NCBI GenBank assembly: GCA_963675595.2
Contig: CAXXLZ010000002.1
Location: 1,056,001 to 1,120,000 of the forward strand
Direction of reading: 5' to 3'
Origin: Thermodesulfobacteriota bacterium
GTDB taxonomy: Bacteria > Desulfobacterota > Desulfarculia > JACQYL01
DNA length: 64,000 bases
This document shows, one piece after another, positions 1 to 64,000 of this stretch. The notes below the pieces were generated by a model. The model was not told the origin of the DNA. It was given only the letters and a program-made list of their open reading frames with translations, and made no database searches. Position numbers and translations under genes: made by a program. Position 1 is the stretch's first letter. The number at the start of each line of letters is the position of its first letter.

Positions 1-1
1 C

Positions 2-724
2 ATTGACGCGAGTCAGCGAAACCACTTGGTCCGGGTGCACGGTTTCAATATCTTCCGGCTCGATCCCAACCAAGGCCTCTACATGATTTCCTTCCACGAT
101 ATCCATAATCGGGCTGCCCGCCGGGACAATCGATCCCTGACGAACGTAGATTCTCTTTACCAGCCCCTCAACACTGGAAGTGATTTTGCTCTTGCCGTCT
201 ATGCCTCGCTTTCTCAAACTCTCCAATCGCAGCCGCGCTTGGTCCAGTACCTGTTTTGCCTGAAGAAGCTGTTCGTTGGTCGCCAGTTTCAGGTTGTACC
301 TGCGATCCGTCTGCTTGTAGCTCTCTTGCGCCAAGTCGAAGGCATTCTCGGCTTGGTCGAGTTGAAGCATCGTATCCGGACTGGGCAGGTATTCCAGCAA
401 ACCGTCGCCTTTGGACATCCTTTGTCCTTCGTTTACCATGACGCTCAGCGTCCGGCTCTCAAAAGGTATCGACACGGTCTGCAAAGCACCTGGTGCAGCG
501 ATCACCGAACCATAGACAACCAGACGTTCCTTAATGGTCCCCTTTCTTATGGGAACGGTTTGGACGCACGCCACCGGCCCGTCCGGATCACCTTTTTCCG
601 TAATCGATCTCGAATTCACTCCGTTGGATGCGTGTCCATCCGCCTCACCGAAAGCGTAATCGCGGTCGGGAAAGAACGAAATGATCGCCAGACAGACAGC
701 AAGAAACAAGATACACCGTCTCAC
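2..724 (-). CDS. RND efflux periplasmic adaptor (membrane fusion protein), runs off the window start
   Basis: Not in the ORF track; translated by hand from GTG 724 (GGAGG RBS): MRRCILFLAVCLAII...VMVNEGQRMSKGDGLLE...ITSSVEGLVKRIYVRQGSIVPAGSPIMDI. Two lipoyl half-motifs flank a helical hairpin; lies directly downstream of tolC. Confidence 0.85.
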   Translation of the reverse strand, partial: MRRCILFLAVCLAIISFFPDRDYAFGEADGHASNGVNSRSITEKGDPDGPVACVQTVPIRKGTIKERLVVYGSVIAAPGALQTVSIPFESRTLSVMVNEGQRMSKGDGLLEYLPSPDTMLQLDQAENAFDLAQESYKQTDRRYNLKLATNEQLLQAKQVLDQARLRLESLRKRGIDGKSKITSSVEGLVKRIYVRQGSIVPAGSPIMDIVEGNHVEALVGIEPEDIETVHPDQVVSLTRVN

Positions 725-738
725 TTGAATGACCTCCC

Positions 739-2118
739 TTATTGACCCTCACATTGAGTTTGCCATAAGTAGGCGCCGGATGCGATTTCGAGAGCTACGA
801 ACCGGTCCACCAACCGGACCTGAAGACTAAGCAAAGAGATGCGCGTGGCGATGAGTTCGTCGCGTGCATTATAGTAAGTAAGGGCATCGGCATTGCCTTG
901 CAGCATGGCTTCATAGTAAGTTCCGACCAGTTCATTTTGGGCAGGCAAATAGGATTCGGTCGCCTTGATCTGCCTGGAAATGGATACCATATCGGCCCTA
1001 AATTCCGCGACGTCCGACTGAGCCTCGAAAAGCCGGGCGATATACTCGTCGAAAAGCCGCTCACGTGTAGCCTTTTCGAGGGCAATTGGGCCCTGGTTTC
1101 GATCAAAGAACGGAAGTTCGATGCCGATGGAGAAACCGTGCGTTATAACGTTTCCAGTATCTCGTGCCCGGGAAGTTCCAATGGTGATTTTTGGAAACTG
1201 ACCCAAAATCGCGGCCCGCAACCGTTCCTCCTGGCTTTGGTAGCCCATCTTGAGGGCTACAAGATCAAGTCGGCGATCCGCTATTTCATCCGTAAGATCT
1301 TCCAGCGGAGGAATCCGCACCATCTTCGGTAGCTCAATATCCCGGCTCAGTCTCAGAGGCCGCGTCGGTTCAAAACCGACGGAGCGGCGCAGTGCGAGCC
1401 GCTCCTTGGCCAGATCCTGTTGGATGCCGAGCACCGACAGGTGTACTTTTTCGAGAGACGCCTGGGCGGCGGACAGGTCCATAATAGTTATATCTCCATA
1501 GTCGACAGCTCGCCTTACCGCGTCCCTATTCTCTTTCAGTCCTTTTTCTTCGCTCTGTGCGAGCTCAAGCTGCTTTTCAAGCAGGAACAATCGATATGCA
1601 TGGAGTTTCGCACTTTCCGCCACCTGCCATTCCTGCCACGCCACATCGAGAGCGACCGAAGTTCCGTGAAACCGCGCGGCATTTACTTCCGCACCCCGGG
1701 TAATCAATGATTGGAGATCGTATTCAAGGCCTAAACCGTAGGCGATCACCTCCCCCCCTGTCGTTCCCGCGGCAGGGAAGTCAAAACCGGCTGAAAAACG
1801 GGGATTCGGCAAGATGCCCGCCTGGTATAGCTGGGCTGCTGAAACCCCTTTCTTGTCTCTTTCGGCTCTAAGCCCGGGGTTCAGGAGTACGGCCAGTATG
1901 GCGGCTTCGTCGGGTGTGAGACCGTCCTCTTCATCAATTTCCACCGGTCTGAGTATGGGATGCTTGATCTGCTCGGCTTCAACCTTCAGGACATCCATAT
2001 TTAGAGCAGACAACTTGTCATGAACAGCCACATCGGTCAGCGGCTGCTCACGATAGGAGATGCATCCGGGTACGGCCGTCAGTAATAATACGAAAACAAA
2101 TACGAGTCTTGTCGTCAT
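739..2118 (-). CDS. TolC-family outer membrane efflux lipoprotein
   Basis: Lipobox-like AVPGC; OEP motifs (AGILPNPRFS, IELPFFDRNQG); 459 aa; adjacent to the adaptor gene. Confidence 0.9.
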   Translation of the reverse strand: MTTRLVFVFVLLLTAVPGCISYREQPLTDVAVHDKLSALNMDVLKVEAEQIKHPILRPVEIDEEDGLTPDEAAILAVLLNPGLRAERDKKGVSAAQLYQAGILPNPRFSAGFDFPAAGTTGGEVIAYGLGLEYDLQSLITRGAEVNAARFHGTSVALDVAWQEWQVAESAKLHAYRLFLLEKQLELAQSEEKGLKENRDAVRRAVDYGDITIMDLSAAQASLEKVHLSVLGIQQDLAKERLALRRSVGFEPTRPLRLSRDIELPKMVRIPPLEDLTDEIADRRLDLVALKMGYQSQEERLRAAILGQFPKITIGTSRARDTGNVITHGFSIGIELPFFDRNQGPIALEKATRERLFDEYIARLFEAQSDVAEFRADMVSISRQIKATESYLPAQNELVGTYYEAMLQGNADALTYYNARDELIATRISLLSLQVRLVDRFVALEIASGAYLWQTQCEGQ

Positions 2119-3829
2119 GCCGGGCGACTCCGAGGGGCTTATTTCGTTGAGGCCAATATTTGAGCGGCTAAATAATCGAATTTACAGGAATCATCATATA
2201 GTTTGGCATTGAAAGCTGTCAAATATTAACCTTCAGGAACAATATTCCGATATTTTAGGAAACAGTCAATGAAGCTATCCAATCTTTATTACCGAAACTA
2301 AGACCCAAAACGCCATTCTTCCGTGTCCTATAAATGAGACTGTGTTTGCAGAAGTGGGCTACCTTTTTTCCATTGCGGGACTATCGCCATTTCCGCGCTC
2401 ATCAGCATCAGTTTACACCTATTACCAATCATCTTAACGGCCATCGGAAAAATGTGCATCGTTGCCGCTATAAATCCAGCCGTCCAGGCTGATCGGATCA
2501 TTGGCAGCTCCCCCTACACATATCGGAGAAATGCCGGCCCAGCGGTGAGAAAGAGACGCCCACTCGCTGTAGCCCTACAAGGCACCGCTGTCCGTCGGCA
2601 TGGCGGTGCTTCTGAAAAGCCTCTTCAAACTCAGCGGCCTTTGAGCAGGATGTGATCAAAACGAAACGAAACGGAGCACGTTGGATACGGCTGCGATATC
2701 CATTTCAAAATTGGAGGGTCGCGAAGTCGACGGAAAACCGTTCCTCATGATCCAGTTCTCCCGCACGGTAAGATAACGATCCGGACTCCCATAATTCCTT
2801 GCCGAATTATCACCTGGACCTTATCGGCATCCGTTTCATGAAAGTGCCGGTTCTTTTTGGAAATTGGTATATAGCAGGCCAAGATGATGAAATGATGAAG
2901 ACAATGGCGATGGAAGTCCTTTTCTGTTTTATATCTTTAATATCAACAAGATGGAACAGGACGACTTTTTCGCCCATTTCATGGAAGGGGTAGACCTTGA
3001 TTTGAGGCGGTTCGGTTGGAGACAAGAATGGAACCGAGGGCCGCAAGTGAGGGCTACGGGATGGAGGCAGGATGAAGAGGTTCGGGGGACGGTGAAAAAG
3101 GCCCTGAATACCCCCTCCGTATTCCGGACCGGGCATGCTGTGCGGAACGAAACGATTCGAACAAACCGGTGGCCGGAAGTTAACGGAGGATGCCGTCGCT
3201 TCCCGCCGCTCCACAAAAGTCGGGGATCCCTTGAGCGCTCACCCCGCCGGCGGCCGTATAGAGAGTATTCTTCAAGAATGCTTCATATGAGACCACTCAG
3301 ACCATCCATGCAGGGGGGATTGCACACATGCTGCAGAGGAATTCCGCCGGAAGCACGGCAAGACGTCCGACTGCGCGGAGGAACAGTCATGACCCTGAGG
3401 CATCGAAAGGAATCGGAACCGGAAGCAAACAGGCGAATCCGGGAGGTGCTACGGCATCTGTCGAAAATATGTTCCTGTTGGCGGGTTTGTGCATAAGCGA
3501 AACTAGACATTGAAATCCGAACCTCTCAAAGATTATGATGCCTGGGATTCGCCTTCGACGTGATATTTTCACCGGTTTGCCGAACAGATAAGTGAAAATC
3601 TCCGGAGGTCGACAATCCTTGGATTCGGGCGGAAGACGACCCACCGGGGAGTATCGGAAGTGGATTTCCGTCGCACTCGTGCCGGTGGACGGCGAGCAGA
3701 CGGGACCCCGCCGGAAATATTTTTCAACGGGGCGGAGAGCGCGGGATTTTTGCGGTTCAGACCGAGCGCGCTTGTCGCTCGGCATGCCGACAGCTCGAAA
3801 GATGGCGCCAACACGAAAAGGAGAATGTC

Positions 3830-4498
3830 ATGGAAACGACCGAAGCAATCCACAAGTGGCGAAGCATCCGGAAATTCAAAGACCAGCCCGTAACGAAGGA
3901 ACAAATGAAAGCCGTCCTGGAAGCCGGAAGACGGGCGCCGTCATGGGAAAACGTGCAACCCTGGCACTTCATCGTGATTGAAGATCCCGAAACCAAACAA
4001 GAGCTTGCCAAGGTGGCGGCGGGCCAGAAGCAGGTGGCCAACGCCCCCGCGGTAATCGCCGTGTGCGGCGACCTTTCCGCCTGGGACAGGCCCAAGAACA
4101 AGGAAGCTTTGATGGGCTTGGTGGAAGCCGGCGTAATGAAGCTGAACGAAGAAATCGTCGATAAGATATTGGACGATCCCGTCTTCGGTGTGGCTCAAAA
4201 CGGCCCCGCCATGATTCTGGCCCGTACCCTGGAGCAGCTGGGCATTGCTTACGCCTTCATGGGGATTGAGGCGGTGAACCAGGGCCTGGGCATGTGTATC
4301 GTGGGCGCTTTGAATAATGAAGCCACCGGTGCAAAAAAGGAAATATACGAAGGCCTGAAGAGCAAACTAGGGATTCCGAACAATGTGTACCTTCTGACCT
4401 TGCTCACGTTGGGCGTTCCGGCCGAAGACCCCAAGCCCCGTCCGCGTAAAGCTTTTGACGCCGTGGTCTCCAAAGAGAAGATGGGAGCCAAGCTTTAG
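3830..4498 (+). CDS. Nitroreductase family protein
   Basis: RSIRKF, APSWENVQPWHF, GLGMCIVG and PRPRK motifs; AAGGAG RBS. Confidence 0.93.
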   Translation: METTEAIHKWRSIRKFKDQPVTKEQMKAVLEAGRRAPSWENVQPWHFIVIEDPETKQELAKVAAGQKQVANAPAVIAVCGDLSAWDRPKNKEALMGLVEAGVMKLNEEIVDKILDDPVFGVAQNGPAMILARTLEQLGIAYAFMGIEAVNQGLGMCIVGALNNEATGAKKEIYEGLKSKLGIPNNVYLLTLLTLGVPAEDPKPRPRKAFDAVVSKEKMGAKL

Positions 4499-4593
4499 AC
4501 AGTCTGTTGTGAAACGCGATCTTCGGCGTTGCGCCTCGGCATTCATCGTTTCTCAACAACCTGCGGCAACCGGCCTTTTTCAAGGGGCGGTTA
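4496..4593 (+). repeat. MITE family A copy (internally deleted); overlaps the nitroreductase stop codon
   Basis: TAGACAGTCTGTTGTGAAACGCGATC...TTTTCAAGGGGCGGTTA aligns with the copies at 9715, 20619, 22071 and 27163. Confidence 0.8.
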
Positions 4594-5343
4594 AGTCGTT
4601 CGTATTGGGAAGCGGGGAATTCGCCAACGATGATGGGTCGGCGGCGCGCCGGCCGCTCCTTGAGTCGCACGGCGCTCGAACCCTGTCGGAGTTCAATCAA
4701 TGTTGCGGGGAAGCCTGAGCGAAAAGGAGTTCCCCGCGACATCCGACGAACAACGGGAAATGAAATTGCGTCGGAACGGGGTTGGGTCCCGGACACGGTC
4801 GTAGGTGAGCGATTCAGATGCTTCCTTTCCTGAGGCAACTACCGACGTTTCTCGAAAAGCCGTGGGCTCGGTGCATTTTTCATCCGGACTTAGCCGCTTT
4901 CATTATTCGCAAATCTCGAAGGAATAATTGGCCATAGAAAAATACAAATGAAGAAGAGAAGATCAATCTATTAAACGATATCATCACGTATCTTGGTACC
5001 AATGCGAAAAGCAAACTCGCTATGATAGAGGCAATGGACTACTTTAGAGAGACAAGTCTGGTCTAAGCCGTCGCCTCGGGAATGATTCCGAAAGGACCGC
5101 GACTTCCCAAGAAAGAGCCTAATTCGTTCAGCCGCAATAAGAGCGGCCTGTGGCATTCTTCCGAAGCCGTGCACAACCGCCCCTTCCAGCTTTCATATGC
5201 ACCCTGTTCACATCCACAAGCTTGATCATGCGCTTTTCCTCATGTATGAGTAGTTCCGTCGACCGGAACCGGCGGATAAGACGCACTGAAGCCGGAACCG
5301 GCCTCTGAGACGAATGCCCACTTCTCTCTTCGGGAGTGCCGAA

Positions 5344-6732
5344 ATGCTCTGGGGTATGAGGCGAAGCATCGGAATACCGATCCTCCTTCTCGTCTTGGGC
5401 GTTGTCCCCTTGGGAGTTCTTGGTGTCACTTCCATGATCCGGTCCACGGGAGAGTTGACGCGGCAGGTCTTCTCACAGCTCGAAGGCCTTCGAGAAATCA
5501 AGAAAGCACAAATTCAACGCTTTTTCGACGAAAGAAGAAGCGATCTGGATACTCTGATCCTTTGCGTCGACCGATTTCGACATGACGCCTTGCGGGAATT
5601 GTCCGCAATTCATGAAGCAAGGAAGGCTGCGCTCGAATGGGGTTTCGGCTCGGATTTATCGAAAGCGTCGACCGAGAGAATAAATTTCGCACTCGACAAC
5701 CTGTCCGTGCTTACGCCCCGCCATCGTTCACGCGTCATCCTTTCGGACGACGATGTGACTCCGTCGATCCGGAACAACAGGAAAACTTCTCCTGAGCTCG
5801 ATCTCGTATTCGATGGAGTCGCCTCATCCGCCGGAACTCCCATTCTATTCCATTCCGTGGAAGGGGGGGGAAACAAAGCCGAATTTGTGCTTATGGACAG
5901 GCTCGACCTCCCTCCCGAAAGGCCATTGCATTTAGAAACGAGAACCGGTTGGAAAGAGACCTTGATCCTTGAGAGTCAAGAGCCCACCGACGGATTTTTC
6001 CAGGGATTCGTGAAGGAGAAAGGTTACTACGACCTTCTTCTCATCGATCCCGACGGTGAAGTGCTCTTTTCGGCGGCCCGGGAGTCGGATTACGGGACCA
6101 ATATGCTCACGGGCCGTTACGCGGACTCGTCATTGGGAAGATTGGTCAGGAAGATACTGGAAACCGGGAGTACCGGCATGGCCGACTTCGAACCATATGC
6201 TCCCAGCGGCAACGAACCCGCGGCTTTCATCGCGCGGCCCTTTGCATCGGACAATGGAATCGAGCTCATCGTGGCGCTTCAACTCTCCGTCGACGCCATC
6301 AACCGCATCATGCTGGAACGGACGGGTTTGGGCAAGACGGGGGAAACCTACTTGGTCGGCCCGGACTTGCTGATGCGATCCGATTCTCACCTTGACCCAC
6401 TTCACCACTCTCTCAAGGCCTCTTTTGCGGATCCGGAACAAGGCAAAGTGGACACCGAGGCGACGCGCGAGGCCTTGGCGGGCATCAAAGGCGAAAAAAT
6501 CATTGTAGATTACAACGGCAACCCGGTGCTGTCGGCTTACACGCCGGTCCGACTCTGGGACGTTACATGGGCTCTGGTCGCCGAGATGGACTCGGCCGAG
6601 GCATTCGAGTCCGCGAATCGTCTGACTTGGATCATCGGGATCGTCGCGGTGCTGAGTATCGCGGCGATTATCGCCGTGGCCCTGCTGATCGTGCTTCTCT
6701 TACTCAATCGAACCCACGCGGCCTCTCCCTGA
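5344..6732 (+). CDS. Stand-alone 2-TM Cache-domain sensor (MCP-like N-terminus, no cytoplasmic signalling domain)
   Basis: TM1; GYYDLLLIDPDG, DFEPYAPS, GETYLVGPDLLMRSDS, DYNGNPVLSAYTP, WALVAE; TM2, then a stop after about 8 residues. Start uncertain (5314/5344/5356). Confidence 0.8.
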   Translation: MLWGMRRSIGIPILLLVLGVVPLGVLGVTSMIRSTGELTRQVFSQLEGLREIKKAQIQRFFDERRSDLDTLILCVDRFRHDALRELSAIHEARKAALEWGFGSDLSKASTERINFALDNLSVLTPRHRSRVILSDDDVTPSIRNNRKTSPELDLVFDGVASSAGTPILFHSVEGGGNKAEFVLMDRLDLPPERPLHLETRTGWKETLILESQEPTDGFFQGFVKEKGYYDLLLIDPDGEVLFSAARESDYGTNMLTGRYADSSLGRLVRKILETGSTGMADFEPYAPSGNEPAAFIARPFASDNGIELIVALQLSVDAINRIMLERTGLGKTGETYLVGPDLLMRSDSHLDPLHHSLKASFADPEQGKVDTEATREALAGIKGEKIIVDYNGNPVLSAYTPVRLWDVTWALVAEMDSAEAFESANRLTWIIGIVAVLSIAAIIAVALLIVLLLLNRTHAASP

Positions 6733-6811
6733 CCGGCATCGTTCAGCAGAATCAACCACAAGAGCTTCGCTCCTGAATACATCGGAACAGATTCACTGAT
6801 AAAGTCGCCGC

Positions 6812-8428
6812 TTGAACGGCGGTTCTTTTCTTAAGACGATAATGACATTCCGTAGACGCTATTTTTTACCTTTGGCGGTTCTCAGTCTCGCAGCCTCCAT
6901 AATTACCGCCGTGTGGGTTATCGTGTTCTGGCACGATCTCACGCCCGCGGAAGAGGCTCTTTTTGAGCACCTGCTGCTCAACCGATTCGCCCAAATCCTG
7001 GTCGTCGCTTTTCTGATCCTCTCCGCTTTGGCCTTTTGCCTGGGTGCGTTGCTTCATTATTATCTCATCCCCTTGAGAAGACTGACCGAAGAGACCATGA
7101 TCATTTCCACGGCCAATCCGTCTCACCGTATTCGACTGAAGGGAGCACGGAGCATCCTGAATCTCGTGGATGTGATTAATCGAAGCGCCGACCGGTTTGA
7201 AGAGATGAACCGTAGAATCCGTGCAATCATCCGATTGGGAAAACAACGGGCGGAAACGGAAAAGGCGATTCTGGCGGAGGTTCTGGCCCAAGTATCGGAG
7301 GCCGTGGTGGTGTGCAACAATGCGGGAAAGATCCTGCTCTACAACGAGAAAGCCAGGCGGTTGCTTTCCGCCGGCTCCAATACGGACGAAGCCGACGCTC
7401 CCCCCGACAATCCTTTGGGACTGAACCGTTCCATCTACCGATGGCTCGACCGTGAGAAGATGGAAAGGCGGATCCGGAGCCTCTCTCAATCAGTGGAGGG
7501 CCCTGCAGGCCCATCCGAACACTCCTTCGTGGCCCGCCTGCCGGACGGCCGCAATATCTCGATGAGAATCTCTCCGGTACTCGATTCGACACTACGCCGC
7601 ATGGGATTCGTTCTTATCCCGACCGACGACGAACGGTCTCAGATCCAAGCCCTCCCACCGGATCCATTCGTTGCTCACGGTCCGAATCCATCCATGGAAG
7701 AAGATCGACGGATCCCGTACCCTCTACGTTCGAACCTTCAGGCTCCGGAGGCGGCCTTTAGAGTTGTTGGAGGGCCGGTGGTATGGGACTTCAACTTGTT
7801 CAGCCATGGAGACGAACCCGGATACGGCCACCGCTCCCTGAAGTCCCTGAGCTACACGGTGTTCGACACGGAGACGAGCGGGCTCTTTCCCCTCGACGGG
7901 GACGAGATCATCTCCATCGGCGCGGTGAGGGCCACCGGAGAAAGACTGCTTCCCGGAGAGACATTCGACCAACTCGTGGACCCTAGAGGCCCGTTGCGGC
8001 CTCAATCCATGCACATCCACGGAATCCGTCCGGAGATGCTCAAAGGTCGTCCGGGAATTGAAAAAGTGCTGCCCGCTTTCCATCGCTTCGCGCAGGATTC
8101 CGTCCTTGTGGGACATAACGCGGCCTTCGACATGCGCTTCATAGGGCTGAAAGAGAAGGTCGCCGGAGTCACATTCCGCAACCCCCTGCTGGACACCCTT
8201 CTCCTGTCCGCGGTGGTGCTGCCCCATCAGGAGACTCACGGCCTGGAGGCCCTCGCCGATCGACTGGGAATAGAAAAAACGGGCAGGCATACCGCCCTGG
8301 ACGACGCCCTCACCACGGCGAAAATCTTTCTCAAGCTCATTCCCCTGCTCGAAGAAAAGGGAATCATTATCTTGAAGCAAGCATTGAAAGCGTCTAAAGA
8401 AACGCCCTACGCCCGTATCCGATACTAG
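6812..8428 (+). CDS. 2-TM / HAMP / PAS / DEDDh 3'-5' exonuclease (DnaQ-like) protein
   Basis: ExoI VFDTETSG, ExoII GHNAAFD, ExoIII HTALDDA; PAS-like EAVVVCNNAGKILLYNEKA; N-terminal TM pair. Confidence 0.88.
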   Translation: MNGGSFLKTIMTFRRRYFLPLAVLSLAASIITAVWVIVFWHDLTPAEEALFEHLLLNRFAQILVVAFLILSALAFCLGALLHYYLIPLRRLTEETMIISTANPSHRIRLKGARSILNLVDVINRSADRFEEMNRRIRAIIRLGKQRAETEKAILAEVLAQVSEAVVVCNNAGKILLYNEKARRLLSAGSNTDEADAPPDNPLGLNRSIYRWLDREKMERRIRSLSQSVEGPAGPSEHSFVARLPDGRNISMRISPVLDSTLRRMGFVLIPTDDERSQIQALPPDPFVAHGPNPSMEEDRRIPYPLRSNLQAPEAAFRVVGGPVVWDFNLFSHGDEPGYGHRSLKSLSYTVFDTETSGLFPLDGDEIISIGAVRATGERLLPGETFDQLVDPRGPLRPQSMHIHGIRPEMLKGRPGIEKVLPAFHRFAQDSVLVGHNAAFDMRFIGLKEKVAGVTFRNPLLDTLLLSAVVLPHQETHGLEALADRLGIEKTGRHTALDDALTTAKIFLKLIPLLEEKGIIILKQALKASKETPYARIRY

Positions 8429-8511
8429 AGCTTAAATAACCTCGAAGAATACATTGTGCGGGCGACTCTCGAGAACGGGTCTCCGAAGTTCGCCGGACAC
8501 CGCAGTCCCTC

Positions 8512-9669
8512 TCATAATTCGGAGAGTCGAAGACCTTTTTGGAGATTCTTCAGTGTATTCAGTGCGGCGCGGAGCCGCCTCTGCTGAATCACCCCTAAAG
8601 TCTTCACCGAAATCCAGGGCCCCTCGTGCGTTTCTCCCGCAATCAAAGCCGCGACTTCCCTATCGAGCCGCAATCGCAGCAGAGCCGAATAGGCAAGGAG
8701 CAATTCGTCTCGCTTGGACGGACCCCAAACCCCCACTTCCGCCAGCCGCCGAATGCGTCCGAACGTGTTGACTTCTTCGAGTCCGTGGGCGAAGGCGTAT
8801 AGGCGGATGATGAAGACGAAAGGCTCCAAGGCTTTTTTCAGATTCAACATCCCCCTGTGAGGCCCCTTGCGTTCCACACGGACGTTCCCCCAAAACCTCA
8901 AGGGAATCCGGTAACGCAGGGCCGTCTCCCCAAGATGGCGAAAAAAGCCTCTGGAAGCACGCAAGAGCCGAAATACATGATCTCGCAGGTCGGTCACCAG
9001 ATCCTCCCCGCCACAAAGGCCTCGGAAGTCGAAAAAAGTTCCGAAGCGCACCTGCAACTCCGGCTCGATGGAAAAGATCCAATCCTCGAAGTGAGATTTC
9101 CACCGGCTCGCCGGGAGACACCAGAGAGGATTCCGGGCCATTACCTCCCCCAGACAAAAACGATAGCCCGCCCGATCCAACCAGTCGCAGAGTTTTTCGC
9201 CCAGTGCCGAGAAATATTCCCTGGTTCGGGTTTCTTCTCCGCTTCGGGGATCCTCCAGGAGAAGAGCATTGTCCTGATCCGTAACGAGAGTCTGCTCATT
9301 GCGGCCGGCGCTGCCCAATACCAGAAAGCTGAACCGAGCCGGAGGAGGCCCCGCCGCCTCAAGGGCCAGTTCCACGAACCTCAGTACCACCGCGTCACCA
9401 ACCGCTGATATGTACCCGACCAGCGTTTCCGGTGAAACGGCTTGAGCCAGACCCGCTTCAATCAGATTCGGCAGCCTGCTTCGCAAGTCTGAAACCTGAG
9501 CGACCTCCTCCGCATTGCGAATTCGCCGCAGCAGGTCACCGGTTCCGAGTCCCTCCCCTTCCCATTGCAGGTCCCGCGAGTCCGGAGAGCTGTTTCCACC
9601 GACGCTCTCTTTGGACGGACGGTCCATACAGGCCTCCTTGCCAAGATTCGAGGGTGAAAACTCCTTCAT
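8512..9669 (-). CDS. DUF294 putative nucleotidyltransferase plus DUF294_C, without cNMP/CBS domains
   Basis: LGSAGRNEQTLVTDQDN motif, GYRFCLGEVMARNPLWC, FFDFR, NLKK. Confidence 0.88.
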   Translation of the reverse strand: MKEFSPSNLGKEACMDRPSKESVGGNSSPDSRDLQWEGEGLGTGDLLRRIRNAEEVAQVSDLRSRLPNLIEAGLAQAVSPETLVGYISAVGDAVVLRFVELALEAAGPPPARFSFLVLGSAGRNEQTLVTDQDNALLLEDPRSGEETRTREYFSALGEKLCDWLDRAGYRFCLGEVMARNPLWCLPASRWKSHFEDWIFSIEPELQVRFGTFFDFRGLCGGEDLVTDLRDHVFRLLRASRGFFRHLGETALRYRIPLRFWGNVRVERKGPHRGMLNLKKALEPFVFIIRLYAFAHGLEEVNTFGRIRRLAEVGVWGPSKRDELLLAYSALLRLRLDREVAALIAGETHEGPWISVKTLGVIQQRRLRAALNTLKNLQKGLRLSEL

Positions 9670-9714
9670 GATTCACCGACGGCCACGGAACCCCCACCCG
9701 CTCCTTTCAATACC

Positions 9715-9870
9715 CATCAGTCTGTTGAAAAGCGCGATCTGCGGTGTCGCGCCTTATTTCTCGTCACTGCGACGTACTTCTATTCACGACTCGTCCCTCA
9801 AAATTTGTGCGCTTTGCATCTCATCGTTTTTCAACAGACTGCGATGATCCGACGTTTTCAACGGGCAGCC
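9715..9870 (+). repeat. MITE family A, full-length copy
   Basis: CAGTCTGTTGAAAA...TTTTTCAACAGACTG inverted ends plus a second TTTTCAACGGGC end; close to 20619-20775. Confidence 0.88.
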
Positions 9871-10018
9871 GCGTCGCGTCATCTCCTCCGGATCGAGCAA
9901 AGCATCGCAGCGCATCTTCCATTCACATGCTGGAGACGTGGGCCGCAGTCAAGCCAAATGAGACTCGGCAAACCCGGGAAAGTGACACTCCGGCCGGTCG
10001 AATGGGCACACATTTTCC

Positions 10019-10047
10019 TTGACCTCTATAGACGACCGGTCTATTAG
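10019..10047 (+). promoter_or_regulatory. Sigma70-like promoter overlapped by a TetR-type operator
   Basis: TTGACC-17 bp-TATTAG with inverted repeat ATAGAC-GACCG-GTCTAT (10028-10044), just upstream of the tetR gene. Confidence 0.7.
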
Positions 10048-10062
10048 TACCGAAGCAACGAA

Positions 10063-10704
10063 ATGAGAGCGACCGTGAACAAGAAAGAATCGACCAAGGA
10101 AAAGCTGCTGGAGGCAGGCGCCGAGATCGTCCATCAAAAGGGCTTCCACCACACCGGCATTCAGGAAGTCCTGCAGTCCGCTCGGGTACCCAAAGGATCC
10201 TTCTATTTCTATTTCAAGAGCAAGGAGGACTTCGGCATCCAGTTGGTCGACCACTTCGGGCGACGGTTTCTCGGAATGGTCGGACCGATCCTCCAAGATC
10301 GTCGGCTATCCCCCATGGAGAGAATTGAAGGAATTCTCGACCTATTCATCCGGTTCTTCAGGGACAGGGAATATACCGGCGGCTGCCCGGTGGGCAATCT
10401 TGCCCAGGAAATGGGGGACCTCAGTCCCGCATTCCGAGAAAGACTCGAGCAATCCATCCGTGGAATGTCCCGCCTCTTTGCCGGACTTCTGGAAGAGGCG
10501 CGTGAGGCCGGTGAAGCGGCCGCGGATCTGGACGTGGAAAGAGCGGGTCGCTTGATCGTAGCCGGCTGGCACGGGGCACTGATTCATATGAAGATATGTA
10601 AGGGGCCTCAACCGTTGGAGGATCACAAGCGATTCGTTTGTGAGGCGTTTTTTAAGTCGAGGGAGCAAACCATCGACGGTCGGGGTCGAGAAGGGTCTTT
10701 CTGA
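10063..10704 (+). CDS. TetR/AcrR (NemR-like) transcriptional regulator
   Basis: KGFHHTGIQEVL..VPKGSFYFYFKSKE HTH; GCPVGNLAQE. Confidence 0.93.
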   Translation: MRATVNKKESTKEKLLEAGAEIVHQKGFHHTGIQEVLQSARVPKGSFYFYFKSKEDFGIQLVDHFGRRFLGMVGPILQDRRLSPMERIEGILDLFIRFFRDREYTGGCPVGNLAQEMGDLSPAFRERLEQSIRGMSRLFAGLLEEAREAGEAAADLDVERAGRLIVAGWHGALIHMKICKGPQPLEDHKRFVCEAFFKSREQTIDGRGREGSF

Positions 10705-10827
10705 TTGAGGAGCTTCCGCACCGGTCTGTCCGGGAACCCATGACCCAGGATCATCCAACGGCGTTTGCGGGAGTACCCGACTCCTCGACCATTCCACACC
10801 CGCAAATCGACAAGAGGAGGAAGTACC

Positions 10828-11346
10828 ATGTTCATCCTGAATCACGTTATGCCGGAAGAAGCCACGGGAAAAGTCGCAGAGGCCTATTCGGTCTTCCCCA
10901 AACAGGTTCCCGTCGCCGAGCCCCTTATCCTCATGAGCGCCAGCCCGGATCTCGCTCTGGCCCAGAGCGGGATCATCCGCCATTTCGTAACTCACGACCA
11001 ACTCGACCTGGGATTGCTGGCCATGATCCGTTATCTCGCGGCCCACGAATTGGACTACACCTTCTGTGCCCGGTTCAACGCCGACCTGCTCAAACGTGCC
11101 GGGGGCCTTTCCGATGAGGAACTGGATAGTCTGAGAACACACCCGGAAAACGCGCCTTTGGAGGAGCCTCAAAAGGCTCTGCTCCTTTTCGTTCTCAAGG
11201 TGATACGCAGTCCCCAAGAGGTGACGGCGGAAGATGTGGACCAGCTCAGAAAGTTGGGCTGGACGGACCAGGCAATCTTTGACGCGTCCTATCACGGAGC
11301 GGCCATGTCCGGTCCCGCCACTTTGTACAAGGCCTTCCGAAAATAA
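10828..11346 (+). CDS. AhpD/CMD-like (peroxidase-related) protein
   Basis: PEEATGKVAEAY, YTFC..N, EDVDQLRKLGWTDQAI; GGAGG RBS before ATG 10828. Confidence 0.75.
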   Translation: MFILNHVMPEEATGKVAEAYSVFPKQVPVAEPLILMSASPDLALAQSGIIRHFVTHDQLDLGLLAMIRYLAAHELDYTFCARFNADLLKRAGGLSDEELDSLRTHPENAPLEEPQKALLLFVLKVIRSPQEVTAEDVDQLRKLGWTDQAIFDASYHGAAMSGPATLYKAFRK

Positions 11347-11416
11347 CGCCGCCGACGGTCATAAGAAATGCGCGCACACAAGCGCCCTTCAAGCCGTTGA
11401 CGACGGACGAGGAAAA

Positions 11417-11445
11417 CCGGGAATCCGCCTGAGACGGGTTCCCGG
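11417..11445 (-). terminator. Hairpin / probable terminator between the convergent ahpD-like gene and katA
   Basis: CCGGGAATCCG-7 nt-CGGGTTCCCGG, followed by TTTT on the minus strand. Confidence 0.6.
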
Positions 11446-11467
11446 ACGATTCAGTTCACGCCGCCCA

Positions 11468-12979
11468 CTATGCCATGGTGGCCTTCACCCGTTCTTCCTG
11501 AGACATGGCCGCCAACCGTTCCGCTTCTCCGGCGTCCAGGCCCAATCCCTGCGCCACGCGACGACCCAAGTCCTCGTCCGCCTTGAAGAACAGGGCGGTT
11601 TGCCTGAGCTGGATGCGCTTCTGCGCGTTGCCCAGATGGTCCACGATGTTCCCCACGAGGTGGTCTTTGGCTTCGTCCGTCATGACCTTGCGATACAGGT
11701 TTCCGGGCTGGACGAAGTCGTCGTTGGGGAAATTGAACGGGTAACGATCCGCGGGCCCGTTCAAATCAATGGGAGGTTCTCCGGCGGTCGGATCGGGTGC
11801 CGGGCCGCCGAAGCTGTTGGGCCAGTAGTTGGGGCCATTTCCCCCGTTGGCATCCGTCCGCATGAACGCATCCCGCTGATAGCCGGTCTCCGGAGCGTTC
11901 TTAGGGGCATTTACGGGGATCAAATGGTAGTTGGGTCCCAATCTGTGGATGTGCGTGTCATGATAGGAGAATACACGGGCCTGAAGCATCTTGTCCGGTG
12001 AGATCGCAATGCCGGGCACGACGTTTCCGGGACAGAAAGCGGCTTGCTCCACCTCGGCGAAGTAGTTCACCGGGTTGCAGTTGAGCACCAGCTTGCCCAC
12101 TTTAATGGGCGGCACCTCGCTGTGGGGCCACACCTTGGTGATGTCGAAGATATCCCATTGAAAGTCCCGGGCCTGCTCCGACGTCAGAATCTGCATCTCA
12201 AGGGTCCAGGAAGGGTACTCACCCCGTTCGATGGCCTGATACAGATCCCGAGTCGCATGGTCCGGATCATCACTCTTCATGCGGTCGGCTTCCTGCCTGG
12301 TAAGGTTCTTGATTCCCTGGTCCGTTTTGAAGTGGTACTGGACCCAGAAGTACTCACCTTTGTCATTGTACCACTTGTACGTGTGGCTGCTGTATCCGTT
12401 CATGTTTCTGAAAGTTGCCGGCGTACCCCTGTCCGAAAACAGAATCATGACTTGGTGAATCGATTCGGGAGTAAGCGACAAGAAGTCCCAGAACATGTCG
12501 GCATCCGGGAGGTTCGTGGCGGGATGACGCTTCTGGGTATGAATGAAATCCGGGAACTTGAGCGGGTCGCGGATGAAAAACACCGGAGTGTTGTTCCCCA
12601 CGAAATCGTAATTCCCTTCCTCCGTGTACATTTTGACGGCAAACCCTCTGGGATCTCGCGCAGCGTCGGCCGACCCCTTCTCACCACCCACGGTGGAAAA
12701 TCTAGCGAAAACGTCCGTTCGCTTCCCGATCTCCGACAGGAATTCGGCTTTGGTGTACCTGGTAACATCCGCAGTCACCTCAAAATAGCCGTAAGCTCCC
12801 GCACCCTTGGCATGCACCACGCGCTCGGGTATGCGCTCCCGGTCGAAGTGTCCGAGCTTTTCCAGCAGGTGGACGTCCTGCATGAGGATGGGTCCGCGTT
12901 CTCCTGCGGTGAAGCTGTTGAGGTCGTCGGCCACGGGAATCCCGAACGCCGTGGTCATGGCGCCTTTCTTTTTTTCCAT
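11468..12979 (-). CDS. katA: Monofunctional heme catalase
   Basis: FDRERIPERVVHAKG and RVFSYHDTH signatures. Confidence 0.97.
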   Translation of the reverse strand: MEKKKGAMTTAFGIPVADDLNSFTAGERGPILMQDVHLLEKLGHFDRERIPERVVHAKGAGAYGYFEVTADVTRYTKAEFLSEIGKRTDVFARFSTVGGEKGSADAARDPRGFAVKMYTEEGNYDFVGNNTPVFFIRDPLKFPDFIHTQKRHPATNLPDADMFWDFLSLTPESIHQVMILFSDRGTPATFRNMNGYSSHTYKWYNDKGEYFWVQYHFKTDQGIKNLTRQEADRMKSDDPDHATRDLYQAIERGEYPSWTLEMQILTSEQARDFQWDIFDITKVWPHSEVPPIKVGKLVLNCNPVNYFAEVEQAAFCPGNVVPGIAISPDKMLQARVFSYHDTHIHRLGPNYHLIPVNAPKNAPETGYQRDAFMRTDANGGNGPNYWPNSFGGPAPDPTAGEPPIDLNGPADRYPFNFPNDDFVQPGNLYRKVMTDEAKDHLVGNIVDHLGNAQKRIQLRQTALFFKADEDLGRRVAQGLGLDAGEAERLAAMSQEERVKATMA

Positions 12980-13072
12980 GTAGTGGCTCCTTTTTCGTCT
13001 GTGATGTTTACTTACACCTGTCGAGATGCCTCGGGGGCCTACCCCTCGCTCTCCCCGGGTTCCCGGCAGGCC

Positions 13073-13113
13073 AATAACTACAACTCTTATCTATAAATAA
13101 CTATTCTCCTTAT
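13073..13113 (-). promoter_or_regulatory. AT-rich putative PerR/Fur box upstream of katA
   Basis: AAATAACTATTCTC (13095-13108) resembles TAATAATGATTCTC upstream of perR. Confidence 0.5.
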
Positions 13114-13176
13114 GTGCCCAAAAAAAATCCCGGCAATTCGATAGACCACGATCTACAGAGTACGACGTGATCGGAC

Positions 13177-13641
13177 TTAACGGGATTCACGCAGGTCGCG
13201 TTGGCTCTTCCGCCGGCATTCAGGACAAATTCCGAAGAAATCCAACCGATGGCTCTCAATGAGGAAACCCGTCTTTCTCGACGCTTCCTCGGTGATTTGG
13301 TCCAAACTGGTCAGTTCCGGATCCATAATTTTTTTGCAGCGCGTACAGATCATGTGGGGATGGGGAAACGGTTTACTTCCATCGTATCGGTTCCCGCCTT
13401 CGGAGAATCCCAGTTCCAACACTTCGCCTAGTTCCTTGAGCAAGGTCAGCGTCTTGTACACCGTAGCCAGGCTTGTGGTTGGAAAGTCCCTCTTCACCTT
13501 CTCGTAGATGGTTTCCACACCGGGATGTTCATTCCCTGAAGCGAGGATTTTAAGCACCGCCAATCTCTGGGGCGTAATCCGGAAATCCCGCTCCCTGAGC
13601 TTGGAGAGCATCTGCTCGAATCTTTTCTGTGAGTATTCCAC
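13177..13641 (-). CDS. perR: Fur-family peroxide regulator
   Basis: RITPQRLAVL, HP, SLATVYKTL, HPHMICTRC, GICPEC; next to catalase. Start GTG 13641 or ATG 13611. Confidence 0.88.
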   Translation of the reverse strand: MEYSQKRFEQMLSKLRERDFRITPQRLAVLKILASGNEHPGVETIYEKVKRDFPTTSLATVYKTLTLLKELGEVLELGFSEGGNRYDGSKPFPHPHMICTRCKKIMDPELTSLDQITEEASRKTGFLIESHRLDFFGICPECRRKSQRDLRESR

Positions 13642-13715
13642 CACGTTCCACCCAACGAAAAGGAATGCCGGCGACGCGCTTGCAGCGCCGCCAAGCGACC
13701 TACCCGCCCCCTTCG

Positions 13716-13740
13716 GAGAATCATTATTATTAGAGAATAA
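13716..13740 (-). promoter_or_regulatory. Putative PerR autoregulatory box
   Basis: GAGAATCATTATTATTAGAGAATAA, a Fur-box-like AT island in GC-rich DNA. Confidence 0.5.
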
Positions 13741-13921
13741 CACCCATTCCATCAAAGATCAAGCAGTTCTATGCTGTGTTCACAACCGAGACATTCGATC
13801 GATCCTCGCTCCTATGCGTCCTCAAGGCTCAAAAAGCCGCTTGAATTTCCATCAAGATACTCTTCCGTTATACTCGTGGAATGCTTATGTTGATGTGGAT
13901 GTCGAGGATAGAAAGTGAACA

Positions 13922-16102
13922 ATGAATATGGGTCTTCTGAACAGCTTCATCGAGCGCTGGTCGCTTCTTGAAAGGAAACTGCTTCCCTCCTACGTCTGGA
14001 ATGCCGATCCCCTCACTTTCTGGCGGGAACGAATCCTGTTTGTGATCTGCTTCACCGCCGCCCTTCTGGGCCCCATCGCTCTCGTCCCTTCCACCGCATT
14101 GGCGATTCACGAACGTCTTTGGGGTGTCTGCATATTGGATATCGTCTCGTACCTGATGGTCGTGGCGCTCCTTTTCGCTCGAAATCTACCGCTGCGGCTG
14201 CGCACCGGCACGGCGTGTCTCGTTCTGTACACCCTGGGCATCTGGATTCTATTCGCTCTCGGCCCTTCCGGAGCCGGATATATCTGGCTGTTCGGAGCGT
14301 CGGTAATCGTCGGCTCTTTCATGGGACTGCACGCCTCGGTCTTCGCATTGATTCTCAATGCTCTCGTCCTCGCCGCAGTCGCCGTTTTCATTTATTATGG
14401 TTCACCCGAATGGACGGCTCACGTACAAAACCCATTGCAGAAGTGGGCTGTTATGGCGGTTAACTTTCTGCTTATCAATTCAGTGGTTACAATAACAACC
14501 GCTTTGATGCTCAACGGTCTGAGAACCGCTCTTGTCAAGGAGCAGAATACAAGTGTAAGTTTACAGGAAAGTGAAATCAGATATCAGCTTCTTGCAGAGA
14601 ATACCTATGACGTCATTTGGTTAATGGATATGGAGTTGATGTTTACCTATGTCAATCCGGCCATCCGTACCATCATGGGATACGATCCCATGGAGTGGAT
14701 CGGATCAAGACTGTCCGACTACTGCCGGGAGTCATGTACAGTAAAGATTCAGAGTCACTTGGATAGACTACTTCAAAAGAACACCGGAAAGGAGAAATCC
14801 ATTGTTGAAGTAAATATGAAGAATCGTGACGGTAATGATGTGACTCTTGAAGTATCTCAAAGTTTAATATTTGACCATTCCTCTCGACCCGTGGCCATAC
14901 AAGGCGTTGCGCGCGATGTCACGGAAAGGAAGTTATTCGAGGCTCGACTTCGGCAGGCTCAGAAAATGGAGGCCGTCGGCACACTGGCGGGAGGCATAGC
15001 CCATGACTTCAATAACATCTTGTTTCCCGTCATGGGAATGGCTGAATTGCTGCTCCAGGACGTCCCCAAGCACAGCGTGGCTTACGAGAACGCCAAAGAA
15101 ATTTTGATTGCGGGGAGAAGGGGAACCGATCTAGTGCGGCAGATCCTGGCGTTCAGCCGCCGATCCGAACATAAAAAAGGAGTCGTCAGGCTTCAACCTT
15201 TGTTGGACGAGGTCCTCAGACTGGCGAGATCGACCATTCCCACGAACATTGAAATCAACCGCCGGATCGACGATCATTGCGGTCCCGTCTTAGCGAATCC
15301 GACCCAGGTGCACCAGATCGTCATGAACCTTCTGACCAACGCCTACCATGCCGTGGAGAAGACCGGAGGGAACATATGGGTGTACCTGAGGGCAGTACTT
15401 GTGGGCGCGAACGAACTTCCCGACAGTTCGCTCAGACCGGGGAGATGCGCGCTTTTAACGATTTCAGACACGGGATGCGGGATCAAGCCCGAGGTGATGA
15501 GCAAGATATTCGAGCCCTATTTCACGACCAAGGAGCAAGGCAAAGGAACGGGACTCGGTCTTGCCGTCGCTTACGGCATCGTCAAGGAATACGGCGGAGA
15601 CATTAAAGTCTACAGCGAGTTGGGCCAAGGAACTTCTTTCAATATCTACCTGCCTTTGAGCGATGAATCCCCGGAAACCGCCGAAGAAGAGAAGCACGAG
15701 CAATTTGAAGTCGGCAACGAACGCATATTGCTGGTGGATGATGAAGAGGTGATCGTCAGTCTCGAGACCCAAATGCTTGAGCGGCTCGGTTACATCGTGA
15801 CCCCGCATTCGAACAGCCTGGACGCCTTGGAAGATTTCAAGATCAGCCCTGAATCTTTCGATTTGGTGATCACCGATATGTCCATGCCGAACATGACCGG
15901 GGCGCAATTCGCGAAAAAAATCATTTCCATACGCCCCGACGTACCCGTGATTATCTGTTCAGGATACAGTGAGGCCATCAACCACGAAAAAGCCGATGAG
16001 ATGGGCATAAGCGGCTTTCTCATGAAGCCGATAATCATCTCGGAAATGGCCAAAACGGTGAGAGGCACGATTGATGAAGCCAAGACGAAGCGGGCGGGAT
16101 GA
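13922..16102 (+). CDS. Membrane-bound PAS hybrid histidine kinase (HisKA-HATPase-REC)
   Basis: Multiple TMs, PAS, H-box GGIAHDFNNIL, FEPYFTTK..GTGLGL, ILLVDDE receiver. Confidence 0.95.
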   Translation: MNMGLLNSFIERWSLLERKLLPSYVWNADPLTFWRERILFVICFTAALLGPIALVPSTALAIHERLWGVCILDIVSYLMVVALLFARNLPLRLRTGTACLVLYTLGIWILFALGPSGAGYIWLFGASVIVGSFMGLHASVFALILNALVLAAVAVFIYYGSPEWTAHVQNPLQKWAVMAVNFLLINSVVTITTALMLNGLRTALVKEQNTSVSLQESEIRYQLLAENTYDVIWLMDMELMFTYVNPAIRTIMGYDPMEWIGSRLSDYCRESCTVKIQSHLDRLLQKNTGKEKSIVEVNMKNRDGNDVTLEVSQSLIFDHSSRPVAIQGVARDVTERKLFEARLRQAQKMEAVGTLAGGIAHDFNNILFPVMGMAELLLQDVPKHSVAYENAKEILIAGRRGTDLVRQILAFSRRSEHKKGVVRLQPLLDEVLRLARSTIPTNIEINRRIDDHCGPVLANPTQVHQIVMNLLTNAYHAVEKTGGNIWVYLRAVLVGANELPDSSLRPGRCALLTISDTGCGIKPEVMSKIFEPYFTTKEQGKGTGLGLAVAYGIVKEYGGDIKVYSELGQGTSFNIYLPLSDESPETAEEEKHEQFEVGNERILLVDDEEVIVSLETQMLERLGYIVTPHSNSLDALEDFKISPESFDLVITDMSMPNMTGAQFAKKIISIRPDVPVIICSGYSEAINHEKADEMGISGFLMKPIIISEMAKTVRGTIDEAKTKRAG

Positions 16103-16204
16103 AGCTGAGAGACCGTCGGACGAATTGCCGTTTCAGGAGGATTTTAGCATGGGAACGCCTTCATCGTCTTTTCTCACGAAACCCGACGTTCCTCTCGGGT
16201 GGGA

Positions 16205-16236
16205 GTCCGAGGGAAACACCGACGTTTCCCTCGGAC
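16205..16236. terminator. Perfect 13-bp-stem hairpin between convergent genes
   Basis: GTCCGAGGGAAAC-ACCGAC-GTTTCCCTCGGAC. Confidence 0.6.
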
Positions 16237-16264
16237 GTTTAAGATTCCCAGATGAATCGGAGGA

Positions 16265-17422
16265 TCAAAGCGTACTAGCAACCACGATTTTCTGAATCTG
16301 ACTGGTTCCTTCGTAAATCTGCGTGATTTTCGCGTCACGCATCATCCGCTCCACCGGGTACTCCTTGATATAGCCGTAACCGCCGAGAAGTTGTACCGCA
16401 TCCGTGGTGACCTTCATGGCCGTTTCCGCGGCGAACAGTTTGGCAATGGCGGAGCACCGGACGACGTCCTTGGGCAGCTTGTCGAGGTTCTTGGGCAATT
16501 CCTGGTAGACACCTGCGGCATTATAGGTCAATTGTCGGGCCGCTTCGGTCTGCGTGGTCATGTCGGCCAGCATCCACTGGATCCCCTGATTCGCGAAGAT
16601 CGGTTGTCCAAACTGCCGGCGATCCCGGGTATACTGGAGGGCGTAATCGATTGCCCCTTGGGCGACGCCCAAGGCCTGAGCCGCGACGGGAATACGGGTG
16701 AAGTCCAGCGTCTTCATCAGGATGTGAAAGCCTTTCCCTTCTCCCGCCAGTAGATTGGCCGCCGGTACGCGAACATCCTCGAAGATCAACTCCACCGTGG
16801 TCGAGGCCCTCAGGCCCATCTTGTTTTCGTGTTTTCCCACGCTGAGTCCGGGCGAATCCTTGTCCACAATAAACATGCTTGTTCCCTTATGGCCGGGAAC
16901 CGAGGTATCCGTCTTGGCAGCCACGGTGAGTACATTGGCCACGTTGCCGTGGGATATGAATATCTTGCTGCCGTTGAGCACATAGTGGTCGCCGTCTTTG
17001 ACCGCTTTGGTTCTCAACCCCGCCACGTCGGAACCCGCGTTTGGTTCGGTAAGGGCGAAGGCCGCCAGAGTTTCCCCCTCGGCCAAACCGGGCAAATACC
17101 GTTTCTTCTGCTCATCGGAACCCGCAAGCAGGATGGGCATGGCGCCGAGCTCATGAACCAGCAGCATGCACGCAGTGGAAGCGCACACCTTGGCCAGCTC
17201 CTCAATGGCCATGCACAAAGCCAGCATTCCCATGGCCGATCCGCCGTATTCCTCGGGAAAATCCGCGCCGAACAGTGCGTTCTCTTTCAGGATACCGGCC
17301 ATTTCCCAGGAGAACTCCGCTTCCTCGTCTCGTTTCTCCGCACCGGGAGCTACCTGCTCTTTAGCGATTCGAGCAACCGTCTCTTTCAACATCAAATGTT
17401 CTTCGGTAATTTCATATGCCAT
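16265..17422 (-). CDS. Acyl-CoA dehydrogenase
   Basis: FALTEPNAGSD, NGSKIFIS, QLLGGYGY..EYPVERMMRDAKITQIYEGT. Confidence 0.96.
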   Translation of the reverse strand: MAYEITEEHLMLKETVARIAKEQVAPGAEKRDEEAEFSWEMAGILKENALFGADFPEEYGGSAMGMLALCMAIEELAKVCASTACMLLVHELGAMPILLAGSDEQKKRYLPGLAEGETLAAFALTEPNAGSDVAGLRTKAVKDGDHYVLNGSKIFISHGNVANVLTVAAKTDTSVPGHKGTSMFIVDKDSPGLSVGKHENKMGLRASTTVELIFEDVRVPAANLLAGEGKGFHILMKTLDFTRIPVAAQALGVAQGAIDYALQYTRDRRQFGQPIFANQGIQWMLADMTTQTEAARQLTYNAAGVYQELPKNLDKLPKDVVRCSAIAKLFAAETAMKVTTDAVQLLGGYGYIKEYPVERMMRDAKITQIYEGTSQIQKIVVASTL

Positions 17423-17452
17423 GTTGCCGCTCCTTTTGTTGTCGAGAAGTTC

Positions 17453-18130
17453 TCAATGCCCGTCCACTTGCCTTCGGTTGGGCCGTCTTATCGCATCGAT
17501 AAGCAAGGGGGAAATCTCCTTGTTCAGTTTATCGATGTCCACCTCTTTTTGAAAAATGACATAAGGTAGGATGGCGTGTTCCACACCGCCGAGAAGCATC
17601 TGTCGCATTCTCGTGGGAGGAACATCGTCCCGGATTTCTCGGGATTTGATTCCTTCTTCCAAGATACTGAGGTACCTGTCTCCGTATTGACGAATCAGAG
17701 CATACGCTTCGCTGTCGAAATAGTCCTGAAAATTTCTCACTTCCAGGAGCAGAATCCGGGCGAACACCCGGTTGTTGTTATACAAGGCCAGGAGTCCGTA
17801 AATCATGGCCCTGATCTTGTTCAATGCGCCTTCGGCCTCATCTAAAGACTTGTAGATGTTCGTACCGTAGTTCTTCAGGTATTCCGCCAGAAGAGAATAC
17901 AACAACCCCTTCCTGGTCTTGAAATACTGATAGATCAGTGCTTCGGAAACTCCGGCGGTGACCGCGATTTCCCGCCATGTGATCTCCTGGAACCCCTTTT
18001 CCATCAGAAGAGTCTTCAAAGCATCCAGGATTTTGACATAGCCGGCTGGGTCTCCGCCGCTTTTGGGCCGCCCGCGCTTTCGCGGCCTGTTTTCAGTTCT
18101 TCGCGTCATGGTTCCTTTGGTTTGAGGCAT
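17453..18130 (-). CDS. TetR/AcrR regulator
   Basis: KGFQEITWREIA..AGVSEALIYQYFKT HTH. Confidence 0.92.
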   Translation of the reverse strand: MPQTKGTMTRRTENRPRKRGRPKSGGDPAGYVKILDALKTLLMEKGFQEITWREIAVTAGVSEALIYQYFKTRKGLLYSLLAEYLKNYGTNIYKSLDEAEGALNKIRAMIYGLLALYNNNRVFARILLLEVRNFQDYFDSEAYALIRQYGDRYLSILEEGIKSREIRDDVPPTRMRQMLLGGVEHAILPYVIFQKEVDIDKLNKEISPLLIDAIRRPNRRQVDGH

Positions 18131-18147
18131 AACACTTCCTATTTAAC

Positions 18148-18183
18148 TAAGTATAACCTACTTATAGCCAGGACGTCTGTCAA
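18148..18183 (-). promoter_or_regulatory. Promoter with TetR-type operator
   Basis: TTGACA-17 bp-TAGGTT on the minus strand; inverted repeat TAAGTA-N5-TACTTA (18148-18164). Confidence 0.65.
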
Positions 18184-18346
18184 TCGGATTTGCTTCCATG
18201 GAACACCGAGGGACCATTCGGAGAGCTGCATTTTAGGCGGCATACCCTCGCTCCTGCGACCCACCGTTGCGTAGTCGTTATGAAAACCGGTCCCCTGCAC
18301 ATCGGGAGCCGGGGAAATAAGCTTATCGCGAGGAGCGCGGAAAGTC

Positions 18347-19270
18347 TCAAGCCTCCTCCGAACCGCAAGTTCGCCTCCCCTCCATCAATGAGGCCAAGTA
18401 CTCATCCCCGTCAAAAAAAAGTCTCTCCTTCACTCGTTCCAGTTCCAGTATCCTCGGTTGATCAACCATATGGCCCACAAACGAAGAAAAGCAAGCTCGT
18501 AGGGCCAATCTCAGCGACAGCGGAAGAGCGGCACGATACACCGGGGCCGCGGCGGTCATGAACCGCAGGTAGGTCCGCGATCCCCGCATAGAGCCCTTTG
18601 CAGCGGGTCCGGCTGAAAAGACCCCTCTACCTAAATGAAAAATCATGTCGTCGAAAATATTGGCGCACATGCCCTGCAGCGTCTCATCACCGCATGTCCG
18701 CCGCATGGAGTACCAAGACCGCCCTTCACAGTAAGCCGCAAATCCGTACCCGATGCCGGAGTGTTCTATCGGGTTGTGCCGTTCCATGTACCGCGAGTAT
18801 TCCGGACTGCGGCACTCCGCTTCGGACAGCCGAAGCGTCGGTCGGTGTTGCAGGTGGAAGTCTCTGCCGAAAAAAAGGCATGCCGTGTTGATCCGTTCAA
18901 TGGTGGCCATTACACGGGACTCGGAAAGTTTGTCGGCCAATGCCTCCGCCCAGCCCGGACGCACGGGAAAGGAATCGACATGCATGGTCACGATATGAGT
19001 GGCGCCGTCGGCGACCGCGATCTCCACCAGCCGATCCAGGTAATAAGCATGCTCTTCGGCGCCGCGCAGGTCCGTCTCCGGAACCTCACAGATATTCACT
19101 CGGGGGTATCCGGAAAGATATTCTCGGAACCGAGGCGCCAGACGGTTCACACCGCCGTAGATGACGTAAGGAACCTCCGTATGCCTCTCAATACGGCCTA
19201 AATGCAGATCCACCATGTTCAGGTATCGGTCGTCGGCAAAAAGATAGACAACGACAATGCCCAGCTTCAT
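18347..19270 (-). CDS. Hypothetical protein, possibly GT-A glycosyltransferase-like
   Basis: HIVTMHVDSFPV (DxD-like position); ATGA overlap with the upstream gene. Confidence 0.55.
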   Translation of the reverse strand: MKLGIVVVYLFADDRYLNMVDLHLGRIERHTEVPYVIYGGVNRLAPRFREYLSGYPRVNICEVPETDLRGAEEHAYYLDRLVEIAVADGATHIVTMHVDSFPVRPGWAEALADKLSESRVMATIERINTACLFFGRDFHLQHRPTLRLSEAECRSPEYSRYMERHNPIEHSGIGYGFAAYCEGRSWYSMRRTCGDETLQGMCANIFDDMIFHLGRGVFSAGPAAKGSMRGSRTYLRFMTAAAPVYRAALPLSLRLALRACFSSFVGHMVDQPRILELERVKERLFFDGDEYLASLMEGRRTCGSEEA

Positions 19271-20556
19271 CGGCGGGTTTCCCGAGATGCGATCAAAGAT
19301 TCGGCGAACAGCTTGAAGTCGAAACGGTCCCTGTCGTAGCTGACATCGGTCGTAGTGATCTTTTCATCTTTTCGGATATCACGGACCAAAGCCACACCAT
19401 CCGCCAGACAGATCGGCAGGCCGAGGTCTTCATGATCTTCGGGACAATTCTCCACCATGCCGTAACAAGTGAACCCACCAATGCCGTCCAAAACTTCGCC
19501 TTTGGCGAGATCCCTTTTGGCGTAGGCATAAACATTGGCTTTGAAGCCGAAATCCGGTTTCAACACGGAACGCCCGTCCAATACCGCCGTGGCCACGGTG
19601 GCCATGGATTCCATATGAGCCAGATGATAGGGCCGGTGGAACAGGTAGAAGGGTCCGGAACCCATTTCGGGGGGAATCCAGGCAAAGGTATCCCGCTGGT
19701 GCTTCTCATCGTTGAATCCAACGGCAAAAACTCCGCCTTTAGGCACGGCGCCCAATACATAATCCGCAATCGGCCGCCTGTCCTCCCAAAGAGCCTCAAA
19801 GTCGAAATGATCGAAGACCTCGATGATGTGATTCATCCTTGGGCCCATCATTCCCGGTACCGTGACCCGTAAATTGAGCCCATTGGCCAAAACGGCCATT
19901 TCCACGCCCAGTTTGCTGCCGTCCGTATAAGAAGTACACATCCGATAGTCGAGGTTGCGTTTATCCGCCTCGGGGACAATGGAAGCGGGATCGGCATACC
20001 GGTCCAGAAAGCCTTTGATATTGCCTGCCATAACCAATTCAAACCCCATGAACTCCATTTCTTCGACGAGGTGTTTGATCACGGCGGGCTGGTCTCCGTC
20101 GCAGACCGTGTAGACGAGCCCATTCTCTTCGGCCAAGCGCATAAGGTATGAGCCGAACATGAGGTCCGCCTCGTAATTCATCATGATCGCATGTTTATTG
20201 TTGTGAAGGGCCGTTATGGCCAACCGTCCTCCATCGGCCACCGAATTGGTGCTCTCGATAAACACGTCCACAGAGGAGCAACGCGCCAACGGCTCACCAT
20301 CCTCACACACGGCGAGTTTGCCCTGACGGATCACGTCGTGCATTTGTTCCGGATTATCAACGATTCGATAGTCCCGCTTGAGATACTCCGCCCAAGACAC
20401 GGCTCGTTCCAGGATGACGTCGGCAATGGCCACACACTCCATCCCGGGGGTTAGTTGCGCCTGGAGGGCCAACCCTCTGCCGATGGAGCCGATGCCTGCG
20501 ATGCCCACTTTGATCTTGGTATCCAGTTGTTTCAGTCTTTCCAACAAACCTGTCAC
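19267..20556 (-). CDS. NAD(P)-dependent oxidoreductase, homoserine-dehydrogenase-like, with C-terminal SAF domain
   Basis: GIAGIGSIG Rossmann motif, GDQP, DGSK..EMA.LAN, RPYHL, AKRDL.KGE.LDGIGG; AAGGAG before GTG 20556. Confidence 0.88.
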   Translation of the reverse strand: MTGLLERLKQLDTKIKVGIAGIGSIGRGLALQAQLTPGMECVAIADVILERAVSWAEYLKRDYRIVDNPEQMHDVIRQGKLAVCEDGEPLARCSSVDVFIESTNSVADGGRLAITALHNNKHAIMMNYEADLMFGSYLMRLAEENGLVYTVCDGDQPAVIKHLVEEMEFMGFELVMAGNIKGFLDRYADPASIVPEADKRNLDYRMCTSYTDGSKLGVEMAVLANGLNLRVTVPGMMGPRMNHIIEVFDHFDFEALWEDRRPIADYVLGAVPKGGVFAVGFNDEKHQRDTFAWIPPEMGSGPFYLFHRPYHLAHMESMATVATAVLDGRSVLKPDFGFKANVYAYAKRDLAKGEVLDGIGGFTCYGMVENCPEDHEDLGLPICLADGVALVRDIRKDEKITTTDVSYDRDRFDFKLFAESLIASRETRR

Positions 20557-20618
20557 ACTCTTGCTCCTTTGGAGTTCGATGAGATGCAACCCGACCTGAT
20601 ATCGTGTCTATTGATCCT

Positions 20619-20775
20619 TATCAGGTCGTTGAAGAAGGCGATCTGCGGCGTTGCACTTCATCCCTCGTTACTGCGACGTACTTCTATGTACGCCTCGTTC
20701 CTCGGATTTTGCGCGCCTTGCATCTCATCATTTTTCAACAGCCTGCCATAACTCGACCTTTTCAACGGGCTATTA
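20619..20775 (+). repeat. MITE family A, full-length copy
   Basis: TATCAGGTCGTTGAAG...TTTTTCAACAGCCTG...TTTTCAACGGGCTATTA. Confidence 0.88.
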
Positions 20776-21579
20776 TGATAAGGCCGGCCGCAGTCCGCGG
20801 GAATCTGAACGGCGAGGACGGAAGCGCAGCATACAAGCCTCATCGGTGGGGCGTTCACCCGAAATCCATGTTTTGGACAGACGCCGACCACTGGGATTTT
20901 GGACACCGTAGGTTTCCGCGCAGGCCGCGGCGGCCCTAAAGAGCCTTTCCAGCTGCGGTGAATAATCGTCGATACCCTGCTCAACAGCTCCAAATCCAGC
21001 CCGCTCGTCTCGTTCCAACGACGAATTCGGGCGGTCGAACGATCCATTATAACATGGGGAACATGGGTTCCGAAGGTTCTTCGACATGCCTCGACCTGAA
21101 TGTGCTTCCGAAATCAACCAGTGCGGAGGGGCCCAACCGGCTAACCCATGCTCACAAGAGCGACGTCTTGGGATTCACGGTCCGTTTATCGGCGTTTTTC
21201 GTCTGAAAAAACTATACTGTCACTCAAATAGATATTTCGATCCATATCACTGAAGGATATATCAGGCGATCGTCCTCATTGGAACAGGATCACCACCCGG
21301 AGCTCGGCGATCTTCGTCGGTGGGACGAACTTCCGCCCTGTGCGGTCCGTTGAGAAGGCCGCCCCGGGAATCGAGTCGTAACGTTCCGGAATTCGGGAGG
21401 CATCTCAGAAGACCAAGGCCCCGAATGCGTCGACGTGACCCGCCTCGTTCGCACGACACGGATTCTATATCCATTGGTTTGCGAAATTTTCAGGAAGGAA
21501 TTATGTAGATGATTTGAATGGTTTTCGAATCACTTTCGCTTCACACCATAAGCTTACGTATGAGAAGGAGGAGCAAATC

Positions 21580-22014
21580 ATGCGAAAGACCGCTCTCATG
21601 TTTGTGGTCGCTGCGTTGTCCCTAACAGCCTTCTGGGCGTGCAAGCCTGCGGTCGCGGCCGACGCCGACCTGACTTCCCATTTGGTTCAGGCCCTCGGAG
21701 TAACCCAGGAGCAGGCCCAGGGCGGCGCAGGGTCCATCTTGAAATACGCCAAGGATAAGCTGAGCGGCGATGACTTCGCCAAGGTGGCCGCAGCCGTTCC
21801 GGATACGAATGCGTTGCTGAGTGCCGCGCCTTCCATTTCGGGTCTTGGAAGCGCGTTCGGCAACATAGGAGGCATTGCGTCTCTTGCCGGTTCCTTCCAA
21901 CAATTGGGGTTGAGCAAGGAAATGGTGGGAAAATTCGTTCCCGAGATATTGTCTTATGTGGAATCCAAGGGCGGTACGGAAGTCTCGAATATCCTCGCTT
22001 CCGCGCTCAAGTAG
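21580..22014 (+). CDS. DUF2780-like exported protein
   Basis: Signal peptide; LGVTQEQAQGGAGSIL..AK and FQQLGL..MV.KFVP; AGGAGG RBS. Confidence 0.82.
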   Translation: MRKTALMFVVAALSLTAFWACKPAVAADADLTSHLVQALGVTQEQAQGGAGSILKYAKDKLSGDDFAKVAAAVPDTNALLSAAPSISGLGSAFGNIGGIASLAGSFQQLGLSKEMVGKFVPEILSYVESKGGTEVSNILASALK

Positions 22015-22070
22015 TCTACCGTGTCGCCCAAGACGATGGGGGAAGGGGTTCTTGCGTCCCCGTCATGACC

Positions 22071-22127
22071 TGGACAGGCCGTTGAAAAACGCGATCTGCG
22101 GCAACCGGCTCTTTTCAACGGCTGTTA
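22071..22127 (+). repeat. MITE family A, minimal deletion derivative (ends only)
   Basis: GACAGGCCGTTGAAAAACGCGATCTGCGGC-AACCGGCTCTTTTCAACGGCTGTTA. Confidence 0.85.
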
Positions 22128-22207
22128 AGGGATGCCGGGACCGCCCCCATCGGCCTCTTTTCCGTCGGGGGCGGCAAGTCCCTTGCAGAAATCCGATCGG
22201 CTCCGGC

Positions 22208-23710
22208 TCAGGGTGCATAGGGCGCGGCAAACCAATTGTAAAGCGTATAGTACATAGGCATCTCGTCGGCGTAGTAGGTCAAGGTGGCGTAGCCTTCCTG
22301 CGCATCCATGAAATCGCCGTCAAGATGTGAAGCGCCGCTCAGGGAATCCACATTGAAACCGTCGCTCTTGTCCGAATCCAGAAACACCTGATAATTCACC
22401 GCATCGGAGGTGCCGATCAGCACCATGGAACCGGCTTCGTAGGTCTGTACGTAGAAGTTGACGGCCGCCTGCGATCCGCCCCGGGGTTCATTTTTCCAGA
22501 TTCCGGGAAACGCGTCCGTGGAAGCGGCCTTGAACCACCGGTAGATGGTGTAGCCGGCGCCGGCTTGGCCGTCGGTGGAGAGCGTAACGGTCGCCTGATT
22601 CCAGTCCGATTCAAAGCTTATGCTGATATGGTATCCCAAACCTCCGATATCATCCGCTTCGATGCCCTGGTCGAAACTCTCCGCTATGAACGCCCGGCAT
22701 GAAACGCCGTCCGGACTGACCACCACGACGGCCGATCCCGTTGTGTAGGTCTGGATGTACACATTCATGCTCACCGCCTGTGCCTCCATGGAAGCGTCTT
22801 TCCATATCCCGTCGGGTACCCCGTCGGTTTCGGGCTCCGATCCTCCGGTTCCGTCCCATCCCACCAGTCGCGCGGCGAGCCACCAAAAAGCCTTGGCTTT
22901 GAGCACGCAGTTGAGACCGTGTGAGTGTTGGCACTCGGAATCGTCTTCCGGGCGGTTGACGCAATCCGGATCGGTCGGATGATTTTCACACCACGTGTAG
23001 CACCATCCACAAGCGTCGTCGGTGTCCGCATGCTCGACACCGTCGGGGTCGTAGCGCTCGATATCGGCAAAATCGAAAAGAATTTTGGCGTTGGCGTCCA
23101 CGTAGTCCCGCACCAGGTCGTTGTTACGCACCAGGTAGGACGTGTCGTCGCCGTCCGTGTGGCCCGTCTGGTAGATGAAACGCATCCCGGCATATTCGCT
23201 CTCCAGTTGGTCGAGGGCCGAAAGATACCGCTGCACCGTGTCCACGTCGTTCCAGGATTGCTGACCGCACCAGGCCCACATGGAATAATCGAACAAACCC
23301 GTATCCGCCACGGCCCGAGTCAGGTCGAGCGCGTACTCGCCGTCCCAATACAACTCCGGCGTGATATAGGTGTCCGGCGGATTCCCGTCGTACATGCGTA
23401 AAACCGGGGGATTCTCCTGGGGAGGCAATGCCGCCGTCTCGGCATCCTCATTCACCGCGAAACCGTACTTGGGGTCGATGCGTTCCAAGGCGAGGAGTCC
23501 CGCTACGATTTGGGAACCATGCGAGGTGTGGGCATAATGGAACGTCAGATTCTTCGCCGCTTCAATCCACGTGTCCGGGATCTGTTCGAACTGCCTTACC
23601 GCGTTATGATCGGCGGTGATTTGAGCTTGAACATCGGCGACACACCCGATGATCGCCGTCATGACGACCAGACCCAAGCAAACGGAAACAGCTTTGTTCT
23701 TTGCGCCCAT
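22208..23710 (-). CDS. Secreted acidic protein (possible SGNH-like alpha/beta domain) with two C-terminal GIWK repeats
   Basis: AAGGAG RBS, signal peptide (…ADVQA), HTSHGSQ, MWAWCG, LFDFADIE, HS..LNC..K. Function uncertain. Confidence 0.7.
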   Translation of the reverse strand: MGAKNKAVSVCLGLVVMTAIIGCVADVQAQITADHNAVRQFEQIPDTWIEAAKNLTFHYAHTSHGSQIVAGLLALERIDPKYGFAVNEDAETAALPPQENPPVLRMYDGNPPDTYITPELYWDGEYALDLTRAVADTGLFDYSMWAWCGQQSWNDVDTVQRYLSALDQLESEYAGMRFIYQTGHTDGDDTSYLVRNNDLVRDYVDANAKILFDFADIERYDPDGVEHADTDDACGWCYTWCENHPTDPDCVNRPEDDSECQHSHGLNCVLKAKAFWWLAARLVGWDGTGGSEPETDGVPDGIWKDASMEAQAVSMNVYIQTYTTGSAVVVVSPDGVSCRAFIAESFDQGIEADDIGGLGYHISISFESDWNQATVTLSTDGQAGAGYTIYRWFKAASTDAFPGIWKNEPRGGSQAAVNFYVQTYEAGSMVLIGTSDAVNYQVFLDSDKSDGFNVDSLSGASHLDGDFMDAQEGYATLTYYADEMPMYYTLYNWFAAPYAP

Positions 23711-23805
23711 GTTTGCACACTCCTTTCGGGCAAAGGTGCGATACATCGATACGGTTCCCCTACCGGTCCGCATCCCTCGGTCCTCTTCGTAGAGGAACGG
23801 CCGGA

Positions 23806-25374
23806 TCACTCCACATCCTGAAAGGCCAAAGACACCTGCACGTGGAGACTCCCCAAATCCGGGACGTCCGCCGTCACCGTTCCCTGAGTCTCGGAGGACA
23901 ACTGAAGAGTCAGCGTCCCGCCTCGGCCGAGCACGTCGTTTTGCACCGAAATTCCGTCCGAAGAATCTCCGTCCAGAAACGCCGTATAAACACCGGAGGT
24001 CAAGATTACGACGGCACAAGAGCCTGTGGCGTATTTCTGGATATACAAATTCACAACCCCGTCCGAAGATTTCCAGATGCCGTCTTTCGGTGAGAGAGAC
24101 GGAGCCGCCCCCCCTGCTTTCACCTTCCACACGTGGACCAGGCTCTTATCCCCGTCGCCTCGAATCTCCATGACGTAGATCAACCCGCGAACTTCGTCGA
24201 AAGCGGCCGCCCCGACACGGTTCTGTTCGTTGAGGGCATGCGTGCGGTAGAATACGTCGTCGATGTCCAGATAGGCGTAGGGTTGGGGCTCGTAGGATTC
24301 CATATTCCCAAGGGCCACTGCGGCCAACTGGTCCGTGTCGAAGAAAATAATCCTGCTTCGGGCTTCGGCCGCCCACCAACCTCGATTCGCCCTTCCACCG
24401 CAGGGAGGGTTCTCATTCACGCAATCCGAATACACCGTGCCGTCGTCATAGCCGTACCACGAGTCGCCGATCCCTTTGTTCCCCACAAGGAGCACGGCCG
24501 AGGAGCTCTCGGCGGTGACCCAAACGGCGCCCTCCCATTGATCGCTTTCCGAGTACCCTTCCATGGCCGGCGACCCGTCCTCTTCCACCGCACCGTATTC
24601 CAGAAGAGTGACGTTATCGAGCGCCGTATCCGGAGCGGGCGGGTCTCCCTGGAGCCATGGACCGTAAGCGTATACCGCAGGCCCCTTGCCGCCCAGACCC
24701 CCGTCTCGAAATCGGCCGCAGGCCAACCTGTACCCGGGAGTGTACAACCCCGCCCAGGCCGTTGGGATGGTCATCACATAATCGTTCGTGGAGAAATTAC
24801 CGTGATCACCCAAGTACCAGGGTCCGGCAACCTGAGGATTTGAGAGGTTCAGCTCGCTCCAGCTGTGGGAAGGCGCGGTTTCATACTGGAAGTGCGAACC
24901 CCAGGCCGCGTGAATCTTGTCCGAACTTTGGCCGATCTGTTTGGGAAGATATTCGAGACCGCCCCGCAAGGCCCCATCACCCGGATTCTCAATGTTTGGA
25001 CGGATGTCCGCGAAAGGCTGCAGGGTCACCGCTGTGTTCAATTCGCCGAGGTTCTTAGTGGACGAAATCACAGGCACGGGAATGCTCACTTCCGACACCT
25101 GATAGTCCCAGTCATGGCCGATTCCGAATAAGGAACCCGGAAAGCCGTCCGAGGGGCCCTCGGGATTGCCGTAGGGATAGTAGGTGAGCCCTCCTCCACT
25201 CCATTCCCAACTCGAGCCGCCGGATTCATCGGGCAGTCGGAATGCGCCTCGATATTCGAGATCGGTCGGCTGAAGTCGGGCGGACCGGACGTCGGTTTCA
25301 GAGGATATCAGGCACAACACGGTGGCCGCACCGACAAGAAACCAGCGCGCGCCGATCAAGAAGAGCCGTACCAT
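23806..25374 (-). CDS. Secreted beta-rich (propeller-like) protein with one C-terminal GIWK domain
   Basis: Signal peptide, DLEYRGAFRLP, AFDEVRGLIYV, VHVWKV. Confidence 0.7.
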   Translation of the reverse strand: MVRLFLIGARWFLVGAATVLCLISSETDVRSARLQPTDLEYRGAFRLPDESGGSSWEWSGGGLTYYPYGNPEGPSDGFPGSLFGIGHDWDYQVSEVSIPVPVISSTKNLGELNTAVTLQPFADIRPNIENPGDGALRGGLEYLPKQIGQSSDKIHAAWGSHFQYETAPSHSWSELNLSNPQVAGPWYLGDHGNFSTNDYVMTIPTAWAGLYTPGYRLACGRFRDGGLGGKGPAVYAYGPWLQGDPPAPDTALDNVTLLEYGAVEEDGSPAMEGYSESDQWEGAVWVTAESSSAVLLVGNKGIGDSWYGYDDGTVYSDCVNENPPCGGRANRGWWAAEARSRIIFFDTDQLAAVALGNMESYEPQPYAYLDIDDVFYRTHALNEQNRVGAAAFDEVRGLIYVMEIRGDGDKSLVHVWKVKAGGAAPSLSPKDGIWKSSDGVVNLYIQKYATGSCAVVILTSGVYTAFLDGDSSDGISVQNDVLGRGGTLTLQLSSETQGTVTADVPDLGSLHVQVSLAFQDVE

Positions 25375-25507
25375 CCATTCTCTCCCGTTTCCAATTCGGG
25401 GAATCCCCAACACGCCGCCGTCGAAGCCCCCCAAAGCTTTGCGACGATGGAATCAGAGAGGAGCCGGGATACGGAGCCACGCCGACTCGCCGTGAAGGTT
25501 CACTCTA

Positions 25508-27127
25508 CTATGAAAAGGGTCTGATGTCCGCCTGTTCAGGGCGGCCGTTTCCATCACTCGGGCTCCACGTCGGATTCAACGGTAACATGGTCCCGCAAAA
25601 GGTACCGCTCGAGAGGATCATGGGTAATGTCGACGGAACGTGCACGGGCTTCGGCTTCTCAGTAAACAGGCTCTGGTATATGATTTTGAAAATGTCCGTA
25701 TTGTCGCGATGGTCGCCTGGAAATCGGGCTTGAAACCTGCTCGCTCCGGGCCCCTGCGCATAGATGGGAACCAGGGAATTGGTGTGGGACCCGGTCTTCA
25801 CGCAGCCCGGTCCCCAACATTCGTTGTTGAAAACGGCCCCGCCGACAGCGTCCCCCACAGGTTGCAGGTGTCCGGTTTCATGATCCGCCGTGACCACAAC
25901 GATGGTGTTGTCCCAGCTGCTTCCGTTGTCGGGATCGTTGACCCACTCGATCACGGCATGCACGGTGTTATCGAAGTCCGCCGCCTCTTCCACGACACGT
26001 CGCAGATTACTCGCATGGCCCGCCCAATCAATGGCTCCGCCTTCAATCATCAGAAAAAAGCCCTCGGGGTCTTGCTCCAGCACTTTCAATGCCCCCTCGG
26101 CCATGGTTTGCAGGGAGGGCACGTTCTGAATCAGGGGTCCGTCCAAAGAGGGGATTCCGTTCGTATCGGCCGAGGGGGAGGCATCCGACGGTTGTGCGGA
26201 AGCGGTCCGATTGAATTGCAGTGTCTCGGCAACTTGAGCCAGACCGAAAACGCGAGTGGGAACCGGGCCGCCTCTGAAGGTTCCACCGTCGGACAGGTCC
26301 TCGAAGTCCCCTTTGGTTTGGATGAAAACCCTACCTTGAAATCCGCCGGCAACCAGATCATACAACGCCTCTCCGTCTTCGTCCTCCAGGTAATTGCCGC
26401 GGTTTTCACCCCATTTCCCCCAGTCGGGCGTGACCGCTTCGCCGTCATTGTTGAAGGCCGGGTGCCCGGCGCCCATGACCACTTCCATATCGGAGTAAAT
26501 CATCTGACGGATGATCTCACCGTAGTTCTTTCGATATTGCGTTTTCGCAGCGAAGGCGGCGGGTGTGGCGTGATAAAAATTGACCGACGTCACCGTGCCC
26601 GCGGCCTTACCTGCGGCTCGCGCCGAGTCCGTAATGGTGGAGAAGTATTGAACGGCGGACGGATCGTTGCCGTCATAGCCCTCGTCTTTCGGAAGCACGT
26701 TCAGAGAGTACTTGGGGGTCTTATGCCCATTGGCCATGGCGCTCCCCGATGCGGCCGAATCCGTTGCCCCCGAATCCACGTACGTGGGCACGGGTTGAAA
26801 TTGCCATGGCGTGGTTCCGCCCAGAGCAGCATCGTAGAAACCGATCTCACTAGGATTGTCCCAGTATTCGCCGGGATGCAGGTCCGGGTCGACGGACGCG
26901 GGATTGCGCATGAACGTGGTCATGTATCCTTTATATTGCAGAGTTTCCATGGCCAAGTCCCCCTTGTCGAGATACTTGTGCGCCGCATCCACATGCCACC
27001 ATCCCATGCCGTCGCCGATGAGCAGAATCGCGTACTTGGCCGGTCCCGCGGTCTCAGCCGCACCCCCCAAGCAGAAAATCGATACCCAGAGCGTCACGAA
27101 GAAGACAATTGCCTTTGTCGTATTCAT
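25508..27127 (-). CDS. Secreted alkaline phosphatase (PhoA family)
   Basis: ILLIGDGMG, TDSAA (active Ser), HATPAAF, EGGAIDWAGH, TADHETG; signal peptide from ATG 27127. Confidence 0.93.
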   Translation of the reverse strand: MNTTKAIVFFVTLWVSIFCLGGAAETAGPAKYAILLIGDGMGWWHVDAAHKYLDKGDLAMETLQYKGYMTTFMRNPASVDPDLHPGEYWDNPSEIGFYDAALGGTTPWQFQPVPTYVDSGATDSAASGSAMANGHKTPKYSLNVLPKDEGYDGNDPSAVQYFSTITDSARAAGKAAGTVTSVNFYHATPAAFAAKTQYRKNYGEIIRQMIYSDMEVVMGAGHPAFNNDGEAVTPDWGKWGENRGNYLEDEDGEALYDLVAGGFQGRVFIQTKGDFEDLSDGGTFRGGPVPTRVFGLAQVAETLQFNRTASAQPSDASPSADTNGIPSLDGPLIQNVPSLQTMAEGALKVLEQDPEGFFLMIEGGAIDWAGHASNLRRVVEEAADFDNTVHAVIEWVNDPDNGSSWDNTIVVVTADHETGHLQPVGDAVGGAVFNNECWGPGCVKTGSHTNSLVPIYAQGPGASRFQARFPGDHRDNTDIFKIIYQSLFTEKPKPVHVPSTLPMILSSGTFCGTMLPLNPTWSPSDGNGRPEQADIRPFS

Positions 27128-27162
27128 TTGTATTATATTAATCTCCGAGGATGCTGATTTCG

Positions 27163-27320
27163 TAACAGCCGTTGAAGAAAAGCCGGTTGCCGCGGGTTGG
27201 TGAAAAACGATGACATGCAAGGCGCGCAAATCCCAAGGAAGGAGACGTTCATGGAAGTGCTCAGCAGTGACGAGGGACAAAGCGCAATGCCGCAGGTCGG
27301 GTTTTTCAACGACCTGTCTA
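27163..27320 (-). repeat. MITE family A, full-length copy, inverted
   Basis: Reverse complement reads TAGACAGGTCGTTGAAAAA...TTCAACGGCTGTTA. Confidence 0.88.
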
Positions 27321-27558
27321 AAGAATCTTCACAATGGCCATTTTACACGCTCCGGCCGCATCCTGAAATCTTTTTGAAGCGCAAACGTTCCCGTCCCCAA
27401 AAGTCCATGCGGGGAACGTCCCGGACGATGAATGTGCTTACCCGGGCACGGAACCGAAAGTCGTCGTCTCAAAGAGATTCGACGAGAATCCGGCAAGACG
27501 AAGGGACGGCACGCCTTGCCGCCCGGATGGAACCTCTCTTATGGAAAGGGATAACCGT

Positions 27559-28980
27559 ATGACTCGTTCAACGATCCTTGTCGCCGTGACGGCGGTTTTG
27601 CTCATGGTCGGGCTGCGGACGCCGGCCATGTCCGATTGCTCAGCCATCGCCACGTTCGCCGATGGTCTCGAACCTCAGGCCGAATTACATGTGGCGGGGG
27701 ACGGCAACGACGTCACCGGTACCGGCACCGCCTCCAATCCGTTCGCCACGATTCAGCGCGCATCACAACAGGCCACGGCCGGGACGGCCGTCGTCGTTCA
27801 CTCCGGGGTCTATTCCGGCGGAACGTACTTGAGCGGCATTGAAGGCACGTCGACGGCTCCCATCTGGATCGGGGGAGCGGATGAAGAAGACAAACCGGTT
27901 ATCCAGGGGAGTAATGAGGCCCTGCACCTGGTACGGGCGAAATACGTAATCGTGCATGATCTGGAGGTTCGCAACAGCACGTCCAACGGAATCAATGCCG
28001 ATGACGGCGGGGACTACGACGACGCAACCGCTTCCCACCATTTGCTTTTTCAGCGACTCCATATCCACGACATCGGCGGCACGGGCAATCAGGACGGCCT
28101 GAAACTTTCCGGCATTCGCGACTTCGCCGTGTTGGACTGCGAGTTCGCCCGCTGCGGGGGAGGAGCGTCGGGAAGCGGGGTGGACATGGTTGGCTGTCAT
28201 CAGGGGCAAATCGCCCGCAATCATTTTGAGGACATGTCCGCGAACGCCGTCCAGTGCAAGGGGGGTTCCACGGACGTTGAAATTCTGCGCAACCGAATCG
28301 TCGATGCGGGGGAACGCGGGGTCAATATCGGCGGTTCCACGGGGTTTCAGTATTTCCGTCCCCCGCTTTCCACTACCGAACCCAACGCGGAATCACGCAA
28401 CATCCGAGTATTGGCCAACGTTTTCGAGGGAGCGGTCACGCCCGTGGCATTCGTGGGCACGGTGGACAGCGTGGTCGCCGACAACACCCTCGTGAACCCC
28501 ACCACCTGGCTGCTGCGCATCCTCCAGGAAACCACAAGCTCGGGCGACTATGAATTCCTGCCCTGCGGCAATAATCTTTTCCAAAACAATCTCGTCTACT
28601 TCGAGCGGAATACCATCAGTACCTACCTAAATATCGGCCCCAACACGGCAGAAGAAACCTTCACTTTTTCACACAACCTATGGTACGCGCATGACGTACC
28701 GGAAAGTTCGCAACCCACCCTGCCCGTTTCCGAAACGAACGGAATCTACGGAGCCGATCCCGAATTCACGGACCCGGCCACGGGCGATTACGGCATCGAC
28801 AAAGACGGGCCTGCGGCTCGCGCGGGTCTCACCCCGGCGTCCACGAGCGGGGACTTCGTCGGTACCTGCTATCGCACACCGCCATCCATCGGCGCCTATG
28901 AGATTCCGGGAGCCGGTTCTTCTCCGTCAAGGGCCGTCCCCCCGGCCCTTAATCTCCTTTGTGGGGATTCGGAGGAATGA
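27559..28980 (+). CDS. Secreted right-handed parallel beta-helix protein (pectate lyase / DUF1565-like)
   Basis: HVAGDGND..GT..NPFATIQRA, GTAVVVHSGVY, Asn/Gly ladders, ADPEF, PSIGAYE. Confidence 0.85.
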   Translation: MTRSTILVAVTAVLLMVGLRTPAMSDCSAIATFADGLEPQAELHVAGDGNDVTGTGTASNPFATIQRASQQATAGTAVVVHSGVYSGGTYLSGIEGTSTAPIWIGGADEEDKPVIQGSNEALHLVRAKYVIVHDLEVRNSTSNGINADDGGDYDDATASHHLLFQRLHIHDIGGTGNQDGLKLSGIRDFAVLDCEFARCGGGASGSGVDMVGCHQGQIARNHFEDMSANAVQCKGGSTDVEILRNRIVDAGERGVNIGGSTGFQYFRPPLSTTEPNAESRNIRVLANVFEGAVTPVAFVGTVDSVVADNTLVNPTTWLLRILQETTSSGDYEFLPCGNNLFQNNLVYFERNTISTYLNIGPNTAEETFTFSHNLWYAHDVPESSQPTLPVSETNGIYGADPEFTDPATGDYGIDKDGPAARAGLTPASTSGDFVGTCYRTPPSIGAYEIPGAGSSPSRAVPPALNLLCGDSEE

Positions 28981-29011
28981 ACGGCCTGAAACGGCTCCCG
29001 TCGGTTTTCCG

Positions 29012-29440
29012 CTATACGAATGCCACCAGTTCGATATCGAAGGTCAGGGTCAGGCCCGCCAGAGGAGGATTGGCATCCAACGTGACTTCCTCGTCAGAGA
29101 TGTCCGTCACAACGACCCGTACCGGCTCTCCGGAAGGCGTGGTCACCTGCAGCGGCAGTCCCTCGGTAAGTTCAATATGGTCCGGAATGGCGCTCCTTGG
29201 AACTTTCGAGACCATCTCGGGCCTCTTCTCACCGAAACCTTCACTCGGTTCCACTCGAATTGTCTTTCGTTCGCCTTCCGTCATACCCACCGTCGCCTTT
29301 TCGAAGCCGGGGATCAATTGGCCGTCTCCAATGGTAAATTCAAGCGGTTCATCGCCATTGGAATTGGCGAATTCCGTCCCATCGTCCAATCTGCCCGTGA
29401 AGTTGACCTTTACCGTATCGCCTTGTTCCGCCTTTCTCAT
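29012..29440 (-). CDS. FKBP-type peptidyl-prolyl isomerase (SlyD/FkpB-like, no His tail)
   Basis: PLEFTIGDGQLIPGFE, LDANPPLAG.TLTFDIE. Confidence 0.93.
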   Translation of the reverse strand: MRKAEQGDTVKVNFTGRLDDGTEFANSNGDEPLEFTIGDGQLIPGFEKATVGMTEGERKTIRVEPSEGFGEKRPEMVSKVPRSAIPDHIELTEGLPLQVTTPSGEPVRVVVTDISDEEVTLDANPPLAGLTLTFDIELVAFV

Positions 29441-29949
29441 GAATATCTCCTTTTCACCGCGTTGGGGATACCGTTCGAGTGTACCGCGTATCCCGATCTC
29501 TTTCAGAAAACCTGAACCACCACTTCGGTTTCCTTACGACCTTTCAGGCAAGGATATTCCTAAGATACGGATCATCCGTATTTTCGCACTTTCGAGCATC
29601 AAGCGATTTGAGAGGAAAACCGGATGATTCCTCCGGAAACTTCGGCAACGCAATTGTTATGGGATGACCATCATTTAAGCCGAAAAGCAAGAGCGCAACA
29701 AAACCGGAGTAAGTAATCTTGGAACGAATCGAAGGAATGGAGAATATCAAAAACTGATTAACCGATGTTCAATGGTGAGACATTTGGATGGTACTTAATA
29801 TTCCCTCGAAGAATCTTACCAGCCTGCTGAAAATTGTTTGAACAATAACAACCCCATAACCATTTGTCAAATAATCTGAGGAAATATGTTCGACCCATCA
29901 TTCGGATTCTCGTATCATGTATGCGTGCGAGAAAGGGAACAAAATAACA

Positions 29950-31829
29950 TTGATGCCGTCGTAAGAACCCCCCTTTACGAACAGGGCTGTTTTTTGGAGC
30001 ATTGGAAGTTCAAGCGGCCATTGCAACACTGCCAAGGTTACTGTCATCGTGACATAGGCTACAAAGACGACGGAAATTATCGTTGCTGCCTCCCTCTATC
30101 GAGTTGGAAAGGGCCTTCTTGGCCTTATCAAGGCGGCTCTGGACGAACCTCTTGATGTTGATGGCCAGGGCCTTCATGAAAACAGATAAGGTGACCCGTT
30201 TTTTGCCTCGGGTCCACGATCGTTTCAATCCCGTGACCCGATCCGCTTCGGAGATGGTGGCCTCGATGCCGGACCGGATTTTGTAGCGTTCTTTGAAATC
30301 ATGGCTTTCCTGCTGTAGTCTGCGCTTGGAGGTCGCCATGTCCTTGCGCTTGTACTTCAGTCGATAATTTCCGCCCTTGATCCGTTTTACCGGACAGATG
30401 GGGAGAAATTCGCATAGGAGACAGTGCTCGCGGGAAAACACGGCTTCCACCGCTTTGCCGCGGTCAACGATCTTGCATTCAAGTGGCGCGTGCCCCCGGA
30501 TACAGTAAACGACCTGGGTGCAGTCCTCGTTCGTTTCAAAGTCACTCAACTGCATCTTATTGAGATCCGGCGCTTTTCCGCAAGTCACCGGAGCGGTAAG
30601 CTCGACTCCGTGCTCGTGAGCTTGAAGGATGTTCTCGCCGCTGCCGTAGCCTGCGTCGGCGAACAACTCTTCGGGTTTGCGGCCCGTTTCCTCCAGGCGT
30701 TCGATAACGGGCATCACGTCTTTCTGGTCGCTGTCATAGGAAGGGGCCACGTCCACATCGGTGATCACCTGGAAGGGATTTTCCTTCACGCAGGTCTCCG
30801 TGAGGGAAGCCTTATATCCTTTGCCCTTGCGCCCATAGGTGGCGTCGGGATCCGAAGGATTCTGCAGGGAGTCCGCAGGGATTTCCTTGGGCTTCTCGAG
30901 TTCTGTTTTGTCGGGATCTCCCTCGGTGAAACGGCATTGCTCCGACAGTAGTCGGGCCATCAGCCGGTATTCTTTCATTCGGCTGATTTCCGGATGACCT
31001 CGGAAGCGGTCCACCAGGTCGGCGAGATGGCGGGCGGACTTGTCCAGACGACGCTTGGCCCGCGATGATTTTGCATCGGCAAAATAGCCTGCGCGCTTCA
31101 AGTAGGCCTTGTCGTAAAGTCGGGGCAGTTTCTCATACAACTTGGGATGTTTCTTATGGAGCCGTTTCAAGAACGCCTCGATGGTGCGCGTAAAGAGCCC
31201 CAGACGGCTCAGATGAGCCATGTTGGAAGTGATCTGTGTGGAGTCCAACCGCTGTTTGTCCGTGCTAAGGGCCGCCGTCTCGATGATGGCGTCCGTGATT
31301 CCGGTAAAGAGGCTCCGCGCTTGCTTGTTGTCGGTAATCAAGGTCCGGAAATTGTGCAGGGTCTTCTGGCAGACGTGAGATTCAAAGGCGTTGATGTTGA
31401 AGGCATATTGCCAACGCAGATCGAAGTCCAGAGCGCCCAAGACTTCCGCATCGGTCAGGCTGTTCATTTCCTTCAAAACACACGCTCCGACAAGGATGGC
31501 CACGGGTCTGTTGGGCCTGCCGTTGTCCTCACAGTAGAAAGGCCGGAAAGACTCCTCATCGATCATGGGAAGCACCAGGCGCCGGAACGGACCGGCCCAC
31601 GTCTTCTCCAACGCCTCGATCCTGTCTGCGGGAAGGCAAATATCGTGGTCGAAAATGGTCTTTTGCGTTCTCTTAGGCCGAAACAAAACAACCCCCCTAA
31701 GGACCATATTATTAATCAAGTCAGATACTTATCATACAGGACCCAAAAGAAAGGTCAACCCATAAATGCCATTTTTATTCATATTTTCAACTAGATACCT
31801 TTACGGAGAGGTTTTTACGAACTCATCAA
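29950..31829 (-). mobile_element. Insertion sequence (IS1182/IS5-like)
   Basis: Imperfect terminal inverted repeats TTGATGCCGTCGTAAGAACCCCCC (29950) and, as reverse complement, TTGATGAGTTCGTAAAAACCTCTC (31829), enclosing one transposase. Confidence 0.88.
30010..31719 (-). CDS. DDE transposase
   Basis: GRP..P, QRLDST, SDPDATY..KGY, ADAGYGS, Cys cluster, YKIRSGIEAT.SE. Start uncertain. Confidence 0.92.
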   Translation of the reverse strand: MINNMVLRGVVLFRPKRTQKTIFDHDICLPADRIEALEKTWAGPFRRLVLPMIDEESFRPFYCEDNGRPNRPVAILVGACVLKEMNSLTDAEVLGALDFDLRWQYAFNINAFESHVCQKTLHNFRTLITDNKQARSLFTGITDAIIETAALSTDKQRLDSTQITSNMAHLSRLGLFTRTIEAFLKRLHKKHPKLYEKLPRLYDKAYLKRAGYFADAKSSRAKRRLDKSARHLADLVDRFRGHPEISRMKEYRLMARLLSEQCRFTEGDPDKTELEKPKEIPADSLQNPSDPDATYGRKGKGYKASLTETCVKENPFQVITDVDVAPSYDSDQKDVMPVIERLEETGRKPEELFADAGYGSGENILQAHEHGVELTAPVTCGKAPDLNKMQLSDFETNEDCTQVVYCIRGHAPLECKIVDRGKAVEAVFSREHCLLCEFLPICPVKRIKGGNYRLKYKRKDMATSKRRLQQESHDFKERYKIRSGIEATISEADRVTGLKRSWTRGKKRVTLSVFMKALAINIKRFVQSRLDKAKKALSNSIEGGSNDNFRRLCSLCHDDSNLGSVAMAA

Positions 31830-32154
31830 GCTCTGTGTTGCGCCGTTCCAGTCTCCGCTCCGCAGCCTTGATCTCACGCCACCGCCTCATGGAATATACG
31901 GCCATAGCTACCAACAAGAATAATGACGTCGGTATAATTTCATCCAATTCCCAATTTTCATGCCTTCTGGCGACTTCTGCAATACCTTCTAGGATATCGT
32001 TAGCTGATGAAATAAGGAAGACAATGGCGGAGGCTACGATGATAGTAAACAACTCTACAATACGCATCCGATCCGCCTTAATACGGAAGGCCGGCCTGTT
32101 CTCCGAATCGAGATCAAGTCTCTCACTGACAGGCTGCCTCGTCGATTCAGTCAT
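31801..32154 (-). pseudogene. Membrane protein truncated by the IS
   Basis: Two TMs (HENWELDEII..MRRWRE) and a coiled coil; the last codons LDEFVKTSP* are read from the IS inverted repeat. Confidence 0.75.
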
Positions 32155-32545
32155 GCAATATCCTTGATTCACTGTTATGGACGCGTTCCCCGAACCCATT
32201 CCAATGCCGTGATCTCCGTCAGGCTGTCCGGGACAATTTCACAGTTCTTGGGCAATGGACGAAATGGCGCACCCATAGTCTTTTTGCAGCCAAATAGTTC
32301 GGCATATAAACAAAGTTTATCCCATATAAGAGATATCTGTCAAACGAACCCAGTCAAGCAGGGATGACGCTTGCATAAACCGCCCGTTGTATTCGGAGGA
32401 CTGGATAGATATGTGATGCTCGGTGAATCGAGAATTGAAGAATCAAAGCTTGGGGTGTGAGAGACGGAATGCAGGATAATACACGATAGGCAGAAGATGT
32501 CGTAGATAGCCATCGTCAAAGCCATGAGAGGTTGTAGAATTTGAT

Positions 32546-32845
32546 TTAGCGTATTACCCTACTCGCCTCAGGCACTCCTTCGTGGGAGTGTCGGTTCAAA
32601 GCTTCCCAGATTTCTCGATCTTCTTTGTCGAATCGCGATTCCAAGCGGGTAAGTTTCTTGCAGTGGTGTTCTCTCCATTCAAGGCAGTGTGTTTCGTCGA
32701 CCTTTTCCCTTAGGACGCCTTTTAGGTCTTCAATCACTCCTCGCATATCATTCCACTTGGTCACCCAGATATGGGCGATCAGCCCGTTGACCAGAGTGAA
32801 CACAAGTGAACCCGCAACAATAAGGAAGTCGGCGTACTTCTCCAT
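32546..32845 (-). CDS. Single-TM coiled-coil lysis-module protein
   Basis: N-terminal TM then charged coiled coil; follows the holin; AAGGA RBS. Confidence 0.7.
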   Translation of the reverse strand: MEKYADFLIVAGSLVFTLVNGLIAHIWVTKWNDMRGVIEDLKGVLREKVDETHCLEWREHHCKKLTRLESRFDKEDREIWEALNRHSHEGVPEASRVIR

Positions 32846-32852
32846 TGGAAGG

Positions 32853-33248
32853 TCATTCCTTTTTGCTTAGAATTTTCTCCGCGCTACGTCCCACCACATA
32901 CCCGCCCACGCCCACGTTGAGCAGCGCCCAGAGGCCGTCGGGTAGTTCGAGCATGACCACCTTGTCGGTGAAGGCGGACAGATAGGGGACAATGATGTAA
33001 TTGTTCACCACGATGGCCATGATGGACACCATGAGCATGGGGCGCCAGTTGCGTTGGAGCCAGGAGCCCCGGGCTTCCAGCCGGACGATGCTGGCCCGGA
33101 TTTCCTGATCCTGCAGCATGGCCGCCTGCATGCCGGCTTGGATCTCGGCCTTGGCTTTGGCCTTGTCCGCTTCACTCATGGACGGCGGGAACCAGTGATC
33201 CAGGACCTTACCCGCCACGTTCAGGGCCGTGTCGATAATGGGTATCAT
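32853..33248 (-). CDS. Holin (3TM / GTA-holin family)
   Basis: SWLQRNWRP and GGYVVGRSAEK motifs. Confidence 0.85.
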   Translation of the reverse strand: MIPIIDTALNVAGKVLDHWFPPSMSEADKAKAKAEIQAGMQAAMLQDQEIRASIVRLEARGSWLQRNWRPMLMVSIMAIVVNNYIIVPYLSAFTDKVVMLELPDGLWALLNVGVGGYVVGRSAEKILSKKE

Positions 33249-33257
33249 AACGTCCTC

Positions 33258-33605
33258 CTAATAGAGCCAGATGGTCGGCGCCGGTTTGCCCGGCACGTCG
33301 TCCACATGGATGAAGTCCTTGCCGATGCCGACCCGGCGAAAACCGGCCTCGATCAACGATTGGACGATTCTGAAGCGCATATCGCCGGAATCCGCGGCGA
33401 TATCCGCCGCAAGACCCGTTGTATGGTTGCCCTTGCCCCCAACGGCTTCGTCGTGTGTCCGGCAACGATAGCCGCTGGTGATCGCGAAAGGAACTCCCGC
33501 TAGCTCCCGCGCTTTATCCAAACGATCAAGGAACGGTTCACTCATATCCGCCTGACCGCACCCGCACCTGCACTTGAACTCTTCGATCTCGAAATATTTC
33601 ATCAT
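33258..33605 (-). CDS. Endolysin, peptidase M15 family
   Basis: YF..EF.CRCGCG, ITSGYRC, H..G.AADI, GIGKDFIHVD. Confidence 0.92.
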   Translation of the reverse strand: MMKYFEIEEFKCRCGCGQADMSEPFLDRLDKARELAGVPFAITSGYRCRTHDEAVGGKGNHTTGLAADIAADSGDMRFRIVQSLIEAGFRRVGIGKDFIHVDDVPGKPAPTIWLY

Positions 33606-33671
33606 TTACCTCTAAGCTAGCGTTTTTTCGGTAGGGAAGCCCCAACCGAAATTTCGAGTCCAAATTTTTCG

Positions 33672-33869
33672 TTAGATCGCGCAGACCCCGTCCGCGCATC
33701 GCATTCCGAACACCGGGACCGCCAAAGGCTTCACGATGAACCGCTCACAGTGATCCGGCTCCGGAAGCGGGTTGATCCATTGTTCCGTTTTGGATGTGAG
33801 CCTTGCCCATCCACAGACGTCCCAGACCGAGTACGTATTCATGAGCGGGCAGACTTTCGGACGTTCCAT
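33672..33869 (-). CDS. Small Cys-rich hypothetical protein
   Basis: 65 aa from ATG 33869, five Cys; co-oriented in the operon. Confidence 0.45.
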   Translation of the reverse strand: MERPKVCPLMNTYSVWDVCGWARLTSKTEQWINPLPEPDHCERFIVKPLAVPVFGMRCADGVCAI

Positions 33870-34060
33870 AAGAGTCGCCCCCAGATGATTGTGTAGACCT
33901 CGGCGATATACAACACGCCCCACTGCCGATGCTTCCACGCGGTCCAGAGCCAGGCGGGCTGAGCCAGAAGCGCCGCGATCAGGCCGAGTTGATTACGGCC
34001 GGTGAGCATCAGCCCGAGCGACGCGGTACCCAGGGCCGCGATGACGAGTTGCGTGATCAC
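33839..34060 (-). CDS. Small 3-TM membrane protein (PnuC-fragment-like)
   Basis: G...LLAQPAWLW.AW...QWG pattern; GTGA overlap with the upstream gene. Confidence 0.65.
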   Translation of the reverse strand: MITQLVIAALGTASLGLMLTGRNQLGLIAALLAQPAWLWTAWKHRQWGVLYIAEVYTIIWGRLLWNVRKSARS

Positions 34061-34410
34061 CTGCCTTCGGCCTCCCCGCGCAGCCGTTTCACTTCCCCCT
34101 CCAGGGCCTCCACTTCCCCGGCCAGGTCGCGTTTCTCCCGTTCCAGAACTTCGATTTGCTTGCTGAGTGAGGCCGCGGTCACTTGGTCTTCACCAACAGC
34201 CGAGCAAATCGCCCGAGGAACGAAGAGCGCCCGGAGCCCTTTGATTCCGAGCATCCTCAGGCGCTTCCGGCCCAGGTGCTTCATGATGCGAGGATGGTCG
34301 GCCGTTTCAATTGTCTGCCGTCCCATCAGGGCTTCCTGCAAGTCGAAACGCCCGAGCAGATGTTCGAGATCCTCAGGCATGAGGGGGATCGGTGCCGTTT
34401 GATTGGTCAT
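34057..34410 (-). CDS. Hypothetical protein with C-terminal coiled coil
   Basis: AGGAGG RBS before ATG 34410. Confidence 0.7.
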   Translation of the reverse strand: MTNQTAPIPLMPEDLEHLLGRFDLQEALMGRQTIETADHPRIMKHLGRKRLRMLGIKGLRALFVPRAICSAVGEDQVTAASLSKQIEVLEREKRDLAGEVEALEGEVKRLRGEAEGR

Positions 34411-34418
34411 GGGGCCTC

Positions 34419-37400
34419 CTATACGGTGGGCACGGTATTCCACGTTCCACCGACGGTATATGATGTCACGATGCCTTTTTTGTGCTTGAGCTCGATCACC
34501 CTGGCCTGAAGCGTTCCGCCGTTCCATCTCAGGTCGTACACGAAATTATTGGTGGTCTCCGAGCTCGGCACGCCCTGAGTGCCTCCTGCATAGAAATCGT
34601 CACCTCGAATGCTTGCGCCGTAGACGTTGCTCCACTTGTAGCTGCTTGAGCCGAGATTCCGTGTGCCGCTCGGCAACAGCGAACGAGCGAGCGTTGCCGT
34701 GCCGAGGGTACTCGAACTGATCAAAAAGGCGTTGCTCCCTCCCATGAGCACTTGAAAGCCGCTCAGGGCGCCGTCCTGTAGACTTAAAACCGAGGCATAC
34801 CATCTGAAGGTGTTCACGCCGAATTGCAAAACCGTGCTATTGGAAACTTCGAGAGGAGCGATATTTAGTGCGGGGGTTCCGGCCCCCACGTTTCCCCAAA
34901 TGGTCGCGATATTAGTGGAGCCGCGTAGGAATTTGATCTCCGCTTGATCTTCCCCACTGTCGGCGGCCCGCATGATAATATCCGCGCCGTTGTCCAGCGT
35001 GACGGACACGCCCGCCGCGATGACTCCCGATATCAGCTTGTCCACTGAAAGGTTGGCGATCTTGGCATTGGTCACGGCCAGGTTGGCAATTTTGCCCTCG
35101 GTGACCGCCAGGTTTCCGATCTTCGCCGTGGTGATGGACAGGTCCGCGTAATCGTCCGTCCCCTGTTGCGCGGGCGTCGCGCTCCCCATGTACACTCCGG
35201 CGGTGGACGACGGATTCCCGGTGTTATCGAACGCCCGAATCCAGTAGTAATAGGTGGTGGTGTAGCCGGTGGCCTTATCGTCGATCTTCTGCATGATCTC
35301 ACCGGGGCCGCCGGAGATGGAAAACGTGGGGGCCGTGGTATCGAAATTGGGAGCCGAGCCGTTGGTCTTTCTCCATATGCCGACCCACTTGAAGTCTTCG
35401 TCGGCCGGATTGTTCCATTCCAAACTGATACTGCGCTTCGCCGCGGTCACTGACGTAGAAAACGGGCTCGACGGCCCGGTCGTGTCCCCCGGAGCCAGTT
35501 GGTTCTCCAGGGTGATTGCGGTCGATTCCAACGCGAAGTTATTCACCGCCTTGGCCGCGAAGTCGTACTGCAGGCCGGGCGTGAGGCCGTCGAACCGAGC
35601 CTTCCAGGTACCCGATCCGGCGTCCTGGCCGTCCTGCCAACGGTAGGTCGTTTCGCCGTCTTTCTTGCAGCCGAAGACGATCTTGGCGAAGTTGGACGGA
35701 CTGTCCGCGCCCTTGACCGCTTCCACCACGAAAAAGGCTGTGGCGCCGCCGTCCTGGGCCACATACGCGCCGGAACTCGAAACCCCGATATCGGTCGGAT
35801 CATCCGGGGGCGTTCTTGAATAATCCGCGCCGCCCGACTCTTCTCCGTCGCCGGGCAGGGTACCTTCGTCATAAGTGTAGAGCTCGCTTGAATACGCCGC
35901 GACCGTTGCGGTGAAGCCTTCCAGGCCCCGCTCCAGGTCGATGACCCGGTATTCGCCGTTGGAAAGCAGTTCGACCAGGCTCACATCGTCCACATACCAG
36001 GTGCCGGTGGTCCTATTATAACTGCTGACTCTTATGTAACCGTATGCCCCGCCAACGGGTTCATCATATTCAACTTCAATGAGGTTCCACTGATTCAGCG
36101 TCAAACCTGTATGGTTCGTGTAGTCCACATAAGCGGAATTGTCGCCTTTCCTGATGGATATCTGGACGTTGTCATAATCGGTTGGATATACCCAAACTCT
36201 GCACCTATAGTGCTTTCCCGCCTCAACCGTGAAGTAACTACTCCAAATGCCTTCTTGATTCGAATTTACCGTGAATTTTCTTGAATAAGTCCCGGAATGG
36301 GCCTGCTCGGAGGAACGTTCATTTACGGTTGGGGTCCCGTAGCTTGCCCAATCGGAATCAGCCTCCATCGTCCCGTTGGGGACCAAGTTATCGCCCATGA
36401 TCCCGACGTTGAGTCTCGGCACGGAAAGCGAGATCACGTCCCCCGCGTTCAACGTCTTGGCGTCCTGGCCGAGCACCAGGTCCAACCGTTCGGCGGTGTA
36501 CAGGTGAAGCCGCTGGGTCCAACAGGCGATGCGGTCCGCCGTCTCCTTGTCCCGCACAAAGTCCAGCCGCTCGACCTTGTCTTCCCCGAAATCCGCGTTC
36601 ACCGTGCGTGAGCTGGTGGTGAACTCGTAGGAGCCGTCTTCGGCGCGGGCGTACTCGAATTGAATGGTCTTGATCGCGTCCCGGCTCGACGGGCGGTACC
36701 GGGGACCGGCCTGCACGATGTTCCCCTCGGCCGTGGAGAAGGTTCCCGCGCTTTCGGACACGTATTCGCCGTCCACGGAGATGAACCAGGACCCGTCCGC
36801 CCCTTGGGTCAACCGGCCCATGCAGCAGAACACCAGGGCGTCGATGATCTCCTTGGCCCGAGTTTGGGATGTGACCGCTCCATCGCACTTGAGCACCGCG
36901 ATGTCGGTGACCGCCGCGGCCGCGTCGAAGGAGTCCGAGTCCACGCTGAGCCCTAAGCCCCACGTGGCGTCCGACAGCACGTTCCGGATCACTTCCACGA
37001 AGTTCCGTTGGGCCTCGGTGTCGCCCATTTCCAGGCCGTACCAGTCGGCCTTGAGCTCGTAGAAATTGCCGCTGACGTCCCGCTGCTCCCACCCGGACCC
37101 GGTAAACTTCACCGTGGCGTAACCCTCGAAAGGCGACCCCGCGGAACCGTCATAACAGACCACCGTTGCGGCCATCTCCGTGGAACCCACCACCACGTCG
37201 TTACGGTACAAATTGACCGTCGTGGACTTGTTCGAATCGTTGCTCTCGGAGACGCCCCAGCCCACCAGGTAATGAGCCTCGTTATTCACCGAGTCGTTCT
37301 TGACGAGGGTGAGCGGAACCTTTTTGCACCGCCCGAACAGGATGTTGATGGAGGCGCCCAGGGAGTCTTCCGGCGCGTCTGGAAAGAGTTCCGCCGTCAC

Positions 37401-37907
37401 GGTCCGCGCTGGCAGGAGCTTGCTCAGCTCGTCCGGCTCCCGAAAGGACACGCTCACCCGCACCACGTCCTCGTAATCCACCCGGTCCACCCGGCCGGAC
37501 ACGGCGAAACGTTCGGTCAGACCTTCCGTGGTCTTGGTGTAGGGCGTCTCCCAGGAAGCGCCGGATTCCCAAGATACGCCCTCCTCCCAGGACACCAGCC
37601 GGTTGATCTGCTGCGTCGAGGTCTCATAGTCCGCCCTGGCAAGCGTGACTCGGGCGCCCCGCCAGTCCACCGGAGCCACGCCCCAGAGAAGCTCCTTGAT
37701 CTCCCCGTCCTCGTCGGACAGCTCCACCGTCACGTCCCCGTGCTCCAAAAACCCCGAGTACACCTCCGTGAACGTGTCCCGGACGGCCGGGTGAGCCTTC
37801 ACCACGCCCTTGTACTCGGTGGAGCCGTCGTAACAGTCCGCCGTGGCGAACCGGTGCACGGTCTCGCCTTGCGTGATGTCTATGAGCAGAATCGGGACGA
37901 TGGGCAT
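34419..37907 (-). CDS. Tail tip hub / central fibre protein with CBM-like insert and Fn3-like domains
   Basis: 1162 aa; hub-like N-terminus, NLVPNGTME..WYVDDVSL domain, GLTPGLQYDF.AKAVN and YYYWIRAFDNTGN Fn3-like motifs, 10-aa LAVTNAKIAN repeats. Confidence 0.85.
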   Translation of the reverse strand: MPIVPILLIDITQGETVHRFATADCYDGSTEYKGVVKAHPAVRDTFTEVYSGFLEHGDVTVELSDEDGEIKELLWGVAPVDWRGARVTLARADYETSTQQINRLVSWEEGVSWESGASWETPYTKTTEGLTERFAVSGRVDRVDYEDVVRVSVSFREPDELSKLLPARTVTAELFPDAPEDSLGASINILFGRCKKVPLTLVKNDSVNNEAHYLVGWGVSESNDSNKSTTVNLYRNDVVVGSTEMAATVVCYDGSAGSPFEGYATVKFTGSGWEQRDVSGNFYELKADWYGLEMGDTEAQRNFVEVIRNVLSDATWGLGLSVDSDSFDAAAAVTDIAVLKCDGAVTSQTRAKEIIDALVFCCMGRLTQGADGSWFISVDGEYVSESAGTFSTAEGNIVQAGPRYRPSSRDAIKTIQFEYARAEDGSYEFTTSSRTVNADFGEDKVERLDFVRDKETADRIACWTQRLHLYTAERLDLVLGQDAKTLNAGDVISLSVPRLNVGIMGDNLVPNGTMEADSDWASYGTPTVNERSSEQAHSGTYSRKFTVNSNQEGIWSSYFTVEAGKHYRCRVWVYPTDYDNVQISIRKGDNSAYVDYTNHTGLTLNQWNLIEVEYDEPVGGAYGYIRVSSYNRTTGTWYVDDVSLVELLSNGEYRVIDLERGLEGFTATVAAYSSELYTYDEGTLPGDGEESGGADYSRTPPDDPTDIGVSSSGAYVAQDGGATAFFVVEAVKGADSPSNFAKIVFGCKKDGETTYRWQDGQDAGSGTWKARFDGLTPGLQYDFAAKAVNNFALESTAITLENQLAPGDTTGPSSPFSTSVTAAKRSISLEWNNPADEDFKWVGIWRKTNGSAPNFDTTAPTFSISGGPGEIMQKIDDKATGYTTTYYYWIRAFDNTGNPSSTAGVYMGSATPAQQGTDDYADLSITTAKIGNLAVTEGKIANLAVTNAKIANLSVDKLISGVIAAGVSVTLDNGADIIMRAADSGEDQAEIKFLRGSTNIATIWGNVGAGTPALNIAPLEVSNSTVLQFGVNTFRWYASVLSLQDGALSGFQVLMGGSNAFLISSSTLGTATLARSLLPSGTRNLGSSSYKWSNVYGASIRGDDFYAGGTQGVPSSETTNNFVYDLRWNGGTLQARVIELKHKKGIVTSYTVGGTWNTVPTV

Positions 37908-37920
37908 CGAGATCGTTTGA

Positions 37921-37969
37921 CATGGGAAACCCTTTGAAAAGGGTTCCCCATGCCCCTCCTAAACTTTTT
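37921..37969. repeat. Family C hairpin repeat
   Basis: CATGGGAAACCCTTTGAAAAGGGTTCCCCATG + CCCCTCCTAAACTTTTT; supplies the stop of the 116-aa ORF. Confidence 0.85.
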
Positions 37970-38309
37970 GAGCGGCGAGCTTCACCGCTTCGATTTCCTC
38001 TTTGGTTTGCGCGGCCTCCACGGCGGCCTTTTCGGATGCAATGAGTGCATCCAACTTGGCTTGCCGAAGCTCGGCGATCTTGGCGGCCTTGGAGGCTTCC
38101 AGTTCCGCCGCTTCCCGCGCGGCCAGCTCCTCCTTTGTAAATTCGGGTTCGGGAATATTGCCTGCCGCAAGCCACTGTTGAATCTGTTGGTAATGGCGGT
38201 TGCGGGGATCGGGGGGCACCCATATGGTTTGCCCGTCCAGGTCAACGGCGTACCCGCCACCTTCCTGTAGCTTTACCCGACTTGGCTTAAATTCGACCTG
38301 TTCGTCCAT
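37959..38309 (-). CDS. Tail fibre assembly-like protein
   Basis: VPPDPRNRHYQQIQQWLAAGN.PEP motif seen downstream of fibre genes; EEIEAVK ending. Confidence 0.75.
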   Translation of the reverse strand: MDEQVEFKPSRVKLQEGGGYAVDLDGQTIWVPPDPRNRHYQQIQQWLAAGNIPEPEFTKEELAAREAAELEASKAAKIAELRQAKLDALIASEKAAVEAAQTKEEIEAVKLAAQKV

Positions 38310-38318
38310 GATCCACTC

Positions 38319-40022
38319 CTAAAGCTCCGCATCTCCGGTGATTTTGCCGGATGTGGTCAGAATGATCAAATAACCATCCGTCAACCCGTGGGATGTTTTG
38401 TCCGCCTGAATGTCGATGTGATCCTTTCTCCTCGAGCTTGTTGCCGAGAAGGTAAATCCGGTCGTGCTGCTACGGTCTACCTTGTATACCGCTATGTCGG
38501 TGTTCGGCGTGCCGACGATGGTCACGGATGGGGTGGCACGCATGGGAACGATTGGTATAACAAATCGGATGTCGTTCGTTCCGTAGTTGGTCATTCGAAA
38601 AGCCGAATACTCACCGAATACCTGATAGTACCTCCGACACAGAGCCAGCTCATAGCCCGGTTGTCGCACTTCAAACTCGGTGGCATGGCTGCCGAGTTCG
38701 AGCTGCACCTGCGCGATTCTGATTTGAGTTGCTGCTGCCTGAACTCCTGGAGTGTTAATTCTAACATACAATCCATTACTACAGTTTGAAGGCACTGCTG
38801 GAATTATATACTTATAATAAGTCCAACTGCTTGAAATATCCGTAAAATCTTCATAATCCTGAAGAGTAATGCTTGATAAATCATCCTCAGAATCTGCTGA
38901 GTAGATATTTACTCGAAGCGAGGTGCTGGTTCCGGCAACTTTTTTACACCAAAAACTTATAGTTATAGGTTTTCCAACAAGCTGTCGTGCGATATAGGCT
39001 TCTATCGGCTGTCCAATACTTACGGGATAATTAGCCACAGAGTTTGATAAATCCATAGAATACTTTGACTTACCGTTACTTGGAACGTCCGTATTTGCAG
39101 AAACCACCATATCCGCGAAGACGGCAATATTTAATATATTCCACCTATCGGCAGTATATGCGTCATAAACCTCCGTTATGCTCGTTCCTCGCTGCCAAAT
39201 GTCAAAGTTTCCATTGATTATTAAGTTCTTACCTAAGCCCAAATCGTCAACCACGGCCGCAACGTTGGCCGGAGTGACAATTCTGGATGTATCTGTACCG
39301 GCTAAGGTTTCGGCTTCCGTAGCTAATTCCGCGATCCCCTCAGCGCTCTCCGTAGCAGACGAAACGGAAGCGGAAGTATCATCATTTACCCATTGATTCG
39401 TGGCTCCATCATAGACAAGTATCTGACCACTACTTGGACTTCCAGCAACAACTTCAATGCCATTCAAATAGTCCGCATCAACACCATCCGGAATCCAAGC
39501 GTTATCTAAAGTGCCCCCAACTCCCCCAAGAGGAACAACCCCTGAACCAGCAGTAGCAGAAATGGTTAGGTCGGTAATGTCGCTTACAACATGATTGTGG
39601 GAAGCGTCCGCGAACGCCGAGGCATGTTCACCGTCCACCGTGTCGGCGTCGAGGCCGCTGCCTGGGCCGTCTTGGATCCATCCGGGATCCAACTTGCCAC
39701 CGGCCCCGCCGAGAGGAATCACGTTCGAACCCGGTGTGCCGGAAATGGTTTCCAGGTCCGGCACATTGGCCTTGGGCACTTCCGGCACGTACTCCAACCA
39801 CCGGCCGTTATTCGCCCCGGCATCGTCGGGTTTGACGGTGTATGGATGGCTCGCAACGGATTCCGACGCGGACGATGACGCCGCGAACCGAAACACATAA
39901 GACTTGGACGACGCAGTGACGAACGCCAGGTCTCCATCGTTCAAATCCGTCCACGGAACGGCGTCCAGGGCATTGGTCCCGCCTCCGGTCAAAGCCGTGC
40001 ATTCGTACACCTTGATCGACAC
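38319..40022 (-). CDS. Tail fibre protein
   Basis: GTG start overlapping the upstream TAG; GLDADTVDG, ATESAEGIAELAT..E, NLIINGNFDIWQRG, QLELGS.AT.FE, ELALCRRYY. Confidence 0.88.
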   Translation of the reverse strand: MSIKVYECTALTGGGTNALDAVPWTDLNDGDLAFVTASSKSYVFRFAASSSASESVASHPYTVKPDDAGANNGRWLEYVPEVPKANVPDLETISGTPGSNVIPLGGAGGKLDPGWIQDGPGSGLDADTVDGEHASAFADASHNHVVSDITDLTISATAGSGVVPLGGVGGTLDNAWIPDGVDADYLNGIEVVAGSPSSGQILVYDGATNQWVNDDTSASVSSATESAEGIAELATEAETLAGTDTSRIVTPANVAAVVDDLGLGKNLIINGNFDIWQRGTSITEVYDAYTADRWNILNIAVFADMVVSANTDVPSNGKSKYSMDLSNSVANYPVSIGQPIEAYIARQLVGKPITISFWCKKVAGTSTSLRVNIYSADSEDDLSSITLQDYEDFTDISSSWTYYKYIIPAVPSNCSNGLYVRINTPGVQAAATQIRIAQVQLELGSHATEFEVRQPGYELALCRRYYQVFGEYSAFRMTNYGTNDIRFVIPIVPMRATPSVTIVGTPNTDIAVYKVDRSSTTGFTFSATSSRRKDHIDIQADKTSHGLTDGYLIILTTSGKITGDAEL

Positions 40023-40798
40023 TACACCACCTCCACCAGCGTCATCTGACCGAGTTGCATCTTGCCGTATTGAGGTTGACCGATTCTGATTTCGCCTTCG
40101 AGTTTGGCCAGCCAGGCGCGCGCGGAATCGCCCGAATTCCACCCGTTCTCGTAAAAGAGAAAGACCGACCCGGGATCCTCGGCGTTCCACGCTTCCACCG
40201 TGGGCTCGAAGCCGGACCGGGTATCGAAATCCAGCACGCCGCGCCAGCGGCTCTTGAGGCCCGTGATCACCGTCTCCACCGAACCGGACTCGGTTTCGAT
40301 CCGCTTGTACATCTTTTGGGCGCCGTACTCGTAGCCCCAAGACGGGTTGTACGCGAGGGCCGCGGCGGACCCCACGGCCAGCACCACTCCGATGCGGTAG
40401 AACGCCGCACCGTCCGTCCGAGTCTGGTTCTCAATGACCAGGCGCAGGTACTGGTATTCGAAGCTCGTCAACAAGAAGAAGCCTTTTCGCCGCTGCGTCA
40501 GAACGTCCAAAGTCACGGTCACGGCTTGGGAGAAGGCCGGACTCGACCACGAATCCGTGTCGTTACCCTGGATGACCAGGTCCTCGAAATTGACTTCGCC
40601 CACGTACAGCCCGCCCACCTGGGCGACGGCGCCGAAATCTAAAACCAACGTGGTCTCCGCCGTATCTCCGGACCGGTATTCCTTGCCCGGACGGCCGTAA
40701 ACCAACACGTTGTCACCTGGAAACGAGGCGTTTTCCGATGAGGCGGTCACCGTGCAGGCCAGAAAATCGGATTGTGGAATCAAGATGAAATTGGGCAT
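40022..40798 (-). CDS. Tail protein (distal-tail candidate)
   Basis: 258 aa, beta-rich; position between tape measure and fibre genes. Confidence 0.65.
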   Translation of the reverse strand: MPNFILIPQSDFLACTVTASSENASFPGDNVLVYGRPGKEYRSGDTAETTLVLDFGAVAQVGGLYVGEVNFEDLVIQGNDTDSWSSPAFSQAVTVTLDVLTQRRKGFFLLTSFEYQYLRLVIENQTRTDGAAFYRIGVVLAVGSAAALAYNPSWGYEYGAQKMYKRIETESGSVETVITGLKSRWRGVLDFDTRSGFEPTVEAWNAEDPGSVFLFYENGWNSGDSARAWLAKLEGEIRIGQPQYGKMQLGQMTLVEVV

Positions 40799-40824
40799 CG
40801 GATTTCATTGCCTGTTGGGTGTTT

Positions 40825-40890
40825 CCGTAGGGGTGGTTCGCGAACCGCCCCTACGGGTTGGTTTATGGATGGTTCGCGAACCACCCCTAC
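40825..40890. repeat. Family B GTAG-type REP doublet
   Basis: GTAGGGGTGGTTCGCGAACCGCCCCTAC and GGATGGTTCGCGAACCACCCCTAC. Confidence 0.9.
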
Positions 40891-40898
40891 GCCTCCGA

Positions 40899-41927
40899 CT
40901 ATCTGCCCCACGCCTCCAGGATGCGTGTCTCCAGGTCCGTATCCTTGATGCCCCAGCCCGGCAGAAAAACGTCCTGCTGCCAGCAGAAGGCCATGACCGC
41001 CTCCGGGGTCTTGGCCGCGGCGCTCACGCCCTCGTAGATGTCATGAATGGCCCGGAATTTGGCCGCGGCATCGGCTCCGGATTCGATGTGGTTGATTTCG
41101 GTGATGACCCATTTGGACCGGCTTTCGTCTCCGATTTCGTCCACCTTGACGAGATTCTGGAAGCCTTTCACGCTCCCGAAATCGAAATCTCCCGGTCGCT
41201 GGTAGGCGTGGAAATTGAATCGATCCGTGTATCGTTCAAGGCCGAGTTCCAGCAGGCGCTTCGCGATCTTGTGGTAGTCATCTTCCGTGATGCTCGTGAT
41301 CCCCGCGTTCCACACCTCGACCTCGGGGTCATACGTTTTGATCAGCTCATAGGTTCGGCTCAGGAACGCGATATATTCTTCCGGCGTAATCTTGCCGCCC
41401 GTCGGGCCGAGCATGTAACGACCCGGCTCCCACGGCTCGTTCCAGACCTGGTAGGCGTGTACCCGTCCGGCATTCGTCCGGACCATGTCCACCACGTAGG
41501 GCGTCCATTCGTGCTCGAACCAGTAGTCGTCGGAAGGCAGCGCCGTCGGATGGTTCGAATAGCGGCTCTGGTCTTCCAACCGAAACACGAGCTTCAAATC
41601 GTACTGCTCGCACCAATGAGCCATCTCCTCAATGTGCGGCCGGACGTTGCGGTCGTCCCACCACGCTTTCCACGGGTTGCTCACCACCCAGTCGCCCATG
41701 TGTTTGATGCGCTCGAAATCGTCGCGGCCGGGATACTCGATGGTGTAGGCGTCGGGATCGCCGGCCACGGGTGCGTAGGCCAGAGGCAAGACATGGAAGC
41801 CGAACCGCTCCGGCCCCAAGGGTTCGTCCGGATCCCCCGAAAGTCCTCCGCAGCCCGTAACAATGAGCAGGCATACGAACACGGCTATGATGATGCCCCG
41901 GGAAAACGCTCCAAATGTCTTTCGCAT
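40899..41927 (-). CDS. Lipoprotein glycoside hydrolase, clan GH-A (GH5/GH39-like)
   Basis: Lipobox LIVTGC, acid/base YQVWNEP, NFHAY, nucleophile WVITE; AAGGAG RBS. Confidence 0.82.
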   Translation of the reverse strand: MRKTFGAFSRGIIIAVFVCLLIVTGCGGLSGDPDEPLGPERFGFHVLPLAYAPVAGDPDAYTIEYPGRDDFERIKHMGDWVVSNPWKAWWDDRNVRPHIEEMAHWCEQYDLKLVFRLEDQSRYSNHPTALPSDDYWFEHEWTPYVVDMVRTNAGRVHAYQVWNEPWEPGRYMLGPTGGKITPEEYIAFLSRTYELIKTYDPEVEVWNAGITSITEDDYHKIAKRLLELGLERYTDRFNFHAYQRPGDFDFGSVKGFQNLVKVDEIGDESRSKWVITEINHIESGADAAAKFRAIHDIYEGVSAAAKTPEAVMAFCWQQDVFLPGWGIKDTDLETRILEAWGR

Positions 41928-41953
41928 TTCGTGCTCCTTTCTATGATTCCGGT

Positions 41954-41981
41954 GTAGGGGCGGTTCGCGAACCGCCCCTAC
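41954..41981. repeat. Family B REP
   Basis: Perfect 28-bp palindrome GTAGGGGCGGTTCGCGAACCGCCCCTAC. Confidence 0.92.
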
Positions 41982-41988
41982 GGGGTTC

Positions 41989-44900
41989 TCATTTCCAGTG
42001 CCTCAATTCGTCTCGAATCGTTTTGCCGATGCGTCCGCGTTTGACGCCTTCCACCACGATGTCCGTAATTTCATTGCCCAAGACCCTCTTGGCCACGGAC
42101 GCAACCTTGCGCCCCACGGCCTCGGGGTCCGTGTCGCCGGTGACATGAATGGAAAAATGCAGGTTCACGGCATCCTTGGCGATGTGCACCGACGGTCCGG
42201 CCGATCCGCCGTTGGACAGCAGGGATAGGGGCAACACGACTTCCGGACCTTTCTCGGCGATGCGGGCGATCTGCGGAGTCACGGCGACGCCGCCGTCCGC
42301 GTAGGACGCACCGAGGAAGTTGGCGATGCCGGCCATGATGCCCGACAGGTTGGCCAGGTCCGTGAGGGCCGTGTCCTTGAGGGTCCTAAGGTAGTCGTTG
42401 ATGGGTGAGTTGCTCCCCAGGTACACGTTCAGGGCCTTGGAAACCGCGCTCGCCTGGGCTTCGTAGACTTCACTCCCGGCCGTCATGATCATGCCGTAAT
42501 AGGTCGCCGCCTGTTCCTGGATCAGACCGAGGGACGTCTCGGCCGCCTTCAGGGCTTCCACCGTCGGGTCCCTGTAGTCCCGGTCGAGACGATCCGCCTC
42601 GTCCTTGATGGTCTGCAGGTACCCGGCATACTGCGTGTTCAGGTCCGTCAACGCCTGGTTGCGTTCCGTATCCAGCCGAGCGATTTCGGTATTATTGGCT
42701 TCGATTCGCTGATCGATGGAATCCAGCAGCCCTTCCTGCGCCGTGATCTGCAAATCAATGGCGTTCAGGGCTTCCACCTGGGCCGCGTTGAGGGCGTTGA
42801 GTTCTTCCTGGAGCGCCGCCGTGTCGCTTGCATTGGCGTCGGCATCGGACTGGAGGGCTTCCAGGCCGGAGAGCACTTCCTGATAGAGCTCCTGGTACTC
42901 GGGACTCGGACGCTGCCAGGCCTCCTGTCCGAGGTTCAGGAGATCGCCGTACAGGTTCTGCAACTGCCCGGCGTACTGGATTTTCTCGTCGCCTGTGGCC
43001 CCGGCGTAGAGGCTCTGCACGCGGGCGATCTCCGCGCGCGCGATGTCGATCCGCTCCTCGATATCCTGCTGGTTGTCCCAGTTGAGCTTCATGTCCAGGA
43101 TTTGATCGGCGATGGATTCCGAAAGCCGCTTCCATTCTTCGGCCGCGGCGATCTGTGCTTCAATGGCGTCGATTTGGGTCCGGTAGGACTCTTCCAGGGC
43201 GGACTTTTCGGTGTTCAATGCATTGATACGATTCTGGATTTCGCCGCGATTGGACTGGAGCGTTTCGTTTTCGGTTTGGAGCGCTTCAATCTGCGCATCA
43301 TAGCCCGCGTTGATGCTCGACACCGCCGCGTTGTACGCCTGCTGCAGGTAGGCGTAAGCGTCCTGAAGCGCCTGGGCTCGGCCTTCGATATCGTCGGGCT
43401 CCAGCGCCAAGCCGGCGTTCCATGCGGCCTGGGCCCGGGAGAACGCGTAGCCGATCTGATTGGAATAGTCGCCGGAGAGCCCGGCCAGGGTGGAACCGAT
43501 GTCCGCGGACAAATCGCGGAGCTGATTCAGGTAGGCGAGCACGCCTTGCAGCCGGGAGATTTCGGCCTCGTACAAGGCGGTCTGCATGGCGAGCGCTTCG
43601 TCGAGCCCGGTTTCCACTTGACCCAGCAGTTCGAGTTTGCGGGCCGGGTCGGCTTCGTTCTGGAAGGCGTTCCAGGCATCCACGGTGTGGTTCCACACGA
43701 TGCCGAAGGTTTCGCTGGATCCGGTCAACGAGTCGATCTTGGCCTGGAGCCGGGTGGTGAACTCGTACTGAGCCGCGTTCAACGCCTCCAGCTCGTCCCG
43801 CAGCCCTTCCACGAACGCCTTTTCCGATTCGTAGCGGTCCACGACCAGGGCCTTGATCTGGTTGAGGTAATCGATTTGTTCCGAGGGGTCGTTGGTCTCG
43901 CCGAATTTCTCCCAAAGCAAGGAGATGGATTCTCCGGTGTCGGCCATTTGATTCTGAAACGCCTGGACACCGTAAGGGTCTTCGCCGGAGATGGCCAGGG
44001 AGGCTTCCTCCAAGTCTTCCATCGACTCCCGCGCCGTGCCGATGGCCTGGGCCAGCCGTACCACCACGTCGCGCCAATCTTCGCCCTCCTTCGCCATGTG
44101 TCCGAAGGTTTCGCGAGAAGTTGTCGCAAAAATCGAATCCGGACCGAACAGCTCGTCGGCGAAGTCCATGATAATGTTCGCGGCCACGTCCGTGAAGGCA
44201 TCCTGCACCGTCTCCACGTCCTCAGTTTGGAAGGACCATCCCTCATGATCCGCCATGAGCTCGGTGAACGACTTTTTCATCTCGCCGCCGACGCCGTCGA
44301 AAAACGACCGAATACTCTTGATGAAATCGGTATTCTGGGCGCTGGTCCAATCCTCTCCGCTCTGACTCATATGGCGGGCCGACTCAAACCAGGTGCGGCC
44401 TCCGGCGCCTTCCCGAAAACCCACCTGCAGATTAGGCGCTTCGGGGGATGCTCCATACAGGTTGCTGAAGAACCCGCCCGGATCCCAGAAATTGAGGGCC
44501 ATGCCAATGGGTTCTCCCATAGTAGCAAATCCGCCCGCGACCGGCCCTTCCAATGCTCTGAACCAGGGAGATTCCGCCCGCTTTGCGATGTCCTTGCTGT
44601 TGAACCAGGGGATTTTGTCGCTGCTCAGTATCGGTCCGAGAAACTGCCCCGCGTAGGGAATCATGTAGGCCGCCCCGGTCCCGAACTGGTGCCATCCCAG
44701 CGCGTTGTTGCCTTTGGAGAAGGATTGGCCCGATTGCAGCATGGAGAGCGCCAAACCTAAGTAGTTGGCAGTTCCATAGGCCGAACCAGCGCTGGTCGAG
44801 GATTCGGGCATGGGTCCGACACCCGGATCGATCTCGGCATACGGATTCTTGGACCGTCCGCCGAACCACCCTGACCACAGGCCTCGCATGTTGCCCCAAG

Positions 44901-45870
44901 CTTGACTCATGATGCTCGTCCAGGTGGCCTCTGTGGTGGTCTTACCACCCTCGGGAACCGTGAACAGTTCTCGGATTCCTGAGACGACGGATTCGCCGAG
45001 CATGTTGGATAGCAACCGTTTAAAAGCATCCTCGATGCCTCGAAAACTGAGCTCGGCATTGTCCAGAACAGCGTTAAAGGTATCCGAGAGCTGATTCTCG
45101 AGCACGCCTGCCATGCGCTTCCATCCGGAAGTCGCCGAGTCGGTAGCCTCCACCTGTTTCTTCACTTTCCCCGTACTGTCGCTCACCGTGGCCGCGTATC
45201 CGGAAACCGCCGACGCCGCCTCTCCCGCGTCTCGAACAAACATCTCGAACTGCGAGTTCGCCCGTTCTCCTTCGTCCGCCGTGCGTCGCACGGCCATGCC
45301 GTATTGATCCGCCGCCACGTTGATATAACCCAGCCGCTCGTCCAGCACGGTCACGGTTCGCACGAATTGGTCATGATTCCAAGTGAAGTCCGGTAGCGCA
45401 GCTCCCAGGCGGGTCAGACAATCGAGATTCGAGGATAACGCGGCGTTATAGCTCACGAACGTGTCTGCAGCCTTACCGGCTTTCTCAGACGCTTTACCCA
45501 CGGACTCGGCCGCTTCGACACCGAAAGCCTTGGAACCCAGGTCGATGGAAAAGTCCATAGCCTCCCTCATGCGCTCCGTACTGCCCGTCACACCTTCGAG
45601 CAGCTTCTCCAACCGCTCGAAGCGCACGCCCGTATCCCAGAACGACTTTGCCAAATTGGCCGGCCAGCTCTTGAACAACCCCTGCAGGTTGAAAATGCGC
45701 TGTTCAACTTGGCCGAGCATATCCGTGACGCCGGAATAGCCGAGCTTAACCCCGTCCCAGCCCTTCCGGAGGCCGGTCTTGAGACGATCCGTATTCATCA
45801 GGATGGTATCTACGCCCTGAACATATCCGGACGCGTCCAACCTCGCCGCCAATGTGTGGATTTCAGCCAT
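41989..45870 (-). CDS. Tail tape measure protein
   Basis: 1293 aa, Ala-rich helical; C-terminal YADGGV..PQIARIAEKGPEVVLPL; follows the tail chaperones. Confidence 0.92.
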   Translation of the reverse strand: MAEIHTLAARLDASGYVQGVDTILMNTDRLKTGLRKGWDGVKLGYSGVTDMLGQVEQRIFNLQGLFKSWPANLAKSFWDTGVRFERLEKLLEGVTGSTERMREAMDFSIDLGSKAFGVEAAESVGKASEKAGKAADTFVSYNAALSSNLDCLTRLGAALPDFTWNHDQFVRTVTVLDERLGYINVAADQYGMAVRRTADEGERANSQFEMFVRDAGEAASAVSGYAATVSDSTGKVKKQVEATDSATSGWKRMAGVLENQLSDTFNAVLDNAELSFRGIEDAFKRLLSNMLGESVVSGIRELFTVPEGGKTTTEATWTSIMSQAWGNMRGLWSGWFGGRSKNPYAEIDPGVGPMPESSTSAGSAYGTANYLGLALSMLQSGQSFSKGNNALGWHQFGTGAAYMIPYAGQFLGPILSSDKIPWFNSKDIAKRAESPWFRALEGPVAGGFATMGEPIGMALNFWDPGGFFSNLYGASPEAPNLQVGFREGAGGRTWFESARHMSQSGEDWTSAQNTDFIKSIRSFFDGVGGEMKKSFTELMADHEGWSFQTEDVETVQDAFTDVAANIIMDFADELFGPDSIFATTSRETFGHMAKEGEDWRDVVVRLAQAIGTARESMEDLEEASLAISGEDPYGVQAFQNQMADTGESISLLWEKFGETNDPSEQIDYLNQIKALVVDRYESEKAFVEGLRDELEALNAAQYEFTTRLQAKIDSLTGSSETFGIVWNHTVDAWNAFQNEADPARKLELLGQVETGLDEALAMQTALYEAEISRLQGVLAYLNQLRDLSADIGSTLAGLSGDYSNQIGYAFSRAQAAWNAGLALEPDDIEGRAQALQDAYAYLQQAYNAAVSSINAGYDAQIEALQTENETLQSNRGEIQNRINALNTEKSALEESYRTQIDAIEAQIAAAEEWKRLSESIADQILDMKLNWDNQQDIEERIDIARAEIARVQSLYAGATGDEKIQYAGQLQNLYGDLLNLGQEAWQRPSPEYQELYQEVLSGLEALQSDADANASDTAALQEELNALNAAQVEALNAIDLQITAQEGLLDSIDQRIEANNTEIARLDTERNQALTDLNTQYAGYLQTIKDEADRLDRDYRDPTVEALKAAETSLGLIQEQAATYYGMIMTAGSEVYEAQASAVSKALNVYLGSNSPINDYLRTLKDTALTDLANLSGIMAGIANFLGASYADGGVAVTPQIARIAEKGPEVVLPLSLLSNGGSAGPSVHIAKDAVNLHFSIHVTGDTDPEAVGRKVASVAKRVLGNEITDIVVEGVKRGRIGKTIRDELRHWK

Positions 45871-45878
45871 CTACCTTT

Positions 45879-46226
45879 TCACTTCCTCGATGCCGCCCAG
45901 GACAAATACTCCCGGTCGATGGTCTTCACCTGCTCCACCAACTCCAGCCTGTACTCCTTGGGCACTTCCCTCAAATCCAGGTACGCCACAATTTCTCCCA
46001 GAGGGATGGGCCCCGGAACCAAGCCGCCCATGCCCGCCGGCGCGTACCCCCGGAAGGGATGTAGAAACCGCCAGGACTCCCACCCGGCATCGAATCCGGG
46101 AGCCAGTTCGGGCGGGTTCCATTCGGGTACCTGAATTCCATAACGTTCCGCGTCCTCCGGCCGGATCGCCCCCAGGTGCTCCTGTTTTTCCGCGTTACGA
46201 AAGACCCAACGGGCGAAATCAATCAG
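45879..46226 (-). CDS. Tail assembly chaperone T segment, reached by -1 frameshift
   Basis: Not in the ORF track; open frame LIDFARWVFRNAEKQ...GPIPLGEIVAYLDL...IDREYLSWAASRK* after slippery A AAA AAC. Confidence 0.85.
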   Translation of the reverse strand: MIDFARWVFRNAEKQEHLGAIRPEDAERYGIQVPEWNPPELAPGFDAGWESWRFLHPFRGYAPAGMGGLVPGPIPLGEIVAYLDLREVPKEYRLELVEQVKTIDREYLSWAASRK

Positions 46227-46606
46227 TTTTTTTCGTCGGTTTCCTCATCCGTGAAGTTGTGCACGTTCAACGCAATCCCCACCACCAGTTCCCGAAAGTC
46301 GGGAAAGTCCATGAGGTATCGGTACCGCTTGTCCGGAGTGCACTCCACCGGCTCCCCGTTCTCATCAACGCCCTCCCAATCCAGAAGCACCGCCTCGGAC
46401 AACGCCTTGGTGGACAGCTCCGTCTGAGTGTCCTCGGGAATCGTACGCATGTTCTTGAACGGCCTGCGCAGGCGCTTGAGCACGCTCTCGTGCCGCTCAT
46501 TGCCCACCTTGGCGATCTTCAATCGAGCTCCGTCCCCCACGTCGAACCACTTGCCCGAGGTCGCCTCGTCCGTCACCCGATACACCTTCGTTATGTCCAA
46601 TCCCAT
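46223..46606 (-). CDS. Tail assembly chaperone G
   Basis: G.WF, RLKIA, VLLDWEGV; ends EKN at a slippery site. Confidence 0.88.
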   Translation of the reverse strand: MGLDITKVYRVTDEATSGKWFDVGDGARLKIAKVGNERHESVLKRLRRPFKNMRTIPEDTQTELSTKALSEAVLLDWEGVDENGEPVECTPDKRYRYLMDFPDFRELVVGIALNVHNFTDEETDEKN

Positions 46607-46637
46607 GAAACCTCCTGATTTCTTTTCGGGATGGAAC

Positions 46638-46928
46638 CAGGAACCCTTTGAAAAGGGTTCCTGAGACCTCCCAAACTTTCTAAGTGTGGGTTCCGCCTTC
46701 GGCAGGAACCGCCGGGGCGTATGGCACGCTGTGTGCGCCTCCCATAGGGTGACTGTCTATGGTTCCCGAACTCTCCTGAACTTCTTGAGTGTTGGGTCCC
46801 CCTTCTTCAGGGAGCCGACGAAATCCGTGCCGCTGCCCTGTTACTCCTCGCCGAAGGCGGGGTGGAACCTGCTCAAGGTTTTTGGGGAAGGGGCGGGAAA
46901 CCCCTTTTTTCAAAAAGGGGTTTCCCGC
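46638..46928. repeat. Family C inverted pair enclosing small hairpins
   Basis: CAGGAACCCTTTGAAAAGGGTTCCTG..CTCCCAAACTTT ... AAGGTTTTTGGGGAAGGGGCGGGAAACCCCTTTTTTCAAAAAGGGGTTTCCCGC. Confidence 0.85.
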
Positions 46929-46932
46929 TCTC

Positions 46933-48060
46933 TCATCTTGAAATCAGAATCTGCGATCCCAGGGTTTCGTCCAGCAGGGCCTGGAAGGGCATATCCAGCA
47001 TGATTTCGTTTTCTCCGCCCACTTGAGGCGTACTGCCGCTGAATTCAATGTTGGGGATGTAGATTCGATACTGGTTGCCGTCGGCATCCGGGATGCGCAG
47101 GTCCAGGCTTGAGGGCGTTTTGTCGAGCCATTTGTTGAGCAAGGTCAGATCCTGGAAGAGCGCCGACAGGGAGCCGGTGAGGTTGGACCGACCTTCGGAG
47201 ATGTCCGCCTTGCTGTTGCTTCCCAGCGTGTAGACCGCGTTGAGATTGTTGGCTAGGTTGAGGGTCACCGAGGCCACGAGCGCGATGACGGTTCCGCCTT
47301 CCTTGACCATCATGGAGTTGTCGGAACCTTCGAAGGGATCGTTGGAAGCCACGGCCGAGGGCGATCCCAAGGGGGATGAAGTGAAGCTCTGGCTCTTGCC
47401 CGACAGTCCTAAGGACCCGGTGATCATAGCGTTGGGACGGATTTCGAGGCTCAACGTGTCCACCAGGCATCCGGTGAACACCGCGCCTTTGGCGATGTCC
47501 GCGAACCACTTTTCGATGGTGAAGGACTTCTGCACGCTCCCGGCCTTCAAGAACTCGCAGGAAATCGTGATGGAGGTGCCGGAACCTTCATCCGCCATGG
47601 CTTCCACCGTGACCAACGATCCGGAAGCCGCCGTGGCCACGGTGTAGTACCCGTCATTACTTACCGAATCCGATACGCGGATCACGTCTCCCACTTCGAA
47701 CGCTCCCAAGCCGTTGCCCGAATCCGTGATGGTCTTGGATGCCTGATCGAGGGAAATGGTGGCTGCGGTGACCTTCTTGGTTTCGTCCCACGTGTTCCAG
47801 AGAGCTCCTTCCAAAAAGGCGTCGAGGGCCCCGTATGAAAATTCGAAGTTGAAGGACCCCCGCACGTCCACCGCGCCTCGAGACACCGCGGCAATCATCC
47901 GGTCTCCCCGGATTTCGTTGCTCTGTAACTGCTCGATGCTTCCCGCCAAAGACTCGGTGGTGTACCGAACCTTCTTCATGGACGGCGTCTCGGGAGTCGT
48001 TCCCCATTCCACCTCGGGCACATAATTCAACTGGGCCCTGGAACCCGATGCATACGGCAT
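46933..48060 (-). CDS. Tail tube (major tail) protein
   Basis: ASGSR.Q..Y..E..WGTTP, SNEIRGDR, SFTIEK.F.D, FTGC.V; no sheath gene nearby. Confidence 0.9.
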   Translation of the reverse strand: MPYASGSRAQLNYVPEVEWGTTPETPSMKKVRYTTESLAGSIEQLQSNEIRGDRMIAAVSRGAVDVRGSFNFEFSYGALDAFLEGALWNTWDETKKVTAATISLDQASKTITDSGNGLGAFEVGDVIRVSDSVSNDGYYTVATAASGSLVTVEAMADEGSGTSITISCEFLKAGSVQKSFTIEKWFADIAKGAVFTGCLVDTLSLEIRPNAMITGSLGLSGKSQSFTSSPLGSPSAVASNDPFEGSDNSMMVKEGGTVIALVASVTLNLANNLNAVYTLGSNSKADISEGRSNLTGSLSALFQDLTLLNKWLDKTPSSLDLRIPDADGNQYRIYIPNIEFSGSTPQVGGENEIMLDMPFQALLDETLGSQILISR

Positions 48061-48087
48061 GATGAACTCCTATTTTCTGGTAGAAGA

Positions 48088-48114
48088 TAGGGGCGGTTCG
48101 CGAACCGCCCCTAC
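48088..48114. repeat. Family B REP
   Basis: TAGGGGCGGTTCGCGAACCGCCCCTAC. Confidence 0.9.
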
Positions 48115-48121
48115 GTAAGTC

Positions 48122-48523
48122 CTATTCCCCCACGCATTCGAAAGCCGTGAAGGGGCAGAGCACCGGGATTTGGAGCCGTTGGTCTCCGGTGATGGCCGGA
48201 GTGGGATAGGGTGCTCGGAAGCGGATGTGCCCCACGGTTTTTCGGTTGAACAAGGCACGGAGGCCGTCCACCAGGGTCCAGGCGGTTTCCGTGCCTTGAG
48301 CCTTGGGCACAAAGACATTGATGTGCAGCAGGCCGGGGACGTGGTTGGACCCGCCGGTTCCCAGGGTGGCGGCTTCCACTCGTCCGGGGAGGATGGCCGG
48401 TTGAATCCAGGGTTGGGCTTCGGGAGGCGCAAAGGACGTGTTGGGCCAATGGATTTGCGTAACGGTCCAGTATTCCGAAAGGTAGGGTTCAATTACGTTC
48501 CGAATGTCCGTGTAGGTGTCCAT
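48122..48523 (-). CDS. Tail terminator-like protein
   Basis: WPN..F.PP..PW, G...INVFVP...G; position before the tube gene. Confidence 0.82.
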   Translation of the reverse strand: MDTYTDIRNVIEPYLSEYWTVTQIHWPNTSFAPPEAQPWIQPAILPGRVEAATLGTGGSNHVPGLLHINVFVPKAQGTETAWTLVDGLRALFNRKTVGHIRFRAPYPTPAITGDQRLQIPVLCPFTAFECVGE

Positions 48524-48526
48524 GCG

Positions 48527-48681
48527 TTAACGCCTCCGCCAATGGGTTCAGCGATAGACCGTAGGAGATCGATGAGATGTACCGGGCGCTCACCCCGAAA
48601 CCCGAGGAGTGTGACGGAGTACGACGCGAGCACGAAGGACATGCGGCAACGCAACAAAGTGCCTGTTTCCACAGCCGGTCA
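48527..48681 (-). repeat. MITE family A, degenerate copy inside the virion cluster
   Basis: GATGAGATG..GGCGC..CCGAGGA..GTACG..GCAACGC..TTTCCACAGCCGGTCA is collinear with the reverse complement of 20619-20775. Confidence 0.7.
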
Positions 48682-49086
48682 AACCCAACCGCATTTCTTT
48701 GCCGCTTCCGTGAAAATTCCTGCCGACTCATCCAAGGCCACCGCCGTCATACTCGCGGGAGCCTGAGCTGAATGCCCGTGTTCGAGGAGCCTGATGTAGG
48801 CCACGTTGTTGTAGACCCACCATTCAGGACTGGTGAGTCCTCCCAGGGACGGAGTCTCGGGTGCGGGATAGTGCTCGGAACCGGAGTCCGGCGTCCATGG
48901 GGACCACCGGGATTCAAGCCGCCACCCCGCCCGCGCGTAGCCGGTGTCTACCGAGGTAAGCAACGTCACGCGAGAATGCAGAGCTTGAGCCACGGCCTTA
49001 CAGATTCGTTCCGGCTTCTTGGACACGGCTTTCTTGTAGCGGTCCAGGCCTCTATTGAATTCCTTGATGTTCAGTTCGAATTCCAT
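48679..49086 (-). CDS. HK97 gp10-like neck / tail completion protein
   Basis: VDTGYARAGW, NNVAYIRLLEHGHSAQAP. Confidence 0.88.
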   Translation of the reverse strand: MEFELNIKEFNRGLDRYKKAVSKKPERICKAVAQALHSRVTLLTSVDTGYARAGWRLESRWSPWTPDSGSEHYPAPETPSLGGLTSPEWWVYNNVAYIRLLEHGHSAQAPASMTAVALDESAGIFTEAAKKCGWV

Positions 49087-49099
49087 TTGTGTAACCTGA

Positions 49100-49139
49100 G
49101 ACCTAGTAGGGGCGGTTCGCGAACCGCCCCTACTAGGTC
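49100..49139. repeat. Family B REP extended to a perfect 40-bp palindrome
   Basis: GACCTAGTAGGGGCGGTTCG|CGAACCGCCCCTACTAGGTC. Confidence 0.93.
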
Positions 49140-49486
49140 CTGCGAAGATGCAGCTCGTAATACGCTTCCGACAAGTCCAGATTGACCAAGACCACGCTGT
49201 AGGTCCGTCCACCCACAGTCACCCGGTCTCCCGGTTCCGGAGCGGTCCCGTGCACGCTCACCAAGCCCTTACGGTCTCCGTCCACAATGCGTCCCTGACC
49301 CATGACTCTTTCGGTGTCCGAAAATTGGGATTCCAGGAGCGCACCGGTCCACACGATGGAATCTTCGGACACGGCCCCGGTTTCCGGATCGTAGGTCCCT
49401 TGAGGCCGAATGAAGGTCGCCGCCGTTCCCAGGCCTTCGATGAGCTGCCTCGCCATGCGTTGGGCTCGTGCCTTCACGAAAAACAC
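49133..49486 (-). CDS. Head closure (stopper) protein
   Basis: LI..LG, YDPETG, I..GDRK, PEPGD, YELHLRR. Confidence 0.8.
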   Translation of the reverse strand: MFFVKARAQRMARQLIEGLGTAATFIRPQGTYDPETGAVSEDSIVWTGALLESQFSDTERVMGQGRIVDGDRKGLVSVHGTAPEPGDRVTVGGRTYSVVLVNLDLSEAYYELHLRRT

Positions 49487-49487
49487 G

Positions 49488-49970
49488 CTATCCTCTCCTC
49501 AAAACCACCGATCCGGGACACGACCGGAATGGCGCGATCAGCCGATCCACCGCGGGCGGAAACGCGCCTCCGGGGTCCACTCCGGAAAGGGACATGGATA
49601 ATCCGCCCACGGAAAAAGACTGGACTCCCTCCAACGGGCTGTCCCCACCGGACAACAGCCACAGAGCCAGTTCACAGGCCGCGTCTTGAACCCGGTCCGG
49701 GATCGCGTTCTCGAGCACCAACGCGTCGAACAGATACACTCCGGCCCTGGGCCACTCCAGAGCCTGAGCCTCGGAAGTCTTCTCCCCGGTCCACCGAATA
49801 CGGTCCATCCGACGCGCAACGTCCATCAACGCCTTCTGCCGCGTCTCCGTATTCGCCGAATCCCAAGGCCCGGAACCCGTACGCTTGGCGAAGTAATCAT
49901 CCGCATCTTCCAAGGACACGTAGGTGTTCGTCGAACCTCCACCCACGGTTGCGTCAAATGTAACGGACAC
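49488..49970 (-). CDS. Head-tail adaptor (DnaT-like family)
   Basis: NTYVSLEDAD.YF..R, QALEWPR, IP..V..A.CELAL. Confidence 0.88.
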   Translation of the reverse strand: MSVTFDATVGGGSTNTYVSLEDADDYFAKRTGSGPWDSANTETRQKALMDVARRMDRIRWTGEKTSEAQALEWPRAGVYLFDALVLENAIPDRVQDAACELALWLLSGGDSPLEGVQSFSVGGLSMSLSGVDPGGAFPPAVDRLIAPFRSCPGSVVLRRG

Positions 49971-50029
49971 GTCAGCCTCCTTTTTGGGAGCCCTTTAGCG
50001 TTGCGGCACCCTTTGGGAGCCGCCGGAGC

Positions 50030-50130
50030 GTGCGCAACGTTGTGTGCGCCTCCCGCAGGGTGGCGCCTGCTTGGGGGTCCCGAACCCTCCCAAATTTTTC
50101 AGGTGGGGGTTCCGCCTTCGGCGGTCCCCT
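50030..50130. repeat. Family C degenerate left unit with accessory hairpins
   Basis: GTGTGCGCCTCCC..AGGGTG..TCCCGAACCCTCCCAAATTTTT matches 46731-46787. Confidence 0.7.
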
Positions 50131-50156
50131 GGAGTGCGTGAGTCAAGATCCGGATG

Positions 50157-50405
50157 CTATTTTCGCTTGTTGTGGTCATTCGGCCTTCGTTTGTGGGACA
50201 ACCCAGCCCCACTTGTTTCGTTTTCACCGGCGCTCGCCGCCTTGCTCTCACCTTGAGAAAGGCTCGGGGTGAGGATTTCCACTGTCGGCCCGGTCGGCGG
50301 TTCCTTCAACCACCCCGCCTCCAGGTATCCTCCGGCATCCTGCTCGTTGACCCGAATGCGCCGGCCTTTTCCACTCCAAAGCATCACAGTCGGAATCTCG
50401 GCCAT
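50157..50405 (-). CDS. Small protein downstream of the capsid gene
   Basis: 82 aa, GAGG RBS, IRVNE.D...Y..AGW. Confidence 0.65.
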   Translation of the reverse strand: MAEIPTVMLWSGKGRRIRVNEQDAGGYLEAGWLKEPPTGPTVEILTPSLSQGESKAASAGENETSGAGLSHKRRPNDHNKRK

Positions 50406-50450
50406 AAGCCTCTCACTCCGGCCCCTCCGCCAGGGCGGTGGGGCCCGCTT

Positions 50451-50505
50451 AAAATGTTTTCGGAGGGGGTTCGGGGGAACCCTTTTTCAAAAGGGTTCCC
50501 CCTCC
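50451..50505. repeat. Family C hairpin repeat
   Basis: AAAATGTTTTCGGAGGGGGTTCGGGGGAACCCTTTTTCAAAAGGGTTCCCCC. Confidence 0.85.
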
Positions 50506-50518
50506 TTCATCTCTCCGC

Positions 50519-51652
50519 CTATCCCGCCAGCCTGGCGGCCATGCGGGCGTCCAGGGTTTTGACTCCGTAAAGGATGTCCAGGCCCACCTTCACCGAACTG
50601 GTGTCTCCGTCGTACCAGACTCGAGATCGGATGGAGATCCCGTCCCGGGTCACCGTGGCGATCTTGGCTCCCAGTTCGTTGCCCATTTCCGAAAGAGGCG
50701 CCGTGGCCAGGGCAAAGGCGTTACGGTGGAAGGCGAGGTTCACCGTGTGCGTTCCCTTGAAAGTAATGACGTCTCCGTCCAGGGCCTGAGCCGCGAGGCC
50801 GGGCGTGAAGGCCAAGACGATTTCATTGGCTGCGGCTTCGGCCGTGGAGGTGATGACGTATGTCTGACTGTTGCTCGCAACACTGAACACGTCCCCCACG
50901 GCCACGGTACCGGCCAGGGTGCCGGAGCCTCCGTTGTCCGCAGTAAGGGTGGTTTCACCCGCGTCCGTGTCCGCTTTGACGCTGATGACTCCGCCGCCTT
51001 CTCCGGCCAGGGTTCCCTTGGAGTGAGTGGGGGTGTTCTGGTTGACGAAAAGATCGAACCCGAACTTGATGCCGAGGTTGCCCGTGCGAAGTGCCTGGCC
51101 CTGGTCTCCCACCGTCGCGGCGTTGTAAAACAGTTGTCCCAGCTTGTCTTCCGCCGCGGAATCCAGCATGAGGAAGGTGCGGCCATCGAACGGCACGTTG
51201 TTGTCCCGAAGCACCTTTTTGACTCCCGTGAGGTCTTCCACCGCGTCGGGGGTGTCACCGGCTGTGCCGTGCCACGAGTACACGTCCTTGTAGAGCGCCG
51301 CCAAGTCCTGATCCACCTGGTCCGCCAGAGCGTACGCAGCAGGAGCGATGTGATCCGTGATGATCTTTTCCTTGGTGAAGGTCAGCTCTTTGTCGGACAG
51401 GGCAAACTTCACCTCGTACCACTTATCCAGGGTGATCTGGACTCCCTCGGCCGTGAGAGACATGTCGCTTCCAGGCGCGGACTGAGCCGAAAAAGTGGAC
51501 GGTCTCGAAATGTTGATGGTGCTGCCCTTTTGCTGAGGCGCGGCGTCGTACCCTCGATGCACCCGGGTGGATAAACCCAGGTTCTTTTCGAGCTGGATCA
51601 ACGCCTCCTGCGCGTAGAAAATCGGATTGTAATAAAGCAGCGTGTTGGACAT
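50519..51652 (-). CDS. Major capsid protein (P22 coat-like family)
   Basis: KGSTINISRP, ITLDKW, IAPAAYALADQVD.DL, NLAFHRNAFALA..PL, DILYGVKTLD; AGGAGG RBS. Confidence 0.93.
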   Translation of the reverse strand: MSNTLLYYNPIFYAQEALIQLEKNLGLSTRVHRGYDAAPQQKGSTINISRPSTFSAQSAPGSDMSLTAEGVQITLDKWYEVKFALSDKELTFTKEKIITDHIAPAAYALADQVDQDLAALYKDVYSWHGTAGDTPDAVEDLTGVKKVLRDNNVPFDGRTFLMLDSAAEDKLGQLFYNAATVGDQGQALRTGNLGIKFGFDLFVNQNTPTHSKGTLAGEGGGVISVKADTDAGETTLTADNGGSGTLAGTVAVGDVFSVASNSQTYVITSTAEAAANEIVLAFTPGLAAQALDGDVITFKGTHTVNLAFHRNAFALATAPLSEMGNELGAKIATVTRDGISIRSRVWYDGDTSSVKVGLDILYGVKTLDARMAARLAG

Positions 51653-51671
51653 ATCCGGCCTCCTATTCTTG

Positions 51672-51880
51672 GTGGGGGAAAGCCTTCGAAGAGGTTTTCC
51701 CCCATGCCCCTTTCCCAGACTTTTCAAACCGGGCTCACCCGCCTTCGCCGGGAGAGCCGGGTCTGCTTCCGTGGTTCGTCGTTTCCCATACGCGCCTGCG
51801 GCAAAGCCGCCGGCGCTTGCTCAAAGGTTTTTGGGGAGAGGTCCGGGGAGGGGCGTTTTGCTAGAAAGCCCCTCCCCGAC
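51672..51880. repeat. Family C inverted pair
   Basis: GGGGGAAAGCCTTCGAAGAGGTTTTCCCCC..CCCAGACTTTT ... AAAGGTTTTTGGGGAGAGGTCCGGGGAGGGGC..GCCCCTCCCCG. Confidence 0.85.
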
Positions 51881-51906
51881 ATCCCTCTTTCACCTTCCCT
51901 CGCTTC

Positions 51907-51969
51907 GTACGCCGCAGCGACGAAGGCTGAAGCGCAACGCCGCAGATGGCGTTTCTTGGCGGCCTGTCA
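51907..51969 (-). repeat. MITE family A, half copy at the scaffold stop codon
   Basis: GTACGCCGCAGCGACGAAGGCTGAAGCGCAACGCCGCAGATGGCGTTTCTTGGCGGCCTGTCA. Confidence 0.8.
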
Positions 51970-52692
51970 GGTGATTCTGACCCTGCCTTCCGCAAACGCT
52001 TCCCGATGTTGCCGGTAGATGTTGGGGTCCTTCATCTGTTCCTGAGTCAGGGCGACCATGCCTCCCGACGCGCCTCCGGCCGGGCTGCCTCCTCCGGACC
52101 CGCCCGAGGGCTTGAACAGGTGAGGCGATTTCTCACGAAGTTCCCCGACCAGTTCCTCGGCGGTCAGGGGATCGCCTTTGGTGGAAAGTCGTTTGCGACC
52201 TTCTCCATCGTGCACCATCACTCTGAGTTGGCCGTTGTGTTCTTCCACGGTAAGGTATTTGTTCAGACGAAGCCTTACGTCTTCGGGATCGAAGGCTCCG
52301 ACTCGGGCCGCGGCTTGAGACAGCTCGTTGCCCACCAGCAACCGGTGAATATTGCTCTGAAGCCGTTCGATCTCTTGGTTCTTCCCATTGATCGTCAGCG
52401 CGTGATCCTCGTCCTTACGTTGGAGCAATTCCTGGTACCGCTTCTCGTCCAGGAGTTCTTTCTCCCGGTCTGCCTTGGCTCCGGCATCGAGTTCCCGAAA
52501 CCGGTCCGGGTCCACGCCTTCGAAGCGTTTCTCCAATTCTCCGAGTTTGTTTTGGAGTTGCTCCGCCCATTTCTTGGTTTCGTCCAACTTGGCGGAGGGC
52601 ACGAAAGCGGCTTCTTTGCCGTCTCCAAGCTCGAACACCGGGTTGCCGTCCCTGAGTACCAAGTTGCCGTCATTGTCCAATTTGGGTTTCAT
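51967..52692 (-). CDS. Capsid scaffolding protein
   Basis: KLD.DGN.VL.DGNPV, coiled coil, PHLFKPSGGSGGGS; directly upstream of the capsid gene. Confidence 0.85.
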   Translation of the reverse strand: MKPKLDNDGNLVLRDGNPVFELGDGKEAAFVPSAKLDETKKWAEQLQNKLGELEKRFEGVDPDRFRELDAGAKADREKELLDEKRYQELLQRKDEDHALTINGKNQEIERLQSNIHRLLVGNELSQAAARVGAFDPEDVRLRLNKYLTVEEHNGQLRVMVHDGEGRKRLSTKGDPLTAEELVGELREKSPHLFKPSGGSGGGSPAGGASGGMVALTQEQMKDPNIYRQHREAFAEGRVRIT

Positions 52693-52747
52693 GCGTCCTC
52701 TCTTTGCCTTTATGAATGTCCAAACCTGGCTTGCTTATCGATTTGCT

Positions 52748-52935
52748 TGAGGGAACCCTTTGGAAAGGGTTCCCTCACCCTCCCAAACTTTTTAAGTCTT
52801 TCAGGACAGGCAGCTCGGCTTGCTTATGTTGAGATCGTGCCTCCGCTCCTCTCCGCCAAAGGCGGAGTGGGGCCTGCTCAAGGATTTTTGGAGGGTGGTC
52901 CGGAGGGAACCTTTTTGCAAAAAGGTTCCCTCCGG
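52748..52935. repeat. Family C inverted pair
   Basis: TGAGGGAACCCTTTGGAAAGGGTTCCCTCA.CCTCCCAAACTTTT ... AAGGATTTTTGGAGGGTGGTCCGGAGGGAACCTTTTTGCAAAAAGGTTCCCTCCGG. Confidence 0.88.
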
Positions 52936-52950
52936 CTTCACTTCGCCCAT

Positions 52951-53928
52951 TCATGCCGCATCCGGGATGTCTTGGATGCGGAGGATGTTCCCGTGGTAAG
53001 ACACGTCTTCCAGAGGTAAGCCCGCTTTCCACCTTTTCCACCGGATGGGTCCGAGAATCTCTTTTTGAATGGATTCGCCCTGTCGGCGGAGCCATTCCAC
53101 ATAGTCCGATGAAGAGCCCGATTGAAAGTTGCCCATGCGGTCTTCAATGTAGGGCACGTAGACGCATCGGCAGTTGGGATGTTGAGGCACAAGCGGCCGG
53201 TTCGGGTCGTTTCGACCAAAGACCTTGCCCGAAGACGCGGCGCACTTTCCGCACGTAGCGGCGTCAAGCACGGCCACGTATAGGAGACGTTCCACCTTGG
53301 CACCGGCGAACACGTTTTCATTCACCGTGCCCGTGGTACTCATCACCGTGGTCCGAGCCAGAGTGCGGCTCAGTCGTCCGGCTATTTCGGCGACTTTCTT
53401 ACGGATTCTTTGAGCAGCCGAAGCCGGTCCGTCACCCGCCGACGCCGCTTCTACGATCGTTTTCTTGATTCGTCGGCCTATGCCTGTAAAGGCCCGTTTG
53501 ATCCAGGTCTTCAGGGACACCCAACCCACTTCGCTTTCCATGACCGACAGGAGCAACACAGCTTCCACGCCGGAGCTTTCGAACTCGATGCCGTCGACGC
53601 TCCCCCAGATGGATTCCATGGACTTGGTCTGAGCCTCGACAATCTCTTGAATCCTTCCTTCCAAATCGTTCATGAGTGAGGACTCGGCTTCCTCGATCCA
53701 GAGGTCGATATCCGCTTGGACCATTCTGAAGCGTTGCACCCACAGACCATCTTGCGCGTCGGCGATCCCTTTCCAGGGGCCTCGTGAGGCACGCAGCAGC
53801 CGAGATTCCACCTGTTCGACCACCCGTTCAAAAGCTCGCCTGAACAAACGCGCGTCCTTTCGGACTATGGAATCCATTCGCAACGCATTGGTGATCTGTC
53901 GGTCGACGGCCTGTTCCATGTCGGACAT
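52951..53928 (-). CDS. Minor head morphogenesis protein (Mu gpF / SPP1 gp7)
   Basis: RTLART, AVLD..TC..C, P.HPNCRC, WLRRQ....Q.EILG. Confidence 0.9.
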   Translation of the reverse strand: MSDMEQAVDRQITNALRMDSIVRKDARLFRRAFERVVEQVESRLLRASRGPWKGIADAQDGLWVQRFRMVQADIDLWIEEAESSLMNDLEGRIQEIVEAQTKSMESIWGSVDGIEFESSGVEAVLLLSVMESEVGWVSLKTWIKRAFTGIGRRIKKTIVEAASAGDGPASAAQRIRKKVAEIAGRLSRTLARTTVMSTTGTVNENVFAGAKVERLLYVAVLDAATCGKCAASSGKVFGRNDPNRPLVPQHPNCRCVYVPYIEDRMGNFQSGSSSDYVEWLRRQGESIQKEILGPIRWKRWKAGLPLEDVSYHGNILRIQDIPDAA

Positions 53929-53960
53929 GATGCATGGCCCCTTTCCGGGTGGATTCTTTC

Positions 53961-54128
53961 GGGCAGGCACTATGGCCTACCCCTAAACGGGAAGACACCG
54001 CTGAGTTCCTGATTCCTTCACTCACCCCGCCATTGCTTGCCTCCAACGCCTCCCCGCTTGCGGGGTGGCGCCTGCCCAAAATGTTTTGAAGGAGGTCTGG
54101 AGGAAACTTTTTCAAAAGTTTCCTCCAG
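53961..54128. repeat. REP variant plus family C hairpin
   Basis: GGGCAGGCACTATGGCCTACCCCTA and AAAATGTTTTGAAGGAGGTCTGGAGGAAACTTTTTCAAAAGTTTCCTCCAG. Confidence 0.8.
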
Positions 54129-54160
54129 TTCTTCCCTCCGCTTTTCCTTCCTCCCCCACC

Positions 54161-55531
54161 TCAAACCAGCATGGCGTCGGTTTCGACGCGCAGGCGTTCC
54201 CGTTCCAGCTCCGGATCGAAGTCTTCGTCCAACACGTGTTTCTTGCGGAGGAAATCCCAAAGGGTTTCCCGGGACAAGTCTCCGTTCATGCGCATTTGGT
54301 TCAGACCGGAGATGAGGCCGTCCGCGATCTGCACGGGATCCATGTCTTGGTTGTACTCGACTCGGATGTCGTCGGGGCTTAGCCCCATCCACCGGGCCGC
54401 CCACCGCCAACACTGCTCTTCCGCCCGTCCGGACCGTCTTGATCGCTCCTGCAGCACGCTGACCAGATTGTGCCTGTCTATCGCTTTGGATTCGGCACTC
54501 TCCACGAGCCTGGATGTGCGCCGCACTTGGCGCATACTGATCTCAAAGATGGCGGAAATGAGGTCCGTTTCGCTCCGCCTCATGGACTCGATAGCCGTGC
54601 CGGAATGCTCGAGGATTTCCACTTCCGAATCCCGTCCGGGAGTCACAATACCGTTGCCCGCACCGATGACCACTTCCTGATCTTCCGGCCAGTTCTTGAA
54701 CACCCAGGTAGGCATGCCCGCCCAGAACTCGGAATTGTCCCGGTCCGATGCTTTGCGAAAGTGAAGCAGACAAAGGCTCAAAATACCGTGAAGCGCACTC
54801 CGGCCTTGAAAAGCGCCCACACAATCGGAATAGAAAACCGCAAGAGGTATCTCTCCCAAGCTGTTACGTCCCTCGGCCAGTTTCTTCGGACCCTTCTCCA
54901 CTGCATCGTGTTTCCACAGCTCCCAGCCATCGGGCCGCCATAGCCGGTATCTTTTTTCTTTGGCGTGCCCTACGAAGGGCTCGGCCCGTACTTCCACGTC
55001 CTCCTCGATCACCACCCAGGCAAGGCGCTCCCTTCCGTCCGGCCCGGGCACAAAAGCCCAGTCCAACACGCGCCTCGGGTCCAGATCGATGAAATAGGGG
55101 CGCACGCCGAACGCGTTCTCATCCGCACGGCTTCGCACTTCCGACGTATCCGGATAATCCACGAGCACGAACCGGATGCCTTCCACCTGAGCGTTTTGAG
55201 TCACGTTCTTGAAGAACGCGTCCGCCGGGGTTCCCCTGCGGTCCACATCTCCAGCGAGCCCCTTAAGCCCAACCGGCAGTTCTCTTACAGGTCCCCTCCG
55301 CCAAATCTGTCCCGTGAAACTCTCAATCATGGGCAGGCAAAAATTGCTGTACGCCGCACGACTCAACCGCACCCGATAGTTCCCGGCCGTCTCCCGCTCG
55401 TGCTTGGGCAAGTAGTCCGACCGACCCTCGATGCGGCTCCCGCCTTCGTAACAATCCCGAGCCCGGTTCCATTCCGCGAGCTGACTTAGATACAAAGGAT
55501 GCTTTCGGTCTAGTTGGAGATATTGAGTCAT
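54161..55531 (-). CDS. Portal protein (DUF4055-like)
   Basis: HP.Y, YLPK...E....Y..RL.RA...NF, DVDRRGT, VLVDYP, RPY, LGEIPL; follows terL. Confidence 0.92.
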   Translation of the reverse strand: MTQYLQLDRKHPLYLSQLAEWNRARDCYEGGSRIEGRSDYLPKHERETAGNYRVRLSRAAYSNFCLPMIESFTGQIWRRGPVRELPVGLKGLAGDVDRRGTPADAFFKNVTQNAQVEGIRFVLVDYPDTSEVRSRADENAFGVRPYFIDLDPRRVLDWAFVPGPDGRERLAWVVIEEDVEVRAEPFVGHAKEKRYRLWRPDGWELWKHDAVEKGPKKLAEGRNSLGEIPLAVFYSDCVGAFQGRSALHGILSLCLLHFRKASDRDNSEFWAGMPTWVFKNWPEDQEVVIGAGNGIVTPGRDSEVEILEHSGTAIESMRRSETDLISAIFEISMRQVRRTSRLVESAESKAIDRHNLVSVLQERSRRSGRAEEQCWRWAARWMGLSPDDIRVEYNQDMDPVQIADGLISGLNQMRMNGDLSRETLWDFLRKKHVLDEDFDPELERERLRVETDAMLV

Positions 55532-55633
55532 TTTTTGTGTCCGGGGAACCCTTGGGCGTGGGCCGCGCGCTTCGCGCGGGGCCTGGTCACCGTGGAAATA
55601 ACGATCGAGGTTATCCTTGTGGTGCTTCTTCCT

Positions 55634-55832
55634 TAGAGGGCAGGCACTATGGCCTGCCCCTACATGGGATTTGCATGTTCGTGTAGGGGGCAGCCCACAG
55701 TGGTCGCTCTGGAAACAGGGTTCTCTCGATTTCCATGCCCGCCCCCTTTGCGCCTCCCGAAGGGTGGCGCCCACTCCAAGGTTTTTGGAGGGAGGTTCGG
55801 AGGGGACCTTTTTTCAAAAAGGTCCCCTCCGA
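55634..55832. repeat. Inverted REP doublet plus family C hairpin
   Basis: GGGCAGGCACTATGGCCTGCCCCTAC / GTAGGGGGCAGCC..; AAGGTTTTTGGAGGGAGGTTCGGAGGGGACCTTTTTTCAAAAAGGTCCCCTCCGA. Confidence 0.85.
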
Positions 55833-55879
55833 TTCTCTCTCCCCCTTCCTTCCTTTTCTTCTCTCCCCTTCCCTTCCCA

Positions 55880-57163
55880 TCACACGGTCACCATTCTGGC
55901 TTTGCCGGCGTCTCGCACCGGGTGCTCGGCTTCGATGGCGTAGCCCAGAGCGTCGGTGAGGTGCGTAAGGTGCGGATCGGACTTCTTGTCGATGTCTCCG
56001 GAGGTGCCTTCGAGCACACGTACACCTTCGAAGTCTCGAATGGTTTGGGTGCATTTGGGGTCTACGACTAAATGGACTTCACCGGACGCGGTTTTCAGGC
56101 GACTGTTCACCGCGTTGACTCTTGCCCGTTCGGACGGGTTGGCTTTGGGAACCCGGTCGCTCAGGCGTCCCGAAAAGATCGGACGCAAAGCGGACTTCAC
56201 CAAGTCCCAATCGGTACCGGCGACTTGGGCCGTGCCTCGAGCTCCTCCCGAAGCATCTCCATACAGTCTTACGCGACCGGCATGATGCCGGTAGCGCTGG
56301 AGAAATTCATTGCAGACGGTCGGCGTGTTGGAATGTTTGGGAATATGGATTTCGTCGATGACGCCGGTGACCCCGTCACGTTCCTGCAAAATCCCCGCGA
56401 CACCGGGAGATACATTGAAATCCAGGCAGAACCAAAGGTCCTCCTTGGCTTCGTAGGCAAAGGAGCGCACGTGTTCGTCTCGGGAGAACGGGTAGTAGAT
56501 TCGTCCTTGGAACGCTACGAAAGCCGCTTCGTATTCCTGCCGAAAGGTTGCCGGGTCCAGTTCCCGCCGGGCCGCCTCGATTTCCGCGGGAGGCAGAATG
56601 TCCGATGAGAACCAGGTGTAGCCCCGCCAATCCCGATTCGTGGGATCGCAGGCAAATGTGTACAAGTCATAGTAATGATTGCGTCCTTCCGGGACTCCGA
56701 TCATCCAGGCCCAGCCGGTTCGGTCGGACAAAGCGGGCCGCACGTGAGCCGGCCACGTTTCAGCTTTCATGTTGGCGTATTCGTCCAGCACAACGCCGTC
56801 CCAGGGAGAACCCTCGATGCGTTCCGGCTTGTCCAAACCCAGAACCCACAGCTCCGCCCCCCAGCGAGTACGGATGAACAGATCGCTTTCACTGATCTTG
56901 GATTTCCATTCGGTCGGTACCAGGGCTTTCAGGTCGTTCCAGTAGATACGCTTGGGCTGATCCCGAGTGGGCGCACAGGCCGCGTACCTCGTGTCCGGCC
57001 AAGGCTTCACCTCCACCAGGGAAGTGACGAGAAATCGTTTGGCCAACTCGGTCTTGCCCGACCTCCGCCCGGCGGGCACCACTCTGAAACGTACGTCGTC
57101 GGCCCAGAGAGCGTACTGAATCGAATGGGGGCGAAGCACCGTCCAACGACTAGTCGGAGGCAC
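55880..57163 (-). CDS. terL: Terminase large subunit
   Basis: Walker A GRRSGKT, Walker B VVLDEYA, FRQEYEA.F, nuclease LDFNV and H..DALGY. Confidence 0.96.
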   Translation of the reverse strand: MPPTSRWTVLRPHSIQYALWADDVRFRVVPAGRRSGKTELAKRFLVTSLVEVKPWPDTRYAACAPTRDQPKRIYWNDLKALVPTEWKSKISESDLFIRTRWGAELWVLGLDKPERIEGSPWDGVVLDEYANMKAETWPAHVRPALSDRTGWAWMIGVPEGRNHYYDLYTFACDPTNRDWRGYTWFSSDILPPAEIEAARRELDPATFRQEYEAAFVAFQGRIYYPFSRDEHVRSFAYEAKEDLWFCLDFNVSPGVAGILQERDGVTGVIDEIHIPKHSNTPTVCNEFLQRYRHHAGRVRLYGDASGGARGTAQVAGTDWDLVKSALRPIFSGRLSDRVPKANPSERARVNAVNSRLKTASGEVHLVVDPKCTQTIRDFEGVRVLEGTSGDIDKKSDPHLTHLTDALGYAIEAEHPVRDAGKARMVTV

Positions 57164-57659
57164 AATCTTTGCCTTTCACCGTGGCACGGTTCATTTCCTG
57201 AAGGCTCTCCAGTACCCGGTCGGCGAAGTCTTTCGACCCGTCATCCTTCGATTCGCGAGAGTTTCCTACTCGCTCGAGGAGTTCCCGTAGTCGATTGATT
57301 TCATCCTGTGTCTTGTGAATGAGGCGGAACAACGCAATTTCAGCGCTTGGTGCAAAGCTGTGAGTGGTGGTGACTTCCAGGCTCCCATTGGAGTATTCGG
57401 TCCGCTTGACCTCTTCCCATCCCTCTTGGAAGCGCTCCAACCGTTCGTTGAGCCTGGCGAGTTCCGCATCCTTCTGAGCCACCGCGTGAACCAGGTCGTC
57501 TTCTCTGGAGAATCCGAGATCGTTTTCGATGACCCAACGCAAAGCTCGTTGCACCGTGCTTTGGGACACACCGAGTTCCTGCGCGATGTGAACAACGTTC
57601 AGACCGCGTCGTTTCAGTTCGAATATCTTGAAGTAGCGGTCCTGGGTTTCCTTTGTCAC
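57150..57659 (-). CDS. Terminase small subunit candidate with N-terminal HTH
   Basis: GLNVVHIAQELGVSQSTVQRAL HTH; overlaps the terL start. Confidence 0.75.
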   Translation of the reverse strand: MTKETQDRYFKIFELKRRGLNVVHIAQELGVSQSTVQRALRWVIENDLGFSREDDLVHAVAQKDAELARLNERLERFQEGWEEVKRTEYSNGSLEVTTTHSFAPSAEIALFRLIHKTQDEINRLRELLERVGNSRESKDDGSKDFADRVLESLQEMNRATVKGKDCASD

Positions 57660-57925
57660 GATGTGGAATCTCCGTCATGGCTGAGTTGTTCTCTTAACCA
57701 AGGGTTGTACAATCTCCGTCCGGTTTGCCCCAAAATAAGACGACTCATTTCCGTTGCCCGAAAGAGGCGGAAACTTGATAACCGACCCGCTCATGGAGTA
57801 TTCCGCAGGCTGAGCGTAACTGAATCGAAGATGCTCGCTGAAACGACTCGACTTCGCTCGACCCCAAATAGCTTCTTTGAGACAAGCGCCTTGGGAATTC
57901 GTCTGCTCCACAAGACTCGAAAAAC

Positions 57926-58879
57926 ATGGAACGCTTCATGAGCAAGACCATTTCATGCGACCTGAAAACGGAATCGGACGCACAACTCAACTGGTACGGG
58001 CAGTTTGCTTCGAAGGATTGGGAAATGCGTTTCAGGGACAGCCGGTGGAAGAGAGACTCGCAGAGAATGCGCCTGATCGGCCTCGTCACCGGTTTTGCCT
58101 ATCTCGCGGGGTTTTTCGGAGACTATGTGCATCCGGGATTGGAGTCCGCCCAACTCTCGGTGATGGCGTCACTTAGAATGCTGGTTTTCCTGGCGGGGGT
58201 AGGGTGCGCAATCTTGGCCGTAAACAGAAAGAACTATCAAGCTCTCGTCTTATACATGGCGGGCTATATGCTGCTGGTCATGTCTGCCGAGTCCTTGGAA
58301 CTAGTCTTCAAGTTCGTACCCGGCGAAGCACAACAGGTACCGTTCACTCTTGTTATCCTGCTGATGTTTTATGTCTTTCTCCCGCTTCAGCTGCTTCCTA
58401 CCGTCTTGGTGGGAGTACTTGCCGGCATTCTTTTTGTTTCCGCCCTTGCATTGTTCACTCCGGCGCCGGCGGCGCACCTGGTGTGCCTCCTTCTCTTTTT
58501 CTCGCTCACCAATGCCTTCGGCGTTTACTTTCTTCTCAGTTTCTCCAAGTCCCAACGAGGGGAATTTCAGGCCCTCGCCGGCCAACAAGAAACGAACCAA
58601 AGGCTTGAACAAGAGATATTCGAAAGGAAGGAAGCGGAGAGGGAGCAGAGACGTCTGGTAGAGGAACTACGCGGGGCTTTGGCGGAAGTCAAGACCCTGC
58701 AAGGCCTAATCCCCATCTGCGCCAACTGCAAGAAGATTCGGGACGACAAGGGTTATTGGCAACAGTTGGAGAAGTATATCCAGGATCGGTCCGACGCGGT
58801 GTTCAGCCACGGCATCTGTCCGGAGTGCGCGAGAAAATATTACCCGGAGATAGCCGACGAATTGGGTGCCGATGGGTGA
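57926..58879 (+). CDS. Multi-TM protein with C-terminal Cys/His (putative Zn) domain
   Basis: About six TMs, coiled coil, LIPICANCKKIRDDKGYW...SHGICPEC. Confidence 0.85.
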   Translation: MERFMSKTISCDLKTESDAQLNWYGQFASKDWEMRFRDSRWKRDSQRMRLIGLVTGFAYLAGFFGDYVHPGLESAQLSVMASLRMLVFLAGVGCAILAVNRKNYQALVLYMAGYMLLVMSAESLELVFKFVPGEAQQVPFTLVILLMFYVFLPLQLLPTVLVGVLAGILFVSALALFTPAPAAHLVCLLLFFSLTNAFGVYFLLSFSKSQRGEFQALAGQQETNQRLEQEIFERKEAEREQRRLVEELRGALAEVKTLQGLIPICANCKKIRDDKGYWQQLEKYIQDRSDAVFSHGICPECARKYYPEIADELGADG

Positions 58880-58996
58880 CAGGTTCCCTCGCTATCTTGC
58901 CCCGTGGACGTCTCGTCTCCTCCACGTACACGGGCCTTCGTTGTGGAGACCCGGCTCCGCACTGAAAAACGAGCTTTAGGGCCTGCGTGGCAACGA

Positions 58997-59389
58997 TCAA
59001 CCCAAGACTTTTCGAACCGCCTCCAACAACTCGTCCGGCTCCGGCGGTTTCTCGATATAGGAACTGGGCTCGGGGATGGTTTCCCCTTCGTAGCGGTCCA
59101 GCATATCCTGGGAATGGAAAAACGTCTTCTTGGCCATGGCGCTCACCATAATGACCGGGATGTCCTTGAGCTCAGGATCGCTCTTCAGCTCCCGGTAAAG
59201 ATGAATTCCACTCTCTCGGGGCATCATCACATCCATGATGATCAGAGCGGGTTTCTTTGCCTTGGCCGTCTCGAGCCCCTCCACTCCGTCCGCGGCGCTG
59301 ATCGGCTTGTAACCGTTGGTTTCCAGCAGTGTGGTTACAAAGGTCCGCATGTCCAATTCATCATCCACAACGAGCACTTTTTTAGCCAT
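58997..59389 (-). CDS. Single-domain response regulator
   Basis: VLVVDDE, MDVMMP, VSA, YIEKP. Confidence 0.93.
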   Translation of the reverse strand: MAKKVLVVDDELDMRTFVTTLLETNGYKPISAADGVEGLETAKAKKPALIIMDVMMPRESGIHLYRELKSDPELKDIPVIMVSAMAKKTFFHSQDMLDRYEGETIPEPSSYIEKPPEPDELLEAVRKVLG

Positions 59390-59423
59390 ATCAATTTCCT
59401 CCGTCGCCGGTCATGGGCTCGGG

Positions 59424-59921
59424 CTATGCCAGATGGGTGGGAAGCGTGTATCTTTTTGCCGGGTTCCTGATGGCGATCACATGGCAATGGGCGTACTTGG
59501 ACACGTTGGCCACGGTGCTGCCGTGTTCGATCCGTTCCGATTCGGCCTTGCCCAAAGTGCCCATGACGATGGCATCGATGTCGTGCTTCCTCGCGTATCT
59601 TACGATTTCCACGTCGGGTGATCCGCACTTCACCACATAAACATGGTTCGGAAATCCCTCCAGCTTCGGCGCGTACTCCAGTCTTAACGCGTCTTCCGCC
59701 GCCTTTTGCACTTCTTCGCCGAAAAAGGCCTCACCACCGGGAGCCTCAACAGGAACATGCTCGTCCACAACGTGCCGCATGTAGGAATAGGACGAATGAG
59801 GCACATGTAGGATATGCAGACGGGCCCCATATTTTCGGGCCAGATCCAATGCGTGGTGGAAGGCGATATTGGCGTCTTCCGAGAAGTCGGTGCAAAACAG
59901 AATATTTTTGTATTCGACCAC
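59424..59921 (-). CDS. Universal stress protein
   Basis: NILFCTDFS, LHILHV, IVMGT.G..GS...NV. Confidence 0.93.
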   Translation of the reverse strand: MVEYKNILFCTDFSEDANIAFHHALDLARKYGARLHILHVPHSSYSYMRHVVDEHVPVEAPGGEAFFGEEVQKAAEDALRLEYAPKLEGFPNHVYVVKCGSPDVEIVRYARKHDIDAIVMGTLGKAESERIEHGSTVANVSKYAHCHVIAIRNPAKRYTLPTHLA

Positions 59922-60039
59922 GTTGTTCTCCTTTTGATCGGCGTCGGACTACCGCAACACGACGGACACCGTATCGCACCATGTTCGTACACGAGTTGGC
60001 CCCGTGAACTCTCCCCGGACCCCAACCGCGCCCATGGGG

Positions 60040-61188
60040 TCAATCTTGGGCCTGGAACGGGATTCGCATGGTGAATAGGGTCCCCTTTCCGGGTTTCGAC
60101 TCGAATTCGATCGTTCCCCCGAGGCCATCAACGATCCTGCGCGTCATCATGAGTCCGAGCCCCGTGCCTTTGCTCCCTTTGGTGGTGAAGAAACCCTTGA
60201 ACACTTGGGCCTGCGTGTCGGCGTCCATCCCTTTGCCGCTGTCCTCCACCTGATATTGGATGCCGTCGGCTTCATACATGGAACGAATCACGATGCTTCC
60301 TCCGCCGTCCGTGAAGTCTTTTTCAGTGCACGCATCCAGTGCGTTGGTCACCAAGTCCAGCAAACACCGATGGACCGACTCGTAGTCCATCAGACAAGGT
60401 TGCGCATCGGGATCCGGTTCAAGCTCCAACTTCACTCCACATTCCGAGCACCGAGACGCCGTTAGTTCCGCCACCTCCCTGCACGGCAGGTTCGGATCGC
60501 ACGTTGTGTAATGGGGTTTCCAGGGTTTGGCGAAGTTCAGAAGGTCCATGGACAAGGCCTTGATTCGGTTCACGTTGCCCTTGACCATCTGCAGGCCTTT
60601 GTGAAGGTATTCCTGATTGTCGAGTTCCAGGCCCTTTTCCAGAACATAGATTCCGCCGCCGCACCCACCGGTGATGTTCTTGATGGCATGAGCCAGCCCC
60701 GCCACGGTCTGTCCCACGGCGGCCATACGCTCGGCCTCGATCAGTTGTCGAGTCTTCTCCTCCACGAGCCTCTCAAGCTCTTGGGTATGTTCCCGCAGCT
60801 GGGACTTGAGCCGAATTTTCTCCCATGCTCTATCGAGAGCTACCTCCAGAACCTCATCACCCACGGGTTTGGTGATGAAGTCCGTAGCGTCGTACTTCAG
60901 ACTCCGAATGGCCAGTTCCATGTCTCCGTGTCCGGTGAAAACGATCACTTCGGTTTCCGGCCTTTCGTTCTTGATCCGTTGAAGCAGCTCGATACCGTCC
61001 ATACCCGGCATCTTGATATCCGTCAGCACAATGGCGGGATCGTGACGTCTGAACAGCTCCAGGGCCTGCTCTCCATTTGCCGCCAAAAACACCTCATAGC
61101 CGCGGTCTTCCAGGGCGATCCCCAAGACCGTTCGGATTCCTTCCTCATCATCAACCAACAACAGGCGCTTCAAGAAAGTCTTCGCCAT
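60040..61188 (-). CDS. REC-histidine kinase hybrid
   Basis: LLVDDE..TDIKMP receiver, AGLAHAIKN H-box, FFTTKG..GTGLGL. Confidence 0.94.
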   Translation of the reverse strand: MAKTFLKRLLLVDDEEGIRTVLGIALEDRGYEVFLAANGEQALELFRRHDPAIVLTDIKMPGMDGIELLQRIKNERPETEVIVFTGHGDMELAIRSLKYDATDFITKPVGDEVLEVALDRAWEKIRLKSQLREHTQELERLVEEKTRQLIEAERMAAVGQTVAGLAHAIKNITGGCGGGIYVLEKGLELDNQEYLHKGLQMVKGNVNRIKALSMDLLNFAKPWKPHYTTCDPNLPCREVAELTASRCSECGVKLELEPDPDAQPCLMDYESVHRCLLDLVTNALDACTEKDFTDGGGSIVIRSMYEADGIQYQVEDSGKGMDADTQAQVFKGFFTTKGSKGTGLGLMMTRRIVDGLGGTIEFESKPGKGTLFTMRIPFQAQD

Positions 61189-61285
61189 TTGCCTTGAGCC
61201 GTTCCTCGGCGTGAATTCGGTCTGAGCGACCCAGCCGATCTCCGCCTTTAAACAATCCCGATCTCACCCTCACTTCGTCCCTGCT

Positions 61286-63556
61286 TCACGCCCCCACCGC
61301 AATGGGAAAACGGACAATGAACGTGGAACCGACGCCTTCTTCACTTTCCACTCGAATCTCTCCGTTGTAATCCTTCACGATGCCGTAGGAAATGGAAAGG
61401 CCCAAACCCGTTCCCTTTCCCACGCGCTTGGTGGTGAAAAAGGGTTCGAATATCCGATCCACAATGGAGTCGGCAATGCCCCGACCCGTGTCCCGCACCT
61501 CCACGTTCACCATAACGTCTTTGAAATGGGTCTTCAGAAATATCTTTTTTTCTTCACCTTCCCGAGGTCCCTGTTCCCATTTCTCCTCGATGGCGTCCCG
61601 GGCGTTGATCAGCAGATTGATGAATACCTGCTCAAGCCGGTTGGCGTCGGCCAGGATAGGAGGGAGCTTATCGTCGAGATCGAAAACCACTTCGATTTCC
61701 CGCAACTTCAGTTGCTGCTGAAACAACTCCGCAGCCTTTCGGAGAGGGTCGTTCACATCCACTCTTTCTCTCTGGACGTCGGACTTCCTGCCGAATTGCC
61801 TCATGTGATCGATGATGCGCGCCGCTCGATCCACATGGGCGTCTATCTCCTCCATCATGGTGGCCAGTATTTCGGGCTTGACGGGTTCCCGTTTGCTCAT
61901 TTTTCGTCTAAGAAAGCTACTCGCCGTTTTGATCACCGACAAGGGTTGGTTCAGTTCGTGAGCCACACCCGTCGCCATTTCCCCCACGGTGGCCATTTTA
62001 CCGGCCTGGATGAGTTGTTGCTCGGCCATGAGGCGCAACGTCACATCACTGGTAGTCGCCAAAAGAGCGGAGCGCCCGAGGTACTCGGAGGAGGAAACCC
62101 GGATATTCACGTAGATGGCTTTCCCATCCTTGCGAACCTGACGCATTTTGTCCAACGTGCTGGTGAGTTTGAGCCGGGCCGCGGCCCGCTTCCGGTCCTT
62201 CTCATCAAACAAGTCCGTGAAACACGTTCCCGTGAGTTCATCCTTCTCATACCCATATACGGGTGTTACACTTTGGTTGGCGTCCAGAATCCGAAGCGTC
62301 TCCGCATCCAAAACGAATACCGGATTAGGGATGGTGTTGAAGATCGTTCTGTAGTTCTCCTCGGATTTGCGGACCTCCTCTTCCAGTGCCCGCATCCGCG
62401 TAACGTCAAGGCAGATTTCCAGAGCCGCCGTCACTTCGCCCTTGGAATTCTTGATGGGAGACACCCTCACCAGCCAACTGGACTCGCTCCCGTCCTTCTT
62501 CAACCCCATCTCTTCACTATAATGAGGCTCGCCGTCCTCGAAAGTTTGGACCACGGGACAGACCTCGCAGGGTTCGGAGCGTCCCTTGTAGGCTTGATAG
62601 CAGAAGTCCCCCACATTGGGGGAAAACTGATCGGCGAATTCCTTGTTGAATTTGACCAACTTGAGATTCCGATCCTGTACCGTGATGAAGCAAGGGGTCT
62701 GCTCGAACAGCACCTGAAACTCGTCGCGTTGTCTTTTCAGCTCCTCCTGGTTTTCCCGGATTCGAGTTCCCATGGCGTTTACCGCATAAGCCAGTTGACC
62801 GATCTCGTCGTCCCGCTCAATGTCCCTCGCATAATCATAGACCCCGGCCCCGATACACTGAGTCCATTGGATCAGCTTGCGGATGGGCCGGTTCACGTAC
62901 CGGGTCAAAAACAGCGCGATGCTGCCGGCGCTTCCCAGGAACAAAAGAAGCAACAACGCGGCGATTCCTCTTTCCTGGGCCCGGATTTCCCCGCGAACCT
63001 GGTCCATGGACACCACCACATCCAGAATGCCAAGAACCTTCTTCTCAGGGGGATGAACATGACAGGCCTGCGAACAGCCCGGTTCGTTATAAATGGGACT
63101 GATCACGCCCATAAACCCTTTTCCGTCCGGTGTCTCGAACACTCGAACTCGCTCTTCCAGAGTCAAGGCCGTTTTGGGTCGTTCTCCGGCGTGGCAGACT
63201 TTACAGGTTTCGGAGTTCAGGTCGCGCGCTTGATCGAGCTCCGTTGAATCGCCGGAAAACTTGATACGCCCTTGCTTATTGAAGATCCGAACCTCCTCGA
63301 TACCCTCCTGCGTCACCACATTGTTGATGATCCGGTTAAGATCGTTTCTTGAATTCAACATCATGGCGTAATGCGTCCCAAGTCGGATCGTGTTGCTCAA
63401 TCGGTCGACCTCGGAAGTCATGTTACGGTAGGCTTTCATTTTTTGGACGTCCAGGGTGTAGTAGCCCCAGAACGAAATGCAAACCAGGAGAATCAGCCCC
63501 ACGCAGAAGCTGAGGCGAAAACCCAATGTGCCGAACAAGGGGAAGAAACGGGCCAT
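61286..63556 (-). CDS. Sensor histidine kinase with periplasmic heme-c motifs, HAMP and two PAS domains
   Basis: CKVCH and CSQACH between the TMs; DEIGQLA HAMP; HELNQP H-box. Confidence 0.94.
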   Translation of the reverse strand: MARFFPLFGTLGFRLSFCVGLILLVCISFWGYYTLDVQKMKAYRNMTSEVDRLSNTIRLGTHYAMMLNSRNDLNRIINNVVTQEGIEEVRIFNKQGRIKFSGDSTELDQARDLNSETCKVCHAGERPKTALTLEERVRVFETPDGKGFMGVISPIYNEPGCSQACHVHPPEKKVLGILDVVVSMDQVRGEIRAQERGIAALLLLLFLGSAGSIALFLTRYVNRPIRKLIQWTQCIGAGVYDYARDIERDDEIGQLAYAVNAMGTRIRENQEELKRQRDEFQVLFEQTPCFITVQDRNLKLVKFNKEFADQFSPNVGDFCYQAYKGRSEPCEVCPVVQTFEDGEPHYSEEMGLKKDGSESSWLVRVSPIKNSKGEVTAALEICLDVTRMRALEEEVRKSEENYRTIFNTIPNPVFVLDAETLRILDANQSVTPVYGYEKDELTGTCFTDLFDEKDRKRAAARLKLTSTLDKMRQVRKDGKAIYVNIRVSSSEYLGRSALLATTSDVTLRLMAEQQLIQAGKMATVGEMATGVAHELNQPLSVIKTASSFLRRKMSKREPVKPEILATMMEEIDAHVDRAARIIDHMRQFGRKSDVQRERVDVNDPLRKAAELFQQQLKLREIEVVFDLDDKLPPILADANRLEQVFINLLINARDAIEEKWEQGPREGEEKKIFLKTHFKDVMVNVEVRDTGRGIADSIVDRIFEPFFTTKRVGKGTGLGLSISYGIVKDYNGEIRVESEEGVGSTFIVRFPIAVGA

Positions 63557-63792
63557 GGTATTCCGTCGATCGGAGAACGTCCGTTAGCGAGCAGGCTCCT
63601 GAGACTTTGGTCGGCGTTCCGGAACGGCAATTTCACTTCGCATCCGTTCAAGCGTTTTCTCGGCCTCCGGAGGAAGCGTCCGGCCGACTCGAAGCGCCTG
63701 TCGATACACGACGAATCCGAAACAAGACCAAGGCACGAACCGGCCTCTCAAGTCCACTCTTCCGGATCCTTAACATGATTTCCCCAGGGTCG

Positions 63793-63999
63793 CTACTCTT
63801 CGTCCTCTTCCTGCGGAATCATGTGCTCCGGAACGTCCATGAGTTCCACGATCGCTTCCTTGAAGTGGATCGCCTTGATGCCCAGATCGTACTCCTTATT
63901 CAAATCCCGAATCTGGTCGATGCAGTTGTGGCAAGGTACGAAAACGATCTTCGCTCCCGTCGCCCGAATCTGTTCCGCCTTGATCTTCCCGCTCTTCAA
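63793..63999 (-). CDS. C-terminus of a CCG-domain Fe-S oxidoreductase (TmcB/HmcF/HdrD-like), partial
   Basis: K.EQI.ATGAK....PCHNC.DQ. Confidence 0.8.
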   Translation of the reverse strand: MKSGKIKAEQIRATGAKIVFVPCHNCIDQIRDLNKEYDLGIKAIHFKEAIVELMDVPEHMIPQEEDEE

Positions 64000-64000
64000 G

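Follow-up and report, generated by a model that had tools for sequence, protein, structure and literature searches.

A siphovirus late module grounded in a Thermodesulfobacteriota genome: a candidate domesticated element related in kind to gene transfer agents

Why should a bacterial genome keep a whole set of siphovirus late genes and none of the genes for excision, replication or lysogeny control? The question is raised by a cluster on the minus strand (positions 57659 to 32546) of a 64,000-nucleotide stretch of DNA from a Thermodesulfobacteriota bacterium of the class Desulfarculia, called here the window. A preliminary description proposed that it is a domesticated gene transfer agent (GTA) or PBSX-like particle. 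In our judgement the chances lean, by a little, towards a grounded siphovirus late module kept by selection as a domesticated GTA-like, particle-producing element of an undescribed lineage that has neither excision nor replication nor lysogeny control of its own. Since selection appears to have kept the late module intact, the module is probably domesticated, and this would place it, within a new lineage, among the candidates for GTA-like or lateral-transduction elements.

Assignment to PHROGs and Pfam families resolved the cluster into 25-26 intact ORFs in the order terS, terL, portal, head, neck, tube, G/GT chaperone, tape measure, tail tip, M15 endolysin and 3TM holin, in agreement with the 26 co-oriented genes, canonical terS-to-lysis order and freedom from premature stops first described. 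From the terS side to the lysis side, the features are:

57660-57925, minus strand: spacer of 266 bp separating terS from a divergent gene for a host membrane sensor, presumably the region that controls the cluster
57150-57659, minus strand: terS, small terminase, 169 aa, with an N-terminal helix-turn-helix (HTH; Pfam HTH_23)
55880-57163, minus strand: terL, large terminase, 427 aa (phrog_2, E 1.3e-34; Terminase_6N)
54161-55774, minus strand: portal protein (phrog_145, E 4.3e-98)
52951-53970, minus strand: head morphogenesis protein, Mu F / SPP1 gp7-like (phrog_241; Phage_Mu_F)
51967-52692, minus strand: scaffolding protein (phrog_206, E 1.2e-30)
51907-51954, no strand assigned: host-genome repeat of 48 bp in the spacer between scaffold and major capsid protein (MCP) genes, with 39 further copies beyond the cluster, spread over all three contigs
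50519-51727, minus strand: MCP, P22 coat type (phrog_283, E 1.9e-72; P22_CoatProtein, E 8.5e-39)
48122-50405, minus strand: 82-aa ORF, Ad1 head-tail adaptor, Hc1 head closure, Neck1/tail completion and tail terminator proteins (phrog_477, 161, 169, 179)
46933-48060, minus strand: tail tube protein (phrog_290, E 5.4e-78; Phage_tube_2, E 8.1e-56)
45871-46606, minus strand: tail assembly chaperone G (46223-46606) with its -1 frameshift extension T (to 45871) (phrog_313)
41989-45870, minus strand: tape measure protein, 1293 aa (by position and size)
34419-41927, minus strand: tail tip and fibre module of 342, 258, 673, 116 and 1162 aa (phrog_4492; PF13550; homologues on contig C69 of G001, a genome of another genus)
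33672-34527, minus strand: three small ORFs of 156, 73 and 88 aa, two with homologues in G001
32546-33605, minus strand: lysis cassette (phrog_894, phrog_3427), comprising the next three features
33258-33605, minus strand: M15 endolysin (Peptidase_M15_3; H61x6D68 motif)
32853-33248, minus strand: 3TM holin (GTA_holin_3TM, PF11351)
32546-32845, minus strand: 99-aa TM/coiled-coil protein
29950-32199, minus strand: lysis-side border, where an IS (DDE transposase, 29950-31829) meets a truncated sensor-like ORF (31830-32199) (DDE_Tnp_1_6, DDE_Tnp_1, DUF772)

The cluster thus holds what a siphovirus-type virion module (Caudoviricetes) comprises, that is TerS, TerL, portal, scaffold, capsid, connectors, tube, frameshifted chaperone, tape measure and tip, and its functions are, as in GTAs, those of virion, packaging and lysis only, according to a family scan that covered the window ORFs above 27000 and part of those below. 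Across the 25 kb of coding DNA no ORF is broken by a stop, a frameshift or an IS, and the homologues in G001 align over their full length. The motifs reported as intact are all present: Walker A (AGRRSGKT) and Walker B (VVLDE) in TerL, the endolysin motif, and the -1 slip site A_AAA_AAC at 46232-46226, immediately before the chaperone G stop; the T frame is conserved in G001 (52% identical). Residues 1-1151 of the tape measure align with that of G001 at 36%. The 673-aa fibre-like protein corresponds to ORF 38319-40340, with a probable start near 40019, and the 1162-aa tail-tip protein carries Phage-tail_3 (PF13550). The three small ORFs gave no match in the family search, and no regulator gene is recognisable by PHROGs or Pfam families inside the cluster.

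The packaging genes deserve closer attention. The terS and terL genes overlap by 14 nt. HTH_23 scores 24.7 bits in TerS against a Pfam cut-off of 24.6, and it and other HTH families match residues 11-42; the AF2 model places a three-helix HTH at 3-47, followed by a helix, a beta-hairpin and a helix, with a pLDDT of 85-91 in the N-terminal three-helix bundle. The best fold matches, which are weak, are the TerS proteins of phages G20c and P74-26 and of an SPP1-like phage, and aligned TerS homologues are 27-55% identical. TerL is 76% identical to its counterpart in G001, 53% to that of MW202621, an uncultured free siphovirus of 55.7 kb with the same terS-terL-portal order, and 49-52% to those of clusters in family f97. 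Portal homology to relatives begins near residue 71.

On the terS side the border is as first described: the gap between terS and the divergent host-type membrane gene (317 aa) measures 266 bp, and this flank carries host genes for Usp, a hybrid RR-kinase and a PAS kinase besides that membrane sensor. Positions 45000-58200 gave no sigma-70-like site. Host genes also lie downstream of the cluster. There, the reported distance of about 390 bp stands (391 bp from the last cluster gene to the ATG of the next ORF, at 32154), but the neighbour is not the host-type gene it was taken for: it is an N-terminal sensor-like stump cut by the 1.88-kb IS, with no continuation on the far side of that element. 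The IS has 20 other copies in the genome at 99.7% identity or more, none of its 21 copies being inside the 25 kb. Host-genome repeats of three families do occur in the cluster, all in spacers and none in ORFs; the 48-bp unit and 28-bp palindromes (17-19 matches outside the cluster) confirm the gathering of repeats in intergenic gaps that had been noticed at the outset.

The search for mobility and early genes was extended to the whole genome. Nothing contradicted the initial impression that integrase, repressor, replication gene, tRNA and att repeat are all missing: no tRNA was found in the window, no integrase within 220 kb (the closest tyrosine integrases lie 220 and 458 kb from the cluster, and the sole serine recombinase of the genome 3.5 Mb), and the best repeat between the borders is a 10-mer, a length equalled in 25 of 200 shuffles. 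Neither terL, portal nor MCP has a paralogue elsewhere in the genome. In MW202621, genes for a VirE primase, ligase, DNA polymerase, nuclease and helicase lie divergently just upstream of terS, where the window has host sensor genes instead; no close homologue of these early genes was found in the genome, so that the hunt for a displaced early region, suggested in the preliminary description, ended without one. An intact temperate prophage is rejected because no integrase, att repeats, repressor or replication module accompanies the late genes, and a transposable (Mu-like) phage because only the widespread Phage_Mu_F head domain is shared and host genes lie upstream of terS.

The strongest rival explanation is an inert defective prophage, which lost its early half by deletion, whose late half has not yet decayed, and which makes no particles and has no function. 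We consider it unlikely. The junction between terS and the host genes is real and old. Runs X1 and X4 both have contigs that cross it, among them record 21 of X4 (another organism label, another study), 3463 bp long with 114 differences, which spans 56549-59995 over terS and host genes. Misassembly, one of the ways in which the GTA proposal might have failed, is rejected on the evidence of these contigs. The X4 strain is about 3% diverged and the junction predates that split. Divergence from X4 is 1.9-6.2% in the cluster and 2.4% in the host flank. Of the tape-measure codon changes listed against runs X3 and X4 (one gene, 17 codons only), 13 are synonymous and 4 non-synonymous. The dN/dS comparison proposed earlier gave NG86 values well under 1, 0.07-0.17 between the window genome (G000) and G001, with 0.09-0.12 between G001 and metagenome relatives (dS 0.4-0.6). 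At the level of sequence comparison, this shows purifying selection on the cluster, and the diverged strain's junction, the predominance of synonymous changes and the repeats in the spacers support the long residence under host selection that had been suspected. An inert remnant does not readily account for a late-only junction older than the strain split with such a ratio of changes since, nor for 25 kb of uninterrupted coding DNA in a genome where one IS is present 21 times. Codon usage is a further sign of residence, the distance to the host being 0.379 for the cluster and 0.633 for a complete prophage on contig C1, with host gene sets at 0.222 +/- 0.048. On the other hand, composition is not fully host-like: only 1% of the host sets are as far as the cluster, and GC3 (0.714 vs 0.676), with codon usage, still lies at the edge of the host range. 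The phage-type TerS with its HTH, a holin in common with the resident prophage and an IS-mediated rearrangement beside the lysis end also fit a prophage remnant.

Relatives in the class and phylum bear on the same question from both sides. Nine distinct loci offer 2 kb or more of sequence upstream of the packaging genes, namely G000, G001, G014, L034, L036, L042, L043, L047 and L049; all nine are late-only, no early gene being recognised in any, and this counts against an inert prophage. Eight of the nine have an ORF with a host-type Pfam domain or a match to the G000 chromosome within about 2 kb, although for L036 this is solely a CheZ-like divergent gene conserved beside the cluster, for L042 only weak matches of short ORFs, and for L043 only ORFs within about 1 kb at 30-33% identity. 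One of 14 distinct genomes has a tyrosine integrase within 20 kb; in G029 an integrase is found 6 kb upstream of the portal gene. That integrase apart, the only intact relative seen with early genes is the free phage MW202621, a further point against an inert prophage. Judged by synteny, some relatives are vertically inherited: L034 and L036, from two genera of one Desulfarculia family (f5), have both flanks in common, and in family f97 the portal occurs in 15 of 18 genera and 28 of 37 genomes, or 19 of 22 when high-quality genomes are counted, its locus being syntenic in all six genomes compared. For the window cluster itself, vertical inheritance is seen at strain level, in the shared junction, whereas between genera the flanks of G001 are non-syntenic, and neither terL nor MCP was found in G002, which belongs to the same family and is 99% complete; the proposed check of sister genomes therefore succeeded among strains and failed beyond them. 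At 5-7 kb upstream, G001 also carries an IstA/IstB pair of the IS21 type whose IstA is split; as a hint of a transposable phage, we take it to be probably incidental. Among the loci with an HTH-type TerS (G000, G001, L042, G014, L043, L047) no flanking ORF is common but one small ORF of L043 and L047, and the MCP occurs patchily, in 3 of 95 class genomes. This patchy distribution at non-syntenic loci favours an inert prophage, as do the portal of L039/L040, diverging after about 328 residues, and the cluster of L036, whose missing tail module indicates that such clusters also decay. The original GTA proposal is thus strengthened by the late-only content, the verified assembly, purifying selection, the distinct lineage and the late-only relatives, and weakened by the HTH of TerS, a locus not common to G001 and the lack of a match in G002.

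The holin introduces a second, improbable alternative, that of a helper-dependent element, silent alone and switched on or supplied by a resident phage such as the C1 prophage (C1:1288-1347 kb), in the manner of a satellite or a pirated structural module. Besides a primase, an anti-repressor and a terminase of its own, that prophage has at its end a holin 95% identical in amino acids and 87% in nucleotides to that of the cluster, and the cluster has no recognisable regulator gene. However, the two share only the holin, a 51% identical endolysin and a 43% identical tail protein, and the cluster lacks the integrases and replication genes with which known satellites are equipped. The nucleotide identity suggests that the cluster still exchanges genes with phages. 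The holin does belong to the family named for GTA release, found in true phages too, but its occurrence in a complete prophage removes its value as a pointer to GTAs. It is very improbable that an intact prophage had its early region split off by recent rearrangement or assembly error: although the 21-copy IS stands at the lysis end and the sequences on either side of it do not join up, an early region should lie next to terS, a border that has no IS and whose junction is bridged by two runs, one of a diverged strain, and no displaced module was found with the queries used.

If the cluster is a domesticated GTA-like element, it resembles none of the described ones closely. With RcGTA and RcGTA-like elements (Rhodogtaviriformidae, Alphaproteobacteria) it shares a chromosomal head-tail cluster in terS-terL-portal order with no integrase or replication genes, the holin family PF11351 and a large tail protein with PF13550; its relatives show the family-wide, syntenic vertical inheritance that has been described for RcGTA (PMC6854486). 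It differs in its P22-type coat and scaffold, its 25 kb, its 1293-aa tape measure, its 169-aa TerS with an HTH and the position of its lysis genes inside the cluster. RcGTA has an HK97-type coat and a prohead protease in a cluster of about 15 kb. Membership in the RcGTA-like group is rejected, given P22_CoatProtein with a separate scaffold, no match to a protease family, and only the two Pfam families in common. PBSX-type elements of Bacillus are, like the window cluster, late-gene clusters with their own lysis genes that cannot propagate, but PBSX has a contractile tail (sheath) and xre/xpf-type control genes; with no sheath, no match to an xre/xpf-like regulator, and a tail of siphovirus tube, G/GT chaperone and tape measure, a PBSX-like identity is rejected as well. 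Coat, scaffold and siphovirus tail together support the separate lineage that the preliminary description had supposed. To our knowledge, Dd1 of Desulfovibrio desulfuricans is the only GTA reported from this phylum; Rapp and Wall, in 1987, are said to have found a short tail and 13.6-kb DNA. Its predicted terS likewise lies directly upstream of terL (PMC6854486). By description only, the two TerS proteins differ, that of the window having 169 aa and an HTH and that of Dd1 (Ddes_0720) 125 aa and, in the accounts cited, no detectable DNA-binding domain (PMC6854486; PMC11841831). At 125-126 aa, the TerS ORFs of L034 and L036 match that of Dd1 in length, no more than a lead. Defective prophages that have been grounded or domesticated, reportedly treated by Bobay et al. 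in 2014, are also remnants fixed in the chromosome, with strain-level vertical inheritance and purifying selection, but the window keeps a whole virion and lysis module rather than scattered accessory genes, and the same partition recurs in many genomes.

We infer expression, particle formation, packaging of DNA and a host benefit along the following lines. Set off by a host signal, expression from the 266-bp spacer ahead of terS would take in the cluster as one minus-strand operon, procapsids with the P22-type coat would assemble on the scaffold, and TerS and TerL would cut the chromosome directly and package it into them by the headful; a tail about 190 nm long would then be joined to the head, and the holin, the M15 endolysin and the 99-aa protein would lyse the producer. 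The putative TerS of known GTAs is described as having no DNA-binding domain (PMC11841831), and the HTH sets the window protein apart. Because TerS keeps it, a site-specific start of packaging is likelier than random packaging of the RcGTA type. The start would probably lie in or near terS, with packaging running through the cluster into the adjoining chromosome, as in lateral transduction by the pac-type prophages 80alpha of S. aureus and P22 of Salmonella, which package headfuls in situ from a TerS-recognised site of the unexcised element into flanking DNA. Unlike these complete inducible phages, the window element could package in situ only. The MCP is 41% identical to that of the 78-kb Dinoroseobacter phage R5C and its relatives come from phages of 72-79 kb, so that the head may hold more than the 25-kb cluster, contrary to a strict GTA. 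A broader reading, which we find doubtful, is that an undescribed superfamily of domesticated, integrase-less head-tail clusters exists in Thermodesulfobacteriota, including the element of about 15 kb in 28 of 37 f97 genomes and the syntenic element of Desulfarculia, and that the 25-kb version in the window is a GTA by obligate lateral transduction, its HTH-bearing TerS packaging the cluster and adjoining chromosome headful by headful for delivery to other cells.

Detection of new GTAs leans on similarity to known ones, an approach described as working in Alphaproteobacteria and as hard in distant bacteria (PMC11841831). The cluster is a concrete, testable GTA-like candidate in relatives of sulfate reducers, and it was found by a comparative signature of late-only architecture, no integrase, a conserved junction, low dN/dS and family-wide synteny in relatives. 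Should particles be made, the HTH-bearing TerS would allow site-started, directional packaging by a domesticated element to be tested directly. Such packaging, if true, would link GTAs with lateral transduction and matter for how genes move through anaerobic communities of sediments and enrichments.

The cluster at 57659-32546 reads as an uninterrupted late operon of siphovirus type, assigned gene by gene with PHROGs and Pfam, in a genome (G000) of 6.79 Mb in three contigs with a GC content of 56%; the window is C2:1056001-1120000 of this genome. Its components, in operon order, are as follows.

57659 to 32546, minus strand: whole late operon
First gene, minus strand: TerS, 169 aa, with HTH
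Minus strand: TerL, Terminase_6N, with Walker A AGRRSGKT and Walker B VVLDE
Minus strand: portal, then a Mu-F/gp7-like head protein, then scaffold (PHROGs/Pfam)
Minus strand: P22-type coat (MCP), E 8.5e-39
Minus strand, after MCP: 82-aa ORF, Ad1, Hc1, Neck1 and tail terminator
Minus strand: tube, Phage_tube_2
Minus strand: chaperone, then tape measure (TMP) of 1293 aa
Minus strand: five tail-tip/fibre genes, one for a 1162-aa Phage-tail_3 protein
Minus strand, between the tail-tip genes and the endolysin: three small ORFs
Minus strand: M15 endolysin, H61x6D68
Minus strand: 3TM holin, PF11351
Last gene, minus strand: 99-aa TM/coiled-coil protein

These calls, the intact motifs and the summed ORF lengths (23,703 of 25,114 nt, overlaps counted twice) bear out the complete and intact virion and lysis operon of the preliminary description. 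The chaperone gene ends in ...GAA AAA AAC TGA, and because the -1 frame opens just before this point, reaches the TMP start and shares 52% identity with its counterpart in G001, a genome of the same family and another genus, the G/GT frameshift device is intact.

On the terS side, 266 bp separate the operon from a divergent gene for a 317-aa membrane protein (57926-58879, plus strand), the host-type neighbour described earlier at that distance, which is followed by Usp, a receiver-kinase hybrid and a PAS/HAMP kinase. The C-terminal ~80 aa of this protein recur at no fewer than 17 other places in G000 with 38-66% aa identity, as well as near the clusters of G001 (C69:12047) and G014, a Desulfarculia MAG, and are predicted to be a multi-copy sensor-associated domain. 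On the lysis side, 391 bp follow the last cluster gene before an ORF whose start resembles the N-terminus of a membrane sensor. The distance agrees with the host-type gene reported at about 390 bp, but what stands there is only a stump of ~119 N-terminal aa (31830-32199, minus strand), not a whole gene, cut by a 1.88-kb IS at 29950-31829. Beyond the IS the ORF is not resumed, so that a rearrangement through the IS has brought its two sides together; the genes further left are ordinary host genes. The IS encodes a 569-aa DDE transposase (DDE_Tnp_1_6, DDE_Tnp_1, DUF772) and has 20 other copies on C1 and C2 with 99.7-100% identity; it looks like an element that has spread in a recent burst. Older fragments (89-93%) lie near C2:2236-2243 kb, and two copies stand head to tail at C2:3852908-3856684.

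Between these borders the best direct repeat is a 10-mer, at chance level, and a tRNA scan found no tRNA gene in the window, as had been claimed for both tRNA and att repeats. Matches to PF00589 (tyrosine integrase) occur at 13 places in G000, the closest lying 220 and 458 kb away, the single match to PF00239 (serine recombinase) is 3.5 Mb away, and the genome holds no paralogues of terL, portal or MCP. The nearest free phage by TerL (53% identity), the complete 55.7-kb uncultured siphovirus MW202621, gives a picture of an intact relative, with genes for a VirE primase, ligase, DNA polymerase, nuclease and helicase divergent and immediately upstream of terS. G000 encodes nothing close to its early proteins; the best matches, the host polymerase and the primase of a prophage on C1, reach 23-28% identity. 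The lack of an early module in the cluster, noted from the start, is not made up for elsewhere: the integrase, recombinase, paralogue and MW202621 queries found no displaced early region in the genome. As for promoters, there are no sigma-70 consensus sites in 45000-58200 (shuffle mean 3.2), and no sigma-54 site is evident by eye in 57560-57990.

The C1 prophage (C1:1288049-1347559; L013-L015) is separate, of another type and apparently complete, with a 794-aa primase, anti-repressor, terS, terL, portal/adaptor, internal virion protein, a 3571-aa ORF and an integrase match at C1:1347131. The holin at its end is 95% identical in aa and 87% in nt to that of the cluster. A third trace of the lysis cassette is seen on C2, as a paralogue of the 99-aa protein (58%, 36643-36939) and a holin gene fragment (83%, 34548-34614).

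Parts of 48000-57950 are present in ten public sequencing runs, none of them recorded as RNA, and contigs from four of them (X1, X3 and X4 included) were compared with window positions 44001-64000. In X1, possibly the source sample, a 6741-bp contig with 0 differences bridges the junction between terS and host DNA. The same junction is bridged by a 3463-bp contig with 114 differences (~3.3%) in X4, which has another organism label and comes from another study; X4 diverges by 1.9-6.2% in pieces of the cluster and by 2.4% in the host flank at 60001-64000. X3, ~1% diverged, also has pieces of the cluster, but its contigs do not extend over the junction. The junction is thus not an assembly artefact and, since the diverged strain of X4 has it, the late-only state is older than the strain split.

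The genes show purifying patterns of substitution at several distances. Among 20 listed bases (of 766 differences) at 44110-44452, all in TMP, the changes of X3 and X4 affect 17 codons, 13 synonymously and 4 not. By NG86, dN/dS is 0.086 for terL between G001 and the metagenome contig L042 (dS 0.62), 0.090 for terS between G001 and a metagenome relative, and 0.118 for portal between G001 and the relative locus L038; values for G000 against G001 (0.065-0.167) are rough because dS is saturated at 1.4-3.0. Codon usage lies at a distance of 0.379 from 1701 long host ORFs, against 0.222 ± 0.048 for random host sets, 1% of which are as far, and 0.633 for the C1 prophage; GC3 is 0.714 (host 0.676). 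The cluster thus resembles the host in part but not completely.

The spacers between head and tail genes are unusually long (61-326 bp) and rich in hairpins and, as was first noticed in the sequence, hold repeats shared with host DNA: a 48-bp unit (51907-51954) of which 39 other copies are spread over all three contigs, 28-bp GC palindromes (48088-48114, 41954-41981 and 40827-40854) with 17-19 matches outside the cluster, and the spacer between MCP and the 82-aa ORF with 8. None of the spacer repeats or IS copies interrupts a cluster gene. A composite element follows six genes (terL, portal, Mu-F, scaffold, MCP and tube; 46607-55879), in the order GC hairpin with T/A-rich loop, CC(A)5CCTTGAGCAGG, second GC hairpin; it is mostly specific to the cluster, with weaker copies in host DNA, and may act as a signal for transcript processing or termination, or else be a small mobile repeat. 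The spacer hairpins were considered as an ancestral regulatory element and dropped, the cluster-specific motif not being kept in G001 or G014. Ahead of the G014 portal there is nonetheless a comparable GC hairpin, also with a T/A loop.

MCP alone, as first query over genome contigs, found no relative, and MCP is present in 3 of 95 genomes of the class. In G001 the cluster is spread over two contigs, neither of which has an integrase, and its proteins are 33-76% identical in aa to those of the window (terL 76, MCP 75, tube 70, portal 64). The M15 endolysin and the 88-aa ORF have no match at the corresponding place, and at G001:C69:29557-37221, compared with window 32546-41927, the 342-aa and 258-aa tail genes stand in reverse order. 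Upstream of its terS lie a 189-aa ORF without assignment, an ARPP-1 fragment, Fic, a chaperone-like gene and an IS21-type pair, and past its holin a clostripain, FAD oxidase, CoA transferase and chemoreceptor. These flanks match scattered places in G000 with no synteny, a comparison that is uninformative since neighbouring G001 genes are scattered there too. G002, of the same family and 99% complete, has neither terL nor MCP. L042 is 84-86% identical in nt to G001, the similarity stopping ~640 bp upstream of terS. G014 (L029-L032) has a cluster of ~14.7 kb in 21.9-36.6 kb of joined loci, sharing terS to Neck1 with the window (32-41%), including a G000-like TerS with HTH. Host genes lie on both sides, among them a PAS/sigma-54 activator 1.5 kb upstream, which may be a lead to cluster regulation; beyond it are microcompartment-type genes (RnfC-like, PTA, EutQ). 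In the identical metagenome contigs L039 and L040, which hold G000-type repeats, the portal ORF is 70% identical to that of the window over its first ~328 residues and then unrelated, and none of the genes after it matches the cluster; these contigs would represent a mosaic relative or else a close relative's decayed copy.

At all nine distinct loci with at least 2 kb of upstream sequence (G000, G001, G014, L034, L036, L042, L043, L047 and L049), no early genes were recognisable upstream of the packaging genes. At eight, an ORF with a host-type Pfam domain or a G000-chromosome match lies within ~2 kb, L036 counting only by a CheZ-like gene beside its cluster and L042 only by weak matches; the flanks of L042, L043, L047, L049 and family f97 were judged only from tblastn comparisons with one another and with the G000 chromosome. 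A portal alignment query of viral contigs found one, uninformative on early genes because it ends 3.7 kb upstream of portal. Of 14 distinct genomes, one has a tyrosine integrase no more than 20 kb from the cluster, although absence on short draft contigs is weak evidence; this integrase stands 6 kb upstream of the portal homologue (G029:C28:250490-257914), and this locus may be a true prophage relative.

Related clusters between shared flanking genes are found in two other families of the phylum, the Desulfarculia family f5 and f97.

L034 7934-25600: f5 cluster, ~17.7 kb
L036 7878-18500: f5 cluster of a second genus, ~10.5 kb
G439:C1:959435-975122 (L052-L053): example of the f97 cluster, integrase-less, head-tail

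All three f5 genomes have a terL match. The L034 and L036 clusters lie between the same flanking genes, a 545/599-aa gene upstream and, downstream, three small ORFs, an acyl-CoA dehydrogenase (78%) and a 370-aa gene (63%); between them MCP is 85% identical, portal 66, terL 55 and terS 46. L036 is without the tail module (~9 kb), and the f5 TerS is short (125-126 aa). The conserved 545-599-aa gene, with only a weak CheZ match, is divergent and directly upstream of the L034, L036 and L049 clusters. With a portal profile, 11 of 401 genomes in a phylum-wide sample matched at E <=1e-40; in f97 the portal is present in 28 of 37 genomes (19 of the 22 of high quality) and 15 of 18 genera. In all six genomes compared, the ~15.7-kb f97 cluster comes after one and the same pair of host genes, of 672 and 363 aa, and, where sequence reaches downstream, is followed by the same 317-aa gene in G511, G490 and partly G311, and by a 339-aa gene in G511 and G490. 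Within f97, terL (68-78%) and portal (67-83%) are about as similar as the flanks; f97 terL is 49-52% identical to that of the window. The f97 cluster is itself a strong GTA candidate, apparently undescribed.

The window cluster lacks the marks of an intact temperate or Mu-like prophage. As predicted from its genes, it resembles GTA and PBSX-type elements in being a non-propagating particle-and-lysis cluster. The separate lineage that had been proposed holds as regards RcGTA, since a P22-type coat with scaffold sets the cluster apart from that family, and no sheath was found that would make it PBSX-like. That it is an inert remnant is a serious rival reading; the data fit a late module that is grounded and maintained rather than simply on its way to decay. 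Of the domesticated, host-selected cluster first envisaged, the late-only state and purifying selection hold, but three features set it apart from a textbook GTA. TerS is phage-sized and by Pfam and structure model keeps its N-terminal HTH (sequence search of PDB gave HTH matches at chance level only, and Foldseek weak matches to phage TerS proteins, best E 0.033), the capsid relatives belong to phages of 72-79 kb, and the branch with this TerS type sits at a different locus in each genome. On the same three grounds, a model of headful packaging started at a site, in situ, as in lateral transduction, is favoured over random packaging. Among the 12 literature matches listed of 472, no paper links Desulfarculia to GTAs or prophages. 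The wider family does have members distributed like known GTAs, that is family-wide, syntenic and co-diverging, and this raises the prior that the window cluster, too, may make particles.
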